A DNA stretch of 64,000 bases from a virus. The position numbers and the translations under genes were made by a program. The notes under the pieces were generated by a model, which was given only the letters and a program-made list of their open reading frames with translations, did no database searches and had not been told where the DNA came from. The DNA is taken from positions 55,282 to 119,281 of IMG/VR virus record IMGVR_UViG_3300008448_000009; one strand, written 5' to 3'. Shown one piece after another: positions 1 through 64,000 of the stretch (within the stretch, counting starts at the first letter, position 1; the number at the start of each line of letters is the position of its first letter).

Positions 1-1
1 A

Positions 2-424
2 CTTAAAAAAAATGCCGAAAATATATTTGATTTTTCAAATATATCTGGAATTTTAAATATAATTTTATCTTTGTTTAAAATTCCAGATACACCTGTAGAA
101 CCATTACCACCACCACTTATTATGGTAGGTGCACCACTAAGACCAGGAATGTCAGCCAAAGCTGTGGCTTCTAGAATTATAGCTAGACAATCTGAAGCTG
201 GTTTACCAGTTGGTGATGTTTTTGCTGATGGAAATAACACTAGCGAAGCTATGTTAGCTATACAGGTTGATGAGGTTATAAATACTTTGTTAACAGAATC
301 TGTGGTCAACGTTGTTATACCTCCTGGAGTTGCAATAACAGCGGTGGGCGCTAATCTAGGTGGACCTATTGTAGTGCAAGGGTTTACAACAACCATGGGT
401 GTCGGTAATGGAATAATGAGATAA
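2..424 (+). CDS. 5'-truncated virion (baseplate-region) protein
   Basis: Frame of ORF 71..424 is open back to position 2; lies upstream of the spike gene. Confidence 0.55.
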   Translation, partial: LKKNAENIFDFSNISGILNIILSLFKIPDTPVEPLPPPLIMVGAPLRPGMSAKAVASRIIARQSEAGLPVGDVFADGNNTSEAMLAIQVDEVINTLLTESVVNVVIPPGVAITAVGANLGGPIVVQGFTTTMGVGNGIMR

Positions 425-437
425 TTAAAATAATGTT

Positions 438-620
438 ATGTACGAAGATTTAGAATCAAAATCAAACAATGAAATTTTGTTTGAAATAAAACAAATGGAG
501 GCCGACCACGAGGCTATAAAACTTAAAATGTTGCAAGACTATGATAAACTAGTTGAAATCGAAAAAAGATTTGACGTAGCTAACAAACTAATTGTAAAAA
601 GACTTAAAGGGGAACAATAA
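438..620 (+). CDS. small coiled-coil hypothetical protein
   Basis: 60 aa; stop overlaps next start (TAATG). Confidence 0.6.
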   Translation: MYEDLESKSNNEILFEIKQMEADHEAIKLKMLQDYDKLVEIEKRFDVANKLIVKRLKGEQ

Positions 621-1642
621 TGCTAAATAACAAACATACCAGAGGTGAAAAAAGCCAGTACGATACCTACAAAACATTTACTTATTTAAAATATGGTGAA
701 GTAATGTCTGTTAACGACCCAAGTAGTTTGGGGCGTATAAAAGTATGGATTAAAGGTTCTGTAAGTAATGGTGGTGATGACGAAATAGTAAATAGTGGTA
801 CCGATTATGATAAATTACCATGGTGCCATCCTTTACTACCTAAACATTTATCAGTTCAACCAAAAGTTGGTGAAGGTGTTTGGGTTTTTGTTTTTAGTAA
901 AGAAAAGGAAAGTGGGGATAGAATGTTTATCGGACCTATCATTTCACAATTAAATAAATTAGATTTTGATAGTGCTAAAACAACTGCATTATCTGGTTTT
1001 AATTTCGGACCAACAAAACCAAGTATAAATATTACAAACAAAGGTGGTGCTATTGCAATACCAGAGTTAATTGGTGTTTTCCCTAACCCTGAAGATGTAT
1101 CAATTCAAGGTAGATACAATACTGATATCACACAAAAAAAGAATGAAATAGTTCTTAGAGCTGGTAAGTTTGTTGAAGCACCAATATTTAACCCTAGTGA
1201 AAACCCATACCCTTTTGTTTTCAATACCGCAACACAAGGATTTATTCAAATTAAAAATAATGCCGTATTAGAAACAACTAACGTAGACCAAACACTAGTT
1301 AATAATAAAATTGGCACCATTACCAATATAGTTTCAAACAAAATAAACCTTATCACACATGGTGGTTCACCAAGTTTTGAAGTTACTAACCAACAAAACC
1401 TGATTAGTGACGAAGAAATGTTAAGAATTCTTTCTCAAGCTCACCAACTACCTTTTGGTGATATATTACTACAATATTTAAAACTGTTAAAAGATGCTTT
1501 CCTAAATCACGTACACAACGGACATGGTAATAAATGTACTGATTTAACTATTGAAGGAAATAAACAAGCCGTAAAAGCTTTCCTAGATAAAGCCAAAGAA
1601 TTGGAAGATTCTATGTTATCTAAAAACATTCGTATTAATTAA
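620..1642 (+). CDS. baseplate central spike protein (gp5/gpV/VgrG-type OB-fold)
   Basis: GEVxSVNDPxxLGRIKV, LPWCxPLLP, PKVGExVWV OB-fold signature; C-terminal HVHNGHG apex motif. Confidence 0.75.
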   Translation: MLNNKHTRGEKSQYDTYKTFTYLKYGEVMSVNDPSSLGRIKVWIKGSVSNGGDDEIVNSGTDYDKLPWCHPLLPKHLSVQPKVGEGVWVFVFSKEKESGDRMFIGPIISQLNKLDFDSAKTTALSGFNFGPTKPSINITNKGGAIAIPELIGVFPNPEDVSIQGRYNTDITQKKNEIVLRAGKFVEAPIFNPSENPYPFVFNTATQGFIQIKNNAVLETTNVDQTLVNNKIGTITNIVSNKINLITHGGSPSFEVTNQQNLISDEEMLRILSQAHQLPFGDILLQYLKLLKDAFLNHVHNGHGNKCTDLTIEGNKQAVKAFLDKAKELEDSMLSKNIRIN

Positions 1643-1684
1643 GCTTATTACTGTTTTTATGATATTTATAATAAAAACAAAACC

Positions 1685-3091
1685 ATGGTAATACGTACAT
1701 ATTTCGATAAAAACAACACAATAGTTAGTAACTCAATTGTTAACACTGGATTAAACCCAGTGGCTGAGTTATTTTACGGTGGTGCTGATGGTGCAGAAAA
1801 ATATAGTAGGTTTTTATTTTACTTTGATGAAACTAGACTTAGAAATTTATACACTGGGGGCACGTATACCGACTTAACTAAACTAAAACATACTCTTAGA
1901 CTAACCAACACAGCATCGTTCGATACAGGCCTTTTAAACGGTACAATGGAAGCCAAAGACAGAGCTTCATCATTTGATTTGATTTTATTCAAAATTAATC
2001 AAGATTGGGATAACGGTGTAGGTTATGATTATGAAGTTCCTATAATTGTTAGTGGTGATTATTTCTATTCTAGTGACCCATCAAATTGGACAGCAGCCAA
2101 AACTGGTGAAGCATGGACCAACGGTACTGGTGTTTATTCTGGTTCACCATCAGGAATTACTGTAACAACACAACACTTTGATAAAGGTAATGAAAACATA
2201 GAAATGGATATTACAGACTACGTTAATGGGTTGTTAACTGGTGACACAAACTATGGATTAGGAATTGCGTATGCTAGAGGTTATGAACAAATAAACACAT
2301 CAGCTCTACAATATGTTGGATTCTTTACTAACAACACACAAACATTTTATGAACCATTTGTTGAAACAATCTACGATAACCATATTAAAGACGATAGAAA
2401 CAACTTTTTCTTAGATAAACATAACAAACTATATCTTTACGTAAATCTTGCGGGAAATCCAACTAATTTGGATTCTATACCTAGTGTTGACATTTATGAT
2501 GAAAACGGTGTTATATTTTCATCATATACATCTTCTGAGGTTACACACGTTACTTTGGGTGTTTATTCTATTGATATCATCGTACCAACAACTAATTCAA
2601 ACGAAAATACAATGTATAACGATGTTTGGAGTGATGTTGTGATAAACGGTGTTACCAGACCAAATATTAGTTTAGATTTTGTAATGAGACCATCGATGGA
2701 ATATTACAATATTGGAAACAACGATATGCTACCTAAAAAAATTGCTGTATCGATTGGTGGTATCAGAAACCAAGAAAAAATAAAACGTGGTGATATCCGT
2801 AAAGGTATCGTATCAGCTAGAATTCCTTACACCGTAGAACAAACTCAAAGTATTGATAACCTTCAATATAGATTATATGTTAAAGAAGGTGTGAGAGAAT
2901 TAACAGTGATTGATTTCCAACCAGTTGAAATGGCAAACAATTATTATTATTTCTTGTTAGATACAGCTAGTCTTATCCCGAATACTTACTATTTGGATAT
3001 TCTTGCAACATCAAATTTAGAAGTAACAACAATAAAAAGTGTTGTTCAATTTGACATTGTAAACCAAGTTGAATTACGTAAAGGACAGTAA
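1685..3091 (+). CDS. putative virion structural protein
   Basis: 468 aa, beta-rich T/N/Y composition, ATATTTAT promoter at 1662, next to spike gene. Confidence 0.55.
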   Translation: MVIRTYFDKNNTIVSNSIVNTGLNPVAELFYGGADGAEKYSRFLFYFDETRLRNLYTGGTYTDLTKLKHTLRLTNTASFDTGLLNGTMEAKDRASSFDLILFKINQDWDNGVGYDYEVPIIVSGDYFYSSDPSNWTAAKTGEAWTNGTGVYSGSPSGITVTTQHFDKGNENIEMDITDYVNGLLTGDTNYGLGIAYARGYEQINTSALQYVGFFTNNTQTFYEPFVETIYDNHIKDDRNNFFLDKHNKLYLYVNLAGNPTNLDSIPSVDIYDENGVIFSSYTSSEVTHVTLGVYSIDIIVPTTNSNENTMYNDVWSDVVINGVTRPNISLDFVMRPSMEYYNIGNNDMLPKKIAVSIGGIRNQEKIKRGDIRKGIVSARIPYTVEQTQSIDNLQYRLYVKEGVRELTVIDFQPVEMANNYYYFLLDTASLIPNTYYLDILATSNLEVTTIKSVVQFDIVNQVELRKGQ

Positions 3092-3092
3092 T

Positions 3093-3431
3093 ATGAAAAG
3101 TTTTATAAAACAAAGACTCAGAGAACAAATGATTGATGGTCAAAACATGAATGGCAGCATGCAAAATAGTTGTAATACAATGACTATTAATAGTTATGAT
3201 GAAGCTTTAAGTAGAGTAGAAGCATCGCTTAAAGGTGTTAGTCCAGAAACAAGACAACAAGTTATGCAAAAAATTCACGTTCCGTTGGAAAATCTTAAAC
3301 AAGAAGAACAAAAATTAAACCGTGAAGAAAAATCACAACACATGACTGGTGATTCAATGCCAGACCAAGTAGACACCTATTGGCACCAAATTCAATCAAC
3401 GTTGTGTGAATTAGGCCCAGATTTTGAATAA
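3093..3431 (+). CDS. hypothetical protein with MKSFIKQRLRE leader
   Basis: ATG at 3093 in frame with ORF 3069..3431. Confidence 0.6.
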   Translation: MKSFIKQRLREQMIDGQNMNGSMQNSCNTMTINSYDEALSRVEASLKGVSPETRQQVMQKIHVPLENLKQEEQKLNREEKSQHMTGDSMPDQVDTYWHQIQSTLCELGPDFE

Positions 3432-3432
3432 T

Positions 3433-3954
3433 ATGAAACAAGTAATCAAACAATTATTAAGAGAAAATTTAATAAAATGTGTCAATCTTTATCCAACAAA
3501 AGAAGTTATAAACTATGTTAATAATTTTGATTCAGACGAACAACTATTACGTAGTGGTGGTTTACCAGATGATATCTTAGATAGATACGCTTTTGGTTTC
3601 ACTGAGTCTGATATGACCGAATTAGACCCATCAAGAATCTCAATAAAATGGCATAGTGATTTAGAGAATGTTATTTGGGAGGTTAAAGAAAGTGGTCTTT
3701 CACCTATAGAATGGTCAAAAAAAATTAACTTAACAGAACCTATTGATGTTTCTTATGAGTCAAATGGTTTCGGGTTAAAATTTTATTTAGAAGATGGGCA
3801 TCATAGATATTATGCTGCCAAAACATTAAAAAAACCATTAAATGTTAATTTAAGAATCAAAGCAAATCCAATAAATAAAATAACTAAAAACAAATTAGGA
3901 TATGATGATTTTCATAGATGTTTATTTAATCAAGTAAAAACTATTGACAATTAA
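3433..3954 (+). CDS. ParB/sulfiredoxin-like domain protein with MKQVIKQLLRE leader
   Basis: PIDV...LEDGHHRYYAA motif. Confidence 0.65.
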   Translation: MKQVIKQLLRENLIKCVNLYPTKEVINYVNNFDSDEQLLRSGGLPDDILDRYAFGFTESDMTELDPSRISIKWHSDLENVIWEVKESGLSPIEWSKKINLTEPIDVSYESNGFGLKFYLEDGHHRYYAAKTLKKPLNVNLRIKANPINKITKNKLGYDDFHRCLFNQVKTIDN

Positions 3955-3978
3955 AATAGTTTTTAGTATATTTATGAT

Positions 3979-4052
3979 TATACGTTAACTCACGTATTGG
4001 TTTCGAGTCAGAAATGGCTTTAGAGTTGTCTAGGCAACAAAGAAATTGGTAC
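3979..4052 (+). promoter_or_regulatory. structured 5' leader candidate
   Basis: Hairpins 4005-4020 and 4025-4038 enclosed by 3994-4004/4042-4052 pairing, just after ATATTTAT at 3968. Confidence 0.45.
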
Positions 4053-4084
4053 AATAATAACAATAAATTAAAAGTTAATTAAAC

Positions 4085-5065
4085 ATGAAAAACTTAAATT
4101 ATGTGGCACCAAAAATGCCAACAGCTAATTTGGCTGTAAACAAAAGTAGAGTTAAACTCTACAACAAACAAGGCGATTTGCCAACTTATTACTTACAAAA
4201 AGGGCAAGAGTTCCAGATTGAACTTTTCAATCCAACTACGGACACTGTACTTGCTAAAATTACACTTAACGGAAATGTTATCTCACAAGGTGGTCTTGTT
4301 TTAAACCCTGGCCAAAGAGTATTTCTTGATAGATACTTAGACGTAGCTAAAAAATTCTTATTTGATACTTACGAAGTAGCTAACACACAAGAAGTGAAAG
4401 AAGCCATAGTAAACAACGGTGACTTCAAAGTAGAATTCTATAGAGAATCAAAACCAAGACCAAGAAATCCAATAATTACTCTTGGTGGTTTTGGTAAAAG
4501 AAGCGTTTTTGGTGGGCCAAATTATGACCAAGGGATTATTCGTTACGATAGTACAAACACTGGTGGTTATGTTTACAATTCAGGCACTGCACCTAACACA
4601 CCGTTGTGTAATACATTCACAACGTCTACTAACGCTGTTGGTGGTTCATATTCAACAACTGGTTTGTTAACTGGTGATATTTCAAACACACTTTCAACTA
4701 GCGCGTTCTATAGCTCAAACGTAAATTATAGCGACACCTTAAACGGTGAAGTTACAATGGATTGGATGTCGACTGAAAAAAGTGTTGAAACACCTAAAAA
4801 TCTAACTAGAAGTTTAAAAGCTAAAAAATCTAAATCAATTGAAACTGGTAGAGTTGAACAAGGTTCACATTCTGACCAAAAATTCAAAACTGTTGATAAA
4901 GATTTTGAATGGTTTGCTTTCCATACTGTTGAAGCCAAGTTGCTTCCAGTATCTCAAAAAGTTAACACAGCTGAAGATATTAATGTAAAAAGATATTGTA
5001 CAAACTGTGGTGCCAAACTAGGTAAAGGACACAAGTTTTGCGCTACATGCGGCACAAAAGCATAA
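4085..5065 (+). CDS. hypothetical protein with C-terminal zinc ribbon
   Basis: Ends CTNCG...CATCG; S/T/G-rich middle. Confidence 0.7.
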   Translation: MKNLNYVAPKMPTANLAVNKSRVKLYNKQGDLPTYYLQKGQEFQIELFNPTTDTVLAKITLNGNVISQGGLVLNPGQRVFLDRYLDVAKKFLFDTYEVANTQEVKEAIVNNGDFKVEFYRESKPRPRNPIITLGGFGKRSVFGGPNYDQGIIRYDSTNTGGYVYNSGTAPNTPLCNTFTTSTNAVGGSYSTTGLLTGDISNTLSTSAFYSSNVNYSDTLNGEVTMDWMSTEKSVETPKNLTRSLKAKKSKSIETGRVEQGSHSDQKFKTVDKDFEWFAFHTVEAKLLPVSQKVNTAEDINVKRYCTNCGAKLGKGHKFCATCGTKA

Positions 5066-5092
5066 TAAATAATTAATCGAGTTAACGTATAT

Positions 5093-5119
5093 AAAAAAAG
5101 GGCCATATGGCCCTTTTTT
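5093..5119. terminator. bidirectional intrinsic terminator
   Basis: A-tract GGGCCATATGGCCC T-tract between convergent genes. Confidence 0.8.
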
Positions 5120-5762
5120 ATTGTATTGTTAAATCCATTTTATTTAACTTGAACATATCGTTCAAATCTTTTAATGTGGTTGGTGTAATTAATCCGTTTA
5201 TATTAGAACCAATCCAACATTGTGTAGTACCGTTGATAAATAATACCTTAAAAAATGCTGATGGAATTGGAATTCTAGATTTACCCATATACTTTTTATT
5301 CTTAGGGTCATATATGACACCAGTGATAATAACAACATCTTGTTTTGACTCAGCAATTATATCTTCAACATCACCTTCCATTTGGGCCCATTTACCTCTA
5401 TTGAAACCAGCCAATTGTGGCGCTGCGTTGAACAAGCTAAAAGATTTATGGTTCAAATTATTATCATAAGATGTGATATGTGACGGTGTCAAATGACCAA
5501 TATCATAACCAGTTTTTAAATACGCGTCTTTATAGTATTTACCTTTGTACGTATCTTGAAACCAACGGTTGTCTCGCTCTTTATCTAGCTTTAGAAAGCT
5601 TGAATATTTTAAAACATGTTTGGATACCAAAGCGCAAGTATCTTTAGTTAAATACAACGTAATGTCTCCGTGGTTTATGATTAGTTTGTTGTCTGTTTTT
5701 ACGGTCTGTGAAAACATGGTCATTGTCATGAACAATGTTATAAGTAAAAATATTTTCTTCAT
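5118..5762 (-). CDS. secreted DNA/RNA non-specific endonuclease (NucA/Serratia family)
   Basis: YDIGHLTP and NAAPQxAGFNRGxW motifs; signal peptide MKKIFLLITLFMTMTMFSQ from ATG at 5762. Confidence 0.8.
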   Translation of the reverse strand: MKKIFLLITLFMTMTMFSQTVKTDNKLIINHGDITLYLTKDTCALVSKHVLKYSSFLKLDKERDNRWFQDTYKGKYYKDAYLKTGYDIGHLTPSHITSYDNNLNHKSFSLFNAAPQLAGFNRGKWAQMEGDVEDIIAESKQDVVIITGVIYDPKNKKYMGKSRIPIPSAFFKVLFINGTTQCWIGSNINGLITPTTLKDLNDMFKLNKMDLTIQ

Positions 5763-5784
5763 ATCTATAAATATCCTATAAAAC

Positions 5785-5815
5785 AAAAAAGGCCACCGTA
5801 ATGGTAGCCTTTTTT
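5785..5815 (-). terminator. intrinsic terminator after major capsid gene
   Basis: AAAAAAGGCCACC-GTAAT-GGTAGCCTTTTTT. Confidence 0.7.
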
Positions 5816-5833
5816 ATGTTATATAAGATAAGA

Positions 5834-7708
5834 TTATCTTAATTCGTTGATGTTAAATGTTTGAACACCGTCAACTCTTAAGTGACCATAGAAACGGTTG
5901 TTTACGACTTTTTTCGCGTAACGAGTCATAATACCTTTCACTGGAGCGAAGTTGAATGGGTTATACATTGTAGGTGTCAATTGTAATGGCACGTATGGAG
6001 CATAGATGTATCCAGTGTCTAACAATGATTTACCTTTGTGACCAATGATGATAGAGTAAGATGGTGCATAAGGGTCACGGTACACTTGGTAACGTCCACT
6101 TAAAGAACCGATTCTTTCAATACCCATGTTGTATTGGTCTTGCTCTGGGTTAGCGTCACTTACGTGGAAGTATTCTAAGTCATCAAAGATAGCTGAGATT
6201 TCTGAAGATACTACGATAAAGTTAGCACCACCTCTAAGAGTTGATTTATGGATTTGAGCAGAGATTTGGTTTAATTTAGTAATTAAAGTTTGGTTCCACT
6301 CTTTTTGTGTGTATGGTGCAGCAGCATTACCTGTAGCTTTTCTCCATCCGTTGTAGTCCCAACGTAATTGCCATGCAGCAGCTTTACGTAAGTCTCTAAG
6401 GATTTCACGGTCGATTTCAGCAGCAACTTGCTCAGAAAGCATTGCAGTTAATTCAGCTTCAGCGTCGATGTTGTGGAATGCACTAACGTCTTGCGCTAAT
6501 TCTGGAGACCATGTAGCTCTTAATTTTCTTTCTTCAACTGATACTACAACTTCATCTAATCTGAAAGATACTTCTCCCATTTCAGTTTCAAGTTCTAATG
6601 TAGCGTATTCAGCCCAAGTTACTACTAAACCAGCAGTAGTTGTGATAGCAGATACAGTAGTAGCAGAAGCACCTACATAACCATCGTATGTTGCAGTACC
6701 TACAGCAGCAGCACCTGTACCAGCAGTTGAACCAGCTGGGTGAGTCAAGTCTAACTCAATGTACATAACACCGTTTGGTGTAGTTAAGATTGGGTAACCA
6801 CTAGCGTTTACGTTTTTAGTTTGAACAATACCAGTTCCATATTTTTGAGTTACAATACGGAAAGGAACTTCACCACCAGCAGCAACAACTTGGTTACCAT
6901 CACGGTCTAAAATAGCGTTAGTAGAAACAACTTTCAACGAAGCCAAGAATGACTCAGTATCCATGTTGTTACCATCAGGACCAGTTAATACTTCTCTACC
7001 AGCAGCAGAACCAGCACCACCTGTGAAACCTGAAATAGATAAAATAGCGTTTCTCACAGAACCATCAGCAGCAGTTGGGAATGAGGTACTTGGAGGTGGA
7101 ACACTAAATACACCATTAGAGTTTAATGTTTGAGCGTTAGCGTTAGTAATGTTGTAAGTTACGATAGTAAGAGTACCTTTTGATTGGTCGAATAAACCAT
7201 CGTTGTAGAAAATATCATACAAGTTTTTAGCCATCCAAGGAGTTACTGTACATGTAGCATCAGCACCTTTAACACATGATGGAATACCATCATACCCCAT
7301 TGAAGTGTGAGCTGAGAAAGTAGGTCCATCACCGTTATAGTAATCACCACCAACACCAGCAGCGTTTACACGCTCTGAAGTCAAAGGCACAAAGAAGAAC
7401 AATTTACCGATTGGCATGTTCATAGCTTGTACTGATACAACGTCATTAGCTAATAATTTTGAGAAAACTCTACGTACAATTGGGAATACTACAGTTTCAA
7501 AAGAACCTGAGCTACCAGCAGTAGTTGATTCAGTCAATAATGAAGACGCTTGGTTTTCATATAATTGAGCGATGTTTTCTTTAACGTGGCCTCTAAGACC
7601 ATCTAGGAATCCTAATGAATCCCATTTTTGTTGAGTCTCTAAACGGATAGCCTTCATGTGGTTTAATCCGATGTTACCAACTTGTCCAGATGTTAATAAA
7701 TGTGACAT
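5834..7708 (-). CDS. major capsid protein (T4 gp23-like)
   Basis: LYENQ, VQAMNMPIG, RKLRATWSPELAQD, AEIDREI, YAPYVPL, GIMTRYA motifs; LLTE-S cleavage site near residue 60. Confidence 0.95.
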   Translation of the reverse strand: MSHLLTSGQVGNIGLNHMKAIRLETQQKWDSLGFLDGLRGHVKENIAQLYENQASSLLTESTTAGSSGSFETVVFPIVRRVFSKLLANDVVSVQAMNMPIGKLFFFVPLTSERVNAAGVGGDYYNGDGPTFSAHTSMGYDGIPSCVKGADATCTVTPWMAKNLYDIFYNDGLFDQSKGTLTIVTYNITNANAQTLNSNGVFSVPPPSTSFPTAADGSVRNAILSISGFTGGAGSAAGREVLTGPDGNNMDTESFLASLKVVSTNAILDRDGNQVVAAGGEVPFRIVTQKYGTGIVQTKNVNASGYPILTTPNGVMYIELDLTHPAGSTAGTGAAAVGTATYDGYVGASATTVSAITTTAGLVVTWAEYATLELETEMGEVSFRLDEVVVSVEERKLRATWSPELAQDVSAFHNIDAEAELTAMLSEQVAAEIDREILRDLRKAAAWQLRWDYNGWRKATGNAAAPYTQKEWNQTLITKLNQISAQIHKSTLRGGANFIVVSSEISAIFDDLEYFHVSDANPEQDQYNMGIERIGSLSGRYQVYRDPYAPSYSIIIGHKGKSLLDTGYIYAPYVPLQLTPTMYNPFNFAPVKGIMTRYAKKVVNNRFYGHLRVDGVQTFNINELR

Positions 7709-7741
7709 AATTTGTTTTTTTATTTTTTTATTGGGTTATTG

Positions 7742-9085
7742 TTATCTTTTTTCAACTCTGTGAATTAAATCCATAATTCTTTTAGTTGAAGGGTCAACAT
7801 ACGCAGTGCTTTCGTTTAATTGTTTTGAAGTACTAGTAGTTGCCTCTTTTATAATTTTGTTTTCTACTGATTCTGAAATTGGTTTTCTTGATTCCAATTC
7901 ATTAGCAATAGTTTTGTAAAGTCTTTTTGACTCTTTAAGGTTTGTTACCTCTTCATCAAATCTTTTGATTATAGTTTGTTTCTCACCTTTTGTTGTAGAA
8001 TGTTCCATGAACAATCTTGTTACATAAGTCAAATTGCTGTTGAACACTACAGTCTCTACTAACTTAGTTCTAAATTCTTTAAGAGCTACTCTGAATTCTT
8101 CATTTTCACCTTTAAGTTTAGTTGCTTCAGTTAATAAACTGTTATATTTTTTAGCGGTTTCAGAAACTATCTGTTTTGCTTTGTTTACTGTTTCATCGAT
8201 TTTTTCACCGTCTACAGATTTTTTACCGTATCCTAAGTGAGAAGCACCGTGTCTTCTTTGACCTTGATGACCAGCACGACCATTAACGTTACCGATGGTT
8301 TCATCCAATTCTTCCTCTTCTTCGTCCAATTCTTCCACTTCGTTCAAATCTTCCTCTTCGTCCAATTCTTCCTCTTCGTTTAAATTTTCTTCTTCATCAG
8401 ATTCCTCTTCAGATTCTTCACCTTCTTCGTCTTCTTCTTCACCTTCTTCGTCATCACCTTCTTCGTCATCTAATTCGATTTCGTAGTCCATGTCTTCACC
8501 TTCTTCGTCTTCTTCTTCACCACCCATTTCAGCTGGTTCTAAATCTAACTCTTCATCGTCACCCATTTCTGGTTCTGAAGATGGAGCTTGACCGTCAAGT
8601 TTAACAACATATTCTCCTGGTTCTGTAATGTTTAAGTGAAGTTCATCACCTACAATTTCAATTTCGTCTTCGCCACTTAATTTTTTGTAAATTGCGATTA
8701 CTTCATCGTCTGGTGCTCCAACCATATCGATTTCATCTGATGCGTCTATATCATCCATTCCTATGCCACCCATTTCGTCGCCCATGTCGTCGCCCATGTC
8801 AGTATCAGGTTCTAAACCACCTTCTACATCACCCATGTCGTCACCCATTTCGCCACCAAGGTCTTGGCCATCGATATCATCTCCACCTAATGTTTCAACG
8901 TCGTCACCCATTTCGGTGTCAACATCTTCTTCTTCGTAAACCTCCTCTAGAGATTCTTTCACAACACCATTAATTTCTTCTTTCGCAACCGAACGAAGTA
9001 TTTCTTTGGTATTGGCATTAAGAGCATTCTGAATATTGTTAATATCCAAAAGTGCTTCTTCAAGTATAGATTTTTTATCTGCCAT
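7742..9085 (-). CDS. prohead core/scaffolding protein (gp22-like position)
   Basis: Very acidic, coiled-coil C-terminus, many LxE sites, between protease and capsid genes. Confidence 0.7.
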   Translation of the reverse strand: MADKKSILEEALLDINNIQNALNANTKEILRSVAKEEINGVVKESLEEVYEEEDVDTEMGDDVETLGGDDIDGQDLGGEMGDDMGDVEGGLEPDTDMGDDMGDEMGGIGMDDIDASDEIDMVGAPDDEVIAIYKKLSGEDEIEIVGDELHLNITEPGEYVVKLDGQAPSSEPEMGDDEELDLEPAEMGGEEEDEEGEDMDYEIELDDEEGDDEEGEEEDEEGEESEEESDEEENLNEEEELDEEEDLNEVEELDEEEEELDETIGNVNGRAGHQGQRRHGASHLGYGKKSVDGEKIDETVNKAKQIVSETAKKYNSLLTEATKLKGENEEFRVALKEFRTKLVETVVFNSNLTYVTRLFMEHSTTKGEKQTIIKRFDEEVTNLKESKRLYKTIANELESRKPISESVENKIIKEATTSTSKQLNESTAYVDPSTKRIMDLIHRVEKR

Positions 9086-9202
9086 TTTATCTTTTTTTAT
9101 ATGTTTTTTATTAGATAAACAATGAGATGTTTCTCATTTGTTAATAAATATGCGTGTTTTTATCAAAAATCACTTTTTTGATAAAAAAATTATTATTTTT
9201 AA

Positions 9203-9928
9203 TTAGTCATTCAAAAAATTATCCAACTTATCATTCAATGATTCAGTCATAAGTGGTTTCTTAATCTCGGTATTTTCCACATATGGGCGCGCTTCTTCAT
9301 GATTTTTAAAAATCCAAGCGTCTGGTGTGGAAGGTGCTGTAACAACATCCCAACAAATAATTTCGAAATCGTCTTGTACAATTTGTTCTCCATTTTTACC
9401 CTCTTTCAACGAACCAACACCTCTAGAAGACACACCAATTTTTATTCTGTTTCTTAATAGATTAGCTACTTCATCACCTTTGGTAGATACGATACCCAAA
9501 TTAATAAACCCAGGTGTCATCAATATCTCCATCTTACCCATAAGTGTTTTACCTTCCCACCATGTTTCTACAATGTTGTGAGAAATTCTATCACCAGCAA
9601 TAATAGAAGACTCAGGGTGGTCTAATTCACCCACAGCTCTACGCTCACGTATGGCTTCTTGATATATTTGATTTTGTTTTTTTAAAATTGATTCTGGATA
9701 AATTCTACCATTACGATTAAGTACATCATATTTTTGTAGTACCACATATACAATTAGCGGCTCAACTATTGCTAGTTTGCTGCCTGTGTCTAATTTTTTT
9801 ATTTCGTTTATGAATGCTTGGTTTCTTGGTTCATCAGGGTTGATGTACCCAGCGTCTTGTTCGATTAGACCACCCCAACCAGTTTCTCCACGTTTTAATA
9901 CTTTGAAGTCTTTATAATTTATATCCAT
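9203..9928 (-). CDS. prohead protease (T4 gp21-like)
   Basis: NRNGRIY, GELDHP, IGVSSRGVGS, DVVTAPST. Confidence 0.92.
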   Translation of the reverse strand: MDINYKDFKVLKRGETGWGGLIEQDAGYINPDEPRNQAFINEIKKLDTGSKLAIVEPLIVYVVLQKYDVLNRNGRIYPESILKKQNQIYQEAIRERRAVGELDHPESSIIAGDRISHNIVETWWEGKTLMGKMEILMTPGFINLGIVSTKGDEVANLLRNRIKIGVSSRGVGSLKEGKNGEQIVQDDFEIICWDVVTAPSTPDAWIFKNHEEARPYVENTEIKKPLMTESLNDKLDNFLND

Positions 9929-9998
9929 AATTTGCTACCTTATAGATATAAATATATTACAATAACAAAAAAACCCCAGTATTACTACTGGGGCTTAA

Positions 9999-10445
9999 TT
10001 ATATTTTCTTTTTATGATATTTAAAATTTTCATCTAACTCAAAAACTTTATTAATTAACATCGATGTAACATCATTTAGTGAAGTTTTTGTTTTGTCAGA
10101 TATGATTGAAATTTCTTCAGTTTGAAACAATGTTATTTCACAACTCATAAAACTACGTTTTCCGTATTTTATACCAGATTCTCTGATATCCAAATCAACA
10201 ATCGTGTTGTTTTTTAAAAAACCAGAATTTTCGTTTAAATTAAAATAATTAAACAAATCTTGTTTTAATTTTTTATTTATGTCTTTAATTACTCTAGTGT
10301 AATTAACATCCTCATCTTGATTTAGTGGTTCGGCCCACGCTGAAATGTTTATATAAACCGATTTTGGGTTTTTATTATCAACACAACCATAGACTATATT
10401 GTAGTTATTATGGTTGTCATTTTTAAATTGTTTTCCTGTCTTCAT
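9999..10445 (-). CDS. hypothetical protein
   Basis: 148 aa ORF; TAnnTTTG promoter at 10465-10472 and downstream hairpin near 9973-9994. Confidence 0.6.
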   Translation of the reverse strand: MKTGKQFKNDNHNNYNIVYGCVDNKNPKSVYINISAWAEPLNQDEDVNYTRVIKDINKKLKQDLFNYFNLNENSGFLKNNTIVDLDIRESGIKYGKRSFMSCEITLFQTEEISIISDKTKTSLNDVTSMLINKVFELDENFKYHKKKI

Positions 10446-10500
10446 ATTCTAGTAAATTAATATACAAATATAATAAAATTCCAGGAATTAGTCAACAACC

Positions 10501-10842
10501 TTAATGACCTAATTTACCCCAAATTGAAATAATAATTCCAACAACAATTTGTACGAAAGACATAATAGCTATAGCGGCTACCCAACGATTTTTTTGACGA
10601 TACAATTCATCTTTGGCTTCCTTCATTTGACTAGGTGACCAAACGTCGTTTACCTTGGCTATCCACGATGTGTTAGCTTCAACATTTCTTTCAATATTTT
10701 TTACGTCGTTTAACTTAAGATTCATTTCGTTAAGTTTTTTATCAATATCGGTACGCATTTTTTCTTGATTTTCAGCCAAACGTTCTAATTCTTTTAGAAC
10801 TAGTTTGCTATAGTCTGCCCATGTATCTTTACTTTCAGCCAT
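10501..10842 (-). CDS. coiled-coil protein with C-terminal transmembrane helix
   Basis: WVAAIAIMSFVQIVVGIIISIW. Confidence 0.6.
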   Translation of the reverse strand: MAESKDTWADYSKLVLKELERLAENQEKMRTDIDKKLNEMNLKLNDVKNIERNVEANTSWIAKVNDVWSPSQMKEAKDELYRQKNRWVAAIAIMSFVQIVVGIIISIWGKLGH

Positions 10843-10848
10843 TTTTTT

Positions 10849-11082
10849 TTATAAAATTTTAATACTGTTTAATATTGTCTTTATTGTTGCACACATATTT
10901 TCATAACATTTCATTTTTGTTTTAGGTGTTGTAGATTTTTCAATCTCTATAACACCTTGTTCTACAATATTTTTTAATTGTTTAACTACTTTTTTATATT
11001 CTATTTCAGAATTTTCTTCTTCACATATTTGGTTTGTCAATTCTCTTAATTTTAGAATATTTTCACTTGGAACACTTTTCAT
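10849..11082 (-). CDS. hypothetical protein
   Basis: 77 aa in head operon. Confidence 0.5.
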   Translation of the reverse strand: MKSVPSENILKLRELTNQICEEENSEIEYKKVVKQLKNIVEQGVIEIEKSTTPKTKMKCYENMCATIKTILNSIKIL

Positions 11083-11104
11083 TAGCTTTTTCGTTTAATC
11101 AATG

Positions 11105-11869
11105 TTATACTAGACTATTTTTTAATTCTAACAATTTAGAAATATTTTTGTTAAAGTTTTCGTTTATTTCAATTTTATCATTTAAAAGTTTATCTTTAAC
11201 TCGCAATAATCTATCTTTTGTTTCTAAATCAGAATCAGTTAATTTAACATTAATCATATCAATACATTCTCTTACAACACCTGAATAAACTTCTTCTTTT
11301 TTAGTATCATCCGAATCAATTAGAACTTTTAATACCTTTTTTTCAGTCTCACTTAAAGAAGCGTATTTTTCGTTATACTTATCCACCATAATTGTTGATA
11401 ACATACTGTTAGGTAAATCAAACGATTCTGTAACAGTTTTTGTTTTATTATTTTTCATATGGTTTATAATGTAAGCAGTAGCTTCCACTATAGTGTCAAT
11501 ATTTTTTGCTGTTTTCTTTGTAAAAATAAGCTTGGTAATATTTTCATGTAACACAATATTACTATCAGTAGATTCTGTTTCAAAAATAATTGGGTCAGCC
11601 AATTTAAAATTAGCTTCCATGATGTCTTTTTTAGAGAATTTTTGTAACAAAGCTATGTTTTCTTGAAGGAATAAATTAGCTTTTAATTCGTTTTCTTCAA
11701 TCTTGTTTTCTATGTTGTCATAAACCAAAAATTGAGTTTTTAATATCTCATTTTCTTTGATTGTTTTAACGTAATGTTTGAAAAGTTTTTTGTTTTCTTC
11801 TTTATTAGAAACAATACCCTCAACCATTAATTCGTTAAATTTGTTTTTTATTTTACCAAAATTTTGCAT
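11105..11869 (-). CDS. hypothetical head-module protein
   Basis: ATG at 11869 (MQNFGK) just after late motif 11886-11893. Confidence 0.65.
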   Translation of the reverse strand: MQNFGKIKNKFNELMVEGIVSNKEENKKLFKHYVKTIKENEILKTQFLVYDNIENKIEENELKANLFLQENIALLQKFSKKDIMEANFKLADPIIFETESTDSNIVLHENITKLIFTKKTAKNIDTIVEATAYIINHMKNNKTKTVTESFDLPNSMLSTIMVDKYNEKYASLSETEKKVLKVLIDSDDTKKEEVYSGVVRECIDMINVKLTDSDLETKDRLLRVKDKLLNDKIEINENFNKNISKLLELKNSLV

Positions 11870-11914
11870 AGGTTTATTTTTATTAATAAATATAACTAAT
11901 CGATACAAAAAACG

Positions 11915-14017
11915 TTATTCATCTAACATTTTATTTATGTCTTTTATCATAGAATCGATATCGTTATTTATTTTAATTGTTTTGTCGTAAATTTTAACGT
12001 TTTCGTCTACAACGTTTGCACCACTATTAACTGATTCAATTAATTTGTTGACAAATCTACCTTGATATTTGGTAGTTCTATCTTCTAATTTTTTACCAAG
12101 TTGCGTTTTACGTTCCGTCAATAAATTATCAGCTTTCTTTAGCATCTCTGTTAATCCAGCTTCTGTATCAGTACCAGCTTCAGCACCGCCAGCTTCAGCA
12201 CCGCCAGCTTCAGCACCGCCAGTTTCAGCACCACCAGCTTCAGCTCCAGCTTCAGCTCCAGCTTCAGCGCCACCAGCTTCAGCACCGCCAGCTTCCTCAC
12301 CAGCACCAGCTTCTCCAGAGAAATCTAGGTCTTCACCACCTAGACCACCACCACCGAATGAACCACCTAGGCCGCCTCCACCGCCACCGCCACCAGCGGC
12401 ACCGCCTTCACCTTCAGCTCCACCACCGCTACCACCAGCTAGAGCTGCTTGGTAATCACCATAGATTCTATCAACGGTGTCAAACATACCAGTATGTTTA
12501 ATAACACTAGCAGTATTAGCTAATTCAGCCGCAGCGGCTTTCTCCATACGTTGTTCAAGTAAATCTTGTTTGATTTCATCATCAGCCCAACCCATGATTT
12601 CTCTATGAGCTCTAGTCCATGACATAGCAGCCAATCCATTTCCAATGTCTGAGGTAGCGTCTTTAAGTAAAGCAACTTTAGCAGCCAAATGTTCAACTTT
12701 AAGCATTTCAGCTTGTGTTGATGGGTTGTTAAGTGTAAGTGTAAAGTTATCCAAATCTTCTTCAAACCCTAAAATATACAAATGAATAATAGCTATCTTG
12801 TTAAGTTCTTGAAGCATTGATTGTTGAATACGGTTAATCGTTCTAGAAAAACGAATATCTTGTAGTGCTAGGTTTTTACCATCACCAGCAGTTTCTTCAA
12901 ACCCTAAGAATGGTTTTGGGACACGTAACGCAGTGAATAAGTTTCTTTGCAAATATTCAATATCAGCAATTTGGTCCAAGTTCGATGCACCAGGCAAAGT
13001 CTCAATCGGGTTAGGTGCGTCTTCACTTCTAACAGGGATAAAGAAATCTTGGTCGTTAGACAATTGATTATATCTTAAATCTATTTGACCAGTCTGTGGG
13101 TCAACAATTGGCATACGTTTAAATCTATCTGCAATTTCGTTTACATATTGCGCAACGTCAGCGTCATCAATGTTACCAACATAAATTTTATATACCCTAC
13201 GTTCTGGTGCTCTAGTAACACGATATACCAGCATTGAATCTTCAGATAAAATAAGTTGTTTCCAAATACGTCTAACTTTTTCCAATACTGATGTACCATA
13301 AGGTAAACGTCTATCATCACCCAACAAACGGAAGTGAGCAATTTGCCATGAATTGAATTCAATATCGCGACCTCTCCAATAAAATTTAACTTTATCGTTA
13401 TCATTTTCGTTAATAGACGTTTGTTCTCTACCACTAATCAAATCATACAATCCAGCTTCTCTACGTTCCATTTCGTAGTTAGGCATCTGTTTGGCACCAA
13501 GAACACCTTGTTTATCGCTGATATTTAAGTATATGAAATTATCTCCATATTTACAAGTGTTTCTAGTCCACATTGGTAAAGTTGTGTGTAAATCCAAACG
13601 GTTGAAGAATAAATCTTCTATAATACCTTTAACACGTTTACTATCAGAATAAACGTTAAGTACTCTACCATTGTTATTTACAGTTGTTGATTCTTCCATC
13701 ATAACATCCAAAGCGGCCGCAATAGTTGGGTAAAACTCCATAGCTTCAAAATCTGAATATGAACCAACACGTGTTGTTTCATAATTAATAGATTGTTGAA
13801 ACATACCATTTTCTACTTTCTTCCAAACTTGCCCTAAGTATTTGTTTTGTTGAGCTTGAAGTTTTGCAGTTTCGTATTCTTCTTTACTTGTTGTTTTTAA
13901 TAACTCACCCTTGCCAACATTATAACGTTGTGTTGGTTGTTTTTGAGTTGGTTGTGTGTAATTAGGGTCAAGCACTCTACCTAACCTCTGAAATATTGTT
14001 AAATTTTCTTTTGCCAT
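11915..14017 (-). CDS. portal vertex protein (T4 gp20-like) with Gly/Ala-rich C-terminal extension
   Basis: EDSMLVYRVTRAPERRVYKI, DFFIPVR, IETLPGASNL, DIEYLQRNLFTALRVP. Confidence 0.92.
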   Translation of the reverse strand: MAKENLTIFQRLGRVLDPNYTQPTQKQPTQRYNVGKGELLKTTSKEEYETAKLQAQQNKYLGQVWKKVENGMFQQSINYETTRVGSYSDFEAMEFYPTIAAALDVMMEESTTVNNNGRVLNVYSDSKRVKGIIEDLFFNRLDLHTTLPMWTRNTCKYGDNFIYLNISDKQGVLGAKQMPNYEMERREAGLYDLISGREQTSINENDNDKVKFYWRGRDIEFNSWQIAHFRLLGDDRRLPYGTSVLEKVRRIWKQLILSEDSMLVYRVTRAPERRVYKIYVGNIDDADVAQYVNEIADRFKRMPIVDPQTGQIDLRYNQLSNDQDFFIPVRSEDAPNPIETLPGASNLDQIADIEYLQRNLFTALRVPKPFLGFEETAGDGKNLALQDIRFSRTINRIQQSMLQELNKIAIIHLYILGFEEDLDNFTLTLNNPSTQAEMLKVEHLAAKVALLKDATSDIGNGLAAMSWTRAHREIMGWADDEIKQDLLEQRMEKAAAAELANTASVIKHTGMFDTVDRIYGDYQAALAGGSGGGAEGEGGAAGGGGGGGGLGGSFGGGGLGGEDLDFSGEAGAGEEAGGAEAGGAEAGAEAGAEAGGAETGGAEAGGAEAGGAEAGTDTEAGLTEMLKKADNLLTERKTQLGKKLEDRTTKYQGRFVNKLIESVNSGANVVDENVKIYDKTIKINNDIDSMIKDINKMLDE
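12163..12300 (-). repeat. in-frame 12-15 bp tandem repeats encoding AEAG(G)
   Basis: ccagcttcagcaccg-type units in portal tail. Confidence 0.8.
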
Positions 14018-14067
14018 AGCATTATATTTTTCTTTAATTATAATAAAAAATTTGTGAAATTAAATAG

Positions 14068-14307
14068 TTATTCCACATAATCACAGGCCACATAAGCAAT
14101 ACGTTGTTGCTCGCTGTTAGCCAAAACAATGTTATACGAATATGTTGATATCCAATCTTGACCTTGTGTGTTAGGACGTGCATCACAAAAATAATTTCGT
14201 CTACTATTTACAGCTGGTTTTCTTTCGAAATTATTTGGTAGTGGTGACCATTTATATAAATTTGGACCAGCACCTTTACGAACAAATACTTTTTTACCTA
14301 AACCCAT
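14068..14307 (-). CDS. hypothetical protein
   Basis: 79 aa between terminase and portal. Confidence 0.5.
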   Translation of the reverse strand: MGLGKKVFVRKGAGPNLYKWSPLPNNFERKPAVNSRRNYFCDARPNTQGQDWISTYSYNIVLANSEQQRIAYVACDYVE

Positions 14308-14309
14308 GA

Positions 14310-16082
14310 TTATCTTCTTTTATTTAAGTTTCCAAATAGCCACATATGTTCACCTCTAGGGTCTTGAATATTTCTATATGCTCTATGTTCTGGATTTATT
14401 TTTTTTGTAACCTCACCAGTTGCTGGGTTAATTACGTTAGTTGTTGTTTGAGTATTTGATGAACCACCCAACCAACTATTTAACATTGCTTTATTTTGTT
14501 TTTCTAATCTTTCTAAATTCTTAAACGAATGTTCAACAACCCACAAAGCCATACCTAACGACATAAGCAAATCATCATGATACCCTTCCATGTGGTCTGG
14601 TCTACCATTTTTATAAACAAATGTTTTCATTTCTGATGTAAGTCTACTTGAACGGATTTTAACACCGTTGGTTCTAATTTTGTATTCTAAATTAGAAATC
14701 ATAGGTAAACGAACGTTGGTTGCGTGAAATCCTGGGATTTTATTATCTTTGTTGAAATGTGTCAACTCTCTTTGTCTAGCAGAAAGAATTTTACCGTTGG
14801 CATTGTCGTAATGCAAACGTTTGTAATCAAATTCTAATAATTTCAACACTGTAGATACACCCATACCACCAGTCACATCGACTACAGTGTATGCTTTGTA
14901 TAAATTACCGTATTCTTCTACGATTTGAGCCAATAAATCTGGCTGTATCTTACCTTGGTACTCCATAACCTCTTCCATGGTTGTAAAATCAACTATAACG
15001 ATTGTAGAGGCGTCTTCACCATCACCTCTGGATACATCGACACCCATAATGTATTGATGACCTTCTTGTGGTTCTTCCCAAATCCAAATTTCATTCTCAG
15101 CACCCAAAGTATATTTAGGTTCCATAACATTATTTTTATTTTGAAAATCAATATGTTCTTCAGCAATAACGTTACCACCAGACCCAATGAACGATACATC
15201 TAACTCTTGTGCAATCATTTTGGCATCGTTGTTCATACCCAAACACATTTCTTCATACCATGATGACGTTGGTTTCCAACCATCACTTAACATTCTCTCG
15301 TATGATTCATATGTGAATTCATATTCAATTTCTACATGGTCTTCTTTTAACCACCTAAGGTCTTTGTTGTAACGCAAATCCTCATACCATTTCATTTCAA
15401 TAATATTGAAGTTGTTCTTTTTCTTTTTGGCTTGGTCATAAGTTTTGTAGTATAACGCATCCATACCTTTTGGTGTAGAAATAAGAGTAGCTTTACCTCC
15501 AGTACCTAACGCTGTAAGAGCAGCACCAAATACTTCGGCACCATTGTCAATATACGCAGCCTCATCCATTACAAGATAAGTCGGTGTAAATCCACGCAAT
15601 GCGTCTTTAGATGTTGCAACCGCTTTAACACGGCTACCATTAGGAAGTCTGATTTCTTTTTTAGAGTCTGTAATGAAGATTGATTTAGCTTCATTCTTAG
15701 CGTTACCATAGTATTCGGCACCCCATACCCATCTAGGTAATTGAGCCAAAAAATCTTTAATTTTTGCTAGGAACTCAAAAGCTAACTCTTGTTTGTTCGC
15801 GATGATAAGAACCGCCTCTGGGTTGTCCTCATCGGCCCACCCAACTTTTATTGCCATATATGCTGCTGTTGTAGTAGACACACCAGCTTGTCTAGGTTTA
15901 GTAACTAAATTAAATCTGTGTTTATCGTATGCTTGTATAATTTCCTTTTGTCTAGGAAATAGTTTGAAAGGTACAAAACCCTCTTGCGTTTTGTCAAACG
16001 TTTCCAAATACGTTTCAATGGCGTAAACTGGATTCATTAGACACTTTGTATATTCTTTAAATATTTCTTGTGTTGTCAACAT
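14310..16082 (-). CDS. terminase large subunit (T4 gp17-like)
   Basis: KPRQAGVST, LVMDEAAYI, ISTPKG, GVDVSRGDGED, HDDLLMS. Confidence 0.93.
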   Translation of the reverse strand: MLTTQEIFKEYTKCLMNPVYAIETYLETFDKTQEGFVPFKLFPRQKEIIQAYDKHRFNLVTKPRQAGVSTTTAAYMAIKVGWADEDNPEAVLIIANKQELAFEFLAKIKDFLAQLPRWVWGAEYYGNAKNEAKSIFITDSKKEIRLPNGSRVKAVATSKDALRGFTPTYLVMDEAAYIDNGAEVFGAALTALGTGGKATLISTPKGMDALYYKTYDQAKKKKNNFNIIEMKWYEDLRYNKDLRWLKEDHVEIEYEFTYESYERMLSDGWKPTSSWYEEMCLGMNNDAKMIAQELDVSFIGSGGNVIAEEHIDFQNKNNVMEPKYTLGAENEIWIWEEPQEGHQYIMGVDVSRGDGEDASTIVIVDFTTMEEVMEYQGKIQPDLLAQIVEEYGNLYKAYTVVDVTGGMGVSTVLKLLEFDYKRLHYDNANGKILSARQRELTHFNKDNKIPGFHATNVRLPMISNLEYKIRTNGVKIRSSRLTSEMKTFVYKNGRPDHMEGYHDDLLMSLGMALWVVEHSFKNLERLEKQNKAMLNSWLGGSSNTQTTTNVINPATGEVTKKINPEHRAYRNIQDPRGEHMWLFGNLNKRR

Positions 16083-16186
16083 AATATTCTAATTTACTAA
16101 TAAATATGCTGAAATCAAGTAAAATAGCTTATTATAAATAATAAAGGGCCCAAACAGGCCCTTTATAAATTAATATGTGTATATTT

Positions 16187-17461
16187 TTAGAACATTTCGT
16201 CTATTCCGAATACATCGTCATCGTCATCTTCTTGACCACCCATACCTAATAGTTCGTCAATACCGAATACTTCTTTTTCTGTCGAATTAATTTCAGTCAT
16301 AGCTTCATTAAATTCTTCTTCGTTTAATTCGCTTTTAACTTTTTTGGCGATTTCTTTAACAATTTTTTTACCTTCTTCAGTACCAGCCATTATCTCTCTC
16401 ATTTTAACGTTAAATTCTCTAACTGGTAACGAAACCAATTCAGTGTATATATGATGCTTGTTACCAAAATCTTCAGAATCTATGGAATCTGTAAATCTCT
16501 CCCACAATGCTGGACCTAATCTCATATCCCATGGCTCAGCGGCCAAGAAATCAGCTTTATCAACAACATACTTACCAATCTTTTTATCTTTTGGCAAACC
16601 ATGTCCAGATAACAATTCCATAACTCCTTTTACCAATTCATGTATAAGAACTGGGAAAACCATAGCTTCAGCTTCAATAACAGCTTTAGGGTTATCTTTG
16701 GTTGGGAATGTTACTCTAACAACACCACCGTTAACACCGTTTTCCATATTAGGAATTACGTAGTACATGTAATCAGCAGCGGCCATAAGCTTTGTATATC
16801 TGTTCACCAATTTAGGGTCCATGTTAGTTAATTCATCATCAACGTTATGGAACATATGGCTACATTTCTTTGCAGCGCCTTGAATCATTGAATTAAGAAA
16901 TCTACGTTTGTAAACTTCTTCGTTGGCATTAACTATTGCATCATGATTTTCAAATGTCATATCACTTGCTTTAGGTGTTGGATTCTTTTTGGTTCCTTCC
17001 ATGTTTATTCTAGGAGTGATTTTAGCTTTGATTTCAACAATGTCATCTGGCATGTCGTATTCTTCGCGAATCATTTCCTCAGCCAATTTCTCCAACTCTT
17101 TGATGTGTTTTGATTCCATTGACATGGTTTCATGAAGCAAAGGCATCATTTCCATCATTACTTGTTGATTATCGATTGAATCTGAATCAAATGCTCTTTT
17201 GTATCTATTTACAACTTCACTAAAACGTTTACCCATAATTTTTTGTTCGAAATGATTTTCATCACCTTCTGGGATTATTGGATGTACACCCAATGAATGT
17301 TTACGTTCAGCCAAGTCTTTTTCTAGTTGAGGATGCATTCTTTCGGAAATACCGTCTAAGTAAACTAACCCTTCGTTAAGGGTTGGTTTAACTTCTTTCT
17401 TCACTCCAATTATTTTGGAGTTCTGCAATGCTTTTTCAGCTATTTTTCTGTAATCGCTCAT
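16187..17461 (-). CDS. hypothetical head-module protein
   Basis: 424 aa, LNE near N-terminus, acidic tail, coupled to upstream gene. Confidence 0.65.
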   Translation of the reverse strand: MSDYRKIAEKALQNSKIIGVKKEVKPTLNEGLVYLDGISERMHPQLEKDLAERKHSLGVHPIIPEGDENHFEQKIMGKRFSEVVNRYKRAFDSDSIDNQQVMMEMMPLLHETMSMESKHIKELEKLAEEMIREEYDMPDDIVEIKAKITPRINMEGTKKNPTPKASDMTFENHDAIVNANEEVYKRRFLNSMIQGAAKKCSHMFHNVDDELTNMDPKLVNRYTKLMAAADYMYYVIPNMENGVNGGVVRVTFPTKDNPKAVIEAEAMVFPVLIHELVKGVMELLSGHGLPKDKKIGKYVVDKADFLAAEPWDMRLGPALWERFTDSIDSEDFGNKHHIYTELVSLPVREFNVKMREIMAGTEEGKKIVKEIAKKVKSELNEEEFNEAMTEINSTEKEVFGIDELLGMGGQEDDDDDVFGIDEMF

Positions 17462-18504
17462 TACTTAATATCTTTAATTTTTATTGTTTTTACTACTTTT
17501 CTATTTTCACTAATTGGTGCCAAATCTTGTTCTGGTGGCATTTGATTACCTTGTGCTTGACCAGTTTGTGGTTCGCTTTGTTGTTGTGTTTTAGTTTTAG
17601 CTAAATCTTTAATACCAGTAACTAAACTACCTAAACCAGCTCTAGGAACACCAATAAGTTCAGCAAACGCAGCGATAACTTCTCTTTGAGCTACCTTATT
17701 CTGTTTAATAGTGTCTATAACAACTGATGGGATTCTTTTAGAAATCAAAACCATAAGCTTTTTAGCTTTAGCATGCATATCCTCATCAGTTTCTTGACCA
17801 GTAGGTGTTACTTCATTTAATCCTTGTTTTTGACCACCACCAAAAACTTTACTATGAAAGAATTTTTTAAACTCTGATAAACCCATGTATTTTTCATTGT
17901 CAGACATTGGGTATTTTGCCAAGTCTTGAATGTTTTGGAATTTTTTAAATTTACCAGTTGTCTCGTCAACTATAAAGTGTTTATATTCACCCAATCTTAA
18001 TGAATCTGGGTTATCACCTTTAGGTTGTTCCGTTGGTTTAGTTTCAGGTTTAACTTCTTTTTTTTCAGCAATAGAAGCTTCCATCGTTTCACGCATTGGC
18101 CCAGCAATAGTCTTCTCAAAATGGTCAACTGGGTGAATTATATTTTCACCAGATTCGTTTAAATCATCAAAACAATATACACCTAAAACGATTTGTTTCT
18201 CTGGTGTAATACCCCTAACCATTTGATATTGTTTACCACCTATGCTAAATGGTTGTGATGTTTTATTTTTTTCATCTTTAACATTAGACAAGTATTTTAT
18301 AGTTGCTTGGTCTTGTGGTTCAATAACAGCTTCAGCTTCTTCACCAACCACTTTAACGTTAACACCTTTCATTTTAGACAATGACGGCCCAACTTTTGGT
18401 AAATCTTTAGCTGATACGGTTAGATTAGCACCAGAACCACCACCACCAGATGTACTAGATGTGGTTAAACTAGTGTCGTATTCTTTTAATTTATTTTTGC
18501 TCAT
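17461..18504 (-). CDS. putative internal head protein
   Basis: 347 aa with LKE/LNE/ISE sites. Confidence 0.6.
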   Translation of the reverse strand: MSKNKLKEYDTSLTTSSTSGGGGSGANLTVSAKDLPKVGPSLSKMKGVNVKVVGEEAEAVIEPQDQATIKYLSNVKDEKNKTSQPFSIGGKQYQMVRGITPEKQIVLGVYCFDDLNESGENIIHPVDHFEKTIAGPMRETMEASIAEKKEVKPETKPTEQPKGDNPDSLRLGEYKHFIVDETTGKFKKFQNIQDLAKYPMSDNEKYMGLSEFKKFFHSKVFGGGQKQGLNEVTPTGQETDEDMHAKAKKLMVLISKRIPSVVIDTIKQNKVAQREVIAAFAELIGVPRAGLGSLVTGIKDLAKTKTQQQSEPQTGQAQGNQMPPEQDLAPISENRKVVKTIKIKDIK

Positions 18505-18901
18505 GTGTTTTAATATTATAATTCAATATTAGGTCTTTTTCATATAATTTTTCTTCAACTTCACCAATAAGTTCGCCAAATCTAAAACATAGCCTTGTCT
18601 CTGGGTAAGCATCATATGCGTTTATATTTTCCCAAGCCAAAGCTATAACACCGTCAACAGCATCCCAAACAGCAAATGTATCACTATTTTGAACAACATC
18701 CAAATTCAAATCAGACTCAAGTCTTCCAACTTTTTTGATGAATTTTTCATGTGGCGCTTCTGGTCTTCCAGATGCTGGAAACGTATCCCATTCTTCCCCA
18801 TCAATGTCTTTTGTGGTATCAGAAAAAATAAACTCGTAGATAAAGTTACCTTTGTAATCTTTACCTACTCTGTTTACATATATCAAATACATTTTATTCA
18901 T
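18491..18901 (-). CDS. hypothetical protein
   Basis: ATG at 18901 (MNKMY) overlapping upstream stop. Confidence 0.6.
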   Translation of the reverse strand: MNKMYLIYVNRVGKDYKGNFIYEFIFSDTTKDIDGEEWDTFPASGRPEAPHEKFIKKVGRLESDLNLDVVQNSDTFAVWDAVDGVIALAWENINAYDAYPETRLCFRFGELIGEVEEKLYEKDLILNYNIKTHEQK

Positions 18902-20753
18902 TATTTTTAGCTTTTGGGTCTGGTTGAGTTTCAATTTCTGGCAAGAATGTTTTTTGTCTTCTTGTCGGTTGAACTGGTTGTGTTTCCGCTGGTTTTGTTT
19001 TTGGGCCAGCTGGTAATGTTTGTGGTTCCGCGTTGTTCATATTATCTTGATTTAAACTTTCGTGTAATTTATTTAACAATGTTGTTTTGTCAAATATACT
19101 AAATTTATTTGGATTTATCAAGTTTTCTTCAACTATTTTAGAAACTGGTTTCTTAGACCACATTTTACATGACCAATATTTAGGTTTTGTTCTGTCTTTA
19201 GCTTGAGCACATTTATGTCTAGCTCTAAAAGATTTTCTTCTTTTTGGGTCATCTCTTTTGATTTCCATATTAGGGTCACCAAAATTAACTTTTACCACAT
19301 TACCTTTTTTGTTTCTAACATAAACTTTGAATTTTTTAACATCACCTTTCATTGGTTTACCTAATGGTTTCCCATCATATTTTCCTTCAGCCACCATACG
19401 TTCAACATTACCATATTCATCCTCATAACCACCTTCAGTATCACCATCATAAGCGTTTAAAGTGTTGGCTAAGAAATGGTAAACTTCTTCCATATCATCA
19501 TTAGCTGTCGCAATGTGGTCCAAAGCCCAACCATGACCGTCTGAAAGAATTCTATCAACCATGTTTTTATCCATATCTAATAATTCACCAGAAGCGTGTG
19601 CTATGGTTTTAAGGCTAGACCAAAACATATAATTGTTTGATTCACCCATATTACCTTCCATCATACCATCAGTTTCTAAGTTTCCTTCTAAGAAATGGTA
19701 TACTTCTTCAATATCGTCTTTAGATGTAATAACATGTTCAAAAGCCCATTGATGACCGTCAGCAATCAATCTATCAACCTCTGATTTATCCATATTCAAC
19801 ATTTCCATAGCATCATCATGAATACCTTTAAGATTTAACCAAAACATATAATTGTTTGATTCACCTTCAATTTCTTCGGTCAATTTATTCCATTGTTTTT
19901 TGTCTGGATAATCTTCATCACCTGGTTTTGCTGGTGATTCACCTCTTTCTCTTTTAGCACGAATATTATCCCATAATCCTTTTTCTTCATCTAAATTTTC
20001 ATCGATTGGAACACAATTTGGAACTTCTTTACCATTCTTTTCCTTCATACCAACTTGTTTGTATCCTTTCCAACATGGTTTATTCTCTTCAAGTCTATTT
20101 TCTTCCATAAACTCTGGACTACCTTCAGGTGCGAAAATACTCATTCTTTTTGGGTTTTCCAAAAATAAATCTTCATTCTCATAAATTTGATAAGTATTTT
20201 CTCCAAGGTCTTCTTCATCTGATGAAAAATCAAAATCATCGTCAGCAGCAGCCCCGTCATCGGGTCCACCTTGAGTATCATTTCCAAAATCGGTGTTATC
20301 CTGATTATCCGAACCAGAATCTTGTGCGTCATCTTTACCAGCGCTATTAATTTTTTTAATTATATCTTTTCTGTCGTTTTCATCCATTTCAGATGTGTGA
20401 GTCGCAGATATCACCGAGTTTATTGCAAACTTCTCTAAATCAAAATCTGGTTGACCAGATTCTTCAGAATAGCTTCTTAATGATTGACCTAATTTACCAC
20501 TCAACTGTTCAATGAATTTTTTTGGGTCTGTTTCTTCATCAGCATCAACACCCGCATCAAATGGTTCTTTGTCAAATGGTGCGTCGTTTGCTGGAGCAGC
20601 TTCTTCCTCACCACCAAAATCGCCAAAACCAGCGTCATCAGCTGGTTCTGTCATAGGTTCAGCTGGAGCAGGTGCAGGCGCAGCGGGTGCCGCTGGTGCA
20701 GGTTTGTCCAACTTTAATGTGTATTTTTTAGCTTCGTTTAAAGTTTTTTTTTT
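18894..20753 (-). CDS. modular acidic head protein, probably reached by -1 frameshift from 20738..22018
   Basis: Frame is open from the A10 run (KKTLNEAKKYTLKLDKPAP); only a TTG start otherwise; duplicated ESNNYMFW...EEVYHFL module. Confidence 0.65.
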   Translation of the reverse strand, partial: KKKTLNEAKKYTLKLDKPAPAAPAAPAPAPAEPMTEPADDAGFGDFGGEEEAAPANDAPFDKEPFDAGVDADEETDPKKFIEQLSGKLGQSLRSYSEESGQPDFDLEKFAINSVISATHTSEMDENDRKDIIKKINSAGKDDAQDSGSDNQDNTDFGNDTQGGPDDGAAADDDFDFSSDEEDLGENTYQIYENEDLFLENPKRMSIFAPEGSPEFMEENRLEENKPCWKGYKQVGMKEKNGKEVPNCVPIDENLDEEKGLWDNIRAKRERGESPAKPGDEDYPDKKQWNKLTEEIEGESNNYMFWLNLKGIHDDAMEMLNMDKSEVDRLIADGHQWAFEHVITSKDDIEEVYHFLEGNLETDGMMEGNMGESNNYMFWSSLKTIAHASGELLDMDKNMVDRILSDGHGWALDHIATANDDMEEVYHFLANTLNAYDGDTEGGYEDEYGNVERMVAEGKYDGKPLGKPMKGDVKKFKVYVRNKKGNVVKVNFGDPNMEIKRDDPKRRKSFRARHKCAQAKDRTKPKYWSCKMWSKKPVSKIVEENLINPNKFSIFDKTTLLNKLHESLNQDNMNNAEPQTLPAGPKTKPAETQPVQPTRRQKTFLPEIETQPDPKAKNNE

Positions 20754-22018
20754 AAATCAGCGATAGCTTCTTTAATTTCTTCAATAGACATTTCGTCAAT
20801 ATTCATTTCTTCATCCATGGTAGCACCAGCGATTTTATCAGCATATGTGATTTTATCTTTAGGTTCAGCCAAAGCAGCAAATTCTTTATCTTTATCTGAC
20901 ATTTCTTCATTAACATCTGGATATTGTCTGTTAAAGTAATCTCTAGCTTTATCCATACCAGTAGACAATTTTTGAGAAATAACATTTTTCAAATCTCTAC
21001 CAGCATCACCTAACAATTGAAGTAATTCAGCAGCAGACATATTGTCTAATCTATCCATCAATTCATCATTTGACATCTCATCTTCTTCGTTCATGTTTCT
21101 TAACATAGACAAATCGTCACCATCAATTTTACCATTGTGGTTCATATCAATTTTACTTTGATTACCGTGTAGTTCTTCTTCCATGTAACTTTCATCATAC
21201 ATGTTTTCTTCCATGTAACTTTCATCATACATGTTTTCTTCCATGTAACCTTCATCAGTTTTTTCAAAAGTTTCTGGGTTTCTACCTTGTTTGTTAGCAG
21301 TAGCGTAATAAACTTCTTCACCTTTATCGGCACCATATTGGTCTTTCATTTTGTCCATAACTGGTTTATCAAATTCTAACATGCTGTCGATATATTTTTC
21401 TTCTTCAGTCATTTCCATATCATCACCAAACATACCTTCATCAACAAATCCGTTGCCTGTCATTTCAGCAAATCCAGCCCAACCTTCGTCAATTTTTTTA
21501 ACTTTTTCAATGTCGTTTTTAGTTTTACCGTTAGCCAAGTTATCACCAAAACCATCTTCTTCAGAACCTTCTTTAGACTCTTGTTTTAAGTCATGACCTT
21601 TTTTGTCTACAATGTGTTTAGACGCAAAGTTTTCTTCGTTCAACAAATCATCGTCTTCAAATACGTTGATGTTGCTATCTGTACCATAAGCTTCTGCCAA
21701 AGATTTAAACGTTAAGTTTAAATGTTTAGTTGCTTTAGCATATGATGGATAAGCTTCTTTCTTTTTGTTTTGCAAACCACCAATGTATTTAAAATCTTCA
21801 GTTACAAGTTTTGAAGTTTTATCTGATACTTTTATGTAATATTCGTGATTTTCTCTAACGATAGCGTAAGCTTTACCGTCTGGACCCATTTTAGTCAATT
21901 CAATAACTGAACGAGAAACATTTTCATTGATAGGTGTAATACCCATAAGTTGTTTCATACGTTCATTGATTTCGTTTCCTTTTAAACCAACTGGGTTAAT
22001 TTTAAAATCTTTTTTCAT
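20738..22018 (-). CDS. acidic prohead core-like protein
   Basis: 426 aa, many (L/I/M)xE sites, ends DLKKKL on slippery TTTAAAAAAAAAAC. Confidence 0.7.
   Translation of the reverse strand: MKKDFKINPVGLKGNEINERMKQLMGITPINENVSRSVIELTKMGPDGKAYAIVRENHEYYIKVSDKTSKLVTEDFKYIGGLQNKKKEAYPSYAKATKHLNLTFKSLAEAYGTDSNINVFEDDDLLNEENFASKHIVDKKGHDLKQESKEGSEEDGFGDNLANGKTKNDIEKVKKIDEGWAGFAEMTGNGFVDEGMFGDDMEMTEEEKYIDSMLEFDKPVMDKMKDQYGADKGEEVYYATANKQGRNPETFEKTDEGYMEENMYDESYMEENMYDESYMEEELHGNQSKIDMNHNGKIDGDDLSMLRNMNEEDEMSNDELMDRLDNMSAAELLQLLGDAGRDLKNVISQKLSTGMDKARDYFNRQYPDVNEEMSDKDKEFAALAEPKDKITYADKIAGATMDEEMNIDEMSIEEIKEAIADLKKKL
21176..21257 (-). repeat. 30-bp in-frame tandem repeat (YMEENMYDES)
   Basis: ccatgtaactttcatcatacatgttttctt about 2.5 copies. 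Confidence 0.85.
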
Positions 22019-22041
22019 ATTTTTAATTTTATTTGTTTTTA

Positions 22042-22284
22042 TTATAATTGAGTCGACCCTTGATAAACATCTTGGTTAGTACCTAATAACCAACAACCAG
22101 ACCCACCACTAACAGTTTTAACCCATATATTTATATTTGATGAACTAGCTACGCTTATATTTACACCGTTTACTGTTATATTACAACCAGCGCTACCACC
22201 ATATATTTCAGTATATGTGTGTGCTGTTAAATTAGCTGTTTGTGCTGACACAATAACATCATGTATGTTTGAAAAATTTGCCAT
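22042..22284 (-). CDS. small virion (decoration-like) protein, paralog of the N-terminus of 22563..24977
   Basis: YxxxYGGxxGCxxxxNG...IxVKxxSGGxGC shared; late promoter 22301. Confidence 0.6.
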   Translation of the reverse strand: MANFSNIHDVIVSAQTANLTAHTYTEIYGGSAGCNITVNGVNISVASSSNINIWVKTVSGGSGCWLLGTNQDVYQGSTQL

Positions 22285-22347
22285 ATTATTATGTTTCTTA
22301 ATAAATATTCATAAAAACAAAAAAAGCTCTATTACAGAGCTTTTTAT

Positions 22348-22563
22348 TTATATAGTATCTAAAAGATTATCTAAAAGATTATCTAATTCATTTGGAGAAT
22401 TGTTTTCGTTGCAAACAACACCAAAAGAACTTAACCTATCTTTTAATTCGTCTAAACTATTAAAATATTCTAAATTAGGTTGACCAGTTGAAACAACTTG
22501 ACCATCATTAAGTTCACAATAGTGAAATATATCTATTGAATTATGTGCTAAAAAATATGTCAT
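22348..22563 (-). CDS. hypothetical protein
   Basis: MTYFLAHN start overlaps DUF285 gene stop. Confidence 0.5.
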   Translation of the reverse strand: MTYFLAHNSIDIFHYCELNDGQVVSTGQPNLEYFNSLDELKDRLSSFGVVCNENNSPNELDNLLDNLLDTI

Positions 22564-24977
22564 TATACTAATCCTCCATCTATTATTGTCCAATTGTTAG
22601 GTGCCGATGTTAATGTATTTCTAGCTGAAACGGCTGCGCTAGTATATTTTATTGTACCCATATTCAATAATTGGTTAGGTCTTACATTCCTAGTAGCCCA
22701 GCCAATCAACAAGGCATCATAATTTGCTGTTGAATAGTCATTAAATGTTTTACCAAACATAAAACCAGTTGTAAAACCACTTGAACTAAACGTAGTCACA
22801 CCACTTATATTCCAATTGTTGATTGGTTGATTGAAACCAGTTTGATAATTAAACATGTCTGTAGCACCAGTTAATCGTCTAACATCCCAGTTATTTATTG
22901 AAGGTGAATTTCCGTTGTTAAATGACCCAATAATTCCACCAGTTGTATTTGGGTTGGTAATACCAAACATGATAGACATAGTAGTAACACCAGAAACTGT
23001 CCATGCAGAATAACTAGACCCACTAACTGTAACTTGTTTTGTTCCTATATCTTGATTAAAATTAGGTTGGTTTTGAAACATTTGAGACATATTTGTAACC
23101 CTTCTAGTATCCCAATTTCCAATGTTTTGGTTAAAACTACCAGATAATCTACCAGCTGTTGCTGGGCTATAACAAAAAAACATAAAATTCATAGTAGTTG
23201 CACTTGTTGTATTCCACGCAACATATGATGAACCACTAATTGTAACTACCTTTGTTGAAATATCTTGATTAAAATAAGGTAGACCTGTAAACATTTGAGT
23301 CATATTTGTAACTCTGGTAGTATTCCAATTTCCAATGTTTTGATTAAACTCACCATCAATAACAATATTATTAAATATAAGACCCATATTAGTAACGTTA
23401 GATGTATTCCACGCAACATATGAAGACCCACTAACTGTAACTACCTTTGTTGATATATTTTGGTTGAAATTAGGTTGGTTTTGGAACATACTACTCATAT
23501 TTGTAACTCTACTTGTGTTCCAGTTTCCTATATTTTGATTAAAAGACCCCGTTGTAGGTGAAGAACAATTAAACGCACTGGCAAAATTAGTAACATTACC
23601 AACATCCCATGCAACATAAGAAGACCCACTAACTGTAACAACTTTTGTTGATATATCTTGATTAAAATTTATTTTATTTCCAAAAATAGCTTGCATCGTT
23701 GTTACCTTGCTAGTATTCCAATTTCCAATGTTTTGGTTAAACAATCCGTTAGTAGCAGTTCCACCTTGAAAAAAATTCATATTAGTAACATTACTAGTAT
23801 CCCAAGCAATATAGTTATTTGAACCCACAGTAACAACTTTAGTCGATATATCTTGGTTGAAATTTATTTGGCTTTGGAACATAGCACTCATATTTGTAAC
23901 TTTGCTAGTATTCCAATTTCCAATGTTTTGGTTAAAAGAACCACCAACACCACCAGTGATACTTAATCCAAACATAAAATTCATATCAGTAACATTACTT
24001 GTATCCCATGCAATATAAGAAGTACTACCAACTGTAACTACTTTGGTTGATATATCTTGGTTGAAATTATATTGGTTTTGTAACATACTACTCATATTTG
24101 TAACCTTACTAGTGTTCCATTTTGATATATCTTGATTAAAAACACCCCTAATACCAAGAGCCATTGTTGTTCCAAAAGCTAATGTCATTGTAGTCACATT
24201 TTCAGTATTCCAATCACCAATATATGTATTAAAATTAGGTGATTCAAAAAAAGTACTGTTTAAAGTGTTGACATTACTAACATCCCATTCGTTCATTCTA
24301 TTAACAGTAGAAAGTCTAGTACATGCTCTAAAAAGACTTCCAAAGTTTGTAGTACCCTGTAAATTTAAAACATCTTCAACTTCAGATAAATCTAAATTAG
24401 CACAACCAAAAAATTGCCCATTCACATCGCCCAACCTAAAACCAGTACCCCATCTAAATATAGATAACAATTTAAGTCTATCACCAGCGTTTACAAAACC
24501 AAACCCTCGTATTGTTCCAGTTATAGTCAACTGATAAACACCAGCACTTGCGTATGTGTGAGTTGTTTCAGCTTGATTCCACGTGGTAATTCTATCAGTG
24601 CTTCCATCACCCCAATCAACAATAAAGTTATAACTACCAGCAGAATTCAACGGTAATCTAATTTGTGTAGCAGTGCTACTACCAGTGCTAGTTCTAGAAG
24701 TGTCCCAAACACTCACAAAGGTTTGAGGGACATATTTGTATTGTAGTGAATCACCAAAAACATATGGTCTATCACCAGATACTGAACACCCAGTTCCACC
24801 ACTTATTGACTTAACTATAATATCAATAGTCGAATTTGGACCCATTTGAACAGTTGTACCATTTATGTTAACAGTACAACCAGTAAGACCACCGTATACT
24901 TGGTTATAAACTAATTGGTATAGAAATGCATCTTGAGCTGGAACTATAAAATTGTTAATATTATTATTAAAAGGCAT
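22563..24977 (-). CDS. surface protein: decoration-like domain, PKD domain and DUF285 (BspA-like) repeats
   Basis: VDWGDG...HTYASAGVY; repeated FNQxIxxWNTSxVTNMxxMF. Confidence 0.85.
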   Translation of the reverse strand: MPFNNNINNFIVPAQDAFLYQLVYNQVYGGLTGCTVNINGTTVQMGPNSTIDIIVKSISGGTGCSVSGDRPYVFGDSLQYKYVPQTFVSVWDTSRTSTGSSTATQIRLPLNSAGSYNFIVDWGDGSTDRITTWNQAETTHTYASAGVYQLTITGTIRGFGFVNAGDRLKLLSIFRWGTGFRLGDVNGQFFGCANLDLSEVEDVLNLQGTTNFGSLFRACTRLSTVNRMNEWDVSNVNTLNSTFFESPNFNTYIGDWNTENVTTMTLAFGTTMALGIRGVFNQDISKWNTSKVTNMSSMLQNQYNFNQDISTKVVTVGSTSYIAWDTSNVTDMNFMFGLSITGGVGGSFNQNIGNWNTSKVTNMSAMFQSQINFNQDISTKVVTVGSNNYIAWDTSNVTNMNFFQGGTATNGLFNQNIGNWNTSKVTTMQAIFGNKINFNQDISTKVVTVSGSSYVAWDVGNVTNFASAFNCSSPTTGSFNQNIGNWNTSRVTNMSSMFQNQPNFNQNISTKVVTVSGSSYVAWNTSNVTNMGLIFNNIVIDGEFNQNIGNWNTTRVTNMTQMFTGLPYFNQDISTKVVTISGSSYVAWNTTSATTMNFMFFCYSPATAGRLSGSFNQNIGNWDTRRVTNMSQMFQNQPNFNQDIGTKQVTVSGSSYSAWTVSGVTTMSIMFGITNPNTTGGIIGSFNNGNSPSINNWDVRRLTGATDMFNYQTGFNQPINNWNISGVTTFSSSGFTTGFMFGKTFNDYSTANYDALLIGWATRNVRPNQLLNMGTIKYTSAAVSARNTLTSAPNNWTIIDGGLV

Positions 24978-25043
24978 AATTTACTTGGTTTAACAATAAA
25001 TATCGCGTAAAAAACAAAAAAAGCTCTATAACAGAGCTTTTAT

Positions 25044-25550
25044 TTATTTATCTTTATAATCTTTCAATATGTTTTGTATCGAATCAATTAATTGTTTTTG
25101 TTTTTCAGGGACTTTTGTTATCGTCGTTTTAGTTTCAATTATTTTCTCTTTTGGTGTTTGTCTAATCATAGCATGCGCAACAACACTGCTATCACTACCA
25201 CTACCCATACCGTTAGACCTTTCATCTCTGACAACAGCATAAACTCTTTCGTTTGACCTAACAGTCGTTTTTGTAGTTGTTTCTGGTTTAATCTTAGCCA
25301 TTTCCTCTAACAAGTTTTTAATAGCAATCATATCCCTATCTTTATTATTATTGGATTCTATTAGAGTATTGTTTATTGACATTGTTTCAGTGTAATTTTT
25401 TACAAGGACCTGATATTGAGCAGCTAAACCATTACAATCATCAGTTTTTAGATAAACAGTCAACACTGCCGACGCAGTAGACAAGAAAGCCGCGAACAAA
25501 AAAGCTTGCAATCTGTGAGTTGGTTTAAGGTTTTTAATGATTTCAAACAT
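25044..25550 (-). CDS. membrane-anchored coiled-coil protein
   Basis: N-terminal AFLFAAFLSTASAVLTVYL; late promoter 25566. Confidence 0.55.
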   Translation of the reverse strand: MFEIIKNLKPTHRLQAFLFAAFLSTASAVLTVYLKTDDCNGLAAQYQVLVKNYTETMSINNTLIESNNNKDRDMIAIKNLLEEMAKIKPETTTKTTVRSNERVYAVVRDERSNGMGSGSDSSVVAHAMIRQTPKEKIIETKTTITKVPEKQKQLIDSIQNILKDYKDK

Positions 25551-25595
25551 GATGTTAATTTATTAATAAATATAACACTTCATGGTTAATATAAT

Positions 25596-25925
25596 TTATT
25601 CTACAATTTTTTCAACATAAGTACAAATTTCTCCAGATACAAACCCTTTCTCTAATAGCAAAGGTAATGATGCTGGTTTACACCATGCATATACCAACCA
25701 ATTTGAATATTTTGTTTTAACATATTCCCATCTTGTATCCCATAACATACGGAATATACCTTTGCGTCTATGGTCGTCATGAACCCATGCGTCTAAGAAT
25801 TTAATCTTTTTATTTTCTTCCCTTTCCATGTAAATATGACCAACAATTTCACCGTTAATCATAGCAATCCATGTTTCTAGTTTTTGACCATTGCTTTTTA
25901 AATGTACTATTTTAATATCATTCAT
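25596..25925 (-). CDS. GNAT acetyltransferase
   Basis: WVHDDHRRKGIF acetyl-CoA motif A; LLEKGF. Confidence 0.75.
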   Translation of the reverse strand: MNDIKIVHLKSNGQKLETWIAMINGEIVGHIYMEREENKKIKFLDAWVHDDHRRKGIFRMLWDTRWEYVKTKYSNWLVYAWCKPASLPLLLEKGFVSGEICTYVEKIVE

Positions 25926-26083
25926 TTTTTATTGTTTTATTTATTTTATTATTTTTATCAACAGTCTCATGGTTATTATCAAGCGATGTCACCACAAAAA
26001 TCAAAAATCCTATAGCTAATATTGTTTGGATTAATAATATCCAACCACTATATTTTAAATCTTTTAATAATTCATAATATTCT

Positions 26084-26287
26084 TTATGATTCATCTTTTG
26101 TTATCCCTAATGTTTCGTTTTTATATATTTTAATTTGGTTTGAAAAATAATGTCTAACATGACCACCATTACAAAGGGCAACACACCAGATGTCATTTTC
26201 AAATTGGCCACCGTTAGTCACGTATATCGCGTAACCTTCTTTGTCACCTTCTACAATTACTGGTATTGGATTTTGGAACTCTAACAT
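26084..26287 (-). CDS. hypothetical protein
   Basis: 67 aa after thyA. Confidence 0.55.
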   Translation of the reverse strand: MLEFQNPIPVIVEGDKEGYAIYVTNGGQFENDIWCVALCNGGHVRHYFSNQIKIYKNETLGITKDES

Positions 26288-26290
26288 AAT

Positions 26291-27493
26291 TTAGTTACTT
26301 AAAGGTGCTTTAATTGCTGGATGTGATTGATAATTACTTAGTTGTATATCTTCTTCCAACAGACATCTACAAAAATCATCGTTTTTAAACCCTTCAAAAA
26401 CAGCTGTGGCGTCCAACGGACCTTCCCCACACGAACCATTTTGTGTTGGCCAGAATTCTGTGTTAATGTTTACTTTAGGCAACCCCATAGGTTCTCTACC
26501 AATTTGCTCTTTAGCTTGTTCAATATGGTTTGAATATAAATGAACATCACCCAAATTACCAATCAATTGGTCTGGAACCATGTTGACTGATTTTGCAATT
26601 ATTTCTAATAACAATCCATAAGAAGCAATGTTGAATGGTAAACCTAAGAATGTGTCTACTGAACGTTGATTCCACATTAAAGAGATTGCTCGTTTAGGGG
26701 TTTTTTCCCAATCTATTGTAATCGGAGACCTTAATTCACCATTTATACCATAAGAATCTTCAGTAAATACCGCACATAGCCTTTGTCTCTCTTCCATACT
26801 CAACTCTCTTGTATAAACTTGAAATCCATAATGACAAGGTGGAAGAACCATTTGGTCTAATTCACCTACATTCCAAGCATTTACCATTAGTCTACGAGAA
26901 TCTGGATTTGTTTTAAGGTCGTTGATTAGGTTTTGGATTTGGTCTATATGAACATTAGTATTAAACTTACTATACTGTTTTCCACCAATTGGGTGTCCAT
27001 CAATTTCACCATAACCCCATTGTTCTTCTAATGATGCCGATTTCCAATTTCTCCATTGTGCACCATACACAGGACCTAAATTACCATGTTCAGCAGCAAA
27101 TTCAGGTGAGTTTTTTATATTTTCAATAAATTGGTCAACTAGTAGTTTATAAGCTTTTTCAGGGTCTTTACATTTACTTCTCCAATCTTGAGTATAAGTT
27201 TTTTCAATATACTTCTTTGCTGCATCACCATCCCAAATATGACAATTATTATCAACCAAAAACTTAATATTGGTATCACCTCGTAAGAACCAAAGCAATT
27301 CGGTTACGATTGTTTTGAATGGCATTTTCTTTGTAGTCAAGAGAGGAAACCCATCTTTCATATTGTGACGTATTTGTCTTCCGAATACGCTAATGGTACC
27401 CGTACCAGTTCTATCACTTTTAGTAGTACCGTTATCAAGAATGTCTTGAAGAAGGTCTGTGTAATCTTTATCTAGGTTGTTTATAAATCCCAT
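26291..27493 (-). CDS. thyA: thymidylate synthase with insertions
   Basis: DRTGTGT, ELLWFLRG, GPVYGAQWR, LPPCH, NQRSVDTFLGLPFNIASY, DVHLYSNH. Confidence 0.95.
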   Translation of the reverse strand: MGFINNLDKDYTDLLQDILDNGTTKSDRTGTGTISVFGRQIRHNMKDGFPLLTTKKMPFKTIVTELLWFLRGDTNIKFLVDNNCHIWDGDAAKKYIEKTYTQDWRSKCKDPEKAYKLLVDQFIENIKNSPEFAAEHGNLGPVYGAQWRNWKSASLEEQWGYGEIDGHPIGGKQYSKFNTNVHIDQIQNLINDLKTNPDSRRLMVNAWNVGELDQMVLPPCHYGFQVYTRELSMEERQRLCAVFTEDSYGINGELRSPITIDWEKTPKRAISLMWNQRSVDTFLGLPFNIASYGLLLEIIAKSVNMVPDQLIGNLGDVHLYSNHIEQAKEQIGREPMGLPKVNINTEFWPTQNGSCGEGPLDATAVFEGFKNDDFCRCLLEEDIQLSNYQSHPAIKAPLSN

Positions 27494-27517
27494 ATGCTTT
27501 TTCTTTTTCGTTTTATT

Positions 27518-27649
27518 TTATCCAGTAGTAACTGTAGTATCAGCGCTATCATTTGTATCTTCTTCTTCATCCTTTGATTCTTGTATGTGTTGATACCACA
27601 ATGGGTTTGGTAATCCACTGTAATGGTCCCATAACCCATCATCAATCAT
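27518..27649 (-). CDS. 43-aa hypothetical protein (not in ORF track)
   Basis: MIDDGLWDHYSGLPNPLWY... fills intergenic gap. Confidence 0.4.
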   Translation of the reverse strand: MIDDGLWDHYSGLPNPLWYQHIQESKDEEEDTNDSADTTVTTG

Positions 27650-27656
27650 GTCTACT

Positions 27657-27875
27657 TTATTTTTCTCCATCGAAATATTTGTTAATTATTTCTAACCTAT
27701 CTTCAGCGTCAGCTAAAAGTCGTAGTGATTCTGTAGCGTCTGCTAAAAAATCGTTAGCAGTGTGGTCACCTATACCTACACCTTGGTTTTCTAATAAGTC
27801 TAAAGACATTAATGCTTTTTCTTTATCAGCTAGCGCTTGCGCTTTTAATGCTGATATTACTCTTGTTTTTCCCAT
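27657..27875 (-). CDS. hypothetical protein
   Basis: 72 aa, GVGIGDH. Confidence 0.6.
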   Translation of the reverse strand: MGKTRVISALKAQALADKEKALMSLDLLENQGVGIGDHTANDFLADATESLRLLADAEDRLEIINKYFDGEK

Positions 27876-27884
27876 GTTTTTAAT

Positions 27885-28163
27885 TTATTCGTCTTTTTGT
27901 AATTTTAAATATTCGTCTATTTGTTCTAAACTTGGTTTAGCGTTTTCGTGTTCTTTGGTAAAATTATACGTTTTACCGTAGCTAGTTGTAATTTCTTTTG
28001 TACCTTCAAAAAACTCAATAAGTTCTTTCTTGGTGCATGATTCTACAATATGACCTTGGTCATCAGCTATTAGAAAAATATTAGCTGTTGGAATGTGATA
28101 CGCTTTAAGTACATCACCTTCAAAGTTTAATAAACCTAATCGTTTGTAGTCTTTGTTTTTCAT
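27885..28163 (-). CDS. hypothetical protein
   Basis: 92 aa, coupled. Confidence 0.55.
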   Translation of the reverse strand: MKNKDYKRLGLLNFEGDVLKAYHIPTANIFLIADDQGHIVESCTKKELIEFFEGTKEITTSYGKTYNFTKEHENAKPSLEQIDEYLKLQKDE

Positions 28164-28585
28164 TATCTTCTAATTAAAATGTATTTGTAATTTTTTTGCA
28201 ATATTTCAACTTCTGGTTCATAAACTTTTCTAGCAGACTCATAAACCTTTTGGTTAAAATGATAGTTGGTCAGTTTGACTTGAGCCATGCGCACATATTC
28301 ACCATCTGAATCTTTGTGGACTATCTTACCATCATCGGTTGGTAAGAAATAAACCATACCACCTTTGCATCTAGTGTTTTCAGCCAAATCTCTGTAGTTT
28401 CCTCTAAAAACCGTCACATTTATAGGTTTAGACGTCATAGTTCTTTTAGAAACTCTTTCGAAACTAATTGGGTCATAAAGTGGGACATCATCTAAGTCAA
28501 AATGCATAAACAACGGCATATCAACAACACCAATAAAAGGACATCCTTCGACGTCCTTTACTGTTGTTTTATTTGTAATTAACAT
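28163..28585 (-). CDS. hypothetical protein
   Basis: 140 aa, coupled. Confidence 0.55.
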   Translation of the reverse strand: MLITNKTTVKDVEGCPFIGVVDMPLFMHFDLDDVPLYDPISFERVSKRTMTSKPINVTVFRGNYRDLAENTRCKGGMVYFLPTDDGKIVHKDSDGEYVRMAQVKLTNYHFNQKVYESARKVYEPEVEILQKNYKYILIRR

Positions 28586-28587
28586 AA

Positions 28588-29055
28588 TTAGTCAGTTACT
28601 ACACTGGCACCAGCAGAAGCTGTTATGTTCTCGTAATCACCCATGGTTGATTTTAGCTTGGTGTACAATGCTGGGTCGATACTATCAGTTGTTTCATAGT
28701 AAGCAATTACAGCTTGCATTTTTGCAATCATTTCTTTGGTGTAATGATTTAGTTTGATTTGTTTGTCAGCGTCTTTTAACTCGTTAACTTCTTTGATGAT
28801 AGCTGCTGTGTCAACCTTGTCTAACTTTTGAAAATCATATTTTTTGATATGAGAGTTGAAAATAACACCTTGACTGTCTGCTATTTCAAATCTGGTATAA
28901 TCTGTCTCAGAAACATTAGGGTACTTGTACTGCCCACCGTTGTTAAAAATAATAACCAAATCTTTGGTTTGAGTGTCGTAGGTTGAAGCGCAAATATTAG
29001 AAGATGCGTAGATTGCTTTAACCAAATTGTCTTTTGTTTGTTTTTTTAAAATCAT
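28588..29055 (-). CDS. KTSC domain protein
   Basis: SSNIxxxxYD...LVIIFNNGGQYKYPNV...ADSQGVIFNSHIK. Confidence 0.75.
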   Translation of the reverse strand: MILKKQTKDNLVKAIYASSNICASTYDTQTKDLVIIFNNGGQYKYPNVSETDYTRFEIADSQGVIFNSHIKKYDFQKLDKVDTAAIIKEVNELKDADKQIKLNHYTKEMIAKMQAVIAYYETTDSIDPALYTKLKSTMGDYENITASAGASVVTD

Positions 29056-29076
29056 TCTTTTTGTATTAATAAAATG

Positions 29077-29334
29077 TTATTGTGCGTGTGTTTTATAGGA
29101 AACAATATCTTTCATTGGATATATTTTCCCAGTGCTAGTTAGCGAATTGTTGATGTCATCTCGTTCATCAACTATTACGATGATATAATCACCAGTAATC
29201 ATAAGACCACAATCCAAATATTCTAATCTTGTGACCGAAGGTAAACCCTTGGTAATTACCGAATCTTTAAGCAGAAGTTCAACTTTGCTAAATTTAGGTG
29301 CTGTATTTGCCATGTCATTATATAGTTTGTACAA
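29077..29334 (-). CDS. hypothetical protein
   Basis: ORF under divergent TAnnTTTG promoter at 29332-29339; true start may be internal. Confidence 0.5.
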   Translation of the reverse strand: MYKLYNDMANTAPKFSKVELLLKDSVITKGLPSVTRLEYLDCGLMITGDYIIVIVDERDDINNSLTSTGKIYPMKDIVSYKTHAQ

Positions 29335-29395
29335 ATATACGAATATTTATCTAATAAATCAATATTGCATTATTAAAAATAAATTAGTATCTTTG
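29332..29395. promoter_or_regulatory. divergent Bacteroidota sigma-A type promoters
   Basis: CAAATATA (minus) 29332-29339 and TATCTTTG (plus) 29388-29395 match TAnnTTTG. Confidence 0.6.
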
Positions 29396-29421
29396 CTAAA
29401 AATAAAATTAACCCGTTTACT

Positions 29422-31935
29422 ATGAACAGAGAAATTTATCCTAAAGTTAAAATAATTATGAATCAAGCTATCAAAGAAGCTAAAAGTTTCGATGATACTA
29501 AAATAAGACCTGAACATATTATCCTATCAATGATGATTGATAACGATAATGAATGTACTAGACTTTTAAATCAAATGAAAGTAGATACCTTTGACTTGTA
29601 TGATAAAGTCTCTGATTATTTAAGACAAAGCGATTTAACTCCAAGAGTTGCAAACACAAGTAGAAAAACGTTACCATTTTCAGATGAAACAAAAGCAATT
29701 ATCAAAAGCCTTGATAAAGAATGTGAAAAGTTAAATCATAATATGATTGATACAACACATGTTATGCTAGGTATTTTAGCAGCAAAGCTACCGATAAATG
29801 AATTGTTATCTAAAAGTGGTATAACGTATAACCGTTTTAAAAAAACCTTAAAAGATATGGAAAATTACGATGCAAAAAACAGCGCATTTGGTGGTGATGA
29901 CCACGAAGAAAACGACAGTTTTAGAAAAAAACCTAACAGAGTAAACGACTCTAAATCAAAAACACCAGTATTGGATAACTTCTGTAGAGACGTATCCAAA
30001 GCTGTAGAAAAAGGAGAAATAGACCCAGTGGTTGGTCGTGAAGTTGAAATCAAAAGGGTTTCACAAATACTTTCACGTAGAAAGAAAAATAACCCAGTCC
30101 TTATCGGAGAACCAGGTGTTGGTAAAACAGCCATCGTAGAAGGACTCGCACAGCTTATCTATGAAGGTAACGCACCTAGAACACTTAGTGGTAAAAAAAT
30201 ATTTACCTTGGATTTGGCTAGCATCGTTGCTGGTACAAAATATAGAGGCCAGTTTGAAGAACGAATGAAAGCTGTGTTGGAAGAATGTAAAACCAATCCA
30301 GATATCGTATTGTTCATAGACGAATTACACACAATTGTTGGTGCTGGAAATTCATCAGGTTCGTTGGATGCTAGTAACATTTTCAAACCAGCTTTAGCCA
30401 GAGGCGAAATACAAATCATCGGTGCTACAACACTAGATGAATACCGCGAAAACATTGAAAAAGATGGTGCACTTACTAGACGTTTCCAACAAGTTCTTGT
30501 TGAGGAACCTACTCTAGAGCAAACCAAAACTATTTTGATGAACATCAAAGAAAAATATGAAAAACATCACAGAGTAAAATATACTGAAGAAGCTATTGAC
30601 GAGTGTGTTAAACTATCTTCTAGATACATAATGGATAGAGCCATGCCAGACAAAGCTATCGATGTATTGGATGAAGCTGGTGCCACCACAAACGTTAGTG
30701 TTGAAAAACCAGAAAATATCAAAACTTTAGAATCTCAAATCAGTGAAATCCAAGTTCAAAAAAATGAAGTTGTTAAAAAACAACAATACGAAGAGGCGGC
30801 TAAATTAAGAGATAAAGAAAAAGAATTAGATGACAAATTAAAAGAAGCCAATGCTAAATGGCAAGAAGATTTAGAGTCTAACATTACGGAAGTTGGTGTT
30901 GATTTGATTTCAGAAGTTGTTTCTATGATGACTGGAATTCCTCTTAATAAAATTTCAACACAAGAAACCAAAAAATTACTTAACATGGACAAAGCTCTTA
31001 TGGGTAAAGTTATAGGTCAAGACGTAGCTGTATCTAAAGTAGTTAAAGCTATCAAACGTAACCGTATCGGTATCAAAGATAAAAACAAACCAGTTGGTTC
31101 GTTCATCTTTTTAGGTCCTACAGGAGTTGGTAAAACTCTTTTGGCTAAATTGTTAGCAGAAGAAGTGTTTGGTGACGCTGATTCATTGTTTAGAATTGAT
31201 ATGTCTGAGTATATGGAGAAATTCTCTGTGTCGAGATTGGTTGGTCCACCTCCTGGATATGTTGGGTACGAACAAGGTGGTCAATTGACTGAGAAAGTTC
31301 GTAGAAAACCACATTGTGTTGTATTGTTTGATGAGATTGAAAAAGCTCATGAAGACGTATTCAACTTATTGTTACAAATGTTAGATGAAGGTCACTTGAC
31401 TGACGGTTTAGGTCGTAAAGTTAATTTCAAAAATGCTCTTATCATCATGACATCTAACATCGGTGTTAAAGAAGCTAACTCATTTGGTAAAACAATGGGT
31501 CTTGAAACACCAAACGGAATGTTAAACGAAGAAAACAAAGCGCGCGCCATTATCGAAAAAGCCCTTAAAAAGAAATTCAAACCAGAGTTCTTAAACCGTA
31601 TCGATGAAGCGATTATCTTCAACAGCCTTAAACGCGAAGATATCCACGAAATCATCAACGTTGAGTTTGAAAAACTTAGAAAAAGAGTTGTTGAAATGGG
31701 TTACGATTTAAGCATTGAACAAGCAGCGTTGGATTTCTTGGCAGAACATGGCTATGATGAAGAATACGGAGCTAGACCTCTTACCAGAACCCTTCAACAT
31801 TATGTAGAAGATACGGTAGCTGATGAAATTTTGGCTGACCATATTGTCGAAGGACAAACCATCAACATCGTTTATGATAAAGATAACGATACATTGATTG
31901 TAAAACAACCAAAAACACCCAAAACAAAAAAATAA
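29422..31935 (+). CDS. clpC: ClpC-type AAA+ chaperone/protease ATPase
   Basis: Clp-N repeats, [32 protein letters not shown]-like [15 protein letters not shown]. Confidence 0.9.
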
Positions 31936-31939
31936 TATA

Positions 31940-31962
31940 AAACCCACGAAAGTGGGTTTTTT
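31940..31962 (+). terminator. intrinsic terminator
   Basis: AAACCCAC-GAAA-GTGGGTTT plus T-tract. Confidence 0.8.
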
Positions 31963-31985
31963 TGTTTTAGAGAATATTTATTGTT

Positions 31986-32522
31986 ATGAAACAAATGATA
32001 AAACAATTATTGCGAGAAGCCATTGATAAAACAATCACATGTAAAAAATGTGATTGGCATTGGAAAGAATCTGAATCGGATAAAAAAGATTTGTACGTTT
32101 GTCATAAATGTGGTCATGATAACACACCAAAAAAAGAAAATATTAACGAACGTTTGCTAACCAAACATAAAGAAGATATTTTGGATGTTGCTGATTTCGT
32201 TAATTTTGCTAAAAAATATTTGGATATTGATGATGATATTAAAGTTGAATTGGCTTTTGAAAGAACACCAGACCTTAGAACAACCGCATATTACAACAAC
32301 GGTGAAAAACGTATGAAGATATATGTTAAAAATAGAGCTATTATAGATGTATGTCGTTCAATAGCTCATGAATTAACACACCACAAACAAAATCTAGAAG
32401 GAAGAATAACAGATGCAAGTAAAGATGGTGAAGACGGAAGTGATATAGAAAATGAAGCCAACGCAACAGCTGGTGTAATAATAAGAAAATGGGGACGTAT
32501 ACACCCTGAAATTTATGAATAA
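31986..32522 (+). CDS. zinc-ribbon plus HExxH metallopeptidase-like protein with MKQMIKQLLRE leader
   Basis: CKKC..CHKC; AHELTHHKQ...ENEANA. Confidence 0.65.
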   Translation: MKQMIKQLLREAIDKTITCKKCDWHWKESESDKKDLYVCHKCGHDNTPKKENINERLLTKHKEDILDVADFVNFAKKYLDIDDDIKVELAFERTPDLRTTAYYNNGEKRMKIYVKNRAIIDVCRSIAHELTHHKQNLEGRITDASKDGEDGSDIENEANATAGVIIRKWGRIHPEIYE

Positions 32523-33366
32523 TACTAGAACACTATTAAGAGAAGAAATTGCCTTAAACGATAGAAAAATGCTATTGAATGAGCAGACTATGTTATTGAT
32601 AGAAAATAGTGAATATGTAAAACATGTTTTGGGTATCCAAACACCGTTGTTTGAGTATTATTCTTTTGAACTTAGAAAACAAATAATTGACGAAGCTTTA
32701 TCAATACAAGGTGTTTTACAATCAGCTAACAGCTATTTAGTTGGTCAGATTGAAAAAGGTAAAGAATATGTTGTAAAAGCTATTGATGCAGTTAAATCGA
32801 CTAAAGATATTGTAATATTATTTAAAAATTTAATTTTATCACCAGAAAATATGACTAAAGCCAATAGAGGGTTAAATAAAATATGTACAGATTTAACAAA
32901 TGATGCTCAATCTGTAATTACATATATAACCGAAAAATTGCCTAATATAGTTAATTTTACCGAAGGAATGGTAAACATGTTAAACAAATTAAAAAGAATT
33001 GTCACTGACGAAATAAACGGTAACGGTTGGACAGGTTTTATAGCTAAATTTGGTCTTGCATGTTTAATGACTTACATTAAAATAAACGTATTTGATAAAA
33101 TAATTAAATTAGGTATTCAGTTTATTAAAGATGGTGCAGTACTTTTCACTGGGGTTCAAGGGTTGCTTCAATTATTTAAAAATTTTAAAGAAACAATAAT
33201 TCAAAATGGTGATATAAAACAAATAATAAATTGGATAACCAACATAGGTAAAGAAGCCGCATCATTAAAACTAACTTTAGCGTTTGATATAATGGTAGCA
33301 GTAACAACTGTTTGCACAGCTTTGTTAGCAGTTATTAATTTCAAATTTGATTTGAGAAAACAATAA
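32515..33366 (+). CDS. helical protein with hydrophobic segments, LLREE leader
   Basis: GWTGFIAKFGLACLMTYI and LAFDIMVAVTTVCTALLAVINF. Confidence 0.6.
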   Translation: MNNTRTLLREEIALNDRKMLLNEQTMLLIENSEYVKHVLGIQTPLFEYYSFELRKQIIDEALSIQGVLQSANSYLVGQIEKGKEYVVKAIDAVKSTKDIVILFKNLILSPENMTKANRGLNKICTDLTNDAQSVITYITEKLPNIVNFTEGMVNMLNKLKRIVTDEINGNGWTGFIAKFGLACLMTYIKINVFDKIIKLGIQFIKDGAVLFTGVQGLLQLFKNFKETIIQNGDIKQIINWITNIGKEAASLKLTLAFDIMVAVTTVCTALLAVINFKFDLRKQ

Positions 33367-33378
33367 AATAAATATATT

Positions 33379-34950
33379 ATGAAAAATACAATCAAAGGTG
33401 GTAAATCTGATAAACTAACACTAGCTGATATCGCTAAAAAATTTAAAGTTTCAGTTTCAGATATTGAATCTCAAATTAAAAAAGGCGCCAAAGTTGAAAG
33501 TGAACACACCTCAGATAAAGAAAAAGCTATAGAAATAGCAACCGACCACATATCTGAATTTCCAGACTATTACGATAGACTAGAAAAAATGGAAAAAAGT
33601 GCGAATAAAAAATGGGAAAATGATAAAGAAAAAACTAATGAAGGTATTAAAAGTTCTATAGCAGCAGCCTCATTAGGTCTAAGTTTAATGGGTAACCCTC
33701 AAATAGCTAAAGGTTCAAACATAACGCCAATGAGCCAAACACAAACACAAAAAGTTTTAGCTAAAGTAAATATTATAGATTCTCAACCGTTATCTAACCC
33801 AGATTTAGATTTAGTTCATGGTATTTTAGGTTCAAATAGATTACAAGATGATTTTGCAAAAAGAGTTGAAGACGAATTAAAAAATCAAGTAAAAAATGGT
33901 AATAAACCAGATGTATCTAACATACAAGTAAGAACATATGTACAAGGTGATAAAATTGTTACCAAAGCGTCTTGTGATATTGTTCAATCTTTAGATGGAA
34001 TAGCATATACACATTTTACAACTAGAGGCTCTATTGGTTCTAATTATGTTCAAAGACATGATAACCAAATAAATGGGTTAATTAATCGATTAGAAAATTA
34101 TTATGGCGGGGTTGCTAAACAAGTTGGTGATTCAGTTGAAATTTCGTTTAAATTAAATAATAATGTCATAGCTTATAAACAAAGTTTCTTTGTTTCTTCC
34201 GATGATAAAAATATGACAAATAATCAAGATATACAACAAATCACTGGTTCTGATATTAATAATTTAAGAGACAAATTAAATACAGAAACAAAAGATATTT
34301 ATATTGATATTAATTCTATTAAAGTAGATATTAAAAATTATAAAATATCATATAAAACTGGTAATGTTGGGATACATAAAATTTCTTTATTATTTGATGA
34401 TTCTAATAATTTAGATAATCGTTTAAAAAATATAAAAGATAAAAATCCATTTTTTAAAGAAATAAAAAGAGGTAAAATAGGTAACTTGGATTGGGTTATA
34501 AGCGTAATACCTTATGAGGAAATAACAAAAGAAACAAAAACAACTGAAATGAACGAGAACAACAAAATATTAATTAAACGCCTTCTACGTGAAGAATTAG
34601 AGGAAGGAAGATTTAGTAGAGCATTAGGTACTGCTGCTATGGCTGCTAGTACCATGATGTCACCAAATATGAGTGCAAACACACCAAAATCACCGATTGA
34701 ACGTGCTGACTATAAACTTGGTGTTATTAGAAATGATGACGGTTCTTATACATCAACAGCTCAAACATCTGGTCCAAATGCTGAGTTTGCAAAAGAACTG
34801 GCTATAACTAAAGCCAAGAATCAAATACTAGAAAAATTAGGTTTGGCTTCTGGTGCTATTGTAAATGTTAAAGTGATGAAAGTTAAAACAGCAAAAGTTG
34901 AAAACGGAATGGTTATGTGTGTTGTTACAATAACTGGTAATGTAGAATAA
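33379..34950 (+). CDS. modular putative internal head polyprotein
   Basis: N-terminal GxKVExEHT...DHxxEFPDYY module (DUF5661-like from memory); internal ILIKRLLREE. Confidence 0.6.
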   Translation: MKNTIKGGKSDKLTLADIAKKFKVSVSDIESQIKKGAKVESEHTSDKEKAIEIATDHISEFPDYYDRLEKMEKSANKKWENDKEKTNEGIKSSIAAASLGLSLMGNPQIAKGSNITPMSQTQTQKVLAKVNIIDSQPLSNPDLDLVHGILGSNRLQDDFAKRVEDELKNQVKNGNKPDVSNIQVRTYVQGDKIVTKASCDIVQSLDGIAYTHFTTRGSIGSNYVQRHDNQINGLINRLENYYGGVAKQVGDSVEISFKLNNNVIAYKQSFFVSSDDKNMTNNQDIQQITGSDINNLRDKLNTETKDIYIDINSIKVDIKNYKISYKTGNVGIHKISLLFDDSNNLDNRLKNIKDKNPFFKEIKRGKIGNLDWVISVIPYEEITKETKTTEMNENNKILIKRLLREELEEGRFSRALGTAAMAASTMMSPNMSANTPKSPIERADYKLGVIRNDDGSYTSTAQTSGPNAEFAKELAITKAKNQILEKLGLASGAIVNVKVMKVKTAKVENGMVMCVVTITGNVE

Positions 34951-34972
34951 ATAATTAAGGGCCGATTGGCCC

Positions 34973-35452
34973 TTATTTTTTTCCTGTGTATTCATGACTG
35001 AAACAAATTCTCTTGTTATCAAAATAATGTTCTTTGAACATATTTTTAACAGACACATCTTTTCTTAATTTTTTATTTTTGCTAGTGGCAACCCATAAAT
35101 CAGAATGTTCTCGGTAATATCCCATCCTAGGGTGTGCGGTTCTTGAAAAATACCTATGACCTTCATCTATGTGTATTTGAGCGATAGCATCAGAAAATCT
35201 AACACCAATACCCATACCTTGAAAATCTGGCAATATAACTGTTCTATGCCCTCTCCACGCGTTTTTTAACGTACCACTAGGCATAGTTATAGCAGCCCCA
35301 AACGCCACAACATGTCCTTCCCATACACCAACATAGCATCTGGCCGCTTTATTCACATTTCCATCTAAATAATGGTGGTCTTTAAACATTCCCCAACTAT
35401 CATAGTTTGTGCGATATATGTCAAGTTTGATTTGTGGGCGGGCAAAAAAAAA
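34973..35452 (-). CDS. GNAT/Mom-like acetyltransferase domain, probably joined by -1 frameshift to upstream ATPase
   Basis: RPQIKLDIY..WGMFKDHHYL, RTVILPDFQGMGIG; frame open from T9 run. Confidence 0.7.
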   Translation of the reverse strand, partial: FFFARPQIKLDIYRTNYDSWGMFKDHHYLDGNVNKAARCYVGVWEGHVVAFGAAITMPSGTLKNAWRGHRTVILPDFQGMGIGVRFSDAIAQIHIDEGHRYFSRTAHPRMGYYREHSDLWVATSKNKKLRKDVSVKNMFKEHYFDNKRICFSHEYTGKK

Positions 35453-36054
35453 CCGTCCATCAGTTCTCCTGTGTCCGTATCAATAACCCAATCAGGTTCC
35501 AACCAATTCAATATATCACGGTGGCATGTTGATATAACCACATTTTCAATTTCGTTATTTTTGATATACCTAGATAACGATACACTGGCCGCTTTAGCCA
35601 CAGCTCTATCAACCACACTACTAAACTCATCAATGACAGCACCAGTTTTAATTTTACGCGCTAAATCAGCTCTAAACTTTTCTCCGTTAGATAACACATT
35701 GTAAGGTTTGTACCATGAAGGTACAGAATTCAACCCGACACTACCTAATTTATTTATGGCTTCATCTGGTTCATCAAAATGTGATACTATAGATTTATTT
35801 GGGTCCCATTGTGGGGTTTCTTCAATTCCAAAGTTTTTTAAAAGTGTTGATTTACCAGAACCACTAGAACCAACAATAACACCTAGTTTAAATTTTTTAG
35901 GAATACTAGCTGGCAATTGCCATGGATAAAATTTTGAAGTACCGTCAAAAGCGCAATCAAACGCTTTTTCACTAGCAGCAATAAAATCATCACGTTCCAC
36001 ACTTGAAGTAAGAGGTGTGGTCTCTTTTGTTAGTTTTTCCATGAAATGAAACAT
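35365..36054 (-). CDS. ABC-type ATPase domain
   Basis: GSSGSGKST, LSNGEKFRADLA, IDEFSSVVDR, STCHRDI. Confidence 0.85.
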   Translation of the reverse strand: MFHFMEKLTKETTPLTSSVERDDFIAASEKAFDCAFDGTSKFYPWQLPASIPKKFKLGVIVGSSGSGKSTLLKNFGIEETPQWDPNKSIVSHFDEPDEAINKLGSVGLNSVPSWYKPYNVLSNGEKFRADLARKIKTGAVIDEFSSVVDRAVAKAASVSLSRYIKNNEIENVVISTCHRDILNWLEPDWVIDTDTGELMDGFFLPAHKSNLTYIAQTMIVGECLKTTII

Positions 36055-36143
36055 TTATAAATAAATATCTCGTTATCATAAAAAAATAAAAGACTAAGGT
36101 GATTGAATAACCACCTTAGCCTTTAATATTTTCTAGTTCGAAA

Positions 36144-36353
36144 TTACTTTCTACCTTCAGTTAATTGTAACAATTTTTTCTCTAATGCAGCAATTCTGTT
36201 TTCAAATAGAGAGTTAGCTTTTTTACTTTTCTGAGCTTGCTCATTAAGCCATTCTTGTTTTTTTACTGCAACTGCTTCATTTACAATGTTGTCGATTAAA
36301 TCAACAAGGTGAGATTCTTTGATTTTAACTGTTTTTTTAGTTAAGTTTGACAT
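36144..36353 (-). CDS. small late protein with LxE sites
   Basis: Late motif 36387; IVNE, LNE, LTE. Confidence 0.55.
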   Translation of the reverse strand: MSNLTKKTVKIKESHLVDLIDNIVNEAVAVKKQEWLNEQAQKSKKANSLFENRIAALEKKLLQLTEGRK

Positions 36354-36419
36354 GTCTTTAAGTTTTTATTAAAATCTTATTTATAAATAAATATATCAAA
36401 CATACCAAAAAACCAATTT

Positions 36420-36575
36420 TTATCTAATAAAAATATCTACATTGTAAATTTCTAACAACGCTTCGGTTGTTAAACTTTTAATTTTAGCAAATAATTCAGC
36501 TGCGTCATCTAATGTTTTAGCTGGTATAGTGTTAATTATTTCACCACATTTTGTTTTTAATGCAAATCTTTCCAT
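36420..36575 (-). CDS. 51-aa hypothetical protein (not in ORF track)
   Basis: MERFALKTKCGEII... after TAnnTTTG at 36592. Confidence 0.45.
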   Translation of the reverse strand: MERFALKTKCGEIINTIPAKTLDDAAELFAKIKSLTTEALLEIYNVDIFIR

Positions 36576-36631
36576 AGGTTAAATCTTTTTACAAATATAC
36601 TTATAAATATTTAAAAAAACAACAAAGATTT

Positions 36632-37684
36632 TTAATTTATTAAACCTTTTATTTTATTTAACACTTCTTCAATACCAGTAATCTCAACTTCACCGTAATC
36701 TATCGACTGTAAATCATTCGCAGATATTCTAGTAATGTCTGATTCGAATTCATGAAACCTAGGTGTTGAATCACTAACCATAACTACATGAGTACCAACT
36801 CCCCACGCTAACCAAGACAACCCAGAACTTACACCCATGTGAAATTCTGCATGTTTGATTAAACCAGCAACTTTCTTTAAATCTGCTTCACCAGACATAT
36901 CGATAACACCTTTCAAATTACTTTTTTCCTTGGATATTGTCAATACTTCATAGTCATTATCAATTAAAAAATCAACAACTGTTTGCCATCCGTTTTCAGC
37001 TCTCCAATGTTTTTCTGGATGACTACCAAACTCTGATAACGTAACGTACTTACGAACTATTCTTCTAGGTTCATATTTACATAACTCAGATAAATCTGGT
37101 CTAAATTCCATGGGTGTTAATCCTAAACATTCACTGGCAACTCGTTGTAACGGATGTTCGTTGGTTTTTATTGGTGAATAAATCAAAGAATCATCATTGG
37201 CCGCACCAACATAGTATTGCGCGTACACGTTGGCTATGGGTGTATTCGGTGCCACAAACAATATGTTAGGATATGAATCAACCAACAAATGATTATGAAA
37301 CGTTGAACAAATAACAGTACATTCATGTTTACATCTAAAATCTTCTACATAAGGAATCCACGCAATAGTATCACCCAACGCATACGCATCTATTTTTATG
37401 AACACGACTTTATGATACGGGTCAAATTCATCTTCAAAAACAATTTTATCGTTTTCATCAAAGATTCGTATTAACCAATCAGTATACCATTGTCGAATAT
37501 TACTTTCAATTGTTTCGTTGGTTTTACAATAACCTTCAGCTATTTTAATCAACAAACCGTTGTCTAATTTTTTGTTAAATTCCACCCTATAGGTTTTTAT
37601 ATCATCCCCTTGGATTGTGACCCTAGGAGCGTTTGCAACCTTTGGTAGGGTGGTTAAATAACTTACTTTAAAACTATTACTCAT
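36632..37684 (-). CDS. GT9-like glycosyltransferase resembling autotransporter O-heptosyltransferases (Aah/TibC family)
   Basis: ALGDTIAWIPY..FRxKHxC..ICSTF; GVSSGLSWLAWGVG. Confidence 0.7.
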   Translation of the reverse strand: MSNSFKVSYLTTLPKVANAPRVTIQGDDIKTYRVEFNKKLDNGLLIKIAEGYCKTNETIESNIRQWYTDWLIRIFDENDKIVFEDEFDPYHKVVFIKIDAYALGDTIAWIPYVEDFRCKHECTVICSTFHNHLLVDSYPNILFVAPNTPIANVYAQYYVGAANDDSLIYSPIKTNEHPLQRVASECLGLTPMEFRPDLSELCKYEPRRIVRKYVTLSEFGSHPEKHWRAENGWQTVVDFLIDNDYEVLTISKEKSNLKGVIDMSGEADLKKVAGLIKHAEFHMGVSSGLSWLAWGVGTHVVMVSDSTPRFHEFESDITRISANDLQSIDYGEVEITGIEEVLNKIKGLIN

Positions 37685-37687
37685 ACA

Positions 37688-38218
37688 TTAACATTTTCTA
37701 TCAGCAGCTGTTGAAGCAGCCCATGCTTCAGGTTTTATTTTGAATTCGTAACCCATACCTAGAATGTATCCAACAGCTGATTGTAAAGCTTTATTAGAGT
37801 CATGTTTTGGACTTGGGTTGATGTCTGCGTGAATTTCCAATGGAATTTCATATACATCTAACAACTCAGCAATTTGAGTTGCTACCTCGATAGATTTACC
37901 TACCTCGAATACCATTCTCTCGTTAACCAATTCCTTGTCTCTTTTTCTACCGTCAGAATCTTTTTTCATGAAATCATGATTGTAAGTAGCTGATACTATC
38001 ATACCACCACGGCCCCAGATAACACCACCACCTAAATCTTCAGTTGCGGTAATAAGAATTACCGTAGCAAACTTATAAAGTGTGCCTTTGATTTTTTGTG
38101 AGTCAGTACCAATAGATACTTTAAGTGTACGGTTTTTTTCCATTTGTTCATCGAACAAATTTTGCAAGTAATCTACTAAATCTTCTTCGATTACCTTGTT
38201 GTTTCTAATCCATTTCAT
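37688..38218 (-). CDS. RNase H-like YkuK (DUF458) family protein
   Basis: IGTDSQ, EVGKS, LEIHADIN, IKPEAWAASTAADR. Confidence 0.8.
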   Translation of the reverse strand: MKWIRNNKVIEEDLVDYLQNLFDEQMEKNRTLKVSIGTDSQKIKGTLYKFATVILITATEDLGGGVIWGRGGMIVSATYNHDFMKKDSDGRKRDKELVNERMVFEVGKSIEVATQIAELLDVYEIPLEIHADINPSPKHDSNKALQSAVGYILGMGYEFKIKPEAWAASTAADRKC

Positions 38219-38280
38219 AACATTTGTTTTTTTGTGTTATACGTAATAAAAAAGGCTCCCACAACAGGAGCCTTATATTT

Positions 38281-39690
38281 TTAATTAAAGTTGGTTGTTG
38301 GTAACAACTCCTTTAATTTGCTATACTTTGTTTCTCCTATGTCTTCTACATTAACGACAATTCTAAATAACGACCCACCATTACTTTTATCAAGCATGGT
38401 TATTTCTTCTGGAATCTCAATATCTTTGTTGCCTTTGATGTTCAAAAACTCTAAATTTTTTAAATAACCTATTTCTTTAGGTAACACTTTAAGTTGGTTG
38501 TTGGTCAATACCAACATATTCAACGTAGCTAAATTACCTATAGACGGATGTATTTCACCCAATTTTGCATTGGTGATGATAAGTTGGTCAAGTTTTTTAA
38601 ACTTGCTAATATTAGGCAGTTTTCTAATCTCTTTAGCCATAAACCTAATAGTAGGTAACTTTTCATCTAATAATTCAAATAAACTTTCAGCAAAACCAAA
38701 TTGCATCAAGTAATCCAAATATCTGTTCGAATCAATACCACCTTTATATCCTTTTGCCATTTCCAACAACTCGTCATGGAAATAGTTGGTGATACCTTCA
38801 CTCTCACTAATCACATTTTCAAAAATGCTAACGTTCTGACCATTTTGTCTGTCTTTCAACTGATTGGTTTCAAAATGAATCTGAAATAAATCTTTGGTTT
38901 TACCCTCAAAAAACTGATTAGGAATTATGATATAAATATCTGATTTCTTCCCGTTAGGTTTTCTGTGACCTTCAGTATACGATTTAAACATACCGTTACC
39001 TACTCTGGCGGTACACCAGTTTGCAAATTTGTCAAAAACTACACTAGCTTCAGTTGTTTTAGGAATATACAGCGTAAACTTTCTATCCCTAACTGGTATG
39101 ATGGCTTGCCCAGCATCAACAAATTTTTGCAACGTTCGCTCAATGGCCGACGTGTCTTTTTCAATAAATGGGTCAACAGCATCAAATAATTGTGACAAGG
39201 ATTTATATTGGTTGATGTTCGTTGGGTCACCAATTCCTTTAAGACTATAACTGGCCAAACACAAATCTTTAAATTTTCTTTTTCGTTTGTTATCTTCAAA
39301 CAACGTCAAATATTTATTGGCTTGTGGTAAATCCTCAGTAACAAAACGAACCGCCATATCTCTTGAATTAGGTTTGTCGCTCTTTAACAAACGAGAAAAT
39401 AAATTCAACATCCATTGCAAATAGATTTTATTTTCAGTTGGGTCAGCAGCTATCATTTCACTAAACACTTCAGAACAAACACTAATTCTTTTTAGTGTTC
39501 TTTCTTTTTCGTTACCTTTGCTAGAAACAATTGCCAATATCCCATAACCGTTTGATACAATGTCAGCGTCATAACCCTCAGCATTAATCGCTGCAAGCTT
39601 TGCATCTACTGATATTTCTTCAGTGCATTCGAACACGTCGAATAGTTCCGCTAAAAATACAATTCTGTCTGTAATACTGTTTTCTTTCAT
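38281..39690 (-). CDS. protein with WCT-motif (PcfJ-related) domain and C-terminal leucine-rich repeats
   Basis: ANWCTAR...FQIHFE; LxxLxLxxNxLxxLPxxIGxLxxL repeats. Confidence 0.7.
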   Translation of the reverse strand: MKENSITDRIVFLAELFDVFECTEEISVDAKLAAINAEGYDADIVSNGYGILAIVSSKGNEKERTLKRISVCSEVFSEMIAADPTENKIYLQWMLNLFSRLLKSDKPNSRDMAVRFVTEDLPQANKYLTLFEDNKRKRKFKDLCLASYSLKGIGDPTNINQYKSLSQLFDAVDPFIEKDTSAIERTLQKFVDAGQAIIPVRDRKFTLYIPKTTEASVVFDKFANWCTARVGNGMFKSYTEGHRKPNGKKSDIYIIIPNQFFEGKTKDLFQIHFETNQLKDRQNGQNVSIFENVISESEGITNYFHDELLEMAKGYKGGIDSNRYLDYLMQFGFAESLFELLDEKLPTIRFMAKEIRKLPNISKFKKLDQLIITNAKLGEIHPSIGNLATLNMLVLTNNQLKVLPKEIGYLKNLEFLNIKGNKDIEIPEEITMLDKSNGGSLFRIVVNVEDIGETKYSKLKELLPTTNFN

Positions 39691-39743
39691 AAACTTGTTT
39701 TATGTACAAAGATACAAAAATAAAATGAATAAGGCAATAGCTT

Positions 39744-40082
39744 TTATAAGAATCTTTTAAAAAAATCTTCTTCTAAGTACTCTTCAAGTCTTTTTTTCAA
39801 AAACCAAACCATTCCATCTAAATTGTCTGACTCTCTGTTAGCTATGTCTAAAATCACTTCACTTGGATTCTCGCCATCTGTAATTCTATATTTAATTTCT
39901 TGTAAAACGTTTTTCCCACCTTGCTTGACTAAATTTTCTACGATTAAATTATATGTGTCCCATCTCATTTCTTCGTCCTCATTTAACGTATCTAACATGC
40001 AATTTATGTGTTTGTAATACGCTTTATCTAAGGTTGTTTTTCTTGTTTTATTATCTTTTAAAAGAAATTTTTTAACATCCAT
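39744..40082 (-). CDS. hypothetical late protein, paralog of 40207..40527
   Basis: Shared WxTYN...ExxYxxTxxxxPxxVxxxI. Confidence 0.6.
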   Translation of the reverse strand: MDVKKFLLKDNKTRKTTLDKAYYKHINCMLDTLNEDEEMRWDTYNLIVENLVKQGGKNVLQEIKYRITDGENPSEVILDIANRESDNLDGMVWFLKKRLEEYLEEDFFKRFL

Positions 40083-40206
40083 AATCAGTAAATTTTAATC
40101 AATCGTTATTTAATGATAAATATCACGATTCGTCAGATTGGATATTAATTTTTGTTAAATAAGTCTTTTATTTACTGGTAATCAGACATATAACAATAAA
40201 AAATAT

Positions 40207-40527
40207 TTATAAATTTTTTATCTTTTCGTAAAGTCTTTGAAGCTCAGGTGATTTATCTTTGATGTCGGATATAACTTCTATGCAAACATCGTTAGGGTCA
40301 GATTCTTCAGTTAGTTTATATTGAAGTTCTTTGACTTTAAGCATGTTTTTTAAAGTGTTTTTAAGCTCTAAAATTACTTGGTTATAAGTTACCCAAGCTT
40401 GTCTAATTTTAGTCGTTCCTGAAGCTAAATTTTCAATTAATACGTCTTCATACTTATGTTCTAGGTACGAATCAAAGTTCCCATAGTTTTCTCTTAGAAC
40501 TTTACGTATTTTTTTCTTCAGGTCCAT
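40207..40527 (-). CDS. hypothetical protein with KKIRKVLRE leader
   Basis: 106 aa; paralog of neighbour. Confidence 0.6.
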   Translation of the reverse strand: MDLKKKIRKVLRENYGNFDSYLEHKYEDVLIENLASGTTKIRQAWVTYNQVILELKNTLKNMLKVKELQYKLTEESDPNDVCIEVISDIKDKSPELQRLYEKIKNL

Positions 40528-40535
40528 ACAACATG

Positions 40536-40874
40536 TTATTTAAGTGGTACGTTTTTAGATAACATAAAGTTGTCGGTTATTGTCCCATCAACCCAATCTC
40601 TGATTACTTGTTGAGTGAATTCTTCACCCATATTGTATTTGTTTTTCATATACTCATACAATGCTCTTGGAGATATAAGTTCTTCATCTAAATTTACTTT
40701 GAACATTGGCATAGCATCATATTCACCACCTTCGCGAACATAGTTCTCAGTTGGTGAGTAGTTTGCATCCAAATCTTCTTTCATCCTTTTAACCATACTA
40801 GTGAACGCGGTTTCCACCAAACGTTGCTGTAGTCTGTTGTATTGTGCTTCTGTTATAATTAATTTTGTACTCAT
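40536..40874 (-). CDS. hypothetical late protein with KLIITE leader
   Basis: Late motif 40879. Confidence 0.6.
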   Translation of the reverse strand: MSTKLIITEAQYNRLQQRLVETAFTSMVKRMKEDLDANYSPTENYVREGGEYDAMPMFKVNLDEELISPRALYEYMKNKYNMGEEFTQQVIRDWVDGTITDNFMLSKNVPLK

Positions 40875-40947
40875 AACTATAAATATCTAACTAATAAAAA
40901 AAGGCCCACAATGTGGACCTTTTCTTTCTAAAAACCTAAAATAATAC

Positions 40948-41268
40948 TTAATTTAACAAAGCATTAATTGCTGTTTCATAATTTCCTTTAGGTTCCACAC
41001 CCACTTTTCTTTCCACTACTTCTCCGTCTTTGAAAATAAGAACTGTTGGAATACCTCTAACAGCATATTTTGCCGCCAATTCCTGATTTTCTTCAACGTT
41101 AACTTTTGCTATCGTAACATCTTTACCTTCATATTCTGTAGATAATGTGTCTATTACTGGTACCAACATTCTACACGGACCACACCAAGGTGCCCAGAAA
41201 TCTAATACTGTTACCGATTTTTCATTTAAAACATCCTCGATGTTCCCGCCATTTACTTCTAATGCCAT
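40948..41268 (-). CDS. trxA: thioredoxin
   Basis: DFWAPWCGPC, VRGIPT. Confidence 0.93.
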   Translation of the reverse strand: MALEVNGGNIEDVLNEKSVTVLDFWAPWCGPCRMLVPVIDTLSTEYEGKDVTIAKVNVEENQELAAKYAVRGIPTVLIFKDGEVVERKVGVEPKGNYETAINALLN

Positions 41269-41328
41269 TTACTTAATTTTTTTTTATTGTTATAATTATA
41301 AATATACTAAACATAACCCAAAATATCA

Positions 41329-41580
41329 ATGTCAGATACAAGAATTATTTATAATTTTTTAACCAATGAGTTTCAAAACGACCATCCAGTGGTTTATTTA
41401 TATGTTTGCGGACAAGAACGAAGCCAAACAGCAGCCGTTAACAAAGGGTTAGCTCTATTAAAGGATATTTTTTGTCCACCATATACAGTTGTTTATTTAA
41501 AAGAACTTCTTGTAGAATATCTAGATATTAAAAAAGAAGACTATAAAAATGGTAAAATACGTGTCAAACCCTTATATTAA
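41329..41580 (+). CDS. hypothetical protein
   Basis: 83 aa ORF. Confidence 0.45.
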   Translation: MSDTRIIYNFLTNEFQNDHPVVYLYVCGQERSQTAAVNKGLALLKDIFCPPYTVVYLKELLVEYLDIKKEDYKNGKIRVKPLY

Positions 41581-41882
41581 TTGAACGCTAACGGAAAACA
41601 ATCCTTCATCTGTCTAACATACAATTCAAACTCATTAATCTTATCACATCCAAAAAACTCAATTATATATTTAAAACCAGTTTTATCGTCTAACCCATAA
41701 ATTAAATCCAAAACATTCAAAAGGTTAATCAAATCACCCTTTTCCCTTAAACTTAAATCACCAGTAGTCATAGATAGATAAAAACTTTTACAATAATTGT
41801 GATATGTCGAAAAATTTGTTTTACCAAATAGTTTAAACGATTCTTCACATATTGTCAAATAAATATAATTATTGAGTTTCAT
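41577..41882 (-). CDS. hypothetical protein
   Basis: TAnnTTTG promoter at 41897. Confidence 0.5.
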   Translation of the reverse strand: MKLNNYIYLTICEESFKLFGKTNFSTYHNYCKSFYLSMTTGDLSLREKGDLINLLNVLDLIYGLDDKTGFKYIIEFFGCDKINEFELYVRQMKDCFPLAFN

Positions 41883-41948
41883 TTCAACTTATTTTTGCAA
41901 AGATACGAATAATTATCCAAACTACAAAATATTTATAATAAAAAAATT

Positions 41949-42194
41949 ATGCTAACACAAAAAGATACCGACATGGCGCTAAACTTCCTTAAAAAAAACT
42001 ATCCAGTTTTAAGGATGAAAGACAAAGATAGGTTCAAGCGCGCAATCGTAACTGACGGTGGTTTTATTTTTTATCTTAACGATAAAAACGTCTATAAAAA
42101 AATAAAAGTACATCTTAATTATTCATTAAAAATCGTTTTCGATATGGATTATGAAACAGCCGAAAACGTTTTGGACGAATTTTTTGGGTTGTAG
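41949..42194 (+). CDS. hypothetical protein
   Basis: Late motif 41929. Confidence 0.55.
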   Translation: MLTQKDTDMALNFLKKNYPVLRMKDKDRFKRAIVTDGGFIFYLNDKNVYKKIKVHLNYSLKIVFDMDYETAENVLDEFFGL

Positions 42195-42231
42195 GTATTG
42201 ATTAATTTAGTTTAATTCGTTATATTTATAC

Positions 42232-42684
42232 ATGGCAAATTTAAACTTTAAAACAGACCTTATATTAGGCAACGAAGGCGAACAAAGTCTCGTTGAATAC
42301 CTAACAACCAAAGGGTTATCATTTGTGGATTCAAACGATGATAATCGCTATGACATTAAAATGTTAAAAAATAATAAAGAAGTAACCTACGAAGTTAAAA
42401 CTGACGTAAAATGTGCACCATTATTTGATACTGGGAATATATTTGTTGAGTATGAATCAAGAGGCAAAGCATCAGGTATTAGCGTTACACAAGCTGATTG
42501 GTTTGTAACTTATTTTCTATACTTTGATGAATTGTGGTTTATCAAATCAGAAACTCTAAAACAACTTATTAATACCAATGATTTCCCAAAATTCATGAAC
42601 GCTGGTGATATCGGCAGCGAAACACACGGTTACCTAATAAAAAGAAAAGATTTCAAAAAATACTTTCATGTGTGCAAAATCTAA
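42232..42684 (+). CDS. PD-(D/E)XK nuclease-fold protein
   Basis: GNEGE..YDI..YEVKTD..NIFVEY. Confidence 0.65.
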   Translation: MANLNFKTDLILGNEGEQSLVEYLTTKGLSFVDSNDDNRYDIKMLKNNKEVTYEVKTDVKCAPLFDTGNIFVEYESRGKASGISVTQADWFVTYFLYFDELWFIKSETLKQLINTNDFPKFMNAGDIGSETHGYLIKRKDFKKYFHVCKI

Positions 42685-43297
42685 ACCAAAATTACTAGTA
42701 GAACTAGTTCCAACAACTTGCCATTATAGCAACGTAAGAAGTACCCTAACAACCGAACAATGGGATAAAATAAGACGACTATCATACGAGGCCGCTGGCA
42801 ACGTGTGTGAAATATGTGGTGACACTGGTAAAAAACAAGGATATCGACACAACGTAGAATGCCATGAAATATGGGAATACGATGACGAAAACCACATACA
42901 AAAACTTGCTGGTCTTATTTCATTATGCCCAACATGTCATAGCGTAAAACACATCGGCCGAGCCATAGCTATCGGAAAAGAAAAAGTTTGTTTTGCTCAG
43001 TTGGCAAAAGTAAACAAATGGACCCCAGAACAAATCCAAGAACACATCGTAGAGTCATTTAAACTACATAAGACGCGCTCAAAACATAAATGGGGATTAG
43101 ACCTTAGTTTGCTATCAGAAGAGCCCTATAACATTAAATTAAAAGAAACTGGGGAAAGAATCTTCGAGGTTAAAAAATACAAAAAGGTTAAAAAGAAAAA
43201 AGACCCAAATGCTCCAAAGAAAATACACCCAAAAGCCAAAATAGCCGCAGTGCTTAAACCCAAAAAACCTACAAACAAAAGACCACCTAAAAAATAA
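42668..43297 (+). CDS. HNH-like endonuclease with basic tail
   Basis: CEICG..VECHEIW..LCPTCHSVKH. Confidence 0.7.
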   Translation: MCAKSKPKLLVELVPTTCHYSNVRSTLTTEQWDKIRRLSYEAAGNVCEICGDTGKKQGYRHNVECHEIWEYDDENHIQKLAGLISLCPTCHSVKHIGRAIAIGKEKVCFAQLAKVNKWTPEQIQEHIVESFKLHKTRSKHKWGLDLSLLSEEPYNIKLKETGERIFEVKKYKKVKKKKDPNAPKKIHPKAKIAAVLKPKKPTNKRPPKK

Positions 43298-43304
43298 AAA
43301 AGGG

Positions 43305-43604
43305 CTACATGTTAGCCCTTTTTCTTAACGTTTCTATTAGCTCTTTCATCTTGGCATCATCAGCCAACATACCTTTAAATTTCTCAGTACGTTCACCAGT
43401 TTCAGAATCCCACGCAACATTGCAGTTAGGACATTGATAATGAATCTTTTCACCAGAATTCCAAGATTCACCATCGGAACTTTCAAGTCGTACTAGTTTA
43501 CTAGTTGGTTTGTTATCTCTATTTAAACCACCATCCCAATCATGGTCACACTCAGGACACTTGCCACAAAAATTTGTTTCGTTAATCAAATAATTTTCTT
43601 TCAT
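43305..43604 (-). CDS. zinc-ribbon protein
   Basis: CPEC..CPNC; ATG 43604 after TAnnTTTG at 43619. Confidence 0.6.
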   Translation of the reverse strand: MKENYLINETNFCGKCPECDHDWDGGLNRDNKPTSKLVRLESSDGESWNSGEKIHYQCPNCNVAWDSETGERTEKFKGMLADDAKMKELIETLRKRANM

Positions 43605-43670
43605 ATTTTTCTTTTTGACAAATATAGTAATTTTAATCAAAAAAGCAAATATTTATAATAAAAATTAAGA

Positions 43671-44528
43671 ATGAAATTATTTTTGCGCAAAAATATCATT
43701 ATAGAAAATTATTCAAAACCCATTACAAATCAATTGGATGAAATCGAAGAAATAGCCAAAGCTCTTCCAGCAACTATAAACAGCGAAATAAAAATCCCAC
43801 AAGATGTAATCAACAGTTTTGAAATAAAACCTACACTAAATCCTGAATTCTGGACCGACGATAAACTAAACCCAGACATCAGAGAAACCCTATTGACAAT
43901 AGCTACAGATTTTTTTGAAGGTCTTGAATTACCATCAAACGTAAAAATCAAAGATATAGTGTTCACTGGCAGCCTAGCCAACTTTAATTGGTCAAAATTC
44001 TCTGACGTGGATTTACACATAGTACTAGACTTCGGACAAATAGAAGGTAACGATGAATTAATACAAAAATTCTTCGACGCTCAAAAAAACCTATGGAATC
44101 TTAAACACAATATCACAATCCATAATTTCCCAGTGGAGATATACGCACAAGACTCTAAAAGCAAATTACACGCCACAGCGGTCTATAGTGTTAAAAATGA
44201 CAAGTGGATATTAAAACCATCAAAAGAAGAGTTTAAAATCAATAAAAATGTAATCAGAAACAAAGCTCTAAAGTTCGTTGCAAAACTAAAAGAAATCAGA
44301 AAAGATTACAACAACCAAGACTACCTTGGCGCTATCGAAAAAGCAGAAGCTCTAGGTAAAAAAATAAAAAACTATAGAACCAGCGGCTTAGAAGGTGGTG
44401 GTGAATACTCTATGGAAAATCTAGTATTTAAAGTGTTGAGAAGAAGTCCGTTTATGGAAATACTTAATGATTACAAAGCCAAAGCATACGACGCTGAACA
44501 ATCGCTAGAAGAAGATATGATGTTATAA
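43671..44528 (+). CDS. Pol beta-superfamily nucleotidyltransferase
   Basis: TGSLANFNWSKFSDVDLHI (GS..DxD) and PVEIY; late motif 43649. Confidence 0.75.
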   Translation: MKLFLRKNIIIENYSKPITNQLDEIEEIAKALPATINSEIKIPQDVINSFEIKPTLNPEFWTDDKLNPDIRETLLTIATDFFEGLELPSNVKIKDIVFTGSLANFNWSKFSDVDLHIVLDFGQIEGNDELIQKFFDAQKNLWNLKHNITIHNFPVEIYAQDSKSKLHATAVYSVKNDKWILKPSKEEFKINKNVIRNKALKFVAKLKEIRKDYNNQDYLGAIEKAEALGKKIKNYRTSGLEGGGEYSMENLVFKVLRRSPFMEILNDYKAKAYDAEQSLEEDMML

Positions 44529-44555
44529 AAAAAAGGGGCTATAGCCCCTTTTGTT

Positions 44556-45785
44556 TTAGAATGGTAATTGAGGGTCAAATTCAAAAATATCTGTTACATC
44601 CTCTTCAACTTCTATATCATAAGCTTCCATGTCTTTTTCAGCCATAAACTTTTCTATCCAACCATCAACTTCATCTTTTAACTCTTTAGGAGCGTCATGA
44701 TTACATACACCTCTTAATTGACCAGTGTAAAGTGTTTTGTATTTTGGTCTAGATTCTAACGGTATTCTCCAGTTGGTTCCATGTACCAATTCTAACGTAT
44801 AGTCGCCAACTCTGTATATTGCACATTGACCTCTTTCAACACTGCTAATATACGTAGCAACACAATGATGTTGTTTGATACCCTCACGAACAATATCATG
44901 ATTGGTTTTAAGTATTTCATAACCACTGTAGTTAGCAAAATCCGAATATATTTGTTTGATTTTTAAATCGGTCAAAGGTTGTGTCTCCAAAACAATATAA
45001 GAAATCTCTTTGGCCCATTCATCGTGTTCTTGTTTTAAACGTCTAAGACTCCATGAACAATTAACCCTTTTGTTAAGAGTCTTGGCCATCTTGCATGTAT
45101 CAATAAAATAATGACTGTTATAGATTTCAGACTTTAAACTGTCAATGTTTATAAGATACTGACGCATCTCTTTCCATATTTTTACCTTGTCATAAAAAGA
45201 ATATTCTTGAGGGTTGGGTTTGGTAATAAGCTCAATAACGGGCCATGGCGCTTTAAAGATTTTTTTAAGTATTTTCTTTTCGTTAAATAACTTCTCAGTC
45301 ACTATGGTGTTCAATGAAATACTGTAACCGTTGGTGGATTCTAGGATATTTCGTATCCATCCAAATCTTTCTTTAAGAAAAACAAAAGCTTCTTTAGAAT
45401 AACCATTGGGGTTATATCTTAAATAAGAATGTGTCGGAACTGTAAAGCTGCTACCACTTTTAATATAAAACTTTTTCTTGACATATAAAAATTGATTGGT
45501 TAATTTTTCATGATTGTACATTATACCAGTTTTAGAAATACCATAGGTCTTTGTAAACTTGCAAATTTTGAAATCACCATTAGGATATTCAAACAAAACT
45601 TCTCTAGTGTGTGTGTAGTTGTTAGTGTTGCCACCTTTGTTAAAAAACAAAACCCTCGCTTTGTATTTATCTTTTTGATAGTTTTCAATCAACTCTTTTA
45701 GCAAAGGTTGAACAGTTTCAGTCAACAATCTCCACGTAGGTTCACCACGGTCAGAAAACACAGGTTCTTTTACTTTTTTTGCCAT
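44556..45785 (-). CDS. PcfJ-like domain protein
   Basis: EHDEW..EGIKQHHCVATY..YTLEL..QLRGVCN. Confidence 0.7.
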   Translation of the reverse strand: MAKKVKEPVFSDRGEPTWRLLTETVQPLLKELIENYQKDKYKARVLFFNKGGNTNNYTHTREVLFEYPNGDFKICKFTKTYGISKTGIMYNHEKLTNQFLYVKKKFYIKSGSSFTVPTHSYLRYNPNGYSKEAFVFLKERFGWIRNILESTNGYSISLNTIVTEKLFNEKKILKKIFKAPWPVIELITKPNPQEYSFYDKVKIWKEMRQYLINIDSLKSEIYNSHYFIDTCKMAKTLNKRVNCSWSLRRLKQEHDEWAKEISYIVLETQPLTDLKIKQIYSDFANYSGYEILKTNHDIVREGIKQHHCVATYISSVERGQCAIYRVGDYTLELVHGTNWRIPLESRPKYKTLYTGQLRGVCNHDAPKELKDEVDGWIEKFMAEKDMEAYDIEVEEDVTDIFEFDPQLPF

Positions 45786-45836
45786 ATTATAGATTTTTAG
45801 AATACAAATATACCAATAAAAATCTAAACTAACAAA

Positions 45837-47075
45837 TTATTTCTTCTCAATTTTAAATTTATGTATCTTTTCATAAGAATCAAAACCACTCTTGTATATC
45901 AACTCTTGAACCTTCTCAAAAGTATAACGATTCAATAAATAATTTATGAAGTCGTAGATTCTTTTGCCTTCTTGTCTATAGTCAAAAAATACATTCATAT
46001 CATCACTAGATAAATAACCACCATAGTTGATAGTGTTAAAATAAATCCTAGTCTTTTCCAATAGAACATTTTTGGCCAATACCCAATTACCTTCATAATC
46101 ATATTCATACAAGAAAAATGATTTGGTGTAATCTTTAAACACTCCTTTGGGTTTAATCCCAAACAACTTGATGTCAATCAAATCACCAATGTTTGAAACA
46201 CCCCATTTTCTCATGTCCTTAACCAATAATTTTACATCATCCCTAAACTTGCCACCAACACCACGCTTGAAGTAATTGTGGAAATCTGCCGACAACGAAC
46301 TAACAATATCCTGTTTGTAATAATACATCTTACGCATTCTTTCATAAACCTTGTCAGCTTCAGAATACTCAAAACCACTTGTGGCAATAAATTCATTGAA
46401 ATCATCAATAAACTTATCATACCCACCATCGTTAAAATACTCAGGCTTAACCATCAACACAGCAATAACATCCATAAGATTTACCTTGGGTTCATAATTA
46501 GAATCACGCTCCTCATAATCGTTACCAATAGATAATATCTTATCGTTGATGAGATTGGTTTTCTTTACCATATCATTAGGACTACCATAAACGTTGATTG
46601 GAATATTTTTAGATTCACCCAAAGCCAATACCTTCTTGATTCTAAAAACATTCGCTTCAGTATAATCAGTAACAATATCTATCCTAAGAATATACCTAGA
46701 AGCATTTTCAATAACTGGCTTGTCAGTAACAAGCCTATCCTCATACTCAAACGCATCACCGTTAGGCATACCTTTTAAACCCCAATAATCAACAGGGATG
46801 GATTTATAATTATTGTTTAGTTTATTACCATCAAAAACAATTCTAGCCAAAGTAGACCCACGCTGACCAAAAGCCAATTTAGGTGAACCAGTTCTGGACA
46901 AAGACAAAAAGAAAAATTTATCACCCTTCTTGTCAGCTTGAGTTCCAAGATTGCTAGATAAATTAATTTTGTCAGTTTCCAATATGTTTATAATGTTCTG
47001 CAAATAAGTAGCATGAAACTCTTCAGGTGATAAACCTTCAGTTATTAATTGATTATATAATGGTAATATTTTCAT
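45837..47075 (-). CDS. putative ADP-ribosyltransferase-fold protein with LITE leader
   Basis: FHAT...LSLSR...EYEDR motif order. Confidence 0.5.
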   Translation of the reverse strand: MKILPLYNQLITEGLSPEEFHATYLQNIINILETDKINLSSNLGTQADKKGDKFFFLSLSRTGSPKLAFGQRGSTLARIVFDGNKLNNNYKSIPVDYWGLKGMPNGDAFEYEDRLVTDKPVIENASRYILRIDIVTDYTEANVFRIKKVLALGESKNIPINVYGSPNDMVKKTNLINDKILSIGNDYEERDSNYEPKVNLMDVIAVLMVKPEYFNDGGYDKFIDDFNEFIATSGFEYSEADKVYERMRKMYYYKQDIVSSLSADFHNYFKRGVGGKFRDDVKLLVKDMRKWGVSNIGDLIDIKLFGIKPKGVFKDYTKSFFLYEYDYEGNWVLAKNVLLEKTRIYFNTINYGGYLSSDDMNVFFDYRQEGKRIYDFINYLLNRYTFEKVQELIYKSGFDSYEKIHKFKIEKK

Positions 47076-47674
47076 TAGTTTCCTACACCTAAGTATTTAA
47101 ATTCAAAGTTAGGGTTTATCCACGTATTACCACCACCAGTTAATTTGTATATACGGTTGACAATAAGAGGTCTAAACGAAACACCAGAAGCACCAAAAGA
47201 AGGACTAGGTGGTTTTAAATACTGTTTGATAGCATCCTTGTCAATATGACTCCATTGACCATTGTCATAAATACTATATGAAGCCTCAGAACCAGTAGGG
47301 ATAATAGGCAAATACTCACCAGACTTTCCACTCTCAAGCATTTCATACCCATCAATCTTCTCATACGTACCACTACGAGCACCAATATCCACTGGACCAA
47401 AATTTACTCTGCCAACAGCCTTGGCATACGTGTCTTTCCATCTAAAAATAAAACGAGTGTTCTTGAACAATTTGTCATACATAGGATTAGGTTGTTTTAT
47501 ACCATTCTCATCAATATACGTTTTGTTCATATAAGAATTCATACTGGCAGTGTAATAAGCTGTACCCACAGTCATGGATTTAGGGTCTTGGTCCAAAAAC
47601 TCACGTATGTTGTTGGTGTAATTCTCCTCAGCCAAAAGGCTTTCTCTAAGCAATTTTTTAATTATGTTTTTCAT
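47075..47674 (-). CDS. hypothetical protein with MKNIIKKLLRE leader
   Basis: ATG 47674 after late motif 47694-47701. Confidence 0.65.
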   Translation of the reverse strand: MKNIIKKLLRESLLAEENYTNNIREFLDQDPKSMTVGTAYYTASMNSYMNKTYIDENGIKQPNPMYDKLFKNTRFIFRWKDTYAKAVGRVNFGPVDIGARSGTYEKIDGYEMLESGKSGEYLPIIPTGSEASYSIYDNGQWSHIDKDAIKQYLKPPSPSFGASGVSFRPLIVNRIYKLTGGGNTWINPNFEFKYLGVGN

Positions 47675-47714
47675 GATTTTAATCCGTTTATACATAAATA
47701 TAAACCCATGTATA

Positions 47715-47970
47715 AAAAAAGCCATATCCCCTTTTTTAAAGCCAAAAAATTCCCAAAAAAAATTTTTTGAAAAACCCATACAAAATATTTTATTTCGAAA
47801 ATTTCCCCATGAAAAAAAAAATCGGTAACATGCATATAAGGACCTCTTATTTTAAAACCAAAAAAATTTCCCAGGAAAAATTTCGCACACAGCATCATGG
47901 GCCGTGGTCTGCCCACATATGGGGGTACGGGGGGAGGGCGGTAACGGGGGAGGAGGGGTATAGGGAGGGG
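47715..47970. other. A/T-tract array followed by G-tract cluster (possible terminus/packaging or origin element)
   Basis: Repeated AAAAATT(T)CCC, then seven G-runs of 3-6 nt in 47921-47970. Confidence 0.55.
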
Positions 47971-48077
47971 TATGCTGCACGATTTTCAGTTTTAAGTATC
48001 TTATATCCATATAAGACAAACGTGGCTTAAAACGTCTTATTTGCGGTCAAGTCAAATAAATGATATATGCAAATAAA

Positions 48078-48151
48078 GTTATTAACAATTTATGTAGTTA
48101 TTAACATTTGACAAAAACAAAAAAAGTTATTAACAACTTAATGTTAATAAC
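48078..48151. repeat. four GTTATTAACA boxes (DnaA-box-like)
   Basis: 48078, 48097, 48126 direct; 48142 inverted. Confidence 0.65.
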
Positions 48152-48206
48152 TTTTATTTAGAATTAAAATAAATAAGGGACTTAAAAAAGTCCCTTATAA
48201 AAATTG

Positions 48207-48848
48207 CTATTCAAGTTCAATAGTATTACCTGAAAATTTCACGTTGGTAATGTTATCAACTTTGAAACGTCGCATACTATTTGTTGGTGCTTTACATTCT
48301 CTTTTGATTAGTTCTTTTGCAACGGTCAAAGGTGCTTTTTTCGTTGGCTTAAATTCGCCTTTCGTTTCAACTTCTTTACTTTCGCTTTTACCCACTATTG
48401 ACAATTTTAAAGTAGTGTAATTAAATACCAAAACTTTGTTTAAATAAAAGTCGTTTGTCTTTTTTGGTATTGGTGCTTCTTTCAATTTAGATAGTGCCAA
48501 TTCTAAACTATCTTTAACCTCTTTTTTGTATTCGGATAAGGTTAAACCATCTAAAATAATATTAGAATAGTTATAATCGTTAATATCGATTTTTGACAAA
48601 TCAACATTTTCAAAAGTTACTAAACTTCTTTGGATTGCTTTTTTGTAGTTCATTCCGATATTAATTAATTGGTTTGCTGTTTCAGTTCCGTTGCTAATAT
48701 CGGACTTATAACCATTAATTTTTAAATAACCTAAACCATATTCGTTGGTTTTTTCGATTAGTTCATTCAAAGTTTTTTCATTCAGTTTAGAATAAACTTT
48801 GATGATGTCAATCATAACTTGTTGAATTTGAGTGTTTTGTGTGTTCAT
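48207..48848 (-). CDS. hypothetical early protein
   Basis: 213 aa; promoter 48903; terminator 48174-48197. Confidence 0.65.
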   Translation of the reverse strand: MNTQNTQIQQVMIDIIKVYSKLNEKTLNELIEKTNEYGLGYLKINGYKSDISNGTETANQLINIGMNYKKAIQRSLVTFENVDLSKIDINDYNYSNIILDGLTLSEYKKEVKDSLELALSKLKEAPIPKKTNDFYLNKVLVFNYTTLKLSIVGKSESKEVETKGEFKPTKKAPLTVAKELIKRECKAPTNSMRRFKVDNITNVKFSGNTIELE

Positions 48849-49154
48849 TTGTAAGAAAATTTACGTTAATAATTGGTTTTTTGTACCACTTTGATACGAG
48901 TGCAAATATACAAAAATATATTAATATACAAACTTTTGTATAAATTTATTTAAAATTATTTTAAATCATACCTAAAACGCATTTTTAAGCGTTTTAAGGC
49001 ACTTTTTTAGGTGCAAAGGTATATAGATATAAAAACTTTGAGATAATCGAAATACGGCAAAATTGGCTTAAAATAAGGGTTTTCAGTTTGGTTGTTGCCA
49101 GAGTATAAACTGAAACAAATTTTTTTCTGTTGTATATACGCATACGCATATTAT

Positions 49155-49450
49155 ATAAACTTATTTAGAATTATTCTACATAACACAATTTTTGGTATTG
49201 CTGCAATAATCTTAAATAAACTTATTCGGTTTGCTGCTGCAATAATCTTAAATAAACTTATTTAGTTTTGATACGATATGATACGATATGATACGATTAT
49301 TATTCGGGTTCATTCAAATAAACTTATTCGGGTTCGGGTTCGGGTTCATTCGGTTCGGGTTCGGTTCGGGTTCATTCAAATAAACTTATTCGGGTTCATT
49401 CGGTTCGGTTCGGGTTCACGCGTGAGCGCCCGACACAAAAGTGTACATAA
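49155..49450. repeat. non-coding simple-repeat cluster
   Basis: 27-bp direct repeat at 49200 and 49236, GATACGATAT x3, (G)GGTTC runs, five ATAAACTTAT. Confidence 0.85.
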
Positions 49451-49578
49451 ATTGATTTTAAGGCGTTTTAAGGCGTTATTATTATTTAAACCTTATCGAT
49501 ATACCAAAACAATATAAAAGTCCTTTAAAACGCAAAAAAACCGCCTTTTGGGCGGTTTCTTGGTTTAAGTGGTTAAAC

Positions 49579-50463
49579 TTATTTGACCATTACTAAAATT
49601 TCTTTTAGTGCTTTGTCGTTAGTTCTAGCACCTTGCTCTGTAAATAGATAATCACTATTTTCGTGACCTTTGGCAAAGTGGTTAGTATAGTGAGTAATAC
49701 CATTGAATAAACCAAATGCGGTTGCACCACTTTCTTTAAATTCCCACTCAATACATTCTTTCACTTTGTCGATAATAGCTATTGACTGCTTTCCTAAATC
49801 GGCATACTTGGTTAAATCGTAACCGAAAACCGATTGAATATATTTGTCAACTGCTTTTTGGTTGACTTTCACGCCATTTAAACGGATATACATTTCCTCT
49901 AATTTTTCAACTTGAGAAACGCACTTTGTAACATCGGCTAACATTCCCGCAATTTTGCCCTCGTTTCCGTTGGTATTACGAAACTTTGCTTTAAACTCGG
50001 TAAAAGTTTTTTTCATTCCGTTGGTGCAAATAAGTCTATACGTTTCCAAATACAAAGATGTAGCGGTATTTCCGTCATAACCTGTTTGCACGTTTAAAAT
50101 AACGTTGGTTGTATCTTCAACGCCACGCACGTTAGTAAAAGAAACTTTTGCAATAGGGATACTGAAACGAATTTTTTTGCCCTCTTTCATTTCAAAATAG
50201 TTAAGTTTGTCAATATCAAAACCGCTTTGTAAACTTGCATCACAAAACGCCTCGAAAATTGCTTTAGGTTGAGCCGAATTAAAATCTTTGCCCACAATAC
50301 CTAACTGATTTCCGCCCGTTTCTTTAAATAAACCGAAGCCATTTTCGATAGTAAATTTGTCGTCAACGCCCGTATATAACGGCATTTTCACCACGTTAAA
50401 TAATTGATTTTCAATCGTTTGCACCGCTTGGTGACTTTTTGCAATGTTTTCTAAAATGTTCAT
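49579..50463 (-). CDS. DUF932-like protein
   Basis: TGYDG..RLICTNGM..TAFGLFNGITHYTNH. Confidence 0.7.
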   Translation of the reverse strand: MNILENIAKSHQAVQTIENQLFNVVKMPLYTGVDDKFTIENGFGLFKETGGNQLGIVGKDFNSAQPKAIFEAFCDASLQSGFDIDKLNYFEMKEGKKIRFSIPIAKVSFTNVRGVEDTTNVILNVQTGYDGNTATSLYLETYRLICTNGMKKTFTEFKAKFRNTNGNEGKIAGMLADVTKCVSQVEKLEEMYIRLNGVKVNQKAVDKYIQSVFGYDLTKYADLGKQSIAIIDKVKECIEWEFKESGATAFGLFNGITHYTNHFAKGHENSDYLFTEQGARTNDKALKEILVMVK

Positions 50464-50640
50464 TTTTGTAAGAATTTTAGGTTAAAAATTAAATTTTGTT
50501 CACTTTGAACACTGCAAATGTACATAAGTTTATTTAATATCCTAACTTTTTATATAAATTTATTTGCAAAGTTATTAACATCGTATTGTTAATAACTTTT
50601 TATAGATAAATGTTTGGATATATGAAATTAATTTATTATA

Positions 50641-50780
50641 CTACACGCGCACCCACACATCACGCGCATACATACGCGCCCACGCGTTTACACACATACG
50701 CGCACTGGTGCATACGTTACGCGCACCCACACGCGCACTCGTTTTCACATACGTGCATACGTGGTACATATATCGCGCGG
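50641..50780. repeat. alternating purine-pyrimidine (ACGCGC/CACAC) tract
   Basis: Repeated ACGCGCA and CATAC units in a GC-rich non-coding island. Confidence 0.75.
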
Positions 50781-50795
50781 ACCAAACGTATAAGT

Positions 50796-51017
50796 TTATT
50801 TGATATTTGCTTGGTCATCAAGTTCAGCGACTTCAAATTGCACACGTGCCTCGTGGATGAATTGTTCATCGGTCATTGCCAATAAACTATCCTTAACTTC
50901 TTCGTTAAACCAAAATGATAGTTCGTTGGTTTCACTATTCATAAGGTTGTATAAACCTCGTGCCATTGACGTGCCTTGGTTGAGTGATATGGTTCCGACT
51001 TGTCTGATTACTTTCAT
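50796..51017 (-). CDS. small early protein
   Basis: Flanked by ATAAACTTAT at both ends. Confidence 0.6.
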   Translation of the reverse strand: MKVIRQVGTISLNQGTSMARGLYNLMNSETNELSFWFNEEVKDSLLAMTDEQFIHEARVQFEVAELDDQANIK

Positions 51018-51129
51018 ATAAGTTTATTTAGTTTGATATGCGCTCCCGCGGGGCGGGCTTGACACAAATGTGTACATGGGTTAAAGTAAATAAGCCTATC
51101 CATTACAGATAGGCTTATTCGGGTTGTGT

Positions 51130-51399
51130 TTAGTAGTTGTTTTGCTTTAACGTTACTCGATAATTGGAAACGATATATTGTTTGGGTTGTGGTTGTTTAA
51201 CTTCCACGCAACGATGTTTACGCCAATAGCGTTTGGTACTTCTGCAACTGCTACAACTTTCAAATAGAATAACTATAAGAAACAATACGATAGCTATTGC
51301 GTAAGGTCTAAAGATACCGCTAAAGATAGCCATTACTTTGTTGCCACACCATATAAGGAAAGCAACGATTAAAAACTTGTGCCATTTGATTTTTTTCAT
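51130..51399 (-). CDS. small membrane protein
   Basis: Two hydrophobic segments; ATG 51399. Confidence 0.5.
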   Translation of the reverse strand: MKKIKWHKFLIVAFLIWCGNKVMAIFSGIFRPYAIAIVLFLIVILFESCSSCRSTKRYWRKHRCVEVKQPQPKQYIVSNYRVTLKQNNY

Positions 51400-51441
51400 A
51401 TTGAATAAATTTAATTGTTTAATTGGGTTCAAAGATACAAA

Positions 51442-51645
51442 TTATTTTTTAATTTGTTCCTCATATTTTTTAACAATTTTTAATGCGTTATTGTATTCTC
51501 GTTTACCGATTAAAACAACTTTCTTTGCTATGGGTTTTTTAGCCACTTTTTTTGTGGGTTTAGCAACCTCAATAGCTTCTTTGATTTTGCTAATAACCTT
51601 AGCCGTTTTGGTATGTTTTTTCGTAGTTAACATTTTAACTGCCAT
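51442..51645 (-). CDS. small highly basic protein
   Basis: Lys-rich KKVAKKP; promoter 51670. Confidence 0.55.
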   Translation of the reverse strand: MAVKMLTTKKHTKTAKVISKIKEAIEVAKPTKKVAKKPIAKKVVLIGKREYNNALKIVKKYEEQIKK

Positions 51646-51687
51646 AATATCTAATTTTTAAATGTGATGCAAAGATAGTAATATAAT

Positions 51688-52044
51688 TTAATAACACAAA
51701 TTTTTGTGTCTTTTTAATTCAGCTTTCATAAGTCTTTTTTCTCGTATAAGTTTATCTGAAAACAATCCATTCAACACTTGTTGCAATTCTTTGTTTGGTA
51801 TGGTGCAACAATCAAAGTTTGGGTGAAAATGAATAAACTTATTTAGTTGTTCCCAATAGAAACCAAACTCCAACGTCGGTTCACCGCTTTCAATCGTTTC
51901 TGCCGTACCTTTGTCAAACGCTTGGATATATTCCATTAGCTTGGGGATATCTTTGCTTAAATCGATTAATTGTATCGGGTTGCCATGTAACATTTGATAT
52001 ATTTCGGGCAATAAGTGTGGATAGTTTTCGGTATAATAACCCAT
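51688..52044 (-). CDS. hypothetical early protein
   Basis: Motif directly before ATG. Confidence 0.6.
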   Translation of the reverse strand: MGYYTENYPHLLPEIYQMLHGNPIQLIDLSKDIPKLMEYIQAFDKGTAETIESGEPTLEFGFYWEQLNKFIHFHPNFDCCTIPNKELQQVLNGLFSDKLIREKRLMKAELKRHKNLCY

Positions 52045-52122
52045 ATAAGTTTATTTGTTTGGTTTAATGATTTTATCAACCATTGCACCGATTAGTCCTT
52101 GAATGTTTGATTTCATATAAGT

Positions 52123-52263
52123 TTATTCGTTATCTTCTATTAAACAATCTTCACAAGCGTTGCAAGAATAACAATAACTGCAACCGCAACCATTTTCTGT
52201 GTTGCCACAATCACAACAATTAAACATATCATTGCAAGGTCTGTTTGTTCCGTTGGTACACAT
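52123..52263 (-). CDS. 46-aa Cys-rich (metallothionein-like) protein, not in ORF track
   Basis: MCTNGTNRPCNDMFNCCDCGNTENGCGCSYCYSCNACEDCLIEDNE, 11 Cys. Confidence 0.6.
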   Translation of the reverse strand: MCTNGTNRPCNDMFNCCDCGNTENGCGCSYCYSCNACEDCLIEDNE

Positions 52264-52278
52264 AGTAAATAAGTTTAT

Positions 52279-52479
52279 TTAGTTTAAATTCATTTCGTAT
52301 TTGTATAGCACTTCTGCCATTTGTTCGGGCGTTTGTTTGTGTTGTGCAAAGGTTATCCAACTTCTATGAATGTTGATTAATTGTTTACAACGTTCATCAA
52401 TCATATTAGCTTTATCGTATTTGGTATCTTTTAGCTTTTTAGCCAAACATAGTCTGATTTCTTTTTCAACGTTTTCCAT
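52279..52479 (-). CDS. hypothetical early protein
   Basis: 66 aa between motifs. Confidence 0.55.
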   Translation of the reverse strand: MENVEKEIRLCLAKKLKDTKYDKANMIDERCKQLINIHRSWITFAQHKQTPEQMAEVLYKYEMNLN

Positions 52480-52491
52480 AACTAAATAAGT

Positions 52492-52785
52492 TTATTTGGT
52501 TGTTACAAATTTTGAAAAGTCAAGCCAAAATGCTTGGTACATTTGTCCGTTGTTATCTTGAAAAATAACTCTTGGACTGCCACCATAGTTAACCATTAAC
52601 AAAGTAGTTAATTCAGTCCCTATTGGTTGTATTACTTCGGTTGTATTGGTTGTTATATCTAAATCAGCAACCTTGCTAACTGCATACGTTTTAAATTCGG
52701 TAATAGTTGAGCCAACAAAGTTATATGAATTTTGGATAACTTCAACCAATAAGTTGGGCGCAAAAGTTTTTTTAGTTAGTTTCAT
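52492..52785 (-). CDS. hypothetical early protein
   Basis: 97 aa between motifs. Confidence 0.55.
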   Translation of the reverse strand: MKLTKKTFAPNLLVEVIQNSYNFVGSTITEFKTYAVSKVADLDITTNTTEVIQPIGTELTTLLMVNYGGSPRVIFQDNNGQMYQAFWLDFSKFVTTK

Positions 52786-52919
52786 ATAAGTTTATTTAGT
52801 TTACACAAATTGTTGTAAAATCGTTATACGTTTTCAACGTAATTTGTACGAAAGGTTTTTGTTTCAATTCGATTTCAACTTTTTTGTTGTTCTGTTTAAG
52901 ACTGATAAAGTAAGCCATT

Positions 52920-52995
52920 GTGATAAGTTTAATTGGTTTAACGATGCAAAGATATACAAATAAAATAACCTACCAAACAAATGATAGGTTATTTT
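52920..52995 (-). promoter_or_regulatory. repeated early promoter cassette (TTTG -33, TAnnTTTG -7) overlapped by a stem-loop
   Basis: Near-identical copies at about 54930, 57670, 59305; related ones at about 53290, 53780, 55925, 56750, 60140, 61935, 63115. Confidence 0.75.
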
Positions 52996-53030
52996 CTCAA
53001 AAAATTCACTTATACGAAAAGCAAATAAGT

Positions 53031-53288
53031 TTATCTACTACGTTTGTGTCGTTGGTCAAACTTGTAAAGTAGTTCGATGTAAATATGTTCTCTAATACAA
53101 CCAAAATAGTAGTATTTTATTTCGTGCATTATCTTAACACTAACTGCACAAATATTCAACCCTACGGGCGAAATATGTTGAAAATTGCCTTGACCTTTCA
53201 AAGTCAGTTGCATTTTGTTGTTAATGTTGGCTTGACAAAAGTCAGCAAGTTGTTGCTCTGATGCGTTAAATAATTGTTCGTGTAACAT
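53031..53288 (-). CDS. hypothetical early protein
   Basis: Own promoter at 53320. Confidence 0.55.
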   Translation of the reverse strand: MLHEQLFNASEQQLADFCQANINNKMQLTLKGQGNFQHISPVGLNICAVSVKIMHEIKYYYFGCIREHIYIELLYKFDQRHKRSR

Positions 53289-53377
53289 TGTGATAAAGAT
53301 TAATTGGTTAATTCTTCTGCAAAGATAAACAAATAATCTTATCCACCAAACATTTTTTCAATTATTTTCAAATAAAC

Positions 53378-53776
53378 TTATTCAAGACTTTCAGCACGTT
53401 CCACAAGTTCCTCATAAGTAAATAAGTTTAGACGTTCTATCCTTTCTTTTAACCTATCTACGTTATTGGGTGTTACTGCAATAGTATCGTGAATACTTTG
53501 CAAGTGTTTCCATTCTTCGTTTGTCAGTATTCCAACAACTTCGGGTTTAAATATTCCCTCTTGTTGTTCTTCGTTTTCAGACAATACATCAATAATATCT
53601 TTGTATATTCCAAACTTTGGTTCAATCATATTCTTTCCAGCTACACACATTTTTTTATCTTTCGTAAGATACTCACAAGTTTGATTATCTTTGTTAAAAC
53701 CACAAGTGCTTGGGTCTTTCAAATAAGGTGCTATTTGTGAGAGTGCAAACTCTTTTATTTCTTCGGGTGTTTTCAT
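53378..53776 (-). CDS. hypothetical early protein
   Basis: CEY..KMCVAG..LQSIHD; promoter 53806. Confidence 0.6.
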   Translation of the reverse strand: MKTPEEIKEFALSQIAPYLKDPSTCGFNKDNQTCEYLTKDKKMCVAGKNMIEPKFGIYKDIIDVLSENEEQQEGIFKPEVVGILTNEEWKHLQSIHDTIAVTPNNVDRLKERIERLNLFTYEELVERAESLE

Positions 53777-53873
53777 TTTGATATAAGTTTAATTGATTAT
53801 TGAGTGCAAAGATACAACAATATTTGATATATGCAAATTTATTTCGCGCGTAGACGCAATTGTGTACATAAGG

Positions 53874-54119
53874 TTATGTGATTTTGATATAGTCGCCTTT
53901 GGCTAACCATATTTCCATTTCGCCATAAGTTAAGATACTATCCACTTTGCAAGTCATAACCAAATATTGTTTATATTGTGGGTCTTTGTTTGTTTTAAGG
54001 CTCTTGCGTTCAACAATAAAGTTCAGACTTTCAACAACTTGTTGGTATTGATACAACGCTGATTTGCCTTTAAGTTTGGCAACCAACACACCCTCTTTGG
54101 TTCTAAATTCTAATTCCAT
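53874..54119 (-). CDS. hypothetical early protein
   Basis: Motif directly before ATG. Confidence 0.55.
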   Translation of the reverse strand: MELEFRTKEGVLVAKLKGKSALYQYQQVVESLNFIVERKSLKTNKDPQYKQYLVMTCKVDSILTYGEMEIWLAKGDYIKIT

Positions 54120-54125
54120 ATAAGT

Positions 54126-54347
54126 TTATTTGGTTCTCATTTTTACATAGTTTCTAACTCTGTCAGCTATTTCTTCTGATACATCGCCATTCCCAATATT
54201 CGACCTTACTTCGTTGGTTTCACGATTATAAGTGAAACTATAATTAAACCCCGAAAGATTTTTGTCGGGTTGATACGATGCTGAAAGATGCACGATAGGG
54301 TTGTTCTCAAACCTATTGGGTGTAAATGTATATTTGCTCATTACCAT
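54126..54347 (-). CDS. hypothetical early protein
   Basis: Between motifs. Confidence 0.55.
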   Translation of the reverse strand: MVMSKYTFTPNRFENNPIVHLSASYQPDKNLSGFNYSFTYNRETNEVRSNIGNGDVSEEIADRVRNYVKMRTK

Positions 54348-54362
54348 AGTGAATAAGTTTAT

Positions 54363-54659
54363 TTAGTCTACAATACCATTACCATAATACAAGTTGAAAT
54401 GTTTGCCTTTGAAGTCGTCAGACTTCAACCATTCTCTATAACGTTCAGTAACGTTTTTGTCGGCAAATTCGTAATAGTGTCCGTTGCAATAACGCAACTG
54501 ATTATTCTTTTTGTAAAACTCCTCAAATAAACTTATTTCGTTTTCAGCGTGTAGGGTTTCACTATGTTTGTATTCGGGTTTAGTATCTTGGTATCTAAAA
54601 CCACTTTCAGTAACAACTGATTTGTTTGCGGGTGCAAAGTAATTTAATGTAACTTCCAT
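54363..54659 (-). CDS. hypothetical early protein
   Basis: Between motifs. Confidence 0.6.
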   Translation of the reverse strand: MEVTLNYFAPANKSVVTESGFRYQDTKPEYKHSETLHAENEISLFEEFYKKNNQLRYCNGHYYEFADKNVTERYREWLKSDDFKGKHFNLYYGNGIVD

Positions 54660-54671
54660 TTTGATATAAGT

Positions 54672-54929
54672 TTATTTGGTATTTCTGCTTAATACAAATT
54701 TTTCAATAAAATCCCCATTATCCCATTTGGTTTGTAGTATTGAAAATTCGCCTTTGTTCAATGAATTTAAGTACTCGGTACGTGAGGTTTTAACCCCATT
54801 AAGTTTTCCCGAATAACCAATTTGGTTAAACTCTTTTCGTTGTTGTTCAGATAAAAAATGTAGTGGGTGTCCGAAAATTTCCCTAACTTCGCCCATTGAA
54901 GTTTCAAATTGATAGGTTTCAAGTGCCAT
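54672..54929 (-). CDS. hypothetical early protein
   Basis: Promoter cassette upstream. Confidence 0.55.
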   Translation of the reverse strand: MALETYQFETSMGEVREIFGHPLHFLSEQQRKEFNQIGYSGKLNGVKTSRTEYLNSLNKGEFSILQTKWDNGDFIEKFVLSRNTK

Positions 54930-54991
54930 TTTGATATAAGTTTAATTGGTTTCCGTTGCAAATGTATAACAAATAAATTTAACTACCAAAA

Positions 54992-55309
54992 TTATGAGTA
55001 ATAAATTTTAAAATCTTTTGGGTTGTCAATTGACAACTGCATTAACTCTTTTACACGCTCTTGGGTTAAAGTGCTACCAAATTTTAAGTCGCTCCAAAGT
55101 TGGTTAATAGTAAACGAAAACTCCTTTTTATATTTGATATTTTCTAACCAAACACACTTAATTCCACGTTGTCGATTAAACCCTAATTCATTTTGAATTG
55201 TGTGTAGGTCTTGGTTCAACGTATGGTTATCAATTTCGCCACTTAAATATTGTCTAAACTTATCCAATACAAATTTTCGATACTTGATATAGTTTCTATC
55301 TTCTTTCAT
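54992..55309 (-). CDS. hypothetical early protein
   Basis: Motif directly before ATG. Confidence 0.55.
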   Translation of the reverse strand: MKEDRNYIKYRKFVLDKFRQYLSGEIDNHTLNQDLHTIQNELGFNRQRGIKCVWLENIKYKKEFSFTINQLWSDLKFGSTLTQERVKELMQLSIDNPKDFKIYYS

Positions 55310-55319
55310 ATAAGTTTAT

Positions 55320-55922
55320 TTAGTTTGCAAGGCTTGGGTAGTCCATTGGCAACGTTATACGAAACAACACTCTAAAAACATCTTTATCGACTGGCAAACT
55401 CTCGTGTATGAATTGACTATTACCATAATACACTTGGTTAGCATCTAACATAAAGCCTTCATCTAAGTTTATGTGAGAACAATCGCCACCCTCTTTGGCA
55501 TCTGCATCAAAGTTCCCAATCCAACCTTTACAAGCTGAATAGTTAGAAGCTATCAACATTCCACCATTGGGATTTGCATAAGACAATGCGTGTTCTTGGC
55601 TATTGAGTTTAACACCATTTTCACCAACTTTCCAACCATTACCGCCACTATTTCCCCAACTTGATACACTTGGTAAAAAGTTTCCGTCAATGTGTGGTGC
55701 GCCACGTCTTAAGGTCTTGTCTTTCTTGACAAACTTGCCGTGAACAGTTAGATAAGCCGTTCCAATTCGGTTAGGTAGATTTTTAACCATTTGCTCAACT
55801 GCATCGATAAACTCGTTAGGTAGCGTTGATAAATCCGATAGGTCAAAAGGTAGCATTGATACTTCGCCTTTGTGATAAGGTAGTTCAATAGCGTTCAATG
55901 GTTTTGCATAACTTGTTAACAT
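55320..55922 (-). CDS. 2OG-Fe(II) dioxygenase-like protein
   Basis: PHIDG (HxD)...IHESLP...RVLFRI. Confidence 0.6.
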   Translation of the reverse strand: MLTSYAKPLNAIELPYHKGEVSMLPFDLSDLSTLPNEFIDAVEQMVKNLPNRIGTAYLTVHGKFVKKDKTLRRGAPHIDGNFLPSVSSWGNSGGNGWKVGENGVKLNSQEHALSYANPNGGMLIASNYSACKGWIGNFDADAKEGGDCSHINLDEGFMLDANQVYYGNSQFIHESLPVDKDVFRVLFRITLPMDYPSLAN

Positions 55923-56121
55923 AATAAATAAGTTTAATTGGTTTCTAGGACAAAGATAAAAAGAATAAATTTAACTACCAAACATTTTAACAAAAAAAAA
56001 GCGTGGGTTTATCAAGTCCACGCTTTCCAACATTAATGTTTAACCAATTATCACTTACAAAATGTGATTTCTTTAAGGTTGCAAAGGTACAACATTTATT
56101 CTATATATAACAAAAAAGTTA

Positions 56122-56349
56122 TTAACATTTTTCTAACATCGCTTTTAGTTCCTCGTAACTAAGTTTATTTGTTATATCGTCATTGGTACATATCGCCCAA
56201 ATGCTACCATTGAAAACCAACGGCATATATTCGTTCGTTGTACTTGCCAAACAAAAATAACCTTTAGCTTTGATAAGGTTAACTATTTCAGTACGTTGTT
56301 CATTGGTACAAAAAATACCATTCGGTAAACCATCGCCTTTATTAAACAT
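56122..56349 (-). CDS. hypothetical early protein
   Basis: Motif directly before ATG. Confidence 0.55.
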   Translation of the reverse strand: MFNKGDGLPNGIFCTNEQRTEIVNLIKAKGYFCLASTTNEYMPLVFNGSIWAICTNDDITNKLSYEELKAMLEKC

Positions 56350-56355
56350 ATAAGT

Positions 56356-56532
56356 TTATTTGATTGGGTTATCTCTACGCCACTTTCTAATTGCATCGGT
56401 CATTGAATAAAAGAAAAATCTTACTCCTTGAATTTCAACAACGCCACTACGAAACTTATAAGCCGTAACGCCATTCCTAACTTTTTTCTCTGCTACGATT
56501 GGTGTAGCATCTAAATACATTGGATAACTCAT
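56356..56532 (-). CDS. 58-aa hypothetical protein (not in ORF track)
   Basis: MSYPMYLDATP...; stop inside motif. Confidence 0.5.
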   Translation of the reverse strand: MSYPMYLDATPIVAEKKVRNGVTAYKFRSGVVEIQGVRFFFYSMTDAIRKWRRDNPIK

Positions 56533-56747
56533 AACCTTTTTGCCGTTCTTGTTACCTCAACAATTCTACAATAATTTTCAATTTCATCAAGTGGTATTCT
56601 ACCATACTTAACGCTTGAATAATACCCTTGAAATTCGTAACGCTTAACCCACTCTTTTAGTTTTTGTTCTGCAACTTCGGGACTTGGATAAGTTTCTTCT
56701 CTATCAATAGCAAAGCCATCGGGACTAAAAACTTCAAATTGTGCCAT
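56529..56747 (-). CDS. hypothetical early protein
   Basis: SPDGF..RYEFQGYYSS; promoter 56777. Confidence 0.6.
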   Translation of the reverse strand: MAQFEVFSPDGFAIDREETYPSPEVAEQKLKEWVKRYEFQGYYSSVKYGRIPLDEIENYCRIVEVTRTAKRL

Positions 56748-56838
56748 AAGAATATAAGTTTAATTGGTTAGTGGTGCAAATGTAAAAAGAAAAATCCACA
56801 CTACCAAAAATAATGTGGATTTTTTTTTTCATATAAGT

Positions 56839-57279
56839 TTATTCAGTTATTTCTTTAAAGACAAACCTTTGTGGTGGTGTATCTTCATCTAAATAAACCG
56901 CTTCCAAATAAACTTGTTCGTAAGTCAATCCATTATAACACTTTTCTTGTGTGTTTAAATGAATAGATGCAAACAAACTATCAGTAGCTTCTTTAACACT
57001 CATCATATGTTTAAAGTTCTTGTCAATGGTCTGCAACTGCCCATAAGGGTTTTCGCCATTGTAACGTTTTCCAGCTTCGATGTCTTGGGTATGGTTGCAA
57101 AAAGTTGATGCGTGATAACCTATTACACTATCATCTGCAACACGTTTGTACGCTACAACGTATTGAAATGGTTTTTGTTGGTTTTCTTCAAAGTTTTTAC
57201 CCATTGCTTCCATTAACGCACCAACAACTTTTTTGGTTTCTTCGGGTGTTGGTCTTTGGTTTTCTTGTTCTGTATTCAT
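56839..57279 (-). CDS. hypothetical early protein
   Basis: 146 aa between motifs. Confidence 0.6.
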   Translation of the reverse strand: MNTEQENQRPTPEETKKVVGALMEAMGKNFEENQQKPFQYVVAYKRVADDSVIGYHASTFCNHTQDIEAGKRYNGENPYGQLQTIDKNFKHMMSVKEATDSLFASIHLNTQEKCYNGLTYEQVYLEAVYLDEDTPPQRFVFKEITE

Positions 57280-57290
57280 AACGTATAAGT

Positions 57291-57668
57291 TTATTTAATT
57301 AAATGTATTAATGTATCTATTCCACTTGCAACAACAACTCCGTTTACTTTGAATGTAATGTAACCCACTACAACCACGTTAGGCGCACCATAATTGTTTG
57401 AATTGTCTATGGTATAACCATAACCGATTGCGGTTATTGAATCGCCTTTATTTACGTCTAAACTTATATACGATTGTCGTATGTAAGTAGTCGTGTTTTC
57501 TTTGGCATTGTAATACCAAAATTCGGGTGAATTGCCCTCGATAAAAACTTCAAGTCTTTTGGTTTCTTCTACGATAGTAGTTTCTTCTTTGGTGCAAGAA
57601 CTTAATAACCCGATAAGTAATAATAAACAAACTAATACGATTGCTTTGATAACTAATAATTTTTTCAT
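57291..57668 (-). CDS. putative lipoprotein
   Basis: Hydrophobic leader ending LLSSC followed by TKEE. Confidence 0.65.
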   Translation of the reverse strand: MKKLLVIKAIVLVCLLLLIGLLSSCTKEETTIVEETKRLEVFIEGNSPEFWYYNAKENTTTYIRQSYISLDVNKGDSITAIGYGYTIDNSNNYGAPNVVVVGYITFKVNGVVVASGIDTLIHLIK

Positions 57669-58005
57669 TTTGATATAAGTTTAATTGGTTTAACGATGCA
57701 AAGATATAAACAAATTTATTAACTACCAAATATTTTAATAAAAAAAAAAGAGAGTGGATGCACACACTCTCTTTTTGGCTAGCTATTGTTTACCACAATT
57801 ATGTGGTCTCAGTCTTATGTTAATTGATAGAGTATGAATAATAGGTCGAGTTGACCACCTAAAGGTTTCTCTACTTAACAACTATTGAATAAACTTATTC
57901 AAGTTGCATTAACAAGTCCTACATTGCCGACAAGCAAGGAGTCTATATGCAAACCTTTAGGGCGAAAAACACAACATGATATATTTTGATTGAAAACGAA
58001 TAAGT

Positions 58006-58524
58006 TTATTCATCATCGCTTTGATTGTTATAGTAATTTACAGACTTCACTTCTTTACGCAAAAATGGTTTTAAATCTTTAATGATTTTAATTTTTGCTT
58101 GGGTTGGAAATTTATGCACCAACAATTTTTCAAGCACCTCTAAAATAGGTGTGTTGGTTGTTGTATCATCAAATTTGAAACGTGCATCAATGCTCCAATC
58201 TTTTGGTACACTGCCGTGATTACGTTCACTAAGTTTGGCTCGTTTTAAACCACGTTCAATACGAATGATAGGTGTTTGATACACATCAACTTCATCATCG
58301 TACCAATCGATTTCATCAAAACCAACACGCATTGATAATAGTTTTTTGGTTTTGATGGATTTCCAAAACTGCTCAACTTCGTTTCTAAGTTTATCTGAAT
58401 TTGCATATAGTTGTGATTTTCTACTACTATAAGCATAATCGCTACTTACTTCAACACTAATAGTGTTATCGCTATTTCTGCCTAAGTTTATTTGTAGACA
58501 ATCTTTAGTGAAATTTGAATTCAT
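58006..58524 (-). CDS. hypothetical early protein
   Basis: 172 aa; promoter 58554. Confidence 0.6.
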   Translation of the reverse strand: MNSNFTKDCLQINLGRNSDNTISVEVSSDYAYSSRKSQLYANSDKLRNEVEQFWKSIKTKKLLSMRVGFDEIDWYDDEVDVYQTPIIRIERGLKRAKLSERNHGSVPKDWSIDARFKFDDTTTNTPILEVLEKLLVHKFPTQAKIKIIKDLKPFLRKEVKSVNYYNNQSDDE

Positions 58525-58572
58525 AATATTATTGTATTAATTGTTTCCGAGTGCAAAGATATACAAAGATTT

Positions 58573-58779
58573 TTAATATGCAAACTTTTTAAAGAAAAAA
58601 TTTTCTTGTGGTTCTACTATTGGACTTTCAGTACGTTCAACGTGGTTAGTTAATCGTTTCCACTTGTTTAAAAAATAATTACCCAACGCTACATCTTCTT
58701 CTTTTAGCGTTTCTTTGGCAAAGATTTCTTTCACTCTGCTTTCGCACATTTTAGCTTCTAATTCTTTTGAAATTTCCAT
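58573..58779 (-). CDS. hypothetical early protein
   Basis: Promoter 58809. Confidence 0.55.
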   Translation of the reverse strand: MEISKELEAKMCESRVKEIFAKETLKEEDVALGNYFLNKWKRLTNHVERTESPIVEPQENFFFKKFAY

Positions 58780-58913
58780 AATGGTTAAGTTTATTTGGGT
58801 TTATGGTGCAAATGTAAAACAAATAAATTAAACTACCAAACATTTTAACAAAAAAAAAAATAAGGTACTAACTCGTCAGTCAGTACCCTATCATTGAAAG
58901 CATATAAACTTAT

Positions 58914-59303
58914 TTAAAATTCACGTTGCTCTAACTCTATTGTTATCTCATCTAATTCCAATCTGAAAAAGTCAGTTAGGATATATGGAATAAGTTTAGT
59001 TAGATACTCTTTGTAAACTTCATAATTCTGTACTTTGCTTTTTACAAAATAGTAGCTCGTTTCGTAGTTGCCACTAAAATAGCTATGGTTAGTTTCTTCG
59101 TGTAATTTATAACCTTGAATAAGGTTATTTACTTTTACTCGATAATTACCAAACGAAATACTGGTGCTTATTCTTGTTTTGGTGTTGTGGTGGAAAGAAA
59201 CTCTTAACTTCTTGGTTTCTTTTAGCAACGATAAGTCAGGGTCTGCAAACATTGTGAAACTGCTCATCATTGGTGTTGGTACTTCTACTAAATTAACATT
59301 CAT
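58914..59303 (-). CDS. hypothetical early protein
   Basis: ATG 59303 after promoter cassette. Confidence 0.6.
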   Translation of the reverse strand: MNVNLVEVPTPMMSSFTMFADPDLSLLKETKKLRVSFHHNTKTRISTSISFGNYRVKVNNLIQGYKLHEETNHSYFSGNYETSYYFVKSKVQNYEVYKEYLTKLIPYILTDFFRLELDEITIELEQREF

Positions 59304-59370
59304 TTGATATAAGTTTAATTGGTTTAACGATGCAAAGATAATCAAATAAATTTAACTACCAAACTTTTTT

Positions 59371-59511
59371 TTAAATAATTTCAGTAGGGTCTAACACTAC
59401 TTCGCCCTCGATAGTAAAGTCAGCGCCACAATCGTCACAACATAACATTGTATCAGGAAAATCAAAATCTTCACGTATATTGGTTCCTATGCAAATTGGA
59501 CAAGTTTCCAT
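59371..59511 (-). CDS. 46-aa zinc-ribbon protein (not in ORF track)
   Basis: METCPIC...CCDDCG; motif directly before ATG. Confidence 0.55.
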   Translation of the reverse strand: METCPICIGTNIREDFDFPDTMLCCDDCGADFTIEGEVVLDPTEII

Positions 59512-59521
59512 ATAAGTTTAT

Positions 59522-59785
59522 TTAGTTTGTATAATATTGAAATGGTTTTTGTTCGCCCTCGTGAGTGTACCAAATTGTATGCAACACTTTTTTATTTTTA
59601 ACTTGACCCTCTAACGTAACGCTATCGGGATTAAGTTTATCGGGTTGACTAATTAGTTCACGATAAAACATAAGTGCCAACTCATAATCAACAAAAGCAA
59701 TATTGATTTTAAGGTTTTTGGTTCTTACAATAAACTTATCGTATATTCCCAAATTTTCCGATGGTTTCATTTTTTTGGTTAACAT
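59522..59785 (-). CDS. hypothetical early protein
   Basis: Between motifs. Confidence 0.55.
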   Translation of the reverse strand: MLTKKMKPSENLGIYDKFIVRTKNLKINIAFVDYELALMFYRELISQPDKLNPDSVTLEGQVKNKKVLHTIWYTHEGEQKPFQYYTN

Positions 59786-59791
59786 ATAAGT

Positions 59792-60136
59792 TTATTTAAT
59801 TTGGTTAAACTCTAATATTCCTACTATACAACTATTGGTATAAAACGAATTGCGTATGCAAGTTTTGTCAAACGCATAAATTTCGTGCCACGTATTGTCG
59901 TGTCTATACTTAACAAGGTACAACTTCATAAACTGCTTAAATGGAATAATCATTCCCATAAGCATATAATTACCTTTGCCACTATTGGCTTGGATATTAT
60001 GAAATAATGTATCTTTGTCTAAACGTGAAAGTTTTTGTCCGTTGGCAAGTGCTTGGAAATACTTATAAGCCATTGACCCTAAAATACTATCCAAAGTGCC
60101 ACGTTCATTAAATGGATAAGGTTGTGTGATTTTCAT
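59792..60136 (-). CDS. hypothetical early protein
   Basis: Promoter 60167. Confidence 0.55.
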   Translation of the reverse strand: MKITQPYPFNERGTLDSILGSMAYKYFQALANGQKLSRLDKDTLFHNIQANSGKGNYMLMGMIIPFKQFMKLYLVKYRHDNTWHEIYAFDKTCIRNSFYTNSCIVGILEFNQIK

Positions 60137-60250
60137 TGTGATATAAGTTTAATTGGTTTTCGAGTGCAAATATATACAAACATTTGAATAAAAAAAATTT
60201 TTTTTAAACTTTTTTTTGTTTTATCTTTGTACCCAATTAAATAAACTTAT

Positions 60251-60460
60251 ATGGTTACACTACACCCTACGGACTATGTGATATACGATAGAGCCAACGA
60301 CCACGTTATACAATTTGAAAGCGATGGTGCTATTGTTATCTTTGGCGACAAAGCTGAAGCTGAAGAAGATTGTCGAGGAAACGAAGAAGTTATCCCTTGC
60401 ACCGAACTTCCGTTGCACCACCAAGAAACTCTTAAACAACAAATAGCAAAACAATTATGA
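60251..60460 (+). CDS. hypothetical early protein (divergent)
   Basis: TATCTTTG at 60223 and ATAAACTTAT-ATG on plus strand. Confidence 0.65.
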   Translation: MVTLHPTDYVIYDRANDHVIQFESDGAIVIFGDKAEAEEDCRGNEEVIPCTELPLHHQETLKQQIAKQL

Positions 60461-60597
60461 AAAAGTTTACCCCTGTTATCCTGTCTTTACTCCTTGTCTT
60501 TATGATGGGCTACGATTTTAAAAACTTTTGGTTATACGTACTGATACTTCTTATCTACATTACCAATTATTCTAAAGTCAAAAAACTCTTTGAATAA
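60457..60597 (+). CDS. 46-aa hydrophobic protein (not in ORF track)
   Basis: ATGA overlap; MKKFTPVILSLLLVFMMG... Confidence 0.45.
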   Translation: MKKFTPVILSLLLVFMMGYDFKNFWLYVLILLIYITNYSKVKKLFE

Positions 60598-60799
60598 GCC
60601 ACGATAATTTTTTCTGTGCCTTATCTTATATCTTTTGGATTATAATTCAACTGGCGGCCTCTGTGAAGCTCAAAGCCACAAAAGTGTACACTGGTGTCTG
60701 TCGCCACCTGTGGCGTAAACGCACATAACACAAAAGGGCTACCGTCATCTGGTAGCCCTGTTTGCTGGAAACAATTAAACAGCTTATAAAACCTATTTG

Positions 60800-60868
60800 T
60801 AATGCCGACTGGATTCGAACCAGTGTTTCTACTCAACGTAGCGTCCTCGACCGCTAGACGACAGCATC
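60800..60868 (-). tRNA. tRNA-like RNA with shortened anticodon arm (loop GTTGA; Gln/Glu-like body)
   Basis: GATGCTG/CGGCATT acceptor stem, D-arm GTCTAGCGGTCGAGGAC, T-arm ACTGG-TTCGAAT-CCAGT. Confidence 0.7.
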
Positions 60869-61229
60869 AACCTGAACTGGCAGCTTCCCTGTTCAGGGCG
60901 CATAGCGTTTGCAACCGCTACACTTGTTCAACTTCTAGGTGACACTAACAAGATGCCTCTTGTACAGGTAGATATTACTTTACTCCGAACCAATCATCGA
61001 AACCCGTTCTTAAACAACTCTAGTTGTTGAACCATTTAAACTTATGCGTTAGACCTACCGAACCTACTGGAAACTCAATCTAACTGTGGACACAAAAGTG
61101 TACATAAGTTTATGTAATAACCCAATCCCTTCCCTATTGGTATGTAACTTGCGTTTATATTATCACATATTTTCTGTTGCAAAGATAAGGTGAATTTTTC
61201 AATCCACCAAATCTTTTACAACTTTTTTT

Positions 61230-61925
61230 TTAACTTTCTGCAACAATCAAAGTTTCGTACTCAACTTGTGTTAAGTTTCGAGGTGTTGTCAAAGGTTCAA
61301 ATTTGCCTTGTGTTTTAATCATAATGCAATCACCTTGTCTTAATATCTTTTCGATATTGCCTTGTGGTACATTGGTTGTAATAGTCCAAGCAATACACTC
61401 AATAGCGTTTAGTTCCTTGTAACCCTCTCGTCTATCATACCAAGTGTTATCTCTATTGGTGTTAAATACGCTTTGTGGTTCAATCCAAATAAGGTATTCT
61501 CTATCGGTTGAAGTATCTTTGCACTTCACATAGAAACTATCTTCCATTTTTTGACTACCACTTAACCCTTGACTAAACACTTCACCTTTCACTCGATAAA
61601 GTTCGTAAGTATCATCATATTCAAATGTATGTAACTCACCATTTTCATTTACCCAAGTTGTACTTTTGGTTAGTGTTTTTCTATCCAATAAGATAGGGTT
61701 CACTTCGGAAGTAAGTCTTTCCAACCCCAACGCACCTATTCCAATTCTACGTTGTTCCAAGTTTGGTAATTGTGCAATATCGGAAAAAGTTGCTGGTACA
61801 ATATCATTCCAAAAGTCAGCCAAAGGACTTAATACTTCGGGACATACATCACCATACTTTAATCTTGCAATTTTGCAACCCAAGTCGTAATCAAATGCTA
61901 CGTTGTTTAATACTAATTTTGCCAT
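61230..61925 (-). CDS. DUF6745-like protein
   Basis: NLEQRR..KDTSTDREY..AWT..RQGD; family assignment from memory. Confidence 0.5.
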   Translation of the reverse strand: MAKLVLNNVAFDYDLGCKIARLKYGDVCPEVLSPLADFWNDIVPATFSDIAQLPNLEQRRIGIGALGLERLTSEVNPILLDRKTLTKSTTWVNENGELHTFEYDDTYELYRVKGEVFSQGLSGSQKMEDSFYVKCKDTSTDREYLIWIEPQSVFNTNRDNTWYDRREGYKELNAIECIAWTITTNVPQGNIEKILRQGDCIMIKTQGKFEPLTTPRNLTQVEYETLIVAES

Positions 61926-62027
61926 TGTTTAATTGTTTTAATTGGTTTAATCTTTTGCAAATGTAAATATAAAAAAATAATCTACCAAATAAATGATAGA
62001 TTATTTTTAAATTATTTTTAGATAAGT

Positions 62028-62672
62028 TTATTCACCCTCTTTGTAAACATAACTTCTGAAAAACAAAGTAACTTTTAAAGTGTTACCTTTGGTTTCAATT
62101 TCAGCACCATTGTCATTGGTATTCCAATTTTCATCTTGTCCGTCAATCAACTCACCCAATACTTCGGGTTCGTATTTATCCCAATAATCACTTATCTTTT
62201 TAGCTATGCTTTCTTCGAGTTCTTCGTGTCGGTCAGTTTTGATAAAATCAACTTTGTAGTTGAAATTTGCATCATTACCCCAATCAACATTTATGTTGCT
62301 AACGAATAAGTTTATGTAATTTATTTCTTCTTCGGTCATTTCAATAAATTCATCAAACTCCTCAAATTCTTCGTATTCTTCGGTTGAAGATTTTGAATAA
62401 TCAAATCCGTCTTGTTCATCGTTAAGATAAACATAAACATTCCCACGTTCACCCATATAGTGTCCGTCAGAATTTACATAAAATTCTACATTGTCATAGA
62501 TTTTGTTTTCAAAGTAATCTTCAATTTCTTTGCACTCGATTAACTCACCCTCTTTATCTAAAATGTTAAGGTTAGTTTCGTTCATACTATCGCCACCACA
62601 ATCGAACTCATAGTCGATATGGTCTACTCCGTTTTCTTTCCATAATTGGATAATTTTTTCTTTTTCTGACAT
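62028..62672 (-). CDS. acidic DUF6878-like protein
   Basis: FDCGGDSM motif; family assignment from memory. Confidence 0.5.
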   Translation of the reverse strand: MSEKEKIIQLWKENGVDHIDYEFDCGGDSMNETNLNILDKEGELIECKEIEDYFENKIYDNVEFYVNSDGHYMGERGNVYVYLNDEQDGFDYSKSSTEEYEEFEEFDEFIEMTEEEINYINLFVSNINVDWGNDANFNYKVDFIKTDRHEELEESIAKKISDYWDKYEPEVLGELIDGQDENWNTNDNGAEIETKGNTLKVTLFFRSYVYKEGE

Positions 62673-62686
62673 AAGTTTATTTAATT

Positions 62687-63103
62687 TTAATTGGTTACTT
62701 GTTCTTCTTCTTGTTTAAGTTTATCCAATAAGTCGGTTGCGAATTGTGTCGCTATTGGATTTTCAACATCTTTAACTCCGTTATGTATCCAACTCGGAAG
62801 TGTTAAATGTTTCAGATAATCTTCAAGTGTTGGTACAAACTTCATTCTAAAATCTTCTGCAACGTGCAACATCGCAATATCAATCGTATCAACTCGTTTT
62901 CCATTTGAATTGATAAGGTTGTACCCAAAAATTTTAGGTATAATGTTGTAACAAAACCATACGTTATGCGTTACAAGTCGTGATGAATTGTTATTCATAC
63001 ACGCTTTCGGACTATCAATAAGTTCGTGTATTGCTAAATAATCTTCTACTTTGCCACCCCAACGCTTTACTGAACTTTGAGAGTGAATTTGTGCGTTTGC
63101 CAT
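62687..63103 (-). CDS. DUF6915-like His-rich protein
   Basis: HSQSSVKRWGG..DYLAIHELIDS..H..HVAEDF..PTLEDYL. Confidence 0.6.
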   Translation of the reverse strand: MANAQIHSQSSVKRWGGKVEDYLAIHELIDSPKACMNNNSSRLVTHNVWFCYNIIPKIFGYNLINSNGKRVDTIDIAMLHVAEDFRMKFVPTLEDYLKHLTLPSWIHNGVKDVENPIATQFATDLLDKLKQEEEQVTN

Positions 63104-63202
63104 AATATAATTGTTTTAATTGGTTCGGCAAATGTATAAATAAAAAAATAATCTACCAAACAAATGATAGATTATTTTTAAATTATTTTTGGATAAGTTT
63201 AT

Positions 63203-63469
63203 TTAGTCCCAAACTCTTGAAACTGATTGACTAAATGGATTGTACTCCACTTGTTGTCCCATTACCCAATTACCTTGTTCCACTTGCAAACCTCGATGTT
63301 CATTTGAGAAATCGCCATTGGGTTTTTCGTGTCGTAAGATAGTAGTTTCTTTCACTTTGATTGGTGCGAAATCTTTAACGATGTTATCGTTATCCATATC
63401 GAATTTACCAACCAACGTATGTTGGTGTATTCCCTCACCTAACAAAATTGTTTTTCTTGTTTGTAACAT
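63203..63469 (-). CDS. small His-motif protein
   Basis: GEGIHQH..HE..EH..QVEYNP. Confidence 0.55.
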   Translation of the reverse strand: MLQTRKTILLGEGIHQHTLVGKFDMDNDNIVKDFAPIKVKETTILRHEKPNGDFSNEHRGLQVEQGNWVMGQQVEYNPFSQSVSRVWD

Positions 63470-63534
63470 AAGATTATTGTTTAATTGATTATTATTTTGC
63501 AAATCTACGATATTAATTTATATCTACCAAATTT

Positions 63535-63813
63535 TTATTTAACTTTTTTTGAAACTGCTATTTGTTCTTGGCTAAACTTATCACTTGCATATAAAGTTAT
63601 TTGTTGTCTATTGTTATAAGCTGGGTGTTGTCTATGCCTGAATTGGTGAATAACCTTATCTGCTTTTTTATAGCTGCCCATATATTGCCACGCCTCACCA
63701 TTGTGAAGAGCAACTTTGGGTTCTTCAATCCCCTCGTTAATTGGGTGTTGCCCCAATCGTTCCCACATATCAATCCATTCGGGAGTTTCTGCTTCTATTA
63801 ATACAAATTCCAT
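63535..63813 (-). CDS. hypothetical early protein
   Basis: EAWQYMGS..HQFRHRQHP; motif before ATG. Confidence 0.6.
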   Translation of the reverse strand: MEFVLIEAETPEWIDMWERLGQHPINEGIEEPKVALHNGEAWQYMGSYKKADKVIHQFRHRQHPAYNNRQQITLYASDKFSQEQIAVSKKVK

Positions 63814-63819
63814 ATAAGT

Positions 63820-64000
63820 TTATTCTTTTAACCAATGCGTTACAATTTGGTTGCTCACGTTGAAGTGGCTTTTATCCTTTCCGTTGGCGTCAACATTTAT
63901 AGTATAGGTTGCATCAAGTCTATGGGTATTGCCCATTGTTGTTTTTGTCTTAACAAGATACTTGCCACCAACCTTTGGTTTCTCAATAGTAATATCAATC
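63820..64000 (-). CDS. 5'-truncated hypothetical protein
   Basis: Frame open to window edge, stop inside motif. Confidence 0.45.
   Translation of the reverse strand, partial: IDITIEKPKVGGKYLVKTKTTMGNTHRLDATYTINVDANGKDKSHFNVSNQIVTHWLKE

Follow-up and report, generated by a model that had tools for sequence, protein, structure and literature searches.

A run of ten A residues at the end of a gene in an uncultured T4-like phage is very probably a conserved programmed recoding site, which would give rise both to the 426-aa ORF1 protein and to a 1041-aa fusion of ORF1 with the downstream reading frame, ORF2. Most expression would terminate at the TAA one codon past the run to produce the 426-aa protein, and a fraction would enter the -1 frame at some point of the run and proceed through ORF2 to produce the fusion. 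The window analyzed here is a stretch of 64,000 nt that corresponds to positions 55,282 to 119,281 of the IMG/VR virus record IMGVR_UViG_3300008448_000009. ORF1, the A10 run and ORF2 are all read on the minus strand, and positions are given in window numbering. The initial annotation of this DNA had proposed such a shift at the A run, and the junctions of related phages now provide comparative evidence for the two forms. Taken as a whole, the explanation developed below, led by programmed recoding at the A10 run, is likely to be right, as judged by sequence comparison.

ORF1 (20738-22018) starts with ATG and has the C-terminus ...LKKKL*. Its 3' end reads GAT TTA AAA AAA AAA CTT TAA, and the last base of TTA together with the three AAA codons forms the A10 run (20744-20753), which appears as T10 on the plus strand. 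A -1-frame TGA (20757-20759) lies just 5' of the run and sets the upstream limit within which a shift is productive, and the 0-frame TAA of ORF1 (20738-20740) sets the downstream limit. ORF2 occupies 18894-20756 in the -1 frame, about 620 codons counted from the -1-frame stop, and has its stop codon at 18894-18896; its listed form of 605 aa (18894-20711) is counted from a TTG at 20709-20711. After the TGA, the -1 frame reads TTT AAA AAA AAA ACT TTA AAC GAA GCT AAA AAA TAC ACA TTA AAG TTG, with the translation KKKTLNEAKKYTLKLDKPAPAAP through the junction, and the junction of the fusion protein would read ...ADLKKK-TLNEAKKYTLKLDKPAP.... Both this ending of ORF1 and the -1-frame reading into the 605-aa frame, as first annotated, were reproduced from the sequence. 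Wherever in the run the shift occurs, the length of the fusion is by arithmetic 425 + 11 + 605 = 1041 aa. The sequence K-Y-T-L-K (20712-20726, -1 frame), an instance of a conserved K-[YF]-[KTM]-[LI]-K motif referred to below as KYKLK, lies 5' of any ORF2 start codon. Two slippery heptamers had been pointed out at the site, and A_AAA_AAA (in two overlapping registers within A10) and T_TTA_AAA are indeed in phase between the -1-frame TGA and the 0-frame TAA. However, T_TTA_AAA is not conserved because the codon preceding the AAA triplet varies, and the aligned junctions indicate that the element under conservation is the A run.

The search for the same layout in related phages started from 80 sources (79 loci and the window), 69 of which passed the filter and yielded 55 distinct junctions, a count that ignores kinship and is not phylogenetically independent. 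Among the 11 failing sources, eight begin within ORF2, two are unrelated domain matches, and one carries A10 with 71 ORF1 codons on its contig. The run is A10 in 48 of the 55 junctions, A9 in five and A11 in two, and ORF2 lies in the -1 frame in every one of them; terminase identity within this set drops to 56%. A larger locus set gives 66 distinct junctions, all of which have A9-A11 with three in-frame AAA codons. A shift to -1 is needed in 65 of these 66, the remaining one being cut by the contig end, so that 65 distinct junctions combine an A9-A11 run with ORF2 in -1. In relatives, 13-64 nt separate the stop of the -1 frame from that of the 0 frame.

Codon usage at the slip site is unusual. 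The slip-site Lys codons are AAA in 165 of 165 cases as opposed to 87% elsewhere in ORF1, other KKK triplets in the same ORF1s are all-AAA in 1 of 22, and A9 runs are avoided outside the slip site within ORF1. The codon preceding the AAA triplet ends in A in 48 of the 55 junctions as compared with a background of 0.38, a preference seen with codons for different amino acids. These patterns indicate that there is selection on the nucleotides at the slip site. The 119-kb genome contains six A/T runs of at least 10 nt, about eight being expected under a first-order Markov model, and the run on its own is not surprising. Among the six, only the slip-site run is placed where a long ORF of 441 codons ends and a long -1 ORF, of 619 codons, follows. 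By comparison among relatives, the conservation of the A run is far beyond chance.

Although homopolymers are error-prone and the window derives from a metagenome assembly, the reading that the true run is A11 within a single 1041-aa gene is effectively refuted, with a negligible probability, by the presence of A10 in independent contigs and in 58 distinct junctions. Four contigs from three other sequencing runs (X3, X4 and X6), of which X4 and X6 belong to other studies and X3 to the same study as the possible source, cross the run without an indel and thus answer the concern of the initial annotation that reads might show A11. X3 record 6 (20514-20977) bridges the run with 0 differences and 0 gaps, and X4 records 13 and 14 and X6 record 20 do so with 6-7 differences and 0 gaps. 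Contigs from an RNA run (X20) cover 20794-21008 and 20029-20068, outside the A10 run.

Two ordinary adjacent genes, with ORF2 starting by itself at the TTG at 20711 or at the ATG 19 codons on and with the run being incidental, would be a very improbable arrangement. The first start codon of ORF2 in the window is this TTG, 15 codons past the -1-frame stop, and the ATG follows at 34 codons; some independent initiation of ORF2 in the window is therefore possible, and A/T-rich runs are common in the genome. In contrast, 15 of the 55 junctions have an ORF2 with no ATG, GTG or TTG in the first 90 codons or more, and at 26 of the 55 the first ATG comes only after 100 codons or more. An early start codon is present in 40 junctions, and in 31 of them it falls inside the conserved KYKLK(L) motif, the Leu position of which is encoded in other lineages by TTA, CTG, CTA or CTT. 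The peptide right after the run is kept through synonymous codons, as are the residues of the KYKLK motif, and the stretch from the run to those early start codons is conserved as protein. The natural in-frame fusions described below and the avoidance of A9 elsewhere in ORF1 also argue against an incidental run. Consistently, the homologues do not fit either constant fusion or independent initiation, and the comparative evidence indicates that ORF2 is read from the run.

Natural in-frame fusions are found at three loci (L143-L145), which have A11 and read TTA AAA AAA AAA AGA TTA ACT GAG, with stops nearby in both other frames. Their nearest relatives (e.g., L118 and L146-L150) carry A10 and need -1. 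Further fused proteins are P0045, P0121, P0122 and P0123 (the DNA of P0045 and P0121 was not seen), and among the ORF1 homologues 1092 are of ORF1-like length and five are longer. Such fusions indicate that an ORF1-ORF2 fusion is viable. The A11 genomes L143-L145 can also be read as DNA-level variation, and together with P0045 and P0121, again with their DNA not seen, they raise the improbable alternative that the tract is hypermutable, replication slippage toggling between split A10 and fused A11 genomes so that the fusion would come from a genome subpopulation. However, the -1 state is found in 65 of the 66 distinct junctions, and +1 is required in none. Where the -1 state has A9 or A11, substitutions of the flanking base rather than indels account for the run length, and the frame relation is therefore held fixed. 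The four contigs from three runs likewise have no indel at the locus, although contigs do hide minority variants.

Programmed recoding could take place during transcription or during translation. A ribosomal slippery heptamer would tolerate a run of 7, and a stimulatory structure is usually placed 5-9 nt downstream. However, none of the 66 distinct junctions has a run of 7 or 8, and no structure is found at 5-9 nt in the 55 junctions, the only stems adjoining the run being short and non-conserved. Given a minimum run length of 9 and the lack of a stimulator at the usual spacing, slippage of RNA polymerase is somewhat favored as the mechanism; both features fit polymerase slippage at least as well as ribosomal slippage. 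RNA polymerase would slip on the T10 template and insert one extra A in part of the transcripts. According to the portion of PMC5009743 consulted, bacterial RNA polymerase shows efficient slippage on runs of 9 A or T residues and has a hybrid of 9-10 bp. The length of about 9 nt given there as the threshold for transcriptional slippage is reached by A10 here and by A11 in the three fused loci, and the A11 loci L143-L145, as compared with their A10 relatives, are homologues in which a one-base difference in the run leads to a single reading frame.

A purely ribosomal -1 shift, in which tandem tRNA-Lys would slip on A_AAA_AAA (here possibly on T_TTA_AAA) along faithful A10 transcripts, is a real though lesser possibility. 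In-phase heptamers are present, with A_AAA_AAA in 55 of 55 distinct junctions, and the use of its two registers could explain the preceding wobble A in 48 of the 55. Shifting and sliding of ribosomes on A runs are described in the same portion of PMC5009743. Many loci have a predicted GC-rich hairpin downstream, with a mean z of -2.7 over the 55 junctions and a z of -3.5 in the window. However, this hairpin begins about 30-36 nt past the run, far beyond 5-9 nt, and sits in Pro/Ala codons that are GC-rich within an AT-rich genome; the absence of runs of 7 or 8, which would be long enough for a heptamer, also speaks against this mechanism, and Rfam gives no match reaching the gathering score of any family. 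Both types of slippage may contribute, and the protein product is identical either way.

ORF1 consists of a conserved N-terminal domain (about residues 1-128) followed by an acidic middle region that varies and includes an EF-hand-like loop. I17-x-E19, I30-x-E32 and L126-x-E128 show little or no variation, and all 30 aligned homologues retain K423-K425. Structure prediction gives a mostly disordered ORF1 (mean pLDDT 43.6), and ORF2 is also predicted to be largely disordered. ORF2 combines a Pro/Ala-rich linker with a helical core that is conserved (DPKKFIEQL...), an acidic region and small modules of unknown function found in many phages; its length in relatives ranges from 263 to 932 codons. 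In Methylophilales phage Melnitz, these modules are fused to a putative nucleotidyltransferase-like N-terminus, a label taken from sequence reading. ORF1 matches no Pfam and no PHROGs family, and a tblastn search of 50,697 phage records gives no match to it, none being found in cultured phages. ORF2 matches only PHROGs families of unknown function, and a profile search of the PDB returns nothing for ORF2 and a weak EF-hand only for ORF1. Neither protein has an informative match in Pfam, PHROGs, PDB sequences, Foldseek or the ESM Atlas.

A T4-like head module (5834-16082) lies on the same strand as ORF1 and ORF2 and contains genes for the major capsid protein (5834-7708), a scaffold-like acidic protein (7742-9085), a T4 gp21-type prohead protease (9203-9928; Pfam Peptidase_S77, E 5.4e-26; PHROG 207, E 4.6e-40), the portal (11915-14017) and the terminase large subunit (14310-16082). 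Against cultured phages, the identity of this terminase is at most 31%. The gene order ThyA-p80-ORF1-ORF2-p147-p347-p424-terminase-portal is conserved, placing ORF1 and ORF2 upstream of the terminase gene with three ORFs between and outside the portal-protease-scaffold-capsid block. The description of ORF1 as a T4-like prohead core gene is not supported, given its position upstream of the terminase and its lack of Pfam, PHROGs and cultured-phage matches. As a scaffold between portal and capsid, the product of 7742-9085 is a far better candidate than ORF1. A G/GT-type tail chaperone was also rejected for ORF1, which has 426 aa and has ThyA, p80, p147, p347, p424 and terminase as its neighbors; no tape-measure gene was identified among the neighboring ORFs scanned.

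An L-N-E sequence (TTA AAC GAA in the -1 frame, 20733-20741) had been noticed after the junction as a site typical of head proteins. It is present, as a candidate cleavage site for the prohead protease, and in each of the 55 junctions a [LIV]-x-E precedes the KYKLK motif by 1-2 residues. The cleavage motif of T4 gp21 is L/I-X-E in the part of PMC9026906 consulted. The strict form [LI]-x-E is found at 41 of the 55 junctions, the remainder having Val, and [LI]-x-E lies within 12 residues before KKK in 40 of 55 as compared with 0.30 of background windows. The head block, which holds 31% of residues, contains 16 of the 25 occurrences of [LI]-N-E. A head role is plausible from the neighboring genes and from the [LIV]-x-E after the junction. 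On a tentative view, which we hold at slightly below even chances, ORF1 would carry protein into the prohead, variable cargo would be supplied by ORF2, the ratio of the short to the cargo-bearing form would follow from the slip rate, and the gp21-type protease would cut at [LIV]-x-E past the junction to release an ORF2 product beginning near KYKLK. That the slip site sets this ratio is a reasonable, if putative, part of the scheme. More speculative, and less likely than not, is a Gag-Pol-like loading system in which a set fraction of a prohead-targeted ORF1 carrier would be fused to exchangeable ORF2 cargo, with modules and length that differ between lineages, and cleaved so that the cargo is free in the capsid for injection, the run length (A10 when split, A11 when fused) acting as an evolutionary dial of the ratio.

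It is also quite possible that the recoding is real and the proteins are not head-internal, belonging instead to another part of the virion or being non-structural factors, in which case the [LIV]-x-E sequences would not be cleavage sites. Neither protein is homologous to any T4 core or internal protein, both genes lie outside the portal-to-capsid block, the ORF2 modules occur in unrelated contexts such as Melnitz, and three-residue motifs are weak evidence. However, the position beside terminase and portal is conserved, the [LIV]-x-E of all 55 junctions keeps a fixed distance from KYKLK, and [LI]-N-E is enriched in the head block.

Short and long forms produced by recoding are familiar in phage tail chaperones and some capsid proteins. 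The recoding proposed here concerns a different gene pair, which keeps a conserved position beside head genes in uncultured giant phages of the T4-like type that form a large and deep clade, with 1092 ORF1 homologues and related contigs of up to 362 kb. Gene callers split the locus and give ORF2 a false start, often at a Leu codon, and the 1041-aa product is therefore missing from protein databases. The split A10 and fused A11 loci offer a natural comparison for the question of polymerase or ribosome and for the evolution of the product ratio. If the carrier-cargo scheme is true, it would be a new route by which T4-like phages load variable proteins into the capsid, and it would bear on the way in which giant phages recruit their internal and ejected proteins.

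Several known systems resemble this locus in part, as they are described in the portions of the cited papers that were consulted. In Thermus thermophilus dnaX, tau and gamma are produced through transcriptional slippage on a 9-nt homopolymer (PMC5009743). The present locus similarly has a homopolymer of about 9-10 nt in a coding region that would give two proteins sharing an N-terminus, other frames that close quickly, and split or single-ORF layouts, here A10 and A11. However, its usual genomic state is split, so that slippage makes the long form, and it belongs to an unrelated phage gene family in which RNA slippage is putative. With E. coli dnaX and IS elements (A_AAA_AAG, PMC5009743) it shares a Lys-codon slippery site, the -1 direction and a ratio governed by efficiency, whereas it has no stimulatory hairpin at 5-9 nt, and its A_AAA_AAA lies within a longer run that is conserved at full length. 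As in lambda G/GT, T7/T3 gene 10 and the capsid gene of Lactobacillus phage A2 (PMC5009743), recoding would occur in a morphogenesis gene and add a minor, C-terminally extended form. In contrast to those cases, ORF1 is neither a tail chaperone nor a capsid protein, is placed between ThyA and terminase, and at 426 aa would gain a 616-aa extension. The proposed logic is that of retroviral and totiviral Gag-Pol (PMC5009743), where a frameshift joins cargo to a particle protein, sets the ratio and ensures packaging, and a protease separates the parts. However, this system would belong to a tailed dsDNA phage, with a cargo of unknown function and with putative packaging and cleavage. Finally, as with the internal proteins and Alt of T4 (PMC9026906, PMC3012670), a gp21-type protease is present, [LIV]-x-E occurs where cargo would be released, and the cargo varies among related phages. 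There is no sequence similarity to the T4 internal proteins, and the would-be targeting part is a 425-residue protein joined through recoding rather than a 10-residue N-terminal peptide.

The minus-strand gene ORF1 (20738-22018; 426 aa, ATG start) ends GAT TTA AAA AAA AAA CTT TAA, and the lysine codons of this ending lie in a run of ten A residues (A10; T10 on the plus strand at 20744-20753). Directly 5' of the run, the -1 frame has a TGA (20757-20759, minus strand), which is followed by TTT AAA AAA AAA ACT TTA AAC GAA. Past this TGA the frame is open to 18894 and contains the 605-aa ORF2, for which the ORF finder assigned a TTG start at 20711. A shift at any point in the run would join residues 1-425 of ORF1 to TLNEAKKYTLK and the 605 residues, giving a fusion of 1041 aa. 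The initial annotation had described this junction, with both ORFs on the minus strand, the A10 run and the re-reading in the -1 frame, correctly in every detail. The 119-kb virus record that contains the window (CheckV completeness, 36%) has A/T runs of 10-12 nt in five further places, at window positions 47812, 56820, 57740 and 58850 and at C1:23141 of the genome; these are apparently intergenic, no long ORF being open there in any frame.

The run length was compared with Logan contigs of three DNA runs and one RNA run aligned to 19700-21800, which have no insertions or deletions across this interval. The A10 run is bridged by DNA contigs only, as those of the RNA run (X20) end short of the junction. 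Record 6 of X3, a DNA run of the same study as the possible source sample, covers 20514-20977 and is identical to the window; records 13 and 14 of X4 and record 20 of X6, from other studies, each differ from it by 6-7 substitutions and no gaps. An assembly artefact, in particular an A11 run misassembled as A10, which the initial annotation had named as a possible refutation, is ruled out by these gap-free contigs of X3, X4 and X6.

The site is conserved among relatives. Scanning IMG/VR with ORF2 produced 275 stretches encoding a relative, from which 79 loci were kept, giving 80 sources with the window. The filter called for a long upstream ORF with three in-frame AAA codons inside a run of at least nine A residues, an ORF1 stop no more than 60 nt past the run, and then a -1-frame ORF of at least 250 codons. 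It was passed by 69 of the 80 sources. Among the 11 others, eight start inside ORF2 at a contig end, two are unrelated proteins carrying ORF2 modules, and one (L064) has the A10 run but just 71 ORF1 codons on its contig. The 69 sources represent 55 distinct 160-nt junctions (A10 in 48, A9 in five and A11 in two). When further loci fetched via two fused proteins were added, the run was present in all 117 loci bearing the N-terminal signature of ORF2. Among the 66 distinct junctions of this enlarged set, 65 need a -1 shift (58 A10, five A9 and two A11), one is cut by a contig end and none needs +1. A substituted flanking base accounts for the A9 and A11 forms of the -1-type junctions and leaves the frame relation as it is with A10. 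Gene order is kept throughout, with terminase identity to the window down to 56%. The same arrangement of lysine codons, stop and slip site that the initial annotation had proposed to look for in related phages is thus present, and, judged from these comparisons, it is very probably a real, conserved programmed recoding site. This verdict covers the site only, and the level of slippage and the functions of the proteins stand apart from it.

The conservation points to selection on the nucleotides of the run. Lysine is encoded by AAA in 165 of 165 codons at the site (55 junctions); elsewhere in these ORF1s AAA accounts for 1605 codons and AAG for 231 (87% AAA). Long A runs are avoided elsewhere in these genes, as just one of their 22 other KKK triplets is all-AAA. 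In 48 of 55 junctions the third base of the codon preceding the AAA triplet is A, compared with 0.38 for third positions generally, a bias shared by codons for Leu, Val, Ser, Pro and Gln. When 30 ORF1 homologues are aligned, the three lysines are invariant and the flanking residues variable. KKK followed by at most 12 residues forms the C-terminus of 119 of the 125 ORF1 homologues listed, one of which (P0123) is a fused form whose ending of this kind is coincidental.

The initial annotation had allowed that ORF2 homologues might always be initiated independently or always be fused to ORF1. ATG, GTG and TTG are all absent from the first 90 or more codons of the ORF2 frame in 15 of 55 junctions, and the first ATG of this frame lies at least 100 codons in for 26 of 55. 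Where an early start codon exists (40 junctions), it sits in 31 cases within the conserved motif K-[YF]-[KTM]-[LI]-K(L) near the ORF2 start, hereafter KYKLK. Between the run and the candidate starts, K2-K4, K11, L14 and K15 are invariant in 31 sequences, and conservation after the run persists through synonymous codons (TTA, TTG, CTG, CTA and CTT for Leu; TAT and TAC for Tyr). These patterns indicate that ORF2 is read from the run and not from a start of its own. Natural fusions are a minority. Among ORF1 homologues, 1092 have 234-746 aa and only five are longer; P0045, P0121, P0122 and P0123 are ORF1-ORF2 fusions in which KKK is followed by the -1-frame sequence. The DNA is visible for three mutually differing contigs (L143-L145; junction near L143:~1170-1260), which read TTA AAA AAA AAA AGA TTA ACT GAG, an A11 run in a single frame. 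In their closest relatives (L118 and L146-L150) the run is A10 and a -1 shift is needed. The fused loci retain the run, and both other frames close there within a few codons. These in-frame fusions imply that the fused polypeptide occurs naturally and is viable.

Either the RNA polymerase or the ribosome would slip at the run, and the protein would be the same. We lean modestly towards RNA polymerase. Efficient slippage of this enzyme on nine A or T residues and a hybrid of 9-10 bp are reported in an excerpt of PMC5009743, and a run that is never shorter than nine fits this hybrid; a ribosomal heptamer needs just seven. The layout of the fused A11 loci, in which both other frames run into stops, likewise favours the polymerase, since it mirrors Thermus dnaX as that gene is described in the same excerpt. 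Ribosomal slippage is rather less probable. A_AAA_AAA is a valid slippery site, A10 offers two registers for it, and ribosome sliding on A runs is known. However, structure prediction on the junctions of the window and its relatives gave no conserved RNA structure at the usual spacing of 5-9 nt, where a stimulatory element of ribosomal frameshifting would lie, and Rfam gave no match at or above the gathering score of any family. A recurrent predicted hairpin begins about 30-36 nt downstream of the run, in GC-rich Pro/Ala codons, and may just reflect GCN/CCN codons in an AT-rich genome; in the window it spans 20640-20690 (minus strand), about 33 nt past the run, with counterparts in many relatives (mean z -2.7). 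The remaining share of the probability falls to both machineries acting together, or to neither.

ORF1 and ORF2 keep their position upstream of the terminase and portal genes in relatives, in the order ThyA, p80, ORF1, ORF2, p147, p347, p424, terminase, portal, where p80, p147, p347 and p424 are neighbouring ORFs. The T4-type head module, all on the minus strand, comprises the terminase large subunit (14310-16082; at most 31% identity to any cultured phage), the portal (11915-14017; Portal_T4, E 2e-72), a gp21-type prohead protease (9203-9928; Peptidase_S77, E 5e-26), a very acidic scaffold-like protein (7742-9085) and the major capsid protein (5834-7708; Gp23, E 4e-72). The best Gp23 stretch of the 624-aa capsid protein covers residues 326-612 only (profile 76-359), and the roughly 200 Gly/Ala/Thr-rich residues preceding it look like an insertion domain. 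T4 gp21 cleaves after L/I-X-E, according to part of PMC9026906. A candidate site of the form [LIV]-x-E lies 1-2 residues ahead of KYKLK in all 55 junctions (41 of them with the strict [LI]-x-E), [LI]-x-E occurs within 12 residues before KKK in 40 of 55, compared with 0.30 of background windows, and 16 of 25 occurrences of [LI]-N-E fall in the head block, which makes up 31% of the residues scanned; the counts come from phylogenetically non-independent sequences, and motifs of three residues weigh little as evidence. A head role is suggested because of gene position, the gp21-type protease and these motif counts. A model in which ORF1 would act as carrier, ORF2 as cargo and the protease would cleave between them falls just short of being probable. 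The label of T4-like prohead core gene that the initial annotation had given to ORF1 found no support in homology.

Several observations concern the neighbouring genes. p80 (22042-22284, minus strand; 80 aa) resembles the N-terminus of an 804-aa DUF285-repeat protein (22563-24977, minus strand), and the best tblastn matches of the two coincide or lie within about 15 nt in most relatives; apparently both a short and a long version are encoded in the window. The Pfam match of the thymidylate synthase (26291-27493, minus strand; 400 aa) is split in two (residues 9-243 against profile 1-173), suggesting an insertion. The p147/p347 junction was rejected as a second (+1) recoding site: the A8-A9 runs of relatives are ordinary ATG starts overlapping the preceding stop (ATG AAA AAA AAT...; 18491-18504, minus strand, in the window; L054:6741, L059:1818, L060:7282 and L082:6133). 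The T4 late-promoter octamer TATAAATA has 23 matches in the window, compared with about 11 expected, including two on the coding minus strand at 22345-22352 (61 nt upstream of p80) and 22128-22135 (110 nt upstream of ORF1); as a sign of late expression these matches are too weak. No tRNA genes were found in the window.

ORF1 is made up of a conserved domain at the N-terminus (about 128 residues), an acidic and variable middle in which an EF-hand-like loop occurs, and a C-terminus that is helical. Most of the protein is predicted to be disordered, and its AlphaFold model is poor (mean pLDDT 43.6). ORF2, which ranges from 263 to 932 codons among relatives, consists of a Pro/Ala linker, a conserved helical core, an acidic stretch and small modules. 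Its model is also poor (mean pLDDT 51.5), with two confident helical repeats at about residues 300-433. No homology or fold search pointed to a function for either protein. Pfam and PHROGs, queried with both proteins and with ten long variants of ORF2, gave just families of unknown function or sub-threshold matches. PDB profile searches gave weak calmodulin/EF-hand matches for ORF1 (best E 0.0039) and none for ORF2, and Foldseek with the ORF2 model gave no PDB match at E <= 0.001, and only uncharacterised phage proteins in BFVD; the ESM Atlas yielded only viral "hypothetical protein" clusters, with DUF5824/DUF5872 as weak leads. Neither megablast of the locus nor tblastn of ORF1 matched any of 50,697 phage records, a set from which those nearest the window's genome were possibly excluded. 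ORF2 matched cultured-phage records through its small modules only, best in Methylophilales phage Melnitz, whose protein was rejected as an orthologue because it is a different protein sharing just these modules. In Melnitz gene 18 they follow what reads as a putative nucleotidyltransferase-like N-terminus. The modules, a Cys-x-Cys knuckle (CWKGYK...PNCVP), a GLWDNIRAKR motif and a basic domain (KFKVYV...RRKSFRARH), occupy about residues 200-520 of ORF2 (18894-20711, minus strand), occur also at L001:6993-8945 and, in many marine and freshwater phages, in other proteins as well; they look promiscuous, with no assigned function.

No description of this site was found in the literature searched, which left out most subscription journals, and lists of predicted frameshifts in supplements (e.g. 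PMC10885494) could include relatives. The site is new as an instance: it belongs to a different gene family in an uncultured T4-like giant-phage clade, its extension is of unusual length, and both split and fused layouts occur side by side. In mechanism it groups with the homopolymer and heptamer recoding sites of dnaX, IS elements and Shigella secretion genes, and with the extension cases of phage tail chaperones and capsid proteins.

What the first reader, a model, noticed from the sequence alone, without database searches (positions are those of the whole stretch)
49155..63823. More than 35 copies of the dyad ATAA-AC-TTAT tile the early region and mark gene junctions
By eye there are about 38 exact ATAAACTTAT/ATAAGTTTAT copies in 14.7 kb (e.g. 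49155, 49216, 49252, 49318, 49380, 50524, 50790, 51018, 52045, 52117, 52269, 52486, 52786, 53025, 54120, 54353, 54666, 55310, 56350, 56833, 57285, 58000, 59512, 59786, 60241, 61104, 62022, 62671, 63193, 63814). About 8 TTAAACTTAT variants occur in promoters. I noticed only one copy (46408) in the first 48 kb. Most copies overlap or abut a stop codon and/or the next ATG, and the orientation flips with the divergent gene at 60251. Others lie inside ORFs (51746, 51833, 54527, 59730, 62306), in reverse orientation (53372, 58904) or in non-coding repeats, so translation initiation alone does not explain them. It is an inverted repeat around an asymmetric 2-bp core. Hypotheses: sites for a dimeric protein coating or silencing first-expressed DNA; crossover sites of an integron-like gene-cassette array; or an RNA processing signal.
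Basis: partly seen in the sequence, partly recalled or inferred. Interest (0 to 1): 0.85.

Follow-up and report, generated by a model that had tools for sequence, protein, structure and literature searches.

The report
Shared stop-start junction joining phage gene cassettes
A ten-letter sequence sits at almost every boundary between small genes in one fast-changing block of a giant freshwater phage, where it ends one gene, starts the next, and marks where related phages have swapped genes.

Summary
ATAAACTTAT occurs 39 times in the window (0.79 expected). In the 119-kb record 38 of 41 copies lie in the last 15 kb. The record is a fragment of a ~360-kb T4-like jumbo phage of Bacteroidota.

The motif is the universal intercistronic junction of an array of orphan genes. 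14 of 15 promoter-less minus-strand cistrons carry it 0-6 nt before ATG. 20 copies also supply or abut the upstream gene's TAA. A T-form (TTAAACTTAT) lies in the 5' leader of 8 promoter-proximal genes.

Two independent relatives (a 362-kb viral contig and an 8-kb metagenome contig) share the motif and this layout. Other lineages use different repeated leaders. Gene content turns over massively (27 of 40 ORFs have no homolog in the 362-kb relative). Homology breakpoints fall on the motif (9 of 26, p=5e-4), including clean cassette indels.

Best reading: a Shine-Dalgarno-free stop/restart linker that doubles as a homologous-recombination seam. It is a PeSL-like or start-associated-sequence-like system. 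It is not an integron.

Six antisense copies and a conserved non-coding cluster of 5-7 inverted copies remain unexplained and keep a trans-acting reader possible.

This scan has reported junction motifs of this kind in other phages. Novelty: new variant of a known kind.

The parts
49155..63823 (-). Array of about 37-40 small, mostly orphan ORFs (minus strand) joined by the motif; a hyperplastic block of a T4-like jumbo phage
   Evidence: Pfam/PHROGs empty except DUF932, DUF6915 and a weak Lar hit
49155..49164 (+). Exact copy, non-coding cluster copy 1 (inverted relative to the array)
49216..49225 (+). Exact copy, non-coding cluster copy 2
49252..49261 (+). Exact copy, non-coding cluster copy 3
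49318..49327 (+). Exact copy, non-coding cluster copy 4
49380..49389 (+). Exact copy, non-coding cluster copy 5
50524..50533 (-). Exact copy 1 nt upstream of the TACATTTG -7 box of the DUF932 gene promoter
   Evidence: box at -59; conserved in G006
50790..50799 (-). Exact copy; its TAA ends ORF 50796..51017; no ATG follows
51018..51027 (-). Exact copy abutting the ATG of ORF 50796..51017
51746..51755 (-). Exact copy, sense, inside ORF 51688..52044
51833..51842 (+). Exact copy, antisense, inside ORF 51688..52044
52045..52054 (-). Junction: its TAA ends the mini-ORF 52051..52116; abuts the ATG of 51688..52044
52117..52126 (-). Junction: its TAA ends 52123..52263; abuts the ATG of the 21-codon mini-ORF
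52269..52278 (-). Junction: abutting TAA ends 52279..52479; ATG 5 nt downstream (52123..52263)
52486..52495 (-). Junction: its TAA ends 52492..52785; ATG 6 nt downstream (52279..52479)
52786..52795 (-). Junction: abutting TAA ends 52796..52918; abuts the ATG of 52492..52785
52923..52932 (-). T-form TTAAACTTAT in the 5' leader, 4 nt before the ATG of 52796..52918; TAnnTTTG box at -36
53025..53034 (-). Exact copy; its TAA ends 53031..53288; followed by the hairpin 52995-52962 and a promoter
53372..53381 (+). Exact copy, antisense, overlapping the stop of 53378..53776
53783..53792 (-). T-form in the 5' leader, 6 nt before the ATG of 53378..53776
54120..54129 (-). Junction: its TAA ends 54126..54347; abuts the ATG of 53874..54119; cassette-indel boundary against G006
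54353..54362 (-). Junction: abutting TAA ends 54363..54659; ATG 5 nt downstream; cassette-indel boundary against G006
54527..54536 (+). Exact copy, antisense, inside 54363..54659; not conserved in G006
54666..54675 (-). Junction: its TAA ends 54672..54929; ATG 6 nt downstream; G006 has a promoter module with the T-form here
54936..54945 (-). T-form in the 5' leader, 6 nt before the ATG of 54672..54929
55310..55319 (-). Junction: abutting TAA ends 55320..55922; abuts the ATG of 54992..55309
55928..55937 (-). T-form in the 5' leader, 5 nt before the ATG of 55320..55922
56350..56359 (-). Junction: its TAA ends 56356..56532; abuts the ATG of 56122..56349; homology breakpoint
56754..56763 (-). T-form in the 5' leader, 6 nt before the ATG of 56529..56747; homology breakpoint
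56833..56842 (-). Exact copy; its TAA ends 56839..57279; followed by the hairpin 56824-56790 and a promoter
57285..57294 (-). Junction: its TAA ends 57291..57668; ATG 5 nt downstream (56839..57279)
57675..57684 (-). T-form in the 5' leader, 6 nt before the ATG of 57291..57668
57889..57898 (+). Exact copy, antisense, intergenic; 15-nt inverted repeat with the copy at 58000; conserved in G006
58000..58009 (-). Exact copy; its TAA ends 58006..58524; no ATG follows
58785..58794 (-). Variant ATAAACTTAA, 5 nt before the ATG of 58573..58779
58904..58913 (+). Exact copy, antisense, abutting the stop of the ORF ending at 58914, just before the terminator hairpin 58892-58859; conserved in G006
59309..59318 (-). 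T-form in the 5' leader, 5 nt before the ATG at 59303
59512..59521 (-). Junction: abutting TAA ends 59522..59785; abuts the ATG of 59371..59511
59730..59739 (+). Exact copy, antisense, inside 59522..59785
59786..59795 (-). Junction: its TAA ends 59792..60136; abuts the ATG of 59522..59785
60143..60152 (-). T-form in the 5' leader, 6 nt before the ATG of 59792..60136
60241..60250 (+). Exact copy abutting the ATG of the only plus-strand cassette, 60251..60460
61104..61113 (-). Exact copy directly upstream of a GTACACTTTTG box, in a non-coding stretch
62022..62031 (-). Exact copy; its TAA ends 62028..62672; followed by an intergenic promoter module
62306..62315 (-). Exact copy, sense, inside 62028..62672
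62671..62680 (-). Junction overlapping the start (ATAAACTT-ATG) of 62028..62672; the upstream ORF 62687..63103 stops 9 nt before it
63193..63202 (-). Exact copy; abutting TAA ends 63203..63502; followed by an intergenic promoter module
63814..63823 (-). Junction: its TAA ends the ORF that runs off the window; abuts the ATG of 63535..63813

Best explanation
ATAAACTTAT is the core of a roughly 19-nt element, AAAcYAA[A/T]TAAACTTAT(ATG). It is the standard joint between gene cassettes in one hyperplastic block of a T4-like jumbo phage whose host lineage does not use Shine-Dalgarno sites. On the mRNA it closes the upstream reading frame with TAA (inside the motif or just before it). It places the next ATG 0-6 nt downstream in an A/U-rich, weakly structured context, so that promoter-less cistrons are translated by coupling or re-initiation. 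This translational step is inferred. The same core, as TTAAACTTAT, ends the 5' leader of the repeated terminator/promoter modules. Because every cassette and every promoter module ends in the same 9-19 identical bases, the phage's general recombination can delete, insert, replace and reorder cassettes and promoter modules at these seams without breaking expression. This step is shown by comparison with relatives. No dedicated recombinase or motif-specific reader is required by this model, but one is not excluded.
For: 1. Region-specific. 24 of 37 called ORFs in the block have the motif family within 20 nt upstream of the ATG, against 0 of 115 ORFs elsewhere in the record.
2. Strict split by context. 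14 of 15 promoter-less minus-strand cistrons carry the exact A-form; the 15th overlaps its upstream neighbour. All 8 T-form genes have a TAnnTTTG box at -36 to -38.
3. 20 sense copies end an upstream open frame of at least 40 codons: TAA inside the motif 13 times, abutting it 6 times, 9 nt before it once.
4. The orientation follows the gene, including the single plus-strand cassette at 60251.
5. The layout is reproduced in two independent genomes. G006 has 48 copies, 29 of them in 250-270 kb. Metagenome contig L462 has 35 motif-family copies in 8 kb, with the A-form at 6 of 9 box-less ORFs and the T-form at 8 of 11 box ORFs.
6. Seams. 9 of 26 G000/G006 homology-block boundaries lie within 10 nt of a motif site, against 9.6% of positions (binomial p=4.6e-4).
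7. Clean indels. Gene 54126..54347 is a cassette indel between copies 54120 and 54353. In L462 the four cistrons between 52786 and 52045 are missing, with one motif copy left.
8. At 54666 the same downstream gene and spacer (atcaaaATG) follow a gene end in G000 and a promoter module in G006, which puts the crossover inside TAAACTTAT.
9. Turnover. 27 of 40 block ORFs have no tblastn hit anywhere in G006, although the core is 84-96% identical in DNA. 12 of 40 recur in G003, in scrambled order.
10. The predicted unpaired probability of -20..+4 is 0.54 (internal) and 0.61 (leader), against 0.45 at random positions.
Against: 1. 22 of 38 exact copies are not within 6 nt of the start of an ORF of at least 40 aa. 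Six are antisense; two of these (57889, 58904) are conserved in G006.
2. A non-coding cluster of 5 inverted copies (49155-49389) is conserved, with 7 copies, in L462. A purely cis junction does not predict this.
3. Orthologous motif positions are 97% identical (194 of 200), against 87.5% elsewhere. This fits a sequence-specific reader as well as recombinational homogenisation.
4. In the abutting class, position -3 is U. In F. johnsoniae, U at -3 is significantly less frequent in the most efficiently translated genes than in the least (PMC6847099, passages read).
5. Seven promoter-proximal genes of the block, and all genes outside it, do without the motif. The adjacent small-gene region of G006 (268-286 kb) also lacks it. 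It is therefore not needed for translation as such.
6. The enrichment of breakpoints at the motif is confounded with selection for intact genes.
7. There are no RNA or ribosome data.
Confidence: 0.55

Rival explanations
1. Stoperator-like DNA operator. A phage-encoded protein binds the asymmetric site on DNA at junctions, leaders and promoters and silences or times transcription of the whole block. The non-coding cluster acts as a high-affinity site array.
For: - Exact conservation beyond the neutral level (17 of 20 orthologous sites wholly identical).
- Restriction to one block.
- Orientation correlated with transcription.
- T-form sites lie in the initial transcribed region, 14 nt downstream of the -7 box. 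Two copies sit directly upstream of -7-like boxes (50524, 61104).
- An inverted pair flanks the DUF932-type promoter in G006 (253049/253076).
- The non-coding cluster of 5-7 copies with the extended dyad AAATAA-GT-TTATTT is conserved.
- L5-type stoperators have just these properties (PMC9283540, passages read).
Against: - No HTH or other DNA-binding domain was found in any block ORF.
- The phage is T4-like and has no recognised repressor.
- 14 of 15 promoter-less cistrons carry the site at a fixed 0-6 nt from the ATG, and the motif doubles as the stop codon. An operator does not need this.
- The A/T switch at position 1 follows the need for a TAA stop, not any binding logic.
- G006 lacks the non-coding cluster yet keeps the motif.
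Confidence: 0.18
2. RNA-level regulon signal. The motif on early mRNAs is the target of a trans-acting factor. This could be a RegA-like translational repressor or a RegB-like endoribonuclease. It could also be a multivalent antisense RNA made from the inverted-copy cluster at 49155-49389, which would pair with 12 nt of each junction. Any of these would shut the block off together.
For: - Sense bias and position on the initiation region.
- Exact conservation.
- The conserved cluster of inverted copies lies just downstream of a GTACACTTTTG box and a GC-rich hairpin shared with L462.
- Conserved antisense copies lie in 3' untranslated stretches next to terminators (57889, 58904).
- T4 precedent of RegA and RegB acting on early initiation regions (recalled; PMC3014915 seen only in a search listing).
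Against: - No match to Pfam RegA (PF01818) or RegB (PF10715) in G000, G003, G005 or the complete G006.
- No clear Bacteroidota promoter (-33 TTG plus TAnnTTTG) in front of the cluster (read).
- The cluster is absent from G006.
- The predicted duplex is 12 A/U-rich pairs, which is weak.
- No RNA run was available.
Confidence: 0.15
3. Integron-like array. The motif is the crossover site of a site-specific tyrosine recombinase that excises and inserts cassettes.
For: - Same-orientation, largely promoter-less cassettes with clean indels at the motif.
- G006 encodes a 268-aa Xer/integron-integrase-like tyrosine recombinase at 280469-281275.
Against: - The recombinase lies about 12 kb past the array, with motif-less genes between.
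- It scores 158.6 bits against the 265-bit cut-off of TIGR02249.
- It is absent from 10 of 11 related records searched, some with arrays of their own.
- Its homologs occur in 14 records with 0-5 motif copies and no repeat arrays nearby.
- The site is 10-19 nt, with only a 4+4 dyad, and has no attC-like 57-141-nt fold.
Confidence: 0.03
4. Phage-specific promoter whose transcripts start at or near the ATG (leaderless or short-leader mRNAs), one per cassette.
For: A conserved roughly 19-nt element ends 0-6 nt before the ATG. Earlier scan notes propose this for a crAss-like phage (e1-5991716).
Against: - The T-form sits inside leaders already served by host-type promoters.
- Copies at gene ends have no gene after them (6 copies).
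- No T7-type RNA polymerase match in G000 or G006, but that search had no positive control.
- Late genes use a different upstream box, TATTTATW (25 of 115 genes).
Confidence: 0.04

Closest known systems
PeSL (promoter-early stem-loop) cassettes of T4-type phages (PMC2839356 passages read; PMC4122927 abstract read)
   Same: The setting is the same: a T4-like phage (TerL, portal and capsid PHROG hits) with a hyperplastic block of orphan genes. It has repeated composite stem-loop plus host-type early promoter modules. Indels, replacements and reordering of orphan genes have breakpoints in the repeated elements.
   Different: Here the most frequent seam is not the promoter/terminator module. It is a 10-19-nt promoter-less, hairpin-less intercistronic joint inside operons, which also provides the stop and start context. 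The promoter consensus is Bacteroidota TAnnTTTG, not sigma-70. Mini-circles were not tested.
Start-associated sequences (SAS) of Cluster K mycobacteriophages (PMC3203893 passages read; function still unverified according to PMC12699233 passages)
   Same: Both are short asymmetric sequences with symmetric outer parts. Both lie a few nt upstream of ATG, almost always in one orientation, and are restricted to the non-structural part of the genome. Both sometimes contain the upstream stop codon, and rare inverted copies are not tied to starts.
   Different: SAS contains the Shine-Dalgarno core AGGAG, complementary to the 16S rRNA 3' end. This motif has no such core and no complementarity above chance to 15 Flavobacteriales 16S rRNAs. 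The phage family and host phylum are different. Here the cassette-swap breakpoints are documented.
Stoperators and operators of Cluster A mycobacteriophages (PMC9283540 passages read)
   Same: Many copies of an asymmetric site lie in short intergenic spaces and at promoters, with orientation correlated with transcription.
   Different: No repressor candidate was found. The phage is T4-like rather than a temperate siphovirus. The site here has a fixed register with stop and start codons.
Boundary or linker sequences at module junctions of lambdoid phages
   Same: Short conserved sequences at gene boundaries where mosaic blocks change.
   Different: Those are few per genome. Here there are 38 exact copies in 15 kb, with near-total use at internal junctions.
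Integron attC/IntI cassette arrays (general knowledge)
   Same: An array of small, largely promoter-less cassettes in one orientation, with gain and loss at a repeated site.
   Different: There is no attC structure, no adjacent IntI, and no co-occurrence of the recombinase with the motif.

Membership tests
PeSL cassettes | Located in a hyperplastic region of a T4-type phage, among orphan genes | tested here: met
   TerL phrog_2, portal and major head hits. Best named relatives are T4-like, at most 31% identity. Of 37 block ORFs scanned in Pfam, 34 have no match; the others hit DUF932, DUF6915 and a weak Lar hit. 27 of 40 have no homolog in G006.
PeSL cassettes | Composite of a host-type early promoter and an adjacent stem-loop terminator | tested here: not met
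   This holds for the repeated promoter modules (TAnnTTTG at -36 to -38; hairpins 52995-52962 and 56824-56790). The 10-mer at 14 internal junctions has neither a box within 75 nt nor a hairpin.
PeSL cassettes | Recombination between copies causes indels and replacements between close relatives | tested here: met
   9 of 26 block boundaries lie within 10 nt of a site, p=4.6e-4. Cassette indels at 54120/54353 and 52786/52045.
PeSL cassettes | Formation of mini-circles by recombination of flanking copies | not testable with these tools
   This needs inverse PCR or raw-read 'go back' joints.
Start-associated sequences (SAS) | Asymmetric conserved sequence a few nt upstream of start codons, one orientation, non-structural region only | tested here: met
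   24 of 37 against 0 of 115 ORFs; spacing -2 to +6 nt; 38 of 41 copies in the last 15 kb.
Start-associated sequences (SAS) | Contains a Shine-Dalgarno core able to pair with the 16S rRNA 3' end | tested here: not met
   The longest Watson-Crick run against 15 Flavobacteriales 16S rRNAs is 5-6 nt (core) or 6-7 nt (extended), no better than shuffled motifs. The host itself is unknown.
Stoperators | Asymmetric sites in short intergenic spaces and at promoters, oriented with transcription | tested here: met
   27 of 33 copies outside the cluster are in gene sense.
Stoperators | Bound by a phage-encoded repressor that blocks initiation and elongation | not testable with these tools
   There is no DNA-binding domain among the block ORFs. 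Binding needs an experiment.
Integron | IntI-type integrase adjacent to the array with attI and Pc | tested here: not met
   None in G000. The G006 recombinase is 12 kb away and below the TIGR02249 and NF011946 cut-offs. It is absent from 10 of 11 related records searched.
Integron | attC sites: imperfect inverted repeats of about 57-141 nt that fold as single strands | tested here: not met
   The conserved element is about 19 nt, with only a 4+4 dyad.
T4 RegA/RegB regulon | Presence of a RegA or RegB homolog | tested here: not met
   No match to PF01818 or PF10715 at E<=1 in G000, G003, G005 or G006. Fast-evolving analogues are not excluded.

The most novel reading that the evidence does not exclude
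The motif defines a regulon. The conserved non-coding cluster of 5-7 inverted copies (49155-49389, extended dyad AAATAAGTTTATTT) would be transcribed from the GTACACTTTTG box plus GC hairpin. That would give a multivalent antisense RNA pairing with 12 nt of every junction and leader, so that translation of some 24 orphan genes is switched off, or marked for cleavage, all at once. An equivalent reading is that the cluster is a sink for a motif-specific protein. This would be a Shine-Dalgarno-independent counterpart of the T4 RegA/RegB early shut-off, built from repeats.
Probability: 0.12. Interest if true: 0.8.

Novelty: new variant of a known kind. Interest (0 to 1): 0.45.

Why it matters
Bacteroidota ribosomes ignore Shine-Dalgarno sites, and it is not known how internal cistrons of their operons are started. 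This array uses one exact junction at 14 of 15 promoter-less cistrons, with natural variants: the T-form, ATAAATTTAT in relatives, and inverted copies. That gives a ready-made reporter series for coupling and re-initiation in Flavobacterium.

It also extends the PeSL idea. In a jumbo T4-like phage the recombination seams are not only promoter/terminator modules but also the intercistronic joints themselves. This explains how two phages with 84-96% identical core DNA can differ in about two thirds of the genes in this block.

In practice the motif is a marker for finding the accessory (probably host-takeover or anti-defence) cassette pool of this phage group in metagenomes.

Tried and rejected
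- Exact 15-mer scan of IMG/VR. Longer patterns then found G006 and L462.
- Megablast of the block against named phages: no match. The only nucleotide hit elsewhere was a thymidylate synthase of Flavobacterium phages.
- Sigma-70 promoter scan: 64 hits against 72 in shuffles, so uninformative for this host type.
- RegA, RegB, ribosomal protein S21: no match in G000, G003, G005 or G006.
- T7-type RNA polymerase: no match, but nothing rang in the controls either, so inconclusive.
- Serine recombinase PF00239: none.
- Tyrosine recombinase lead: followed and rejected.
- Pairing with 16S rRNA: rejected. The caveat is that the host is unknown. The first genome-contig scan, with the 424-aa ORF at window 16187-17461 (its DNA partly matched a phage thymidylate synthase), found nothing. 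The second, with Gmd, gave Bacteroidota genomes.
- PHROGs on 10 block ORFs: nothing.
- Sequencing runs: no RNA holder listed.
- Read laying on contigs of 4 DNA runs. Many joints touch motif or promoter-module copies (for example 56749>57680, 53282>57675, 52137>62667, 51030>59505). Their sides are 21-32 letters at 88% likeness, which the tool warns often comes from repeats or other organisms, so I do not count them. One X2 contig (record 18) carries unlike sequence in place of 50489-51011, with the right edge at the 51018 copy.
- Literature search for the 10-mer itself: 83 papers hold one of the three strings searched; the 15 listed are all incidental, and none concerns phage or Bacteroidota regulation.
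- Supplementary files of the papers were not opened. SAS site tables in the supplements of PMC3203893 and PMC12699233 could refine that comparison.

Full report
OBSERVATION. ATAAACTTAT occurs 39 times in the window on both strands, against 0.79 expected from dinucleotide shuffles (largest shuffle value 4). 38 copies lie in 49155-63823 and one at 46408. The window is the right-hand 64 kb of a single 119,281-bp virus record. In that record 38 of 41 copies fall in the last 14.9 kb. One-mismatch variants are also concentrated there, 35 against 29 in the other ~104 kb.

CONTEXT. Large ORFs elsewhere in the window match phage terminase large subunit, portal and major head families. The terminase is T4-like but at most 31% identical to any named phage. 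IMG/VR holds many relatives with 79-87% identical terminase. CheckV rates long ones of 95-306 kb as only 28-86% complete. One of them, G006 (362,018 bp, rated 100% complete), is collinear with this record over its 159.5-260.6 kb at 84-96% DNA identity. The record is therefore about a third of a ~360-kb jumbo phage, and the motif block runs off its end. In G006 the block spans about 252-268 kb: 29 of 48 copies lie in 250-270 kb, and the reversed-pattern control finds 10 genome-wide. The host is unknown. The TAnnTTTG boxes, the 33% G+C and the Gmd relatives point to Bacteroidota. The DNA is found in freshwater metagenomes.

ANATOMY. The block holds 37-40 small ORFs, nearly all on the minus strand.
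- In Pfam, only DUF932, DUF6915 and a sub-threshold Lar hit appear among 37 ORFs scanned. PHROGs gives nothing for the 10 ORFs scanned.
- 24 of 37 called ORFs have the motif family ([A/T]TAAACTTA[T/A]) within 20 nt upstream of the ATG, against 0 of 115 ORFs in the rest of the record.
- The two forms split cleanly. The exact A-form precedes 15 called ORFs, 14 of which have no TAnnTTTG box within 75 nt, so they are internal cistrons. Of 15 promoter-less minus-strand cistrons, 14 carry it, and the remaining one overlaps its upstream neighbour.
- The T-form TTAAACTTAT precedes 8 ORFs. All 8 have a box starting at -36 to -38, which puts the motif in the 5' leader.
- The ATG lies 0 nt (abutting), 4-6 nt, or -2 nt (overlapping) from the motif end.
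- 20 sense copies end an upstream open frame of at least 40 codons. The TAA lies inside the motif 13 times, abuts it 6 times, and lies 9 nt before it once.
- The information profile extends the element to about 19 nt, AAAcYAA[A/T]TAAACTTATATg. It is asymmetric and the same in G000 and G006.
- Terminator-like hairpins directly precede several promoter boxes (52995-52962, 56824-56790). The promoter units are therefore composite terminator/promoter modules.

COPIES THAT ARE NOT STARTS. The 38 exact copies in the block fall into these classes.
- 16 precede an ORF of at least 40 aa. This count includes 51018, whose ORF 50796..51017 my gene caller had replaced with a plus-strand ORF.
- 1 precedes a 21-codon mini-ORF bounded by two copies.
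- 6 sit at a gene's 3' end with no gene directly after (50790, 53025, 56833, 58000, 62022, 63193). In four of these (53025, 56833, 62022, 63193) a promoter module follows the copy directly, so these modules are bracketed by TAAACTTAT on both sides.
- 2 lie directly upstream of -7-like boxes (50524, 61104).
- 2 are sense copies inside ORFs.
- 6 are antisense.
- 5 form an inverted cluster in 270 bp of non-coding tandem repeats, between the DUF932 terminator and the next promoters.

RELATIVES.
- G006 shares the exact motif and the same A-form/T-form logic.
- A third, independent 8-kb metagenome contig (L462) has 35 motif-family copies. The A-form precedes 6 of 9 box-less ORFs and the T-form precedes 8 of 11 box ORFs. 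It also has the inverted non-coding cluster, with 7 copies.
- At orthologous positions in G000 and G006, 194 of 200 motif bases are identical, against 87.5% of other aligned bases. 17 of 20 sites are wholly identical. The in-ORF antisense copy 54527 is not conserved, while the intergenic antisense copies 57889 and 58904 are.
- Five other relatives with 80-86% identical terminase have 0-4 copies each.
- In the syntenic block of G003 the equivalent positions carry the palindromic A[A/T]TAAATT[T/A]A, and most genes have their own promoter.
- Across 71 loci of at least 9 kb around the DUF6915 gene, each lineage has its own repeated promoter-plus-leader module. Examples are TCTAATCAAA before 21 of 49 ORFs, and TTGTAAACTT or TTAAATTTAT inside promoters.
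- The exact sequence is therefore lineage-specific and homogenised within a genome.

RECOMBINATION SEAMS.
- 27 of 40 block ORFs have no tblastn hit anywhere in G006. 12 of 40 recur in the G003 block, in scrambled order.
- Of 26 G000/G006 homology-block boundaries in the block, 9 lie within 10 nt of a motif site. 9.6% of positions do so (binomial p=4.6e-4).
- Gene 54126..54347 is present in G000 between copies 54120 and 54353. In G006 the flanking genes share a single copy.
- In L462 the four cistrons between copies 52786 and 52045 are missing and one copy is left.
- At 54666 the same downstream gene and spacer (atcaaaATG) follow a gene end plus A-form in G000, and a promoter module plus T-form in G006. 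The crossover therefore lies within TAAACTTAT.
- This enrichment is partly confounded with selection for intact genes.

TESTS OF READERS.
- No RegA, RegB or S21 family match.
- No T7-type polymerase match, but without a positive control.
- No serine recombinase.
- G006 has one Xer-like tyrosine recombinase, 12 kb beyond the array. It is absent from 10 of 11 related records searched. 14 records with its homologs have 0-5 motif copies and no repeat arrays nearby.
- The motif shows no complementarity above shuffled controls to 15 Flavobacteriales 16S rRNAs.
- The junction is predicted to be slightly more open than random positions: 0.54 and 0.61 against 0.45, with a per-site sd of 0.13.

MECHANISM. 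What is shown:
- the element is the standard stop/start joint of the array and the end of its leaders;
- it is conserved beyond the neutral level;
- relatives change gene content at it.

What is inferred:
- on mRNA it couples termination to re-initiation in a host that ignores Shine-Dalgarno sites (PMC6847099, passages);
- its identity at every boundary lets general recombination shuffle cassettes and promoter modules.

Points against a purely cis role:
- the conserved inverted cluster;
- the conserved antisense copies, including a 15-nt inverted repeat between 58000 and 57889 that pairs in the centroid fold (z=-4.4);
- U at -3 in the abutting class.

These points keep a DNA operator (stoperator-like) or an RNA-level regulator as live rivals.

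COMPARISON AND NOVELTY. The closest known things are three. PeSL cassettes of T4-type phages share the setting and the evolutionary role. Start-associated sequences of Cluster K mycobacteriophages share the placement, asymmetry and restriction, but those carry a Shine-Dalgarno core. Stoperators share the site distribution. The membership tests show it is not a PeSL proper at internal junctions, not an SAS in its rRNA-pairing feature, and not an integron. This scan has already reported conserved junction motifs at cassette-swap points in other phages. This case adds a Shine-Dalgarno-free, very dense example in a Bacteroidota jumbo phage. I rate it a new variant of a known kind.

Noticed in passing
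window 1-48000 and the upstream part of the record: A second upstream signature, TATTTATW (often TATTTATAATAAAA), lies within 40 nt of the ATG of 25 of 115 ORFs outside the block, against 2 of 37 inside it. It looks like a late-promoter box, by analogy with the T4 late promoter TATAAATA (recalled).
   Followed up: partly
window 49446, 51075, 60689, 61103 (minus strand): Four copies of GTACAC[A/T]TTTGTG. At least two are followed by a GC-rich hairpin-like stretch. One heads the inverted motif cluster and is conserved in L462, and one follows the motif copy at 61104. This may be a promoter variant or an RNA 5' element.
   Followed up: partly
window 50640-50790: A GC-rich non-coding stretch of ACGCGC/GTGCGC-type repeats in an otherwise 33% G+C region. 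It is partly conserved in G006 and L462. G003 has ACACGTTACA-type repeats (12 copies) at the matching place.
   Followed up: no
window 57735-58020 (minus strand): An intergenic 286-nt stretch folds well beyond shuffles (MFE -73.3 kcal/mol, z=-4.4). The centroid pairs a 15-nt inverted repeat made of a sense and an antisense motif copy. Both copies are conserved in G006.
   Followed up: partly
G006:C1:280469-281275 (locus L311 1468-2274, minus): A 268-aa Xer/XerA-like tyrosine recombinase in a T4-like jumbo phage. Homologs at 57-85% identity occur in 33 other viral contigs. Its role is unknown, and it is not linked to the motif.
   Followed up: yes
whole record G000: The 119-kb record is collinear with 159.5-260.6 kb of a 362-kb relative. 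It is therefore a fragment of a ~360-kb genome, and the motif block is cut by the contig end.
   Followed up: yes
window 52051-52116 (minus): A 21-codon mini-ORF is bounded on both sides by exact motif copies. It starts at the ATG after copy 52117 and stops at the TAA inside copy 52045. It is either a micro-cassette or a relic.
   Followed up: no
window 59371-59511 (minus): A 46-aa ORF with a sub-threshold match to the restriction-alleviation protein Lar (20 bits against a cut-off of 28.6). It is shared with G003 and G006.
   Followed up: no
G000:C1:46840-47772 (outside the window): The phage Gmd (GDP-mannose dehydratase) has its closest bacterial match in a Saprospiraceae MAG (62% identity), followed by Acidobacteriota MAGs (57-60%) and then mixed phyla at 48-52%. 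It gives no clear host signal.
   Followed up: no
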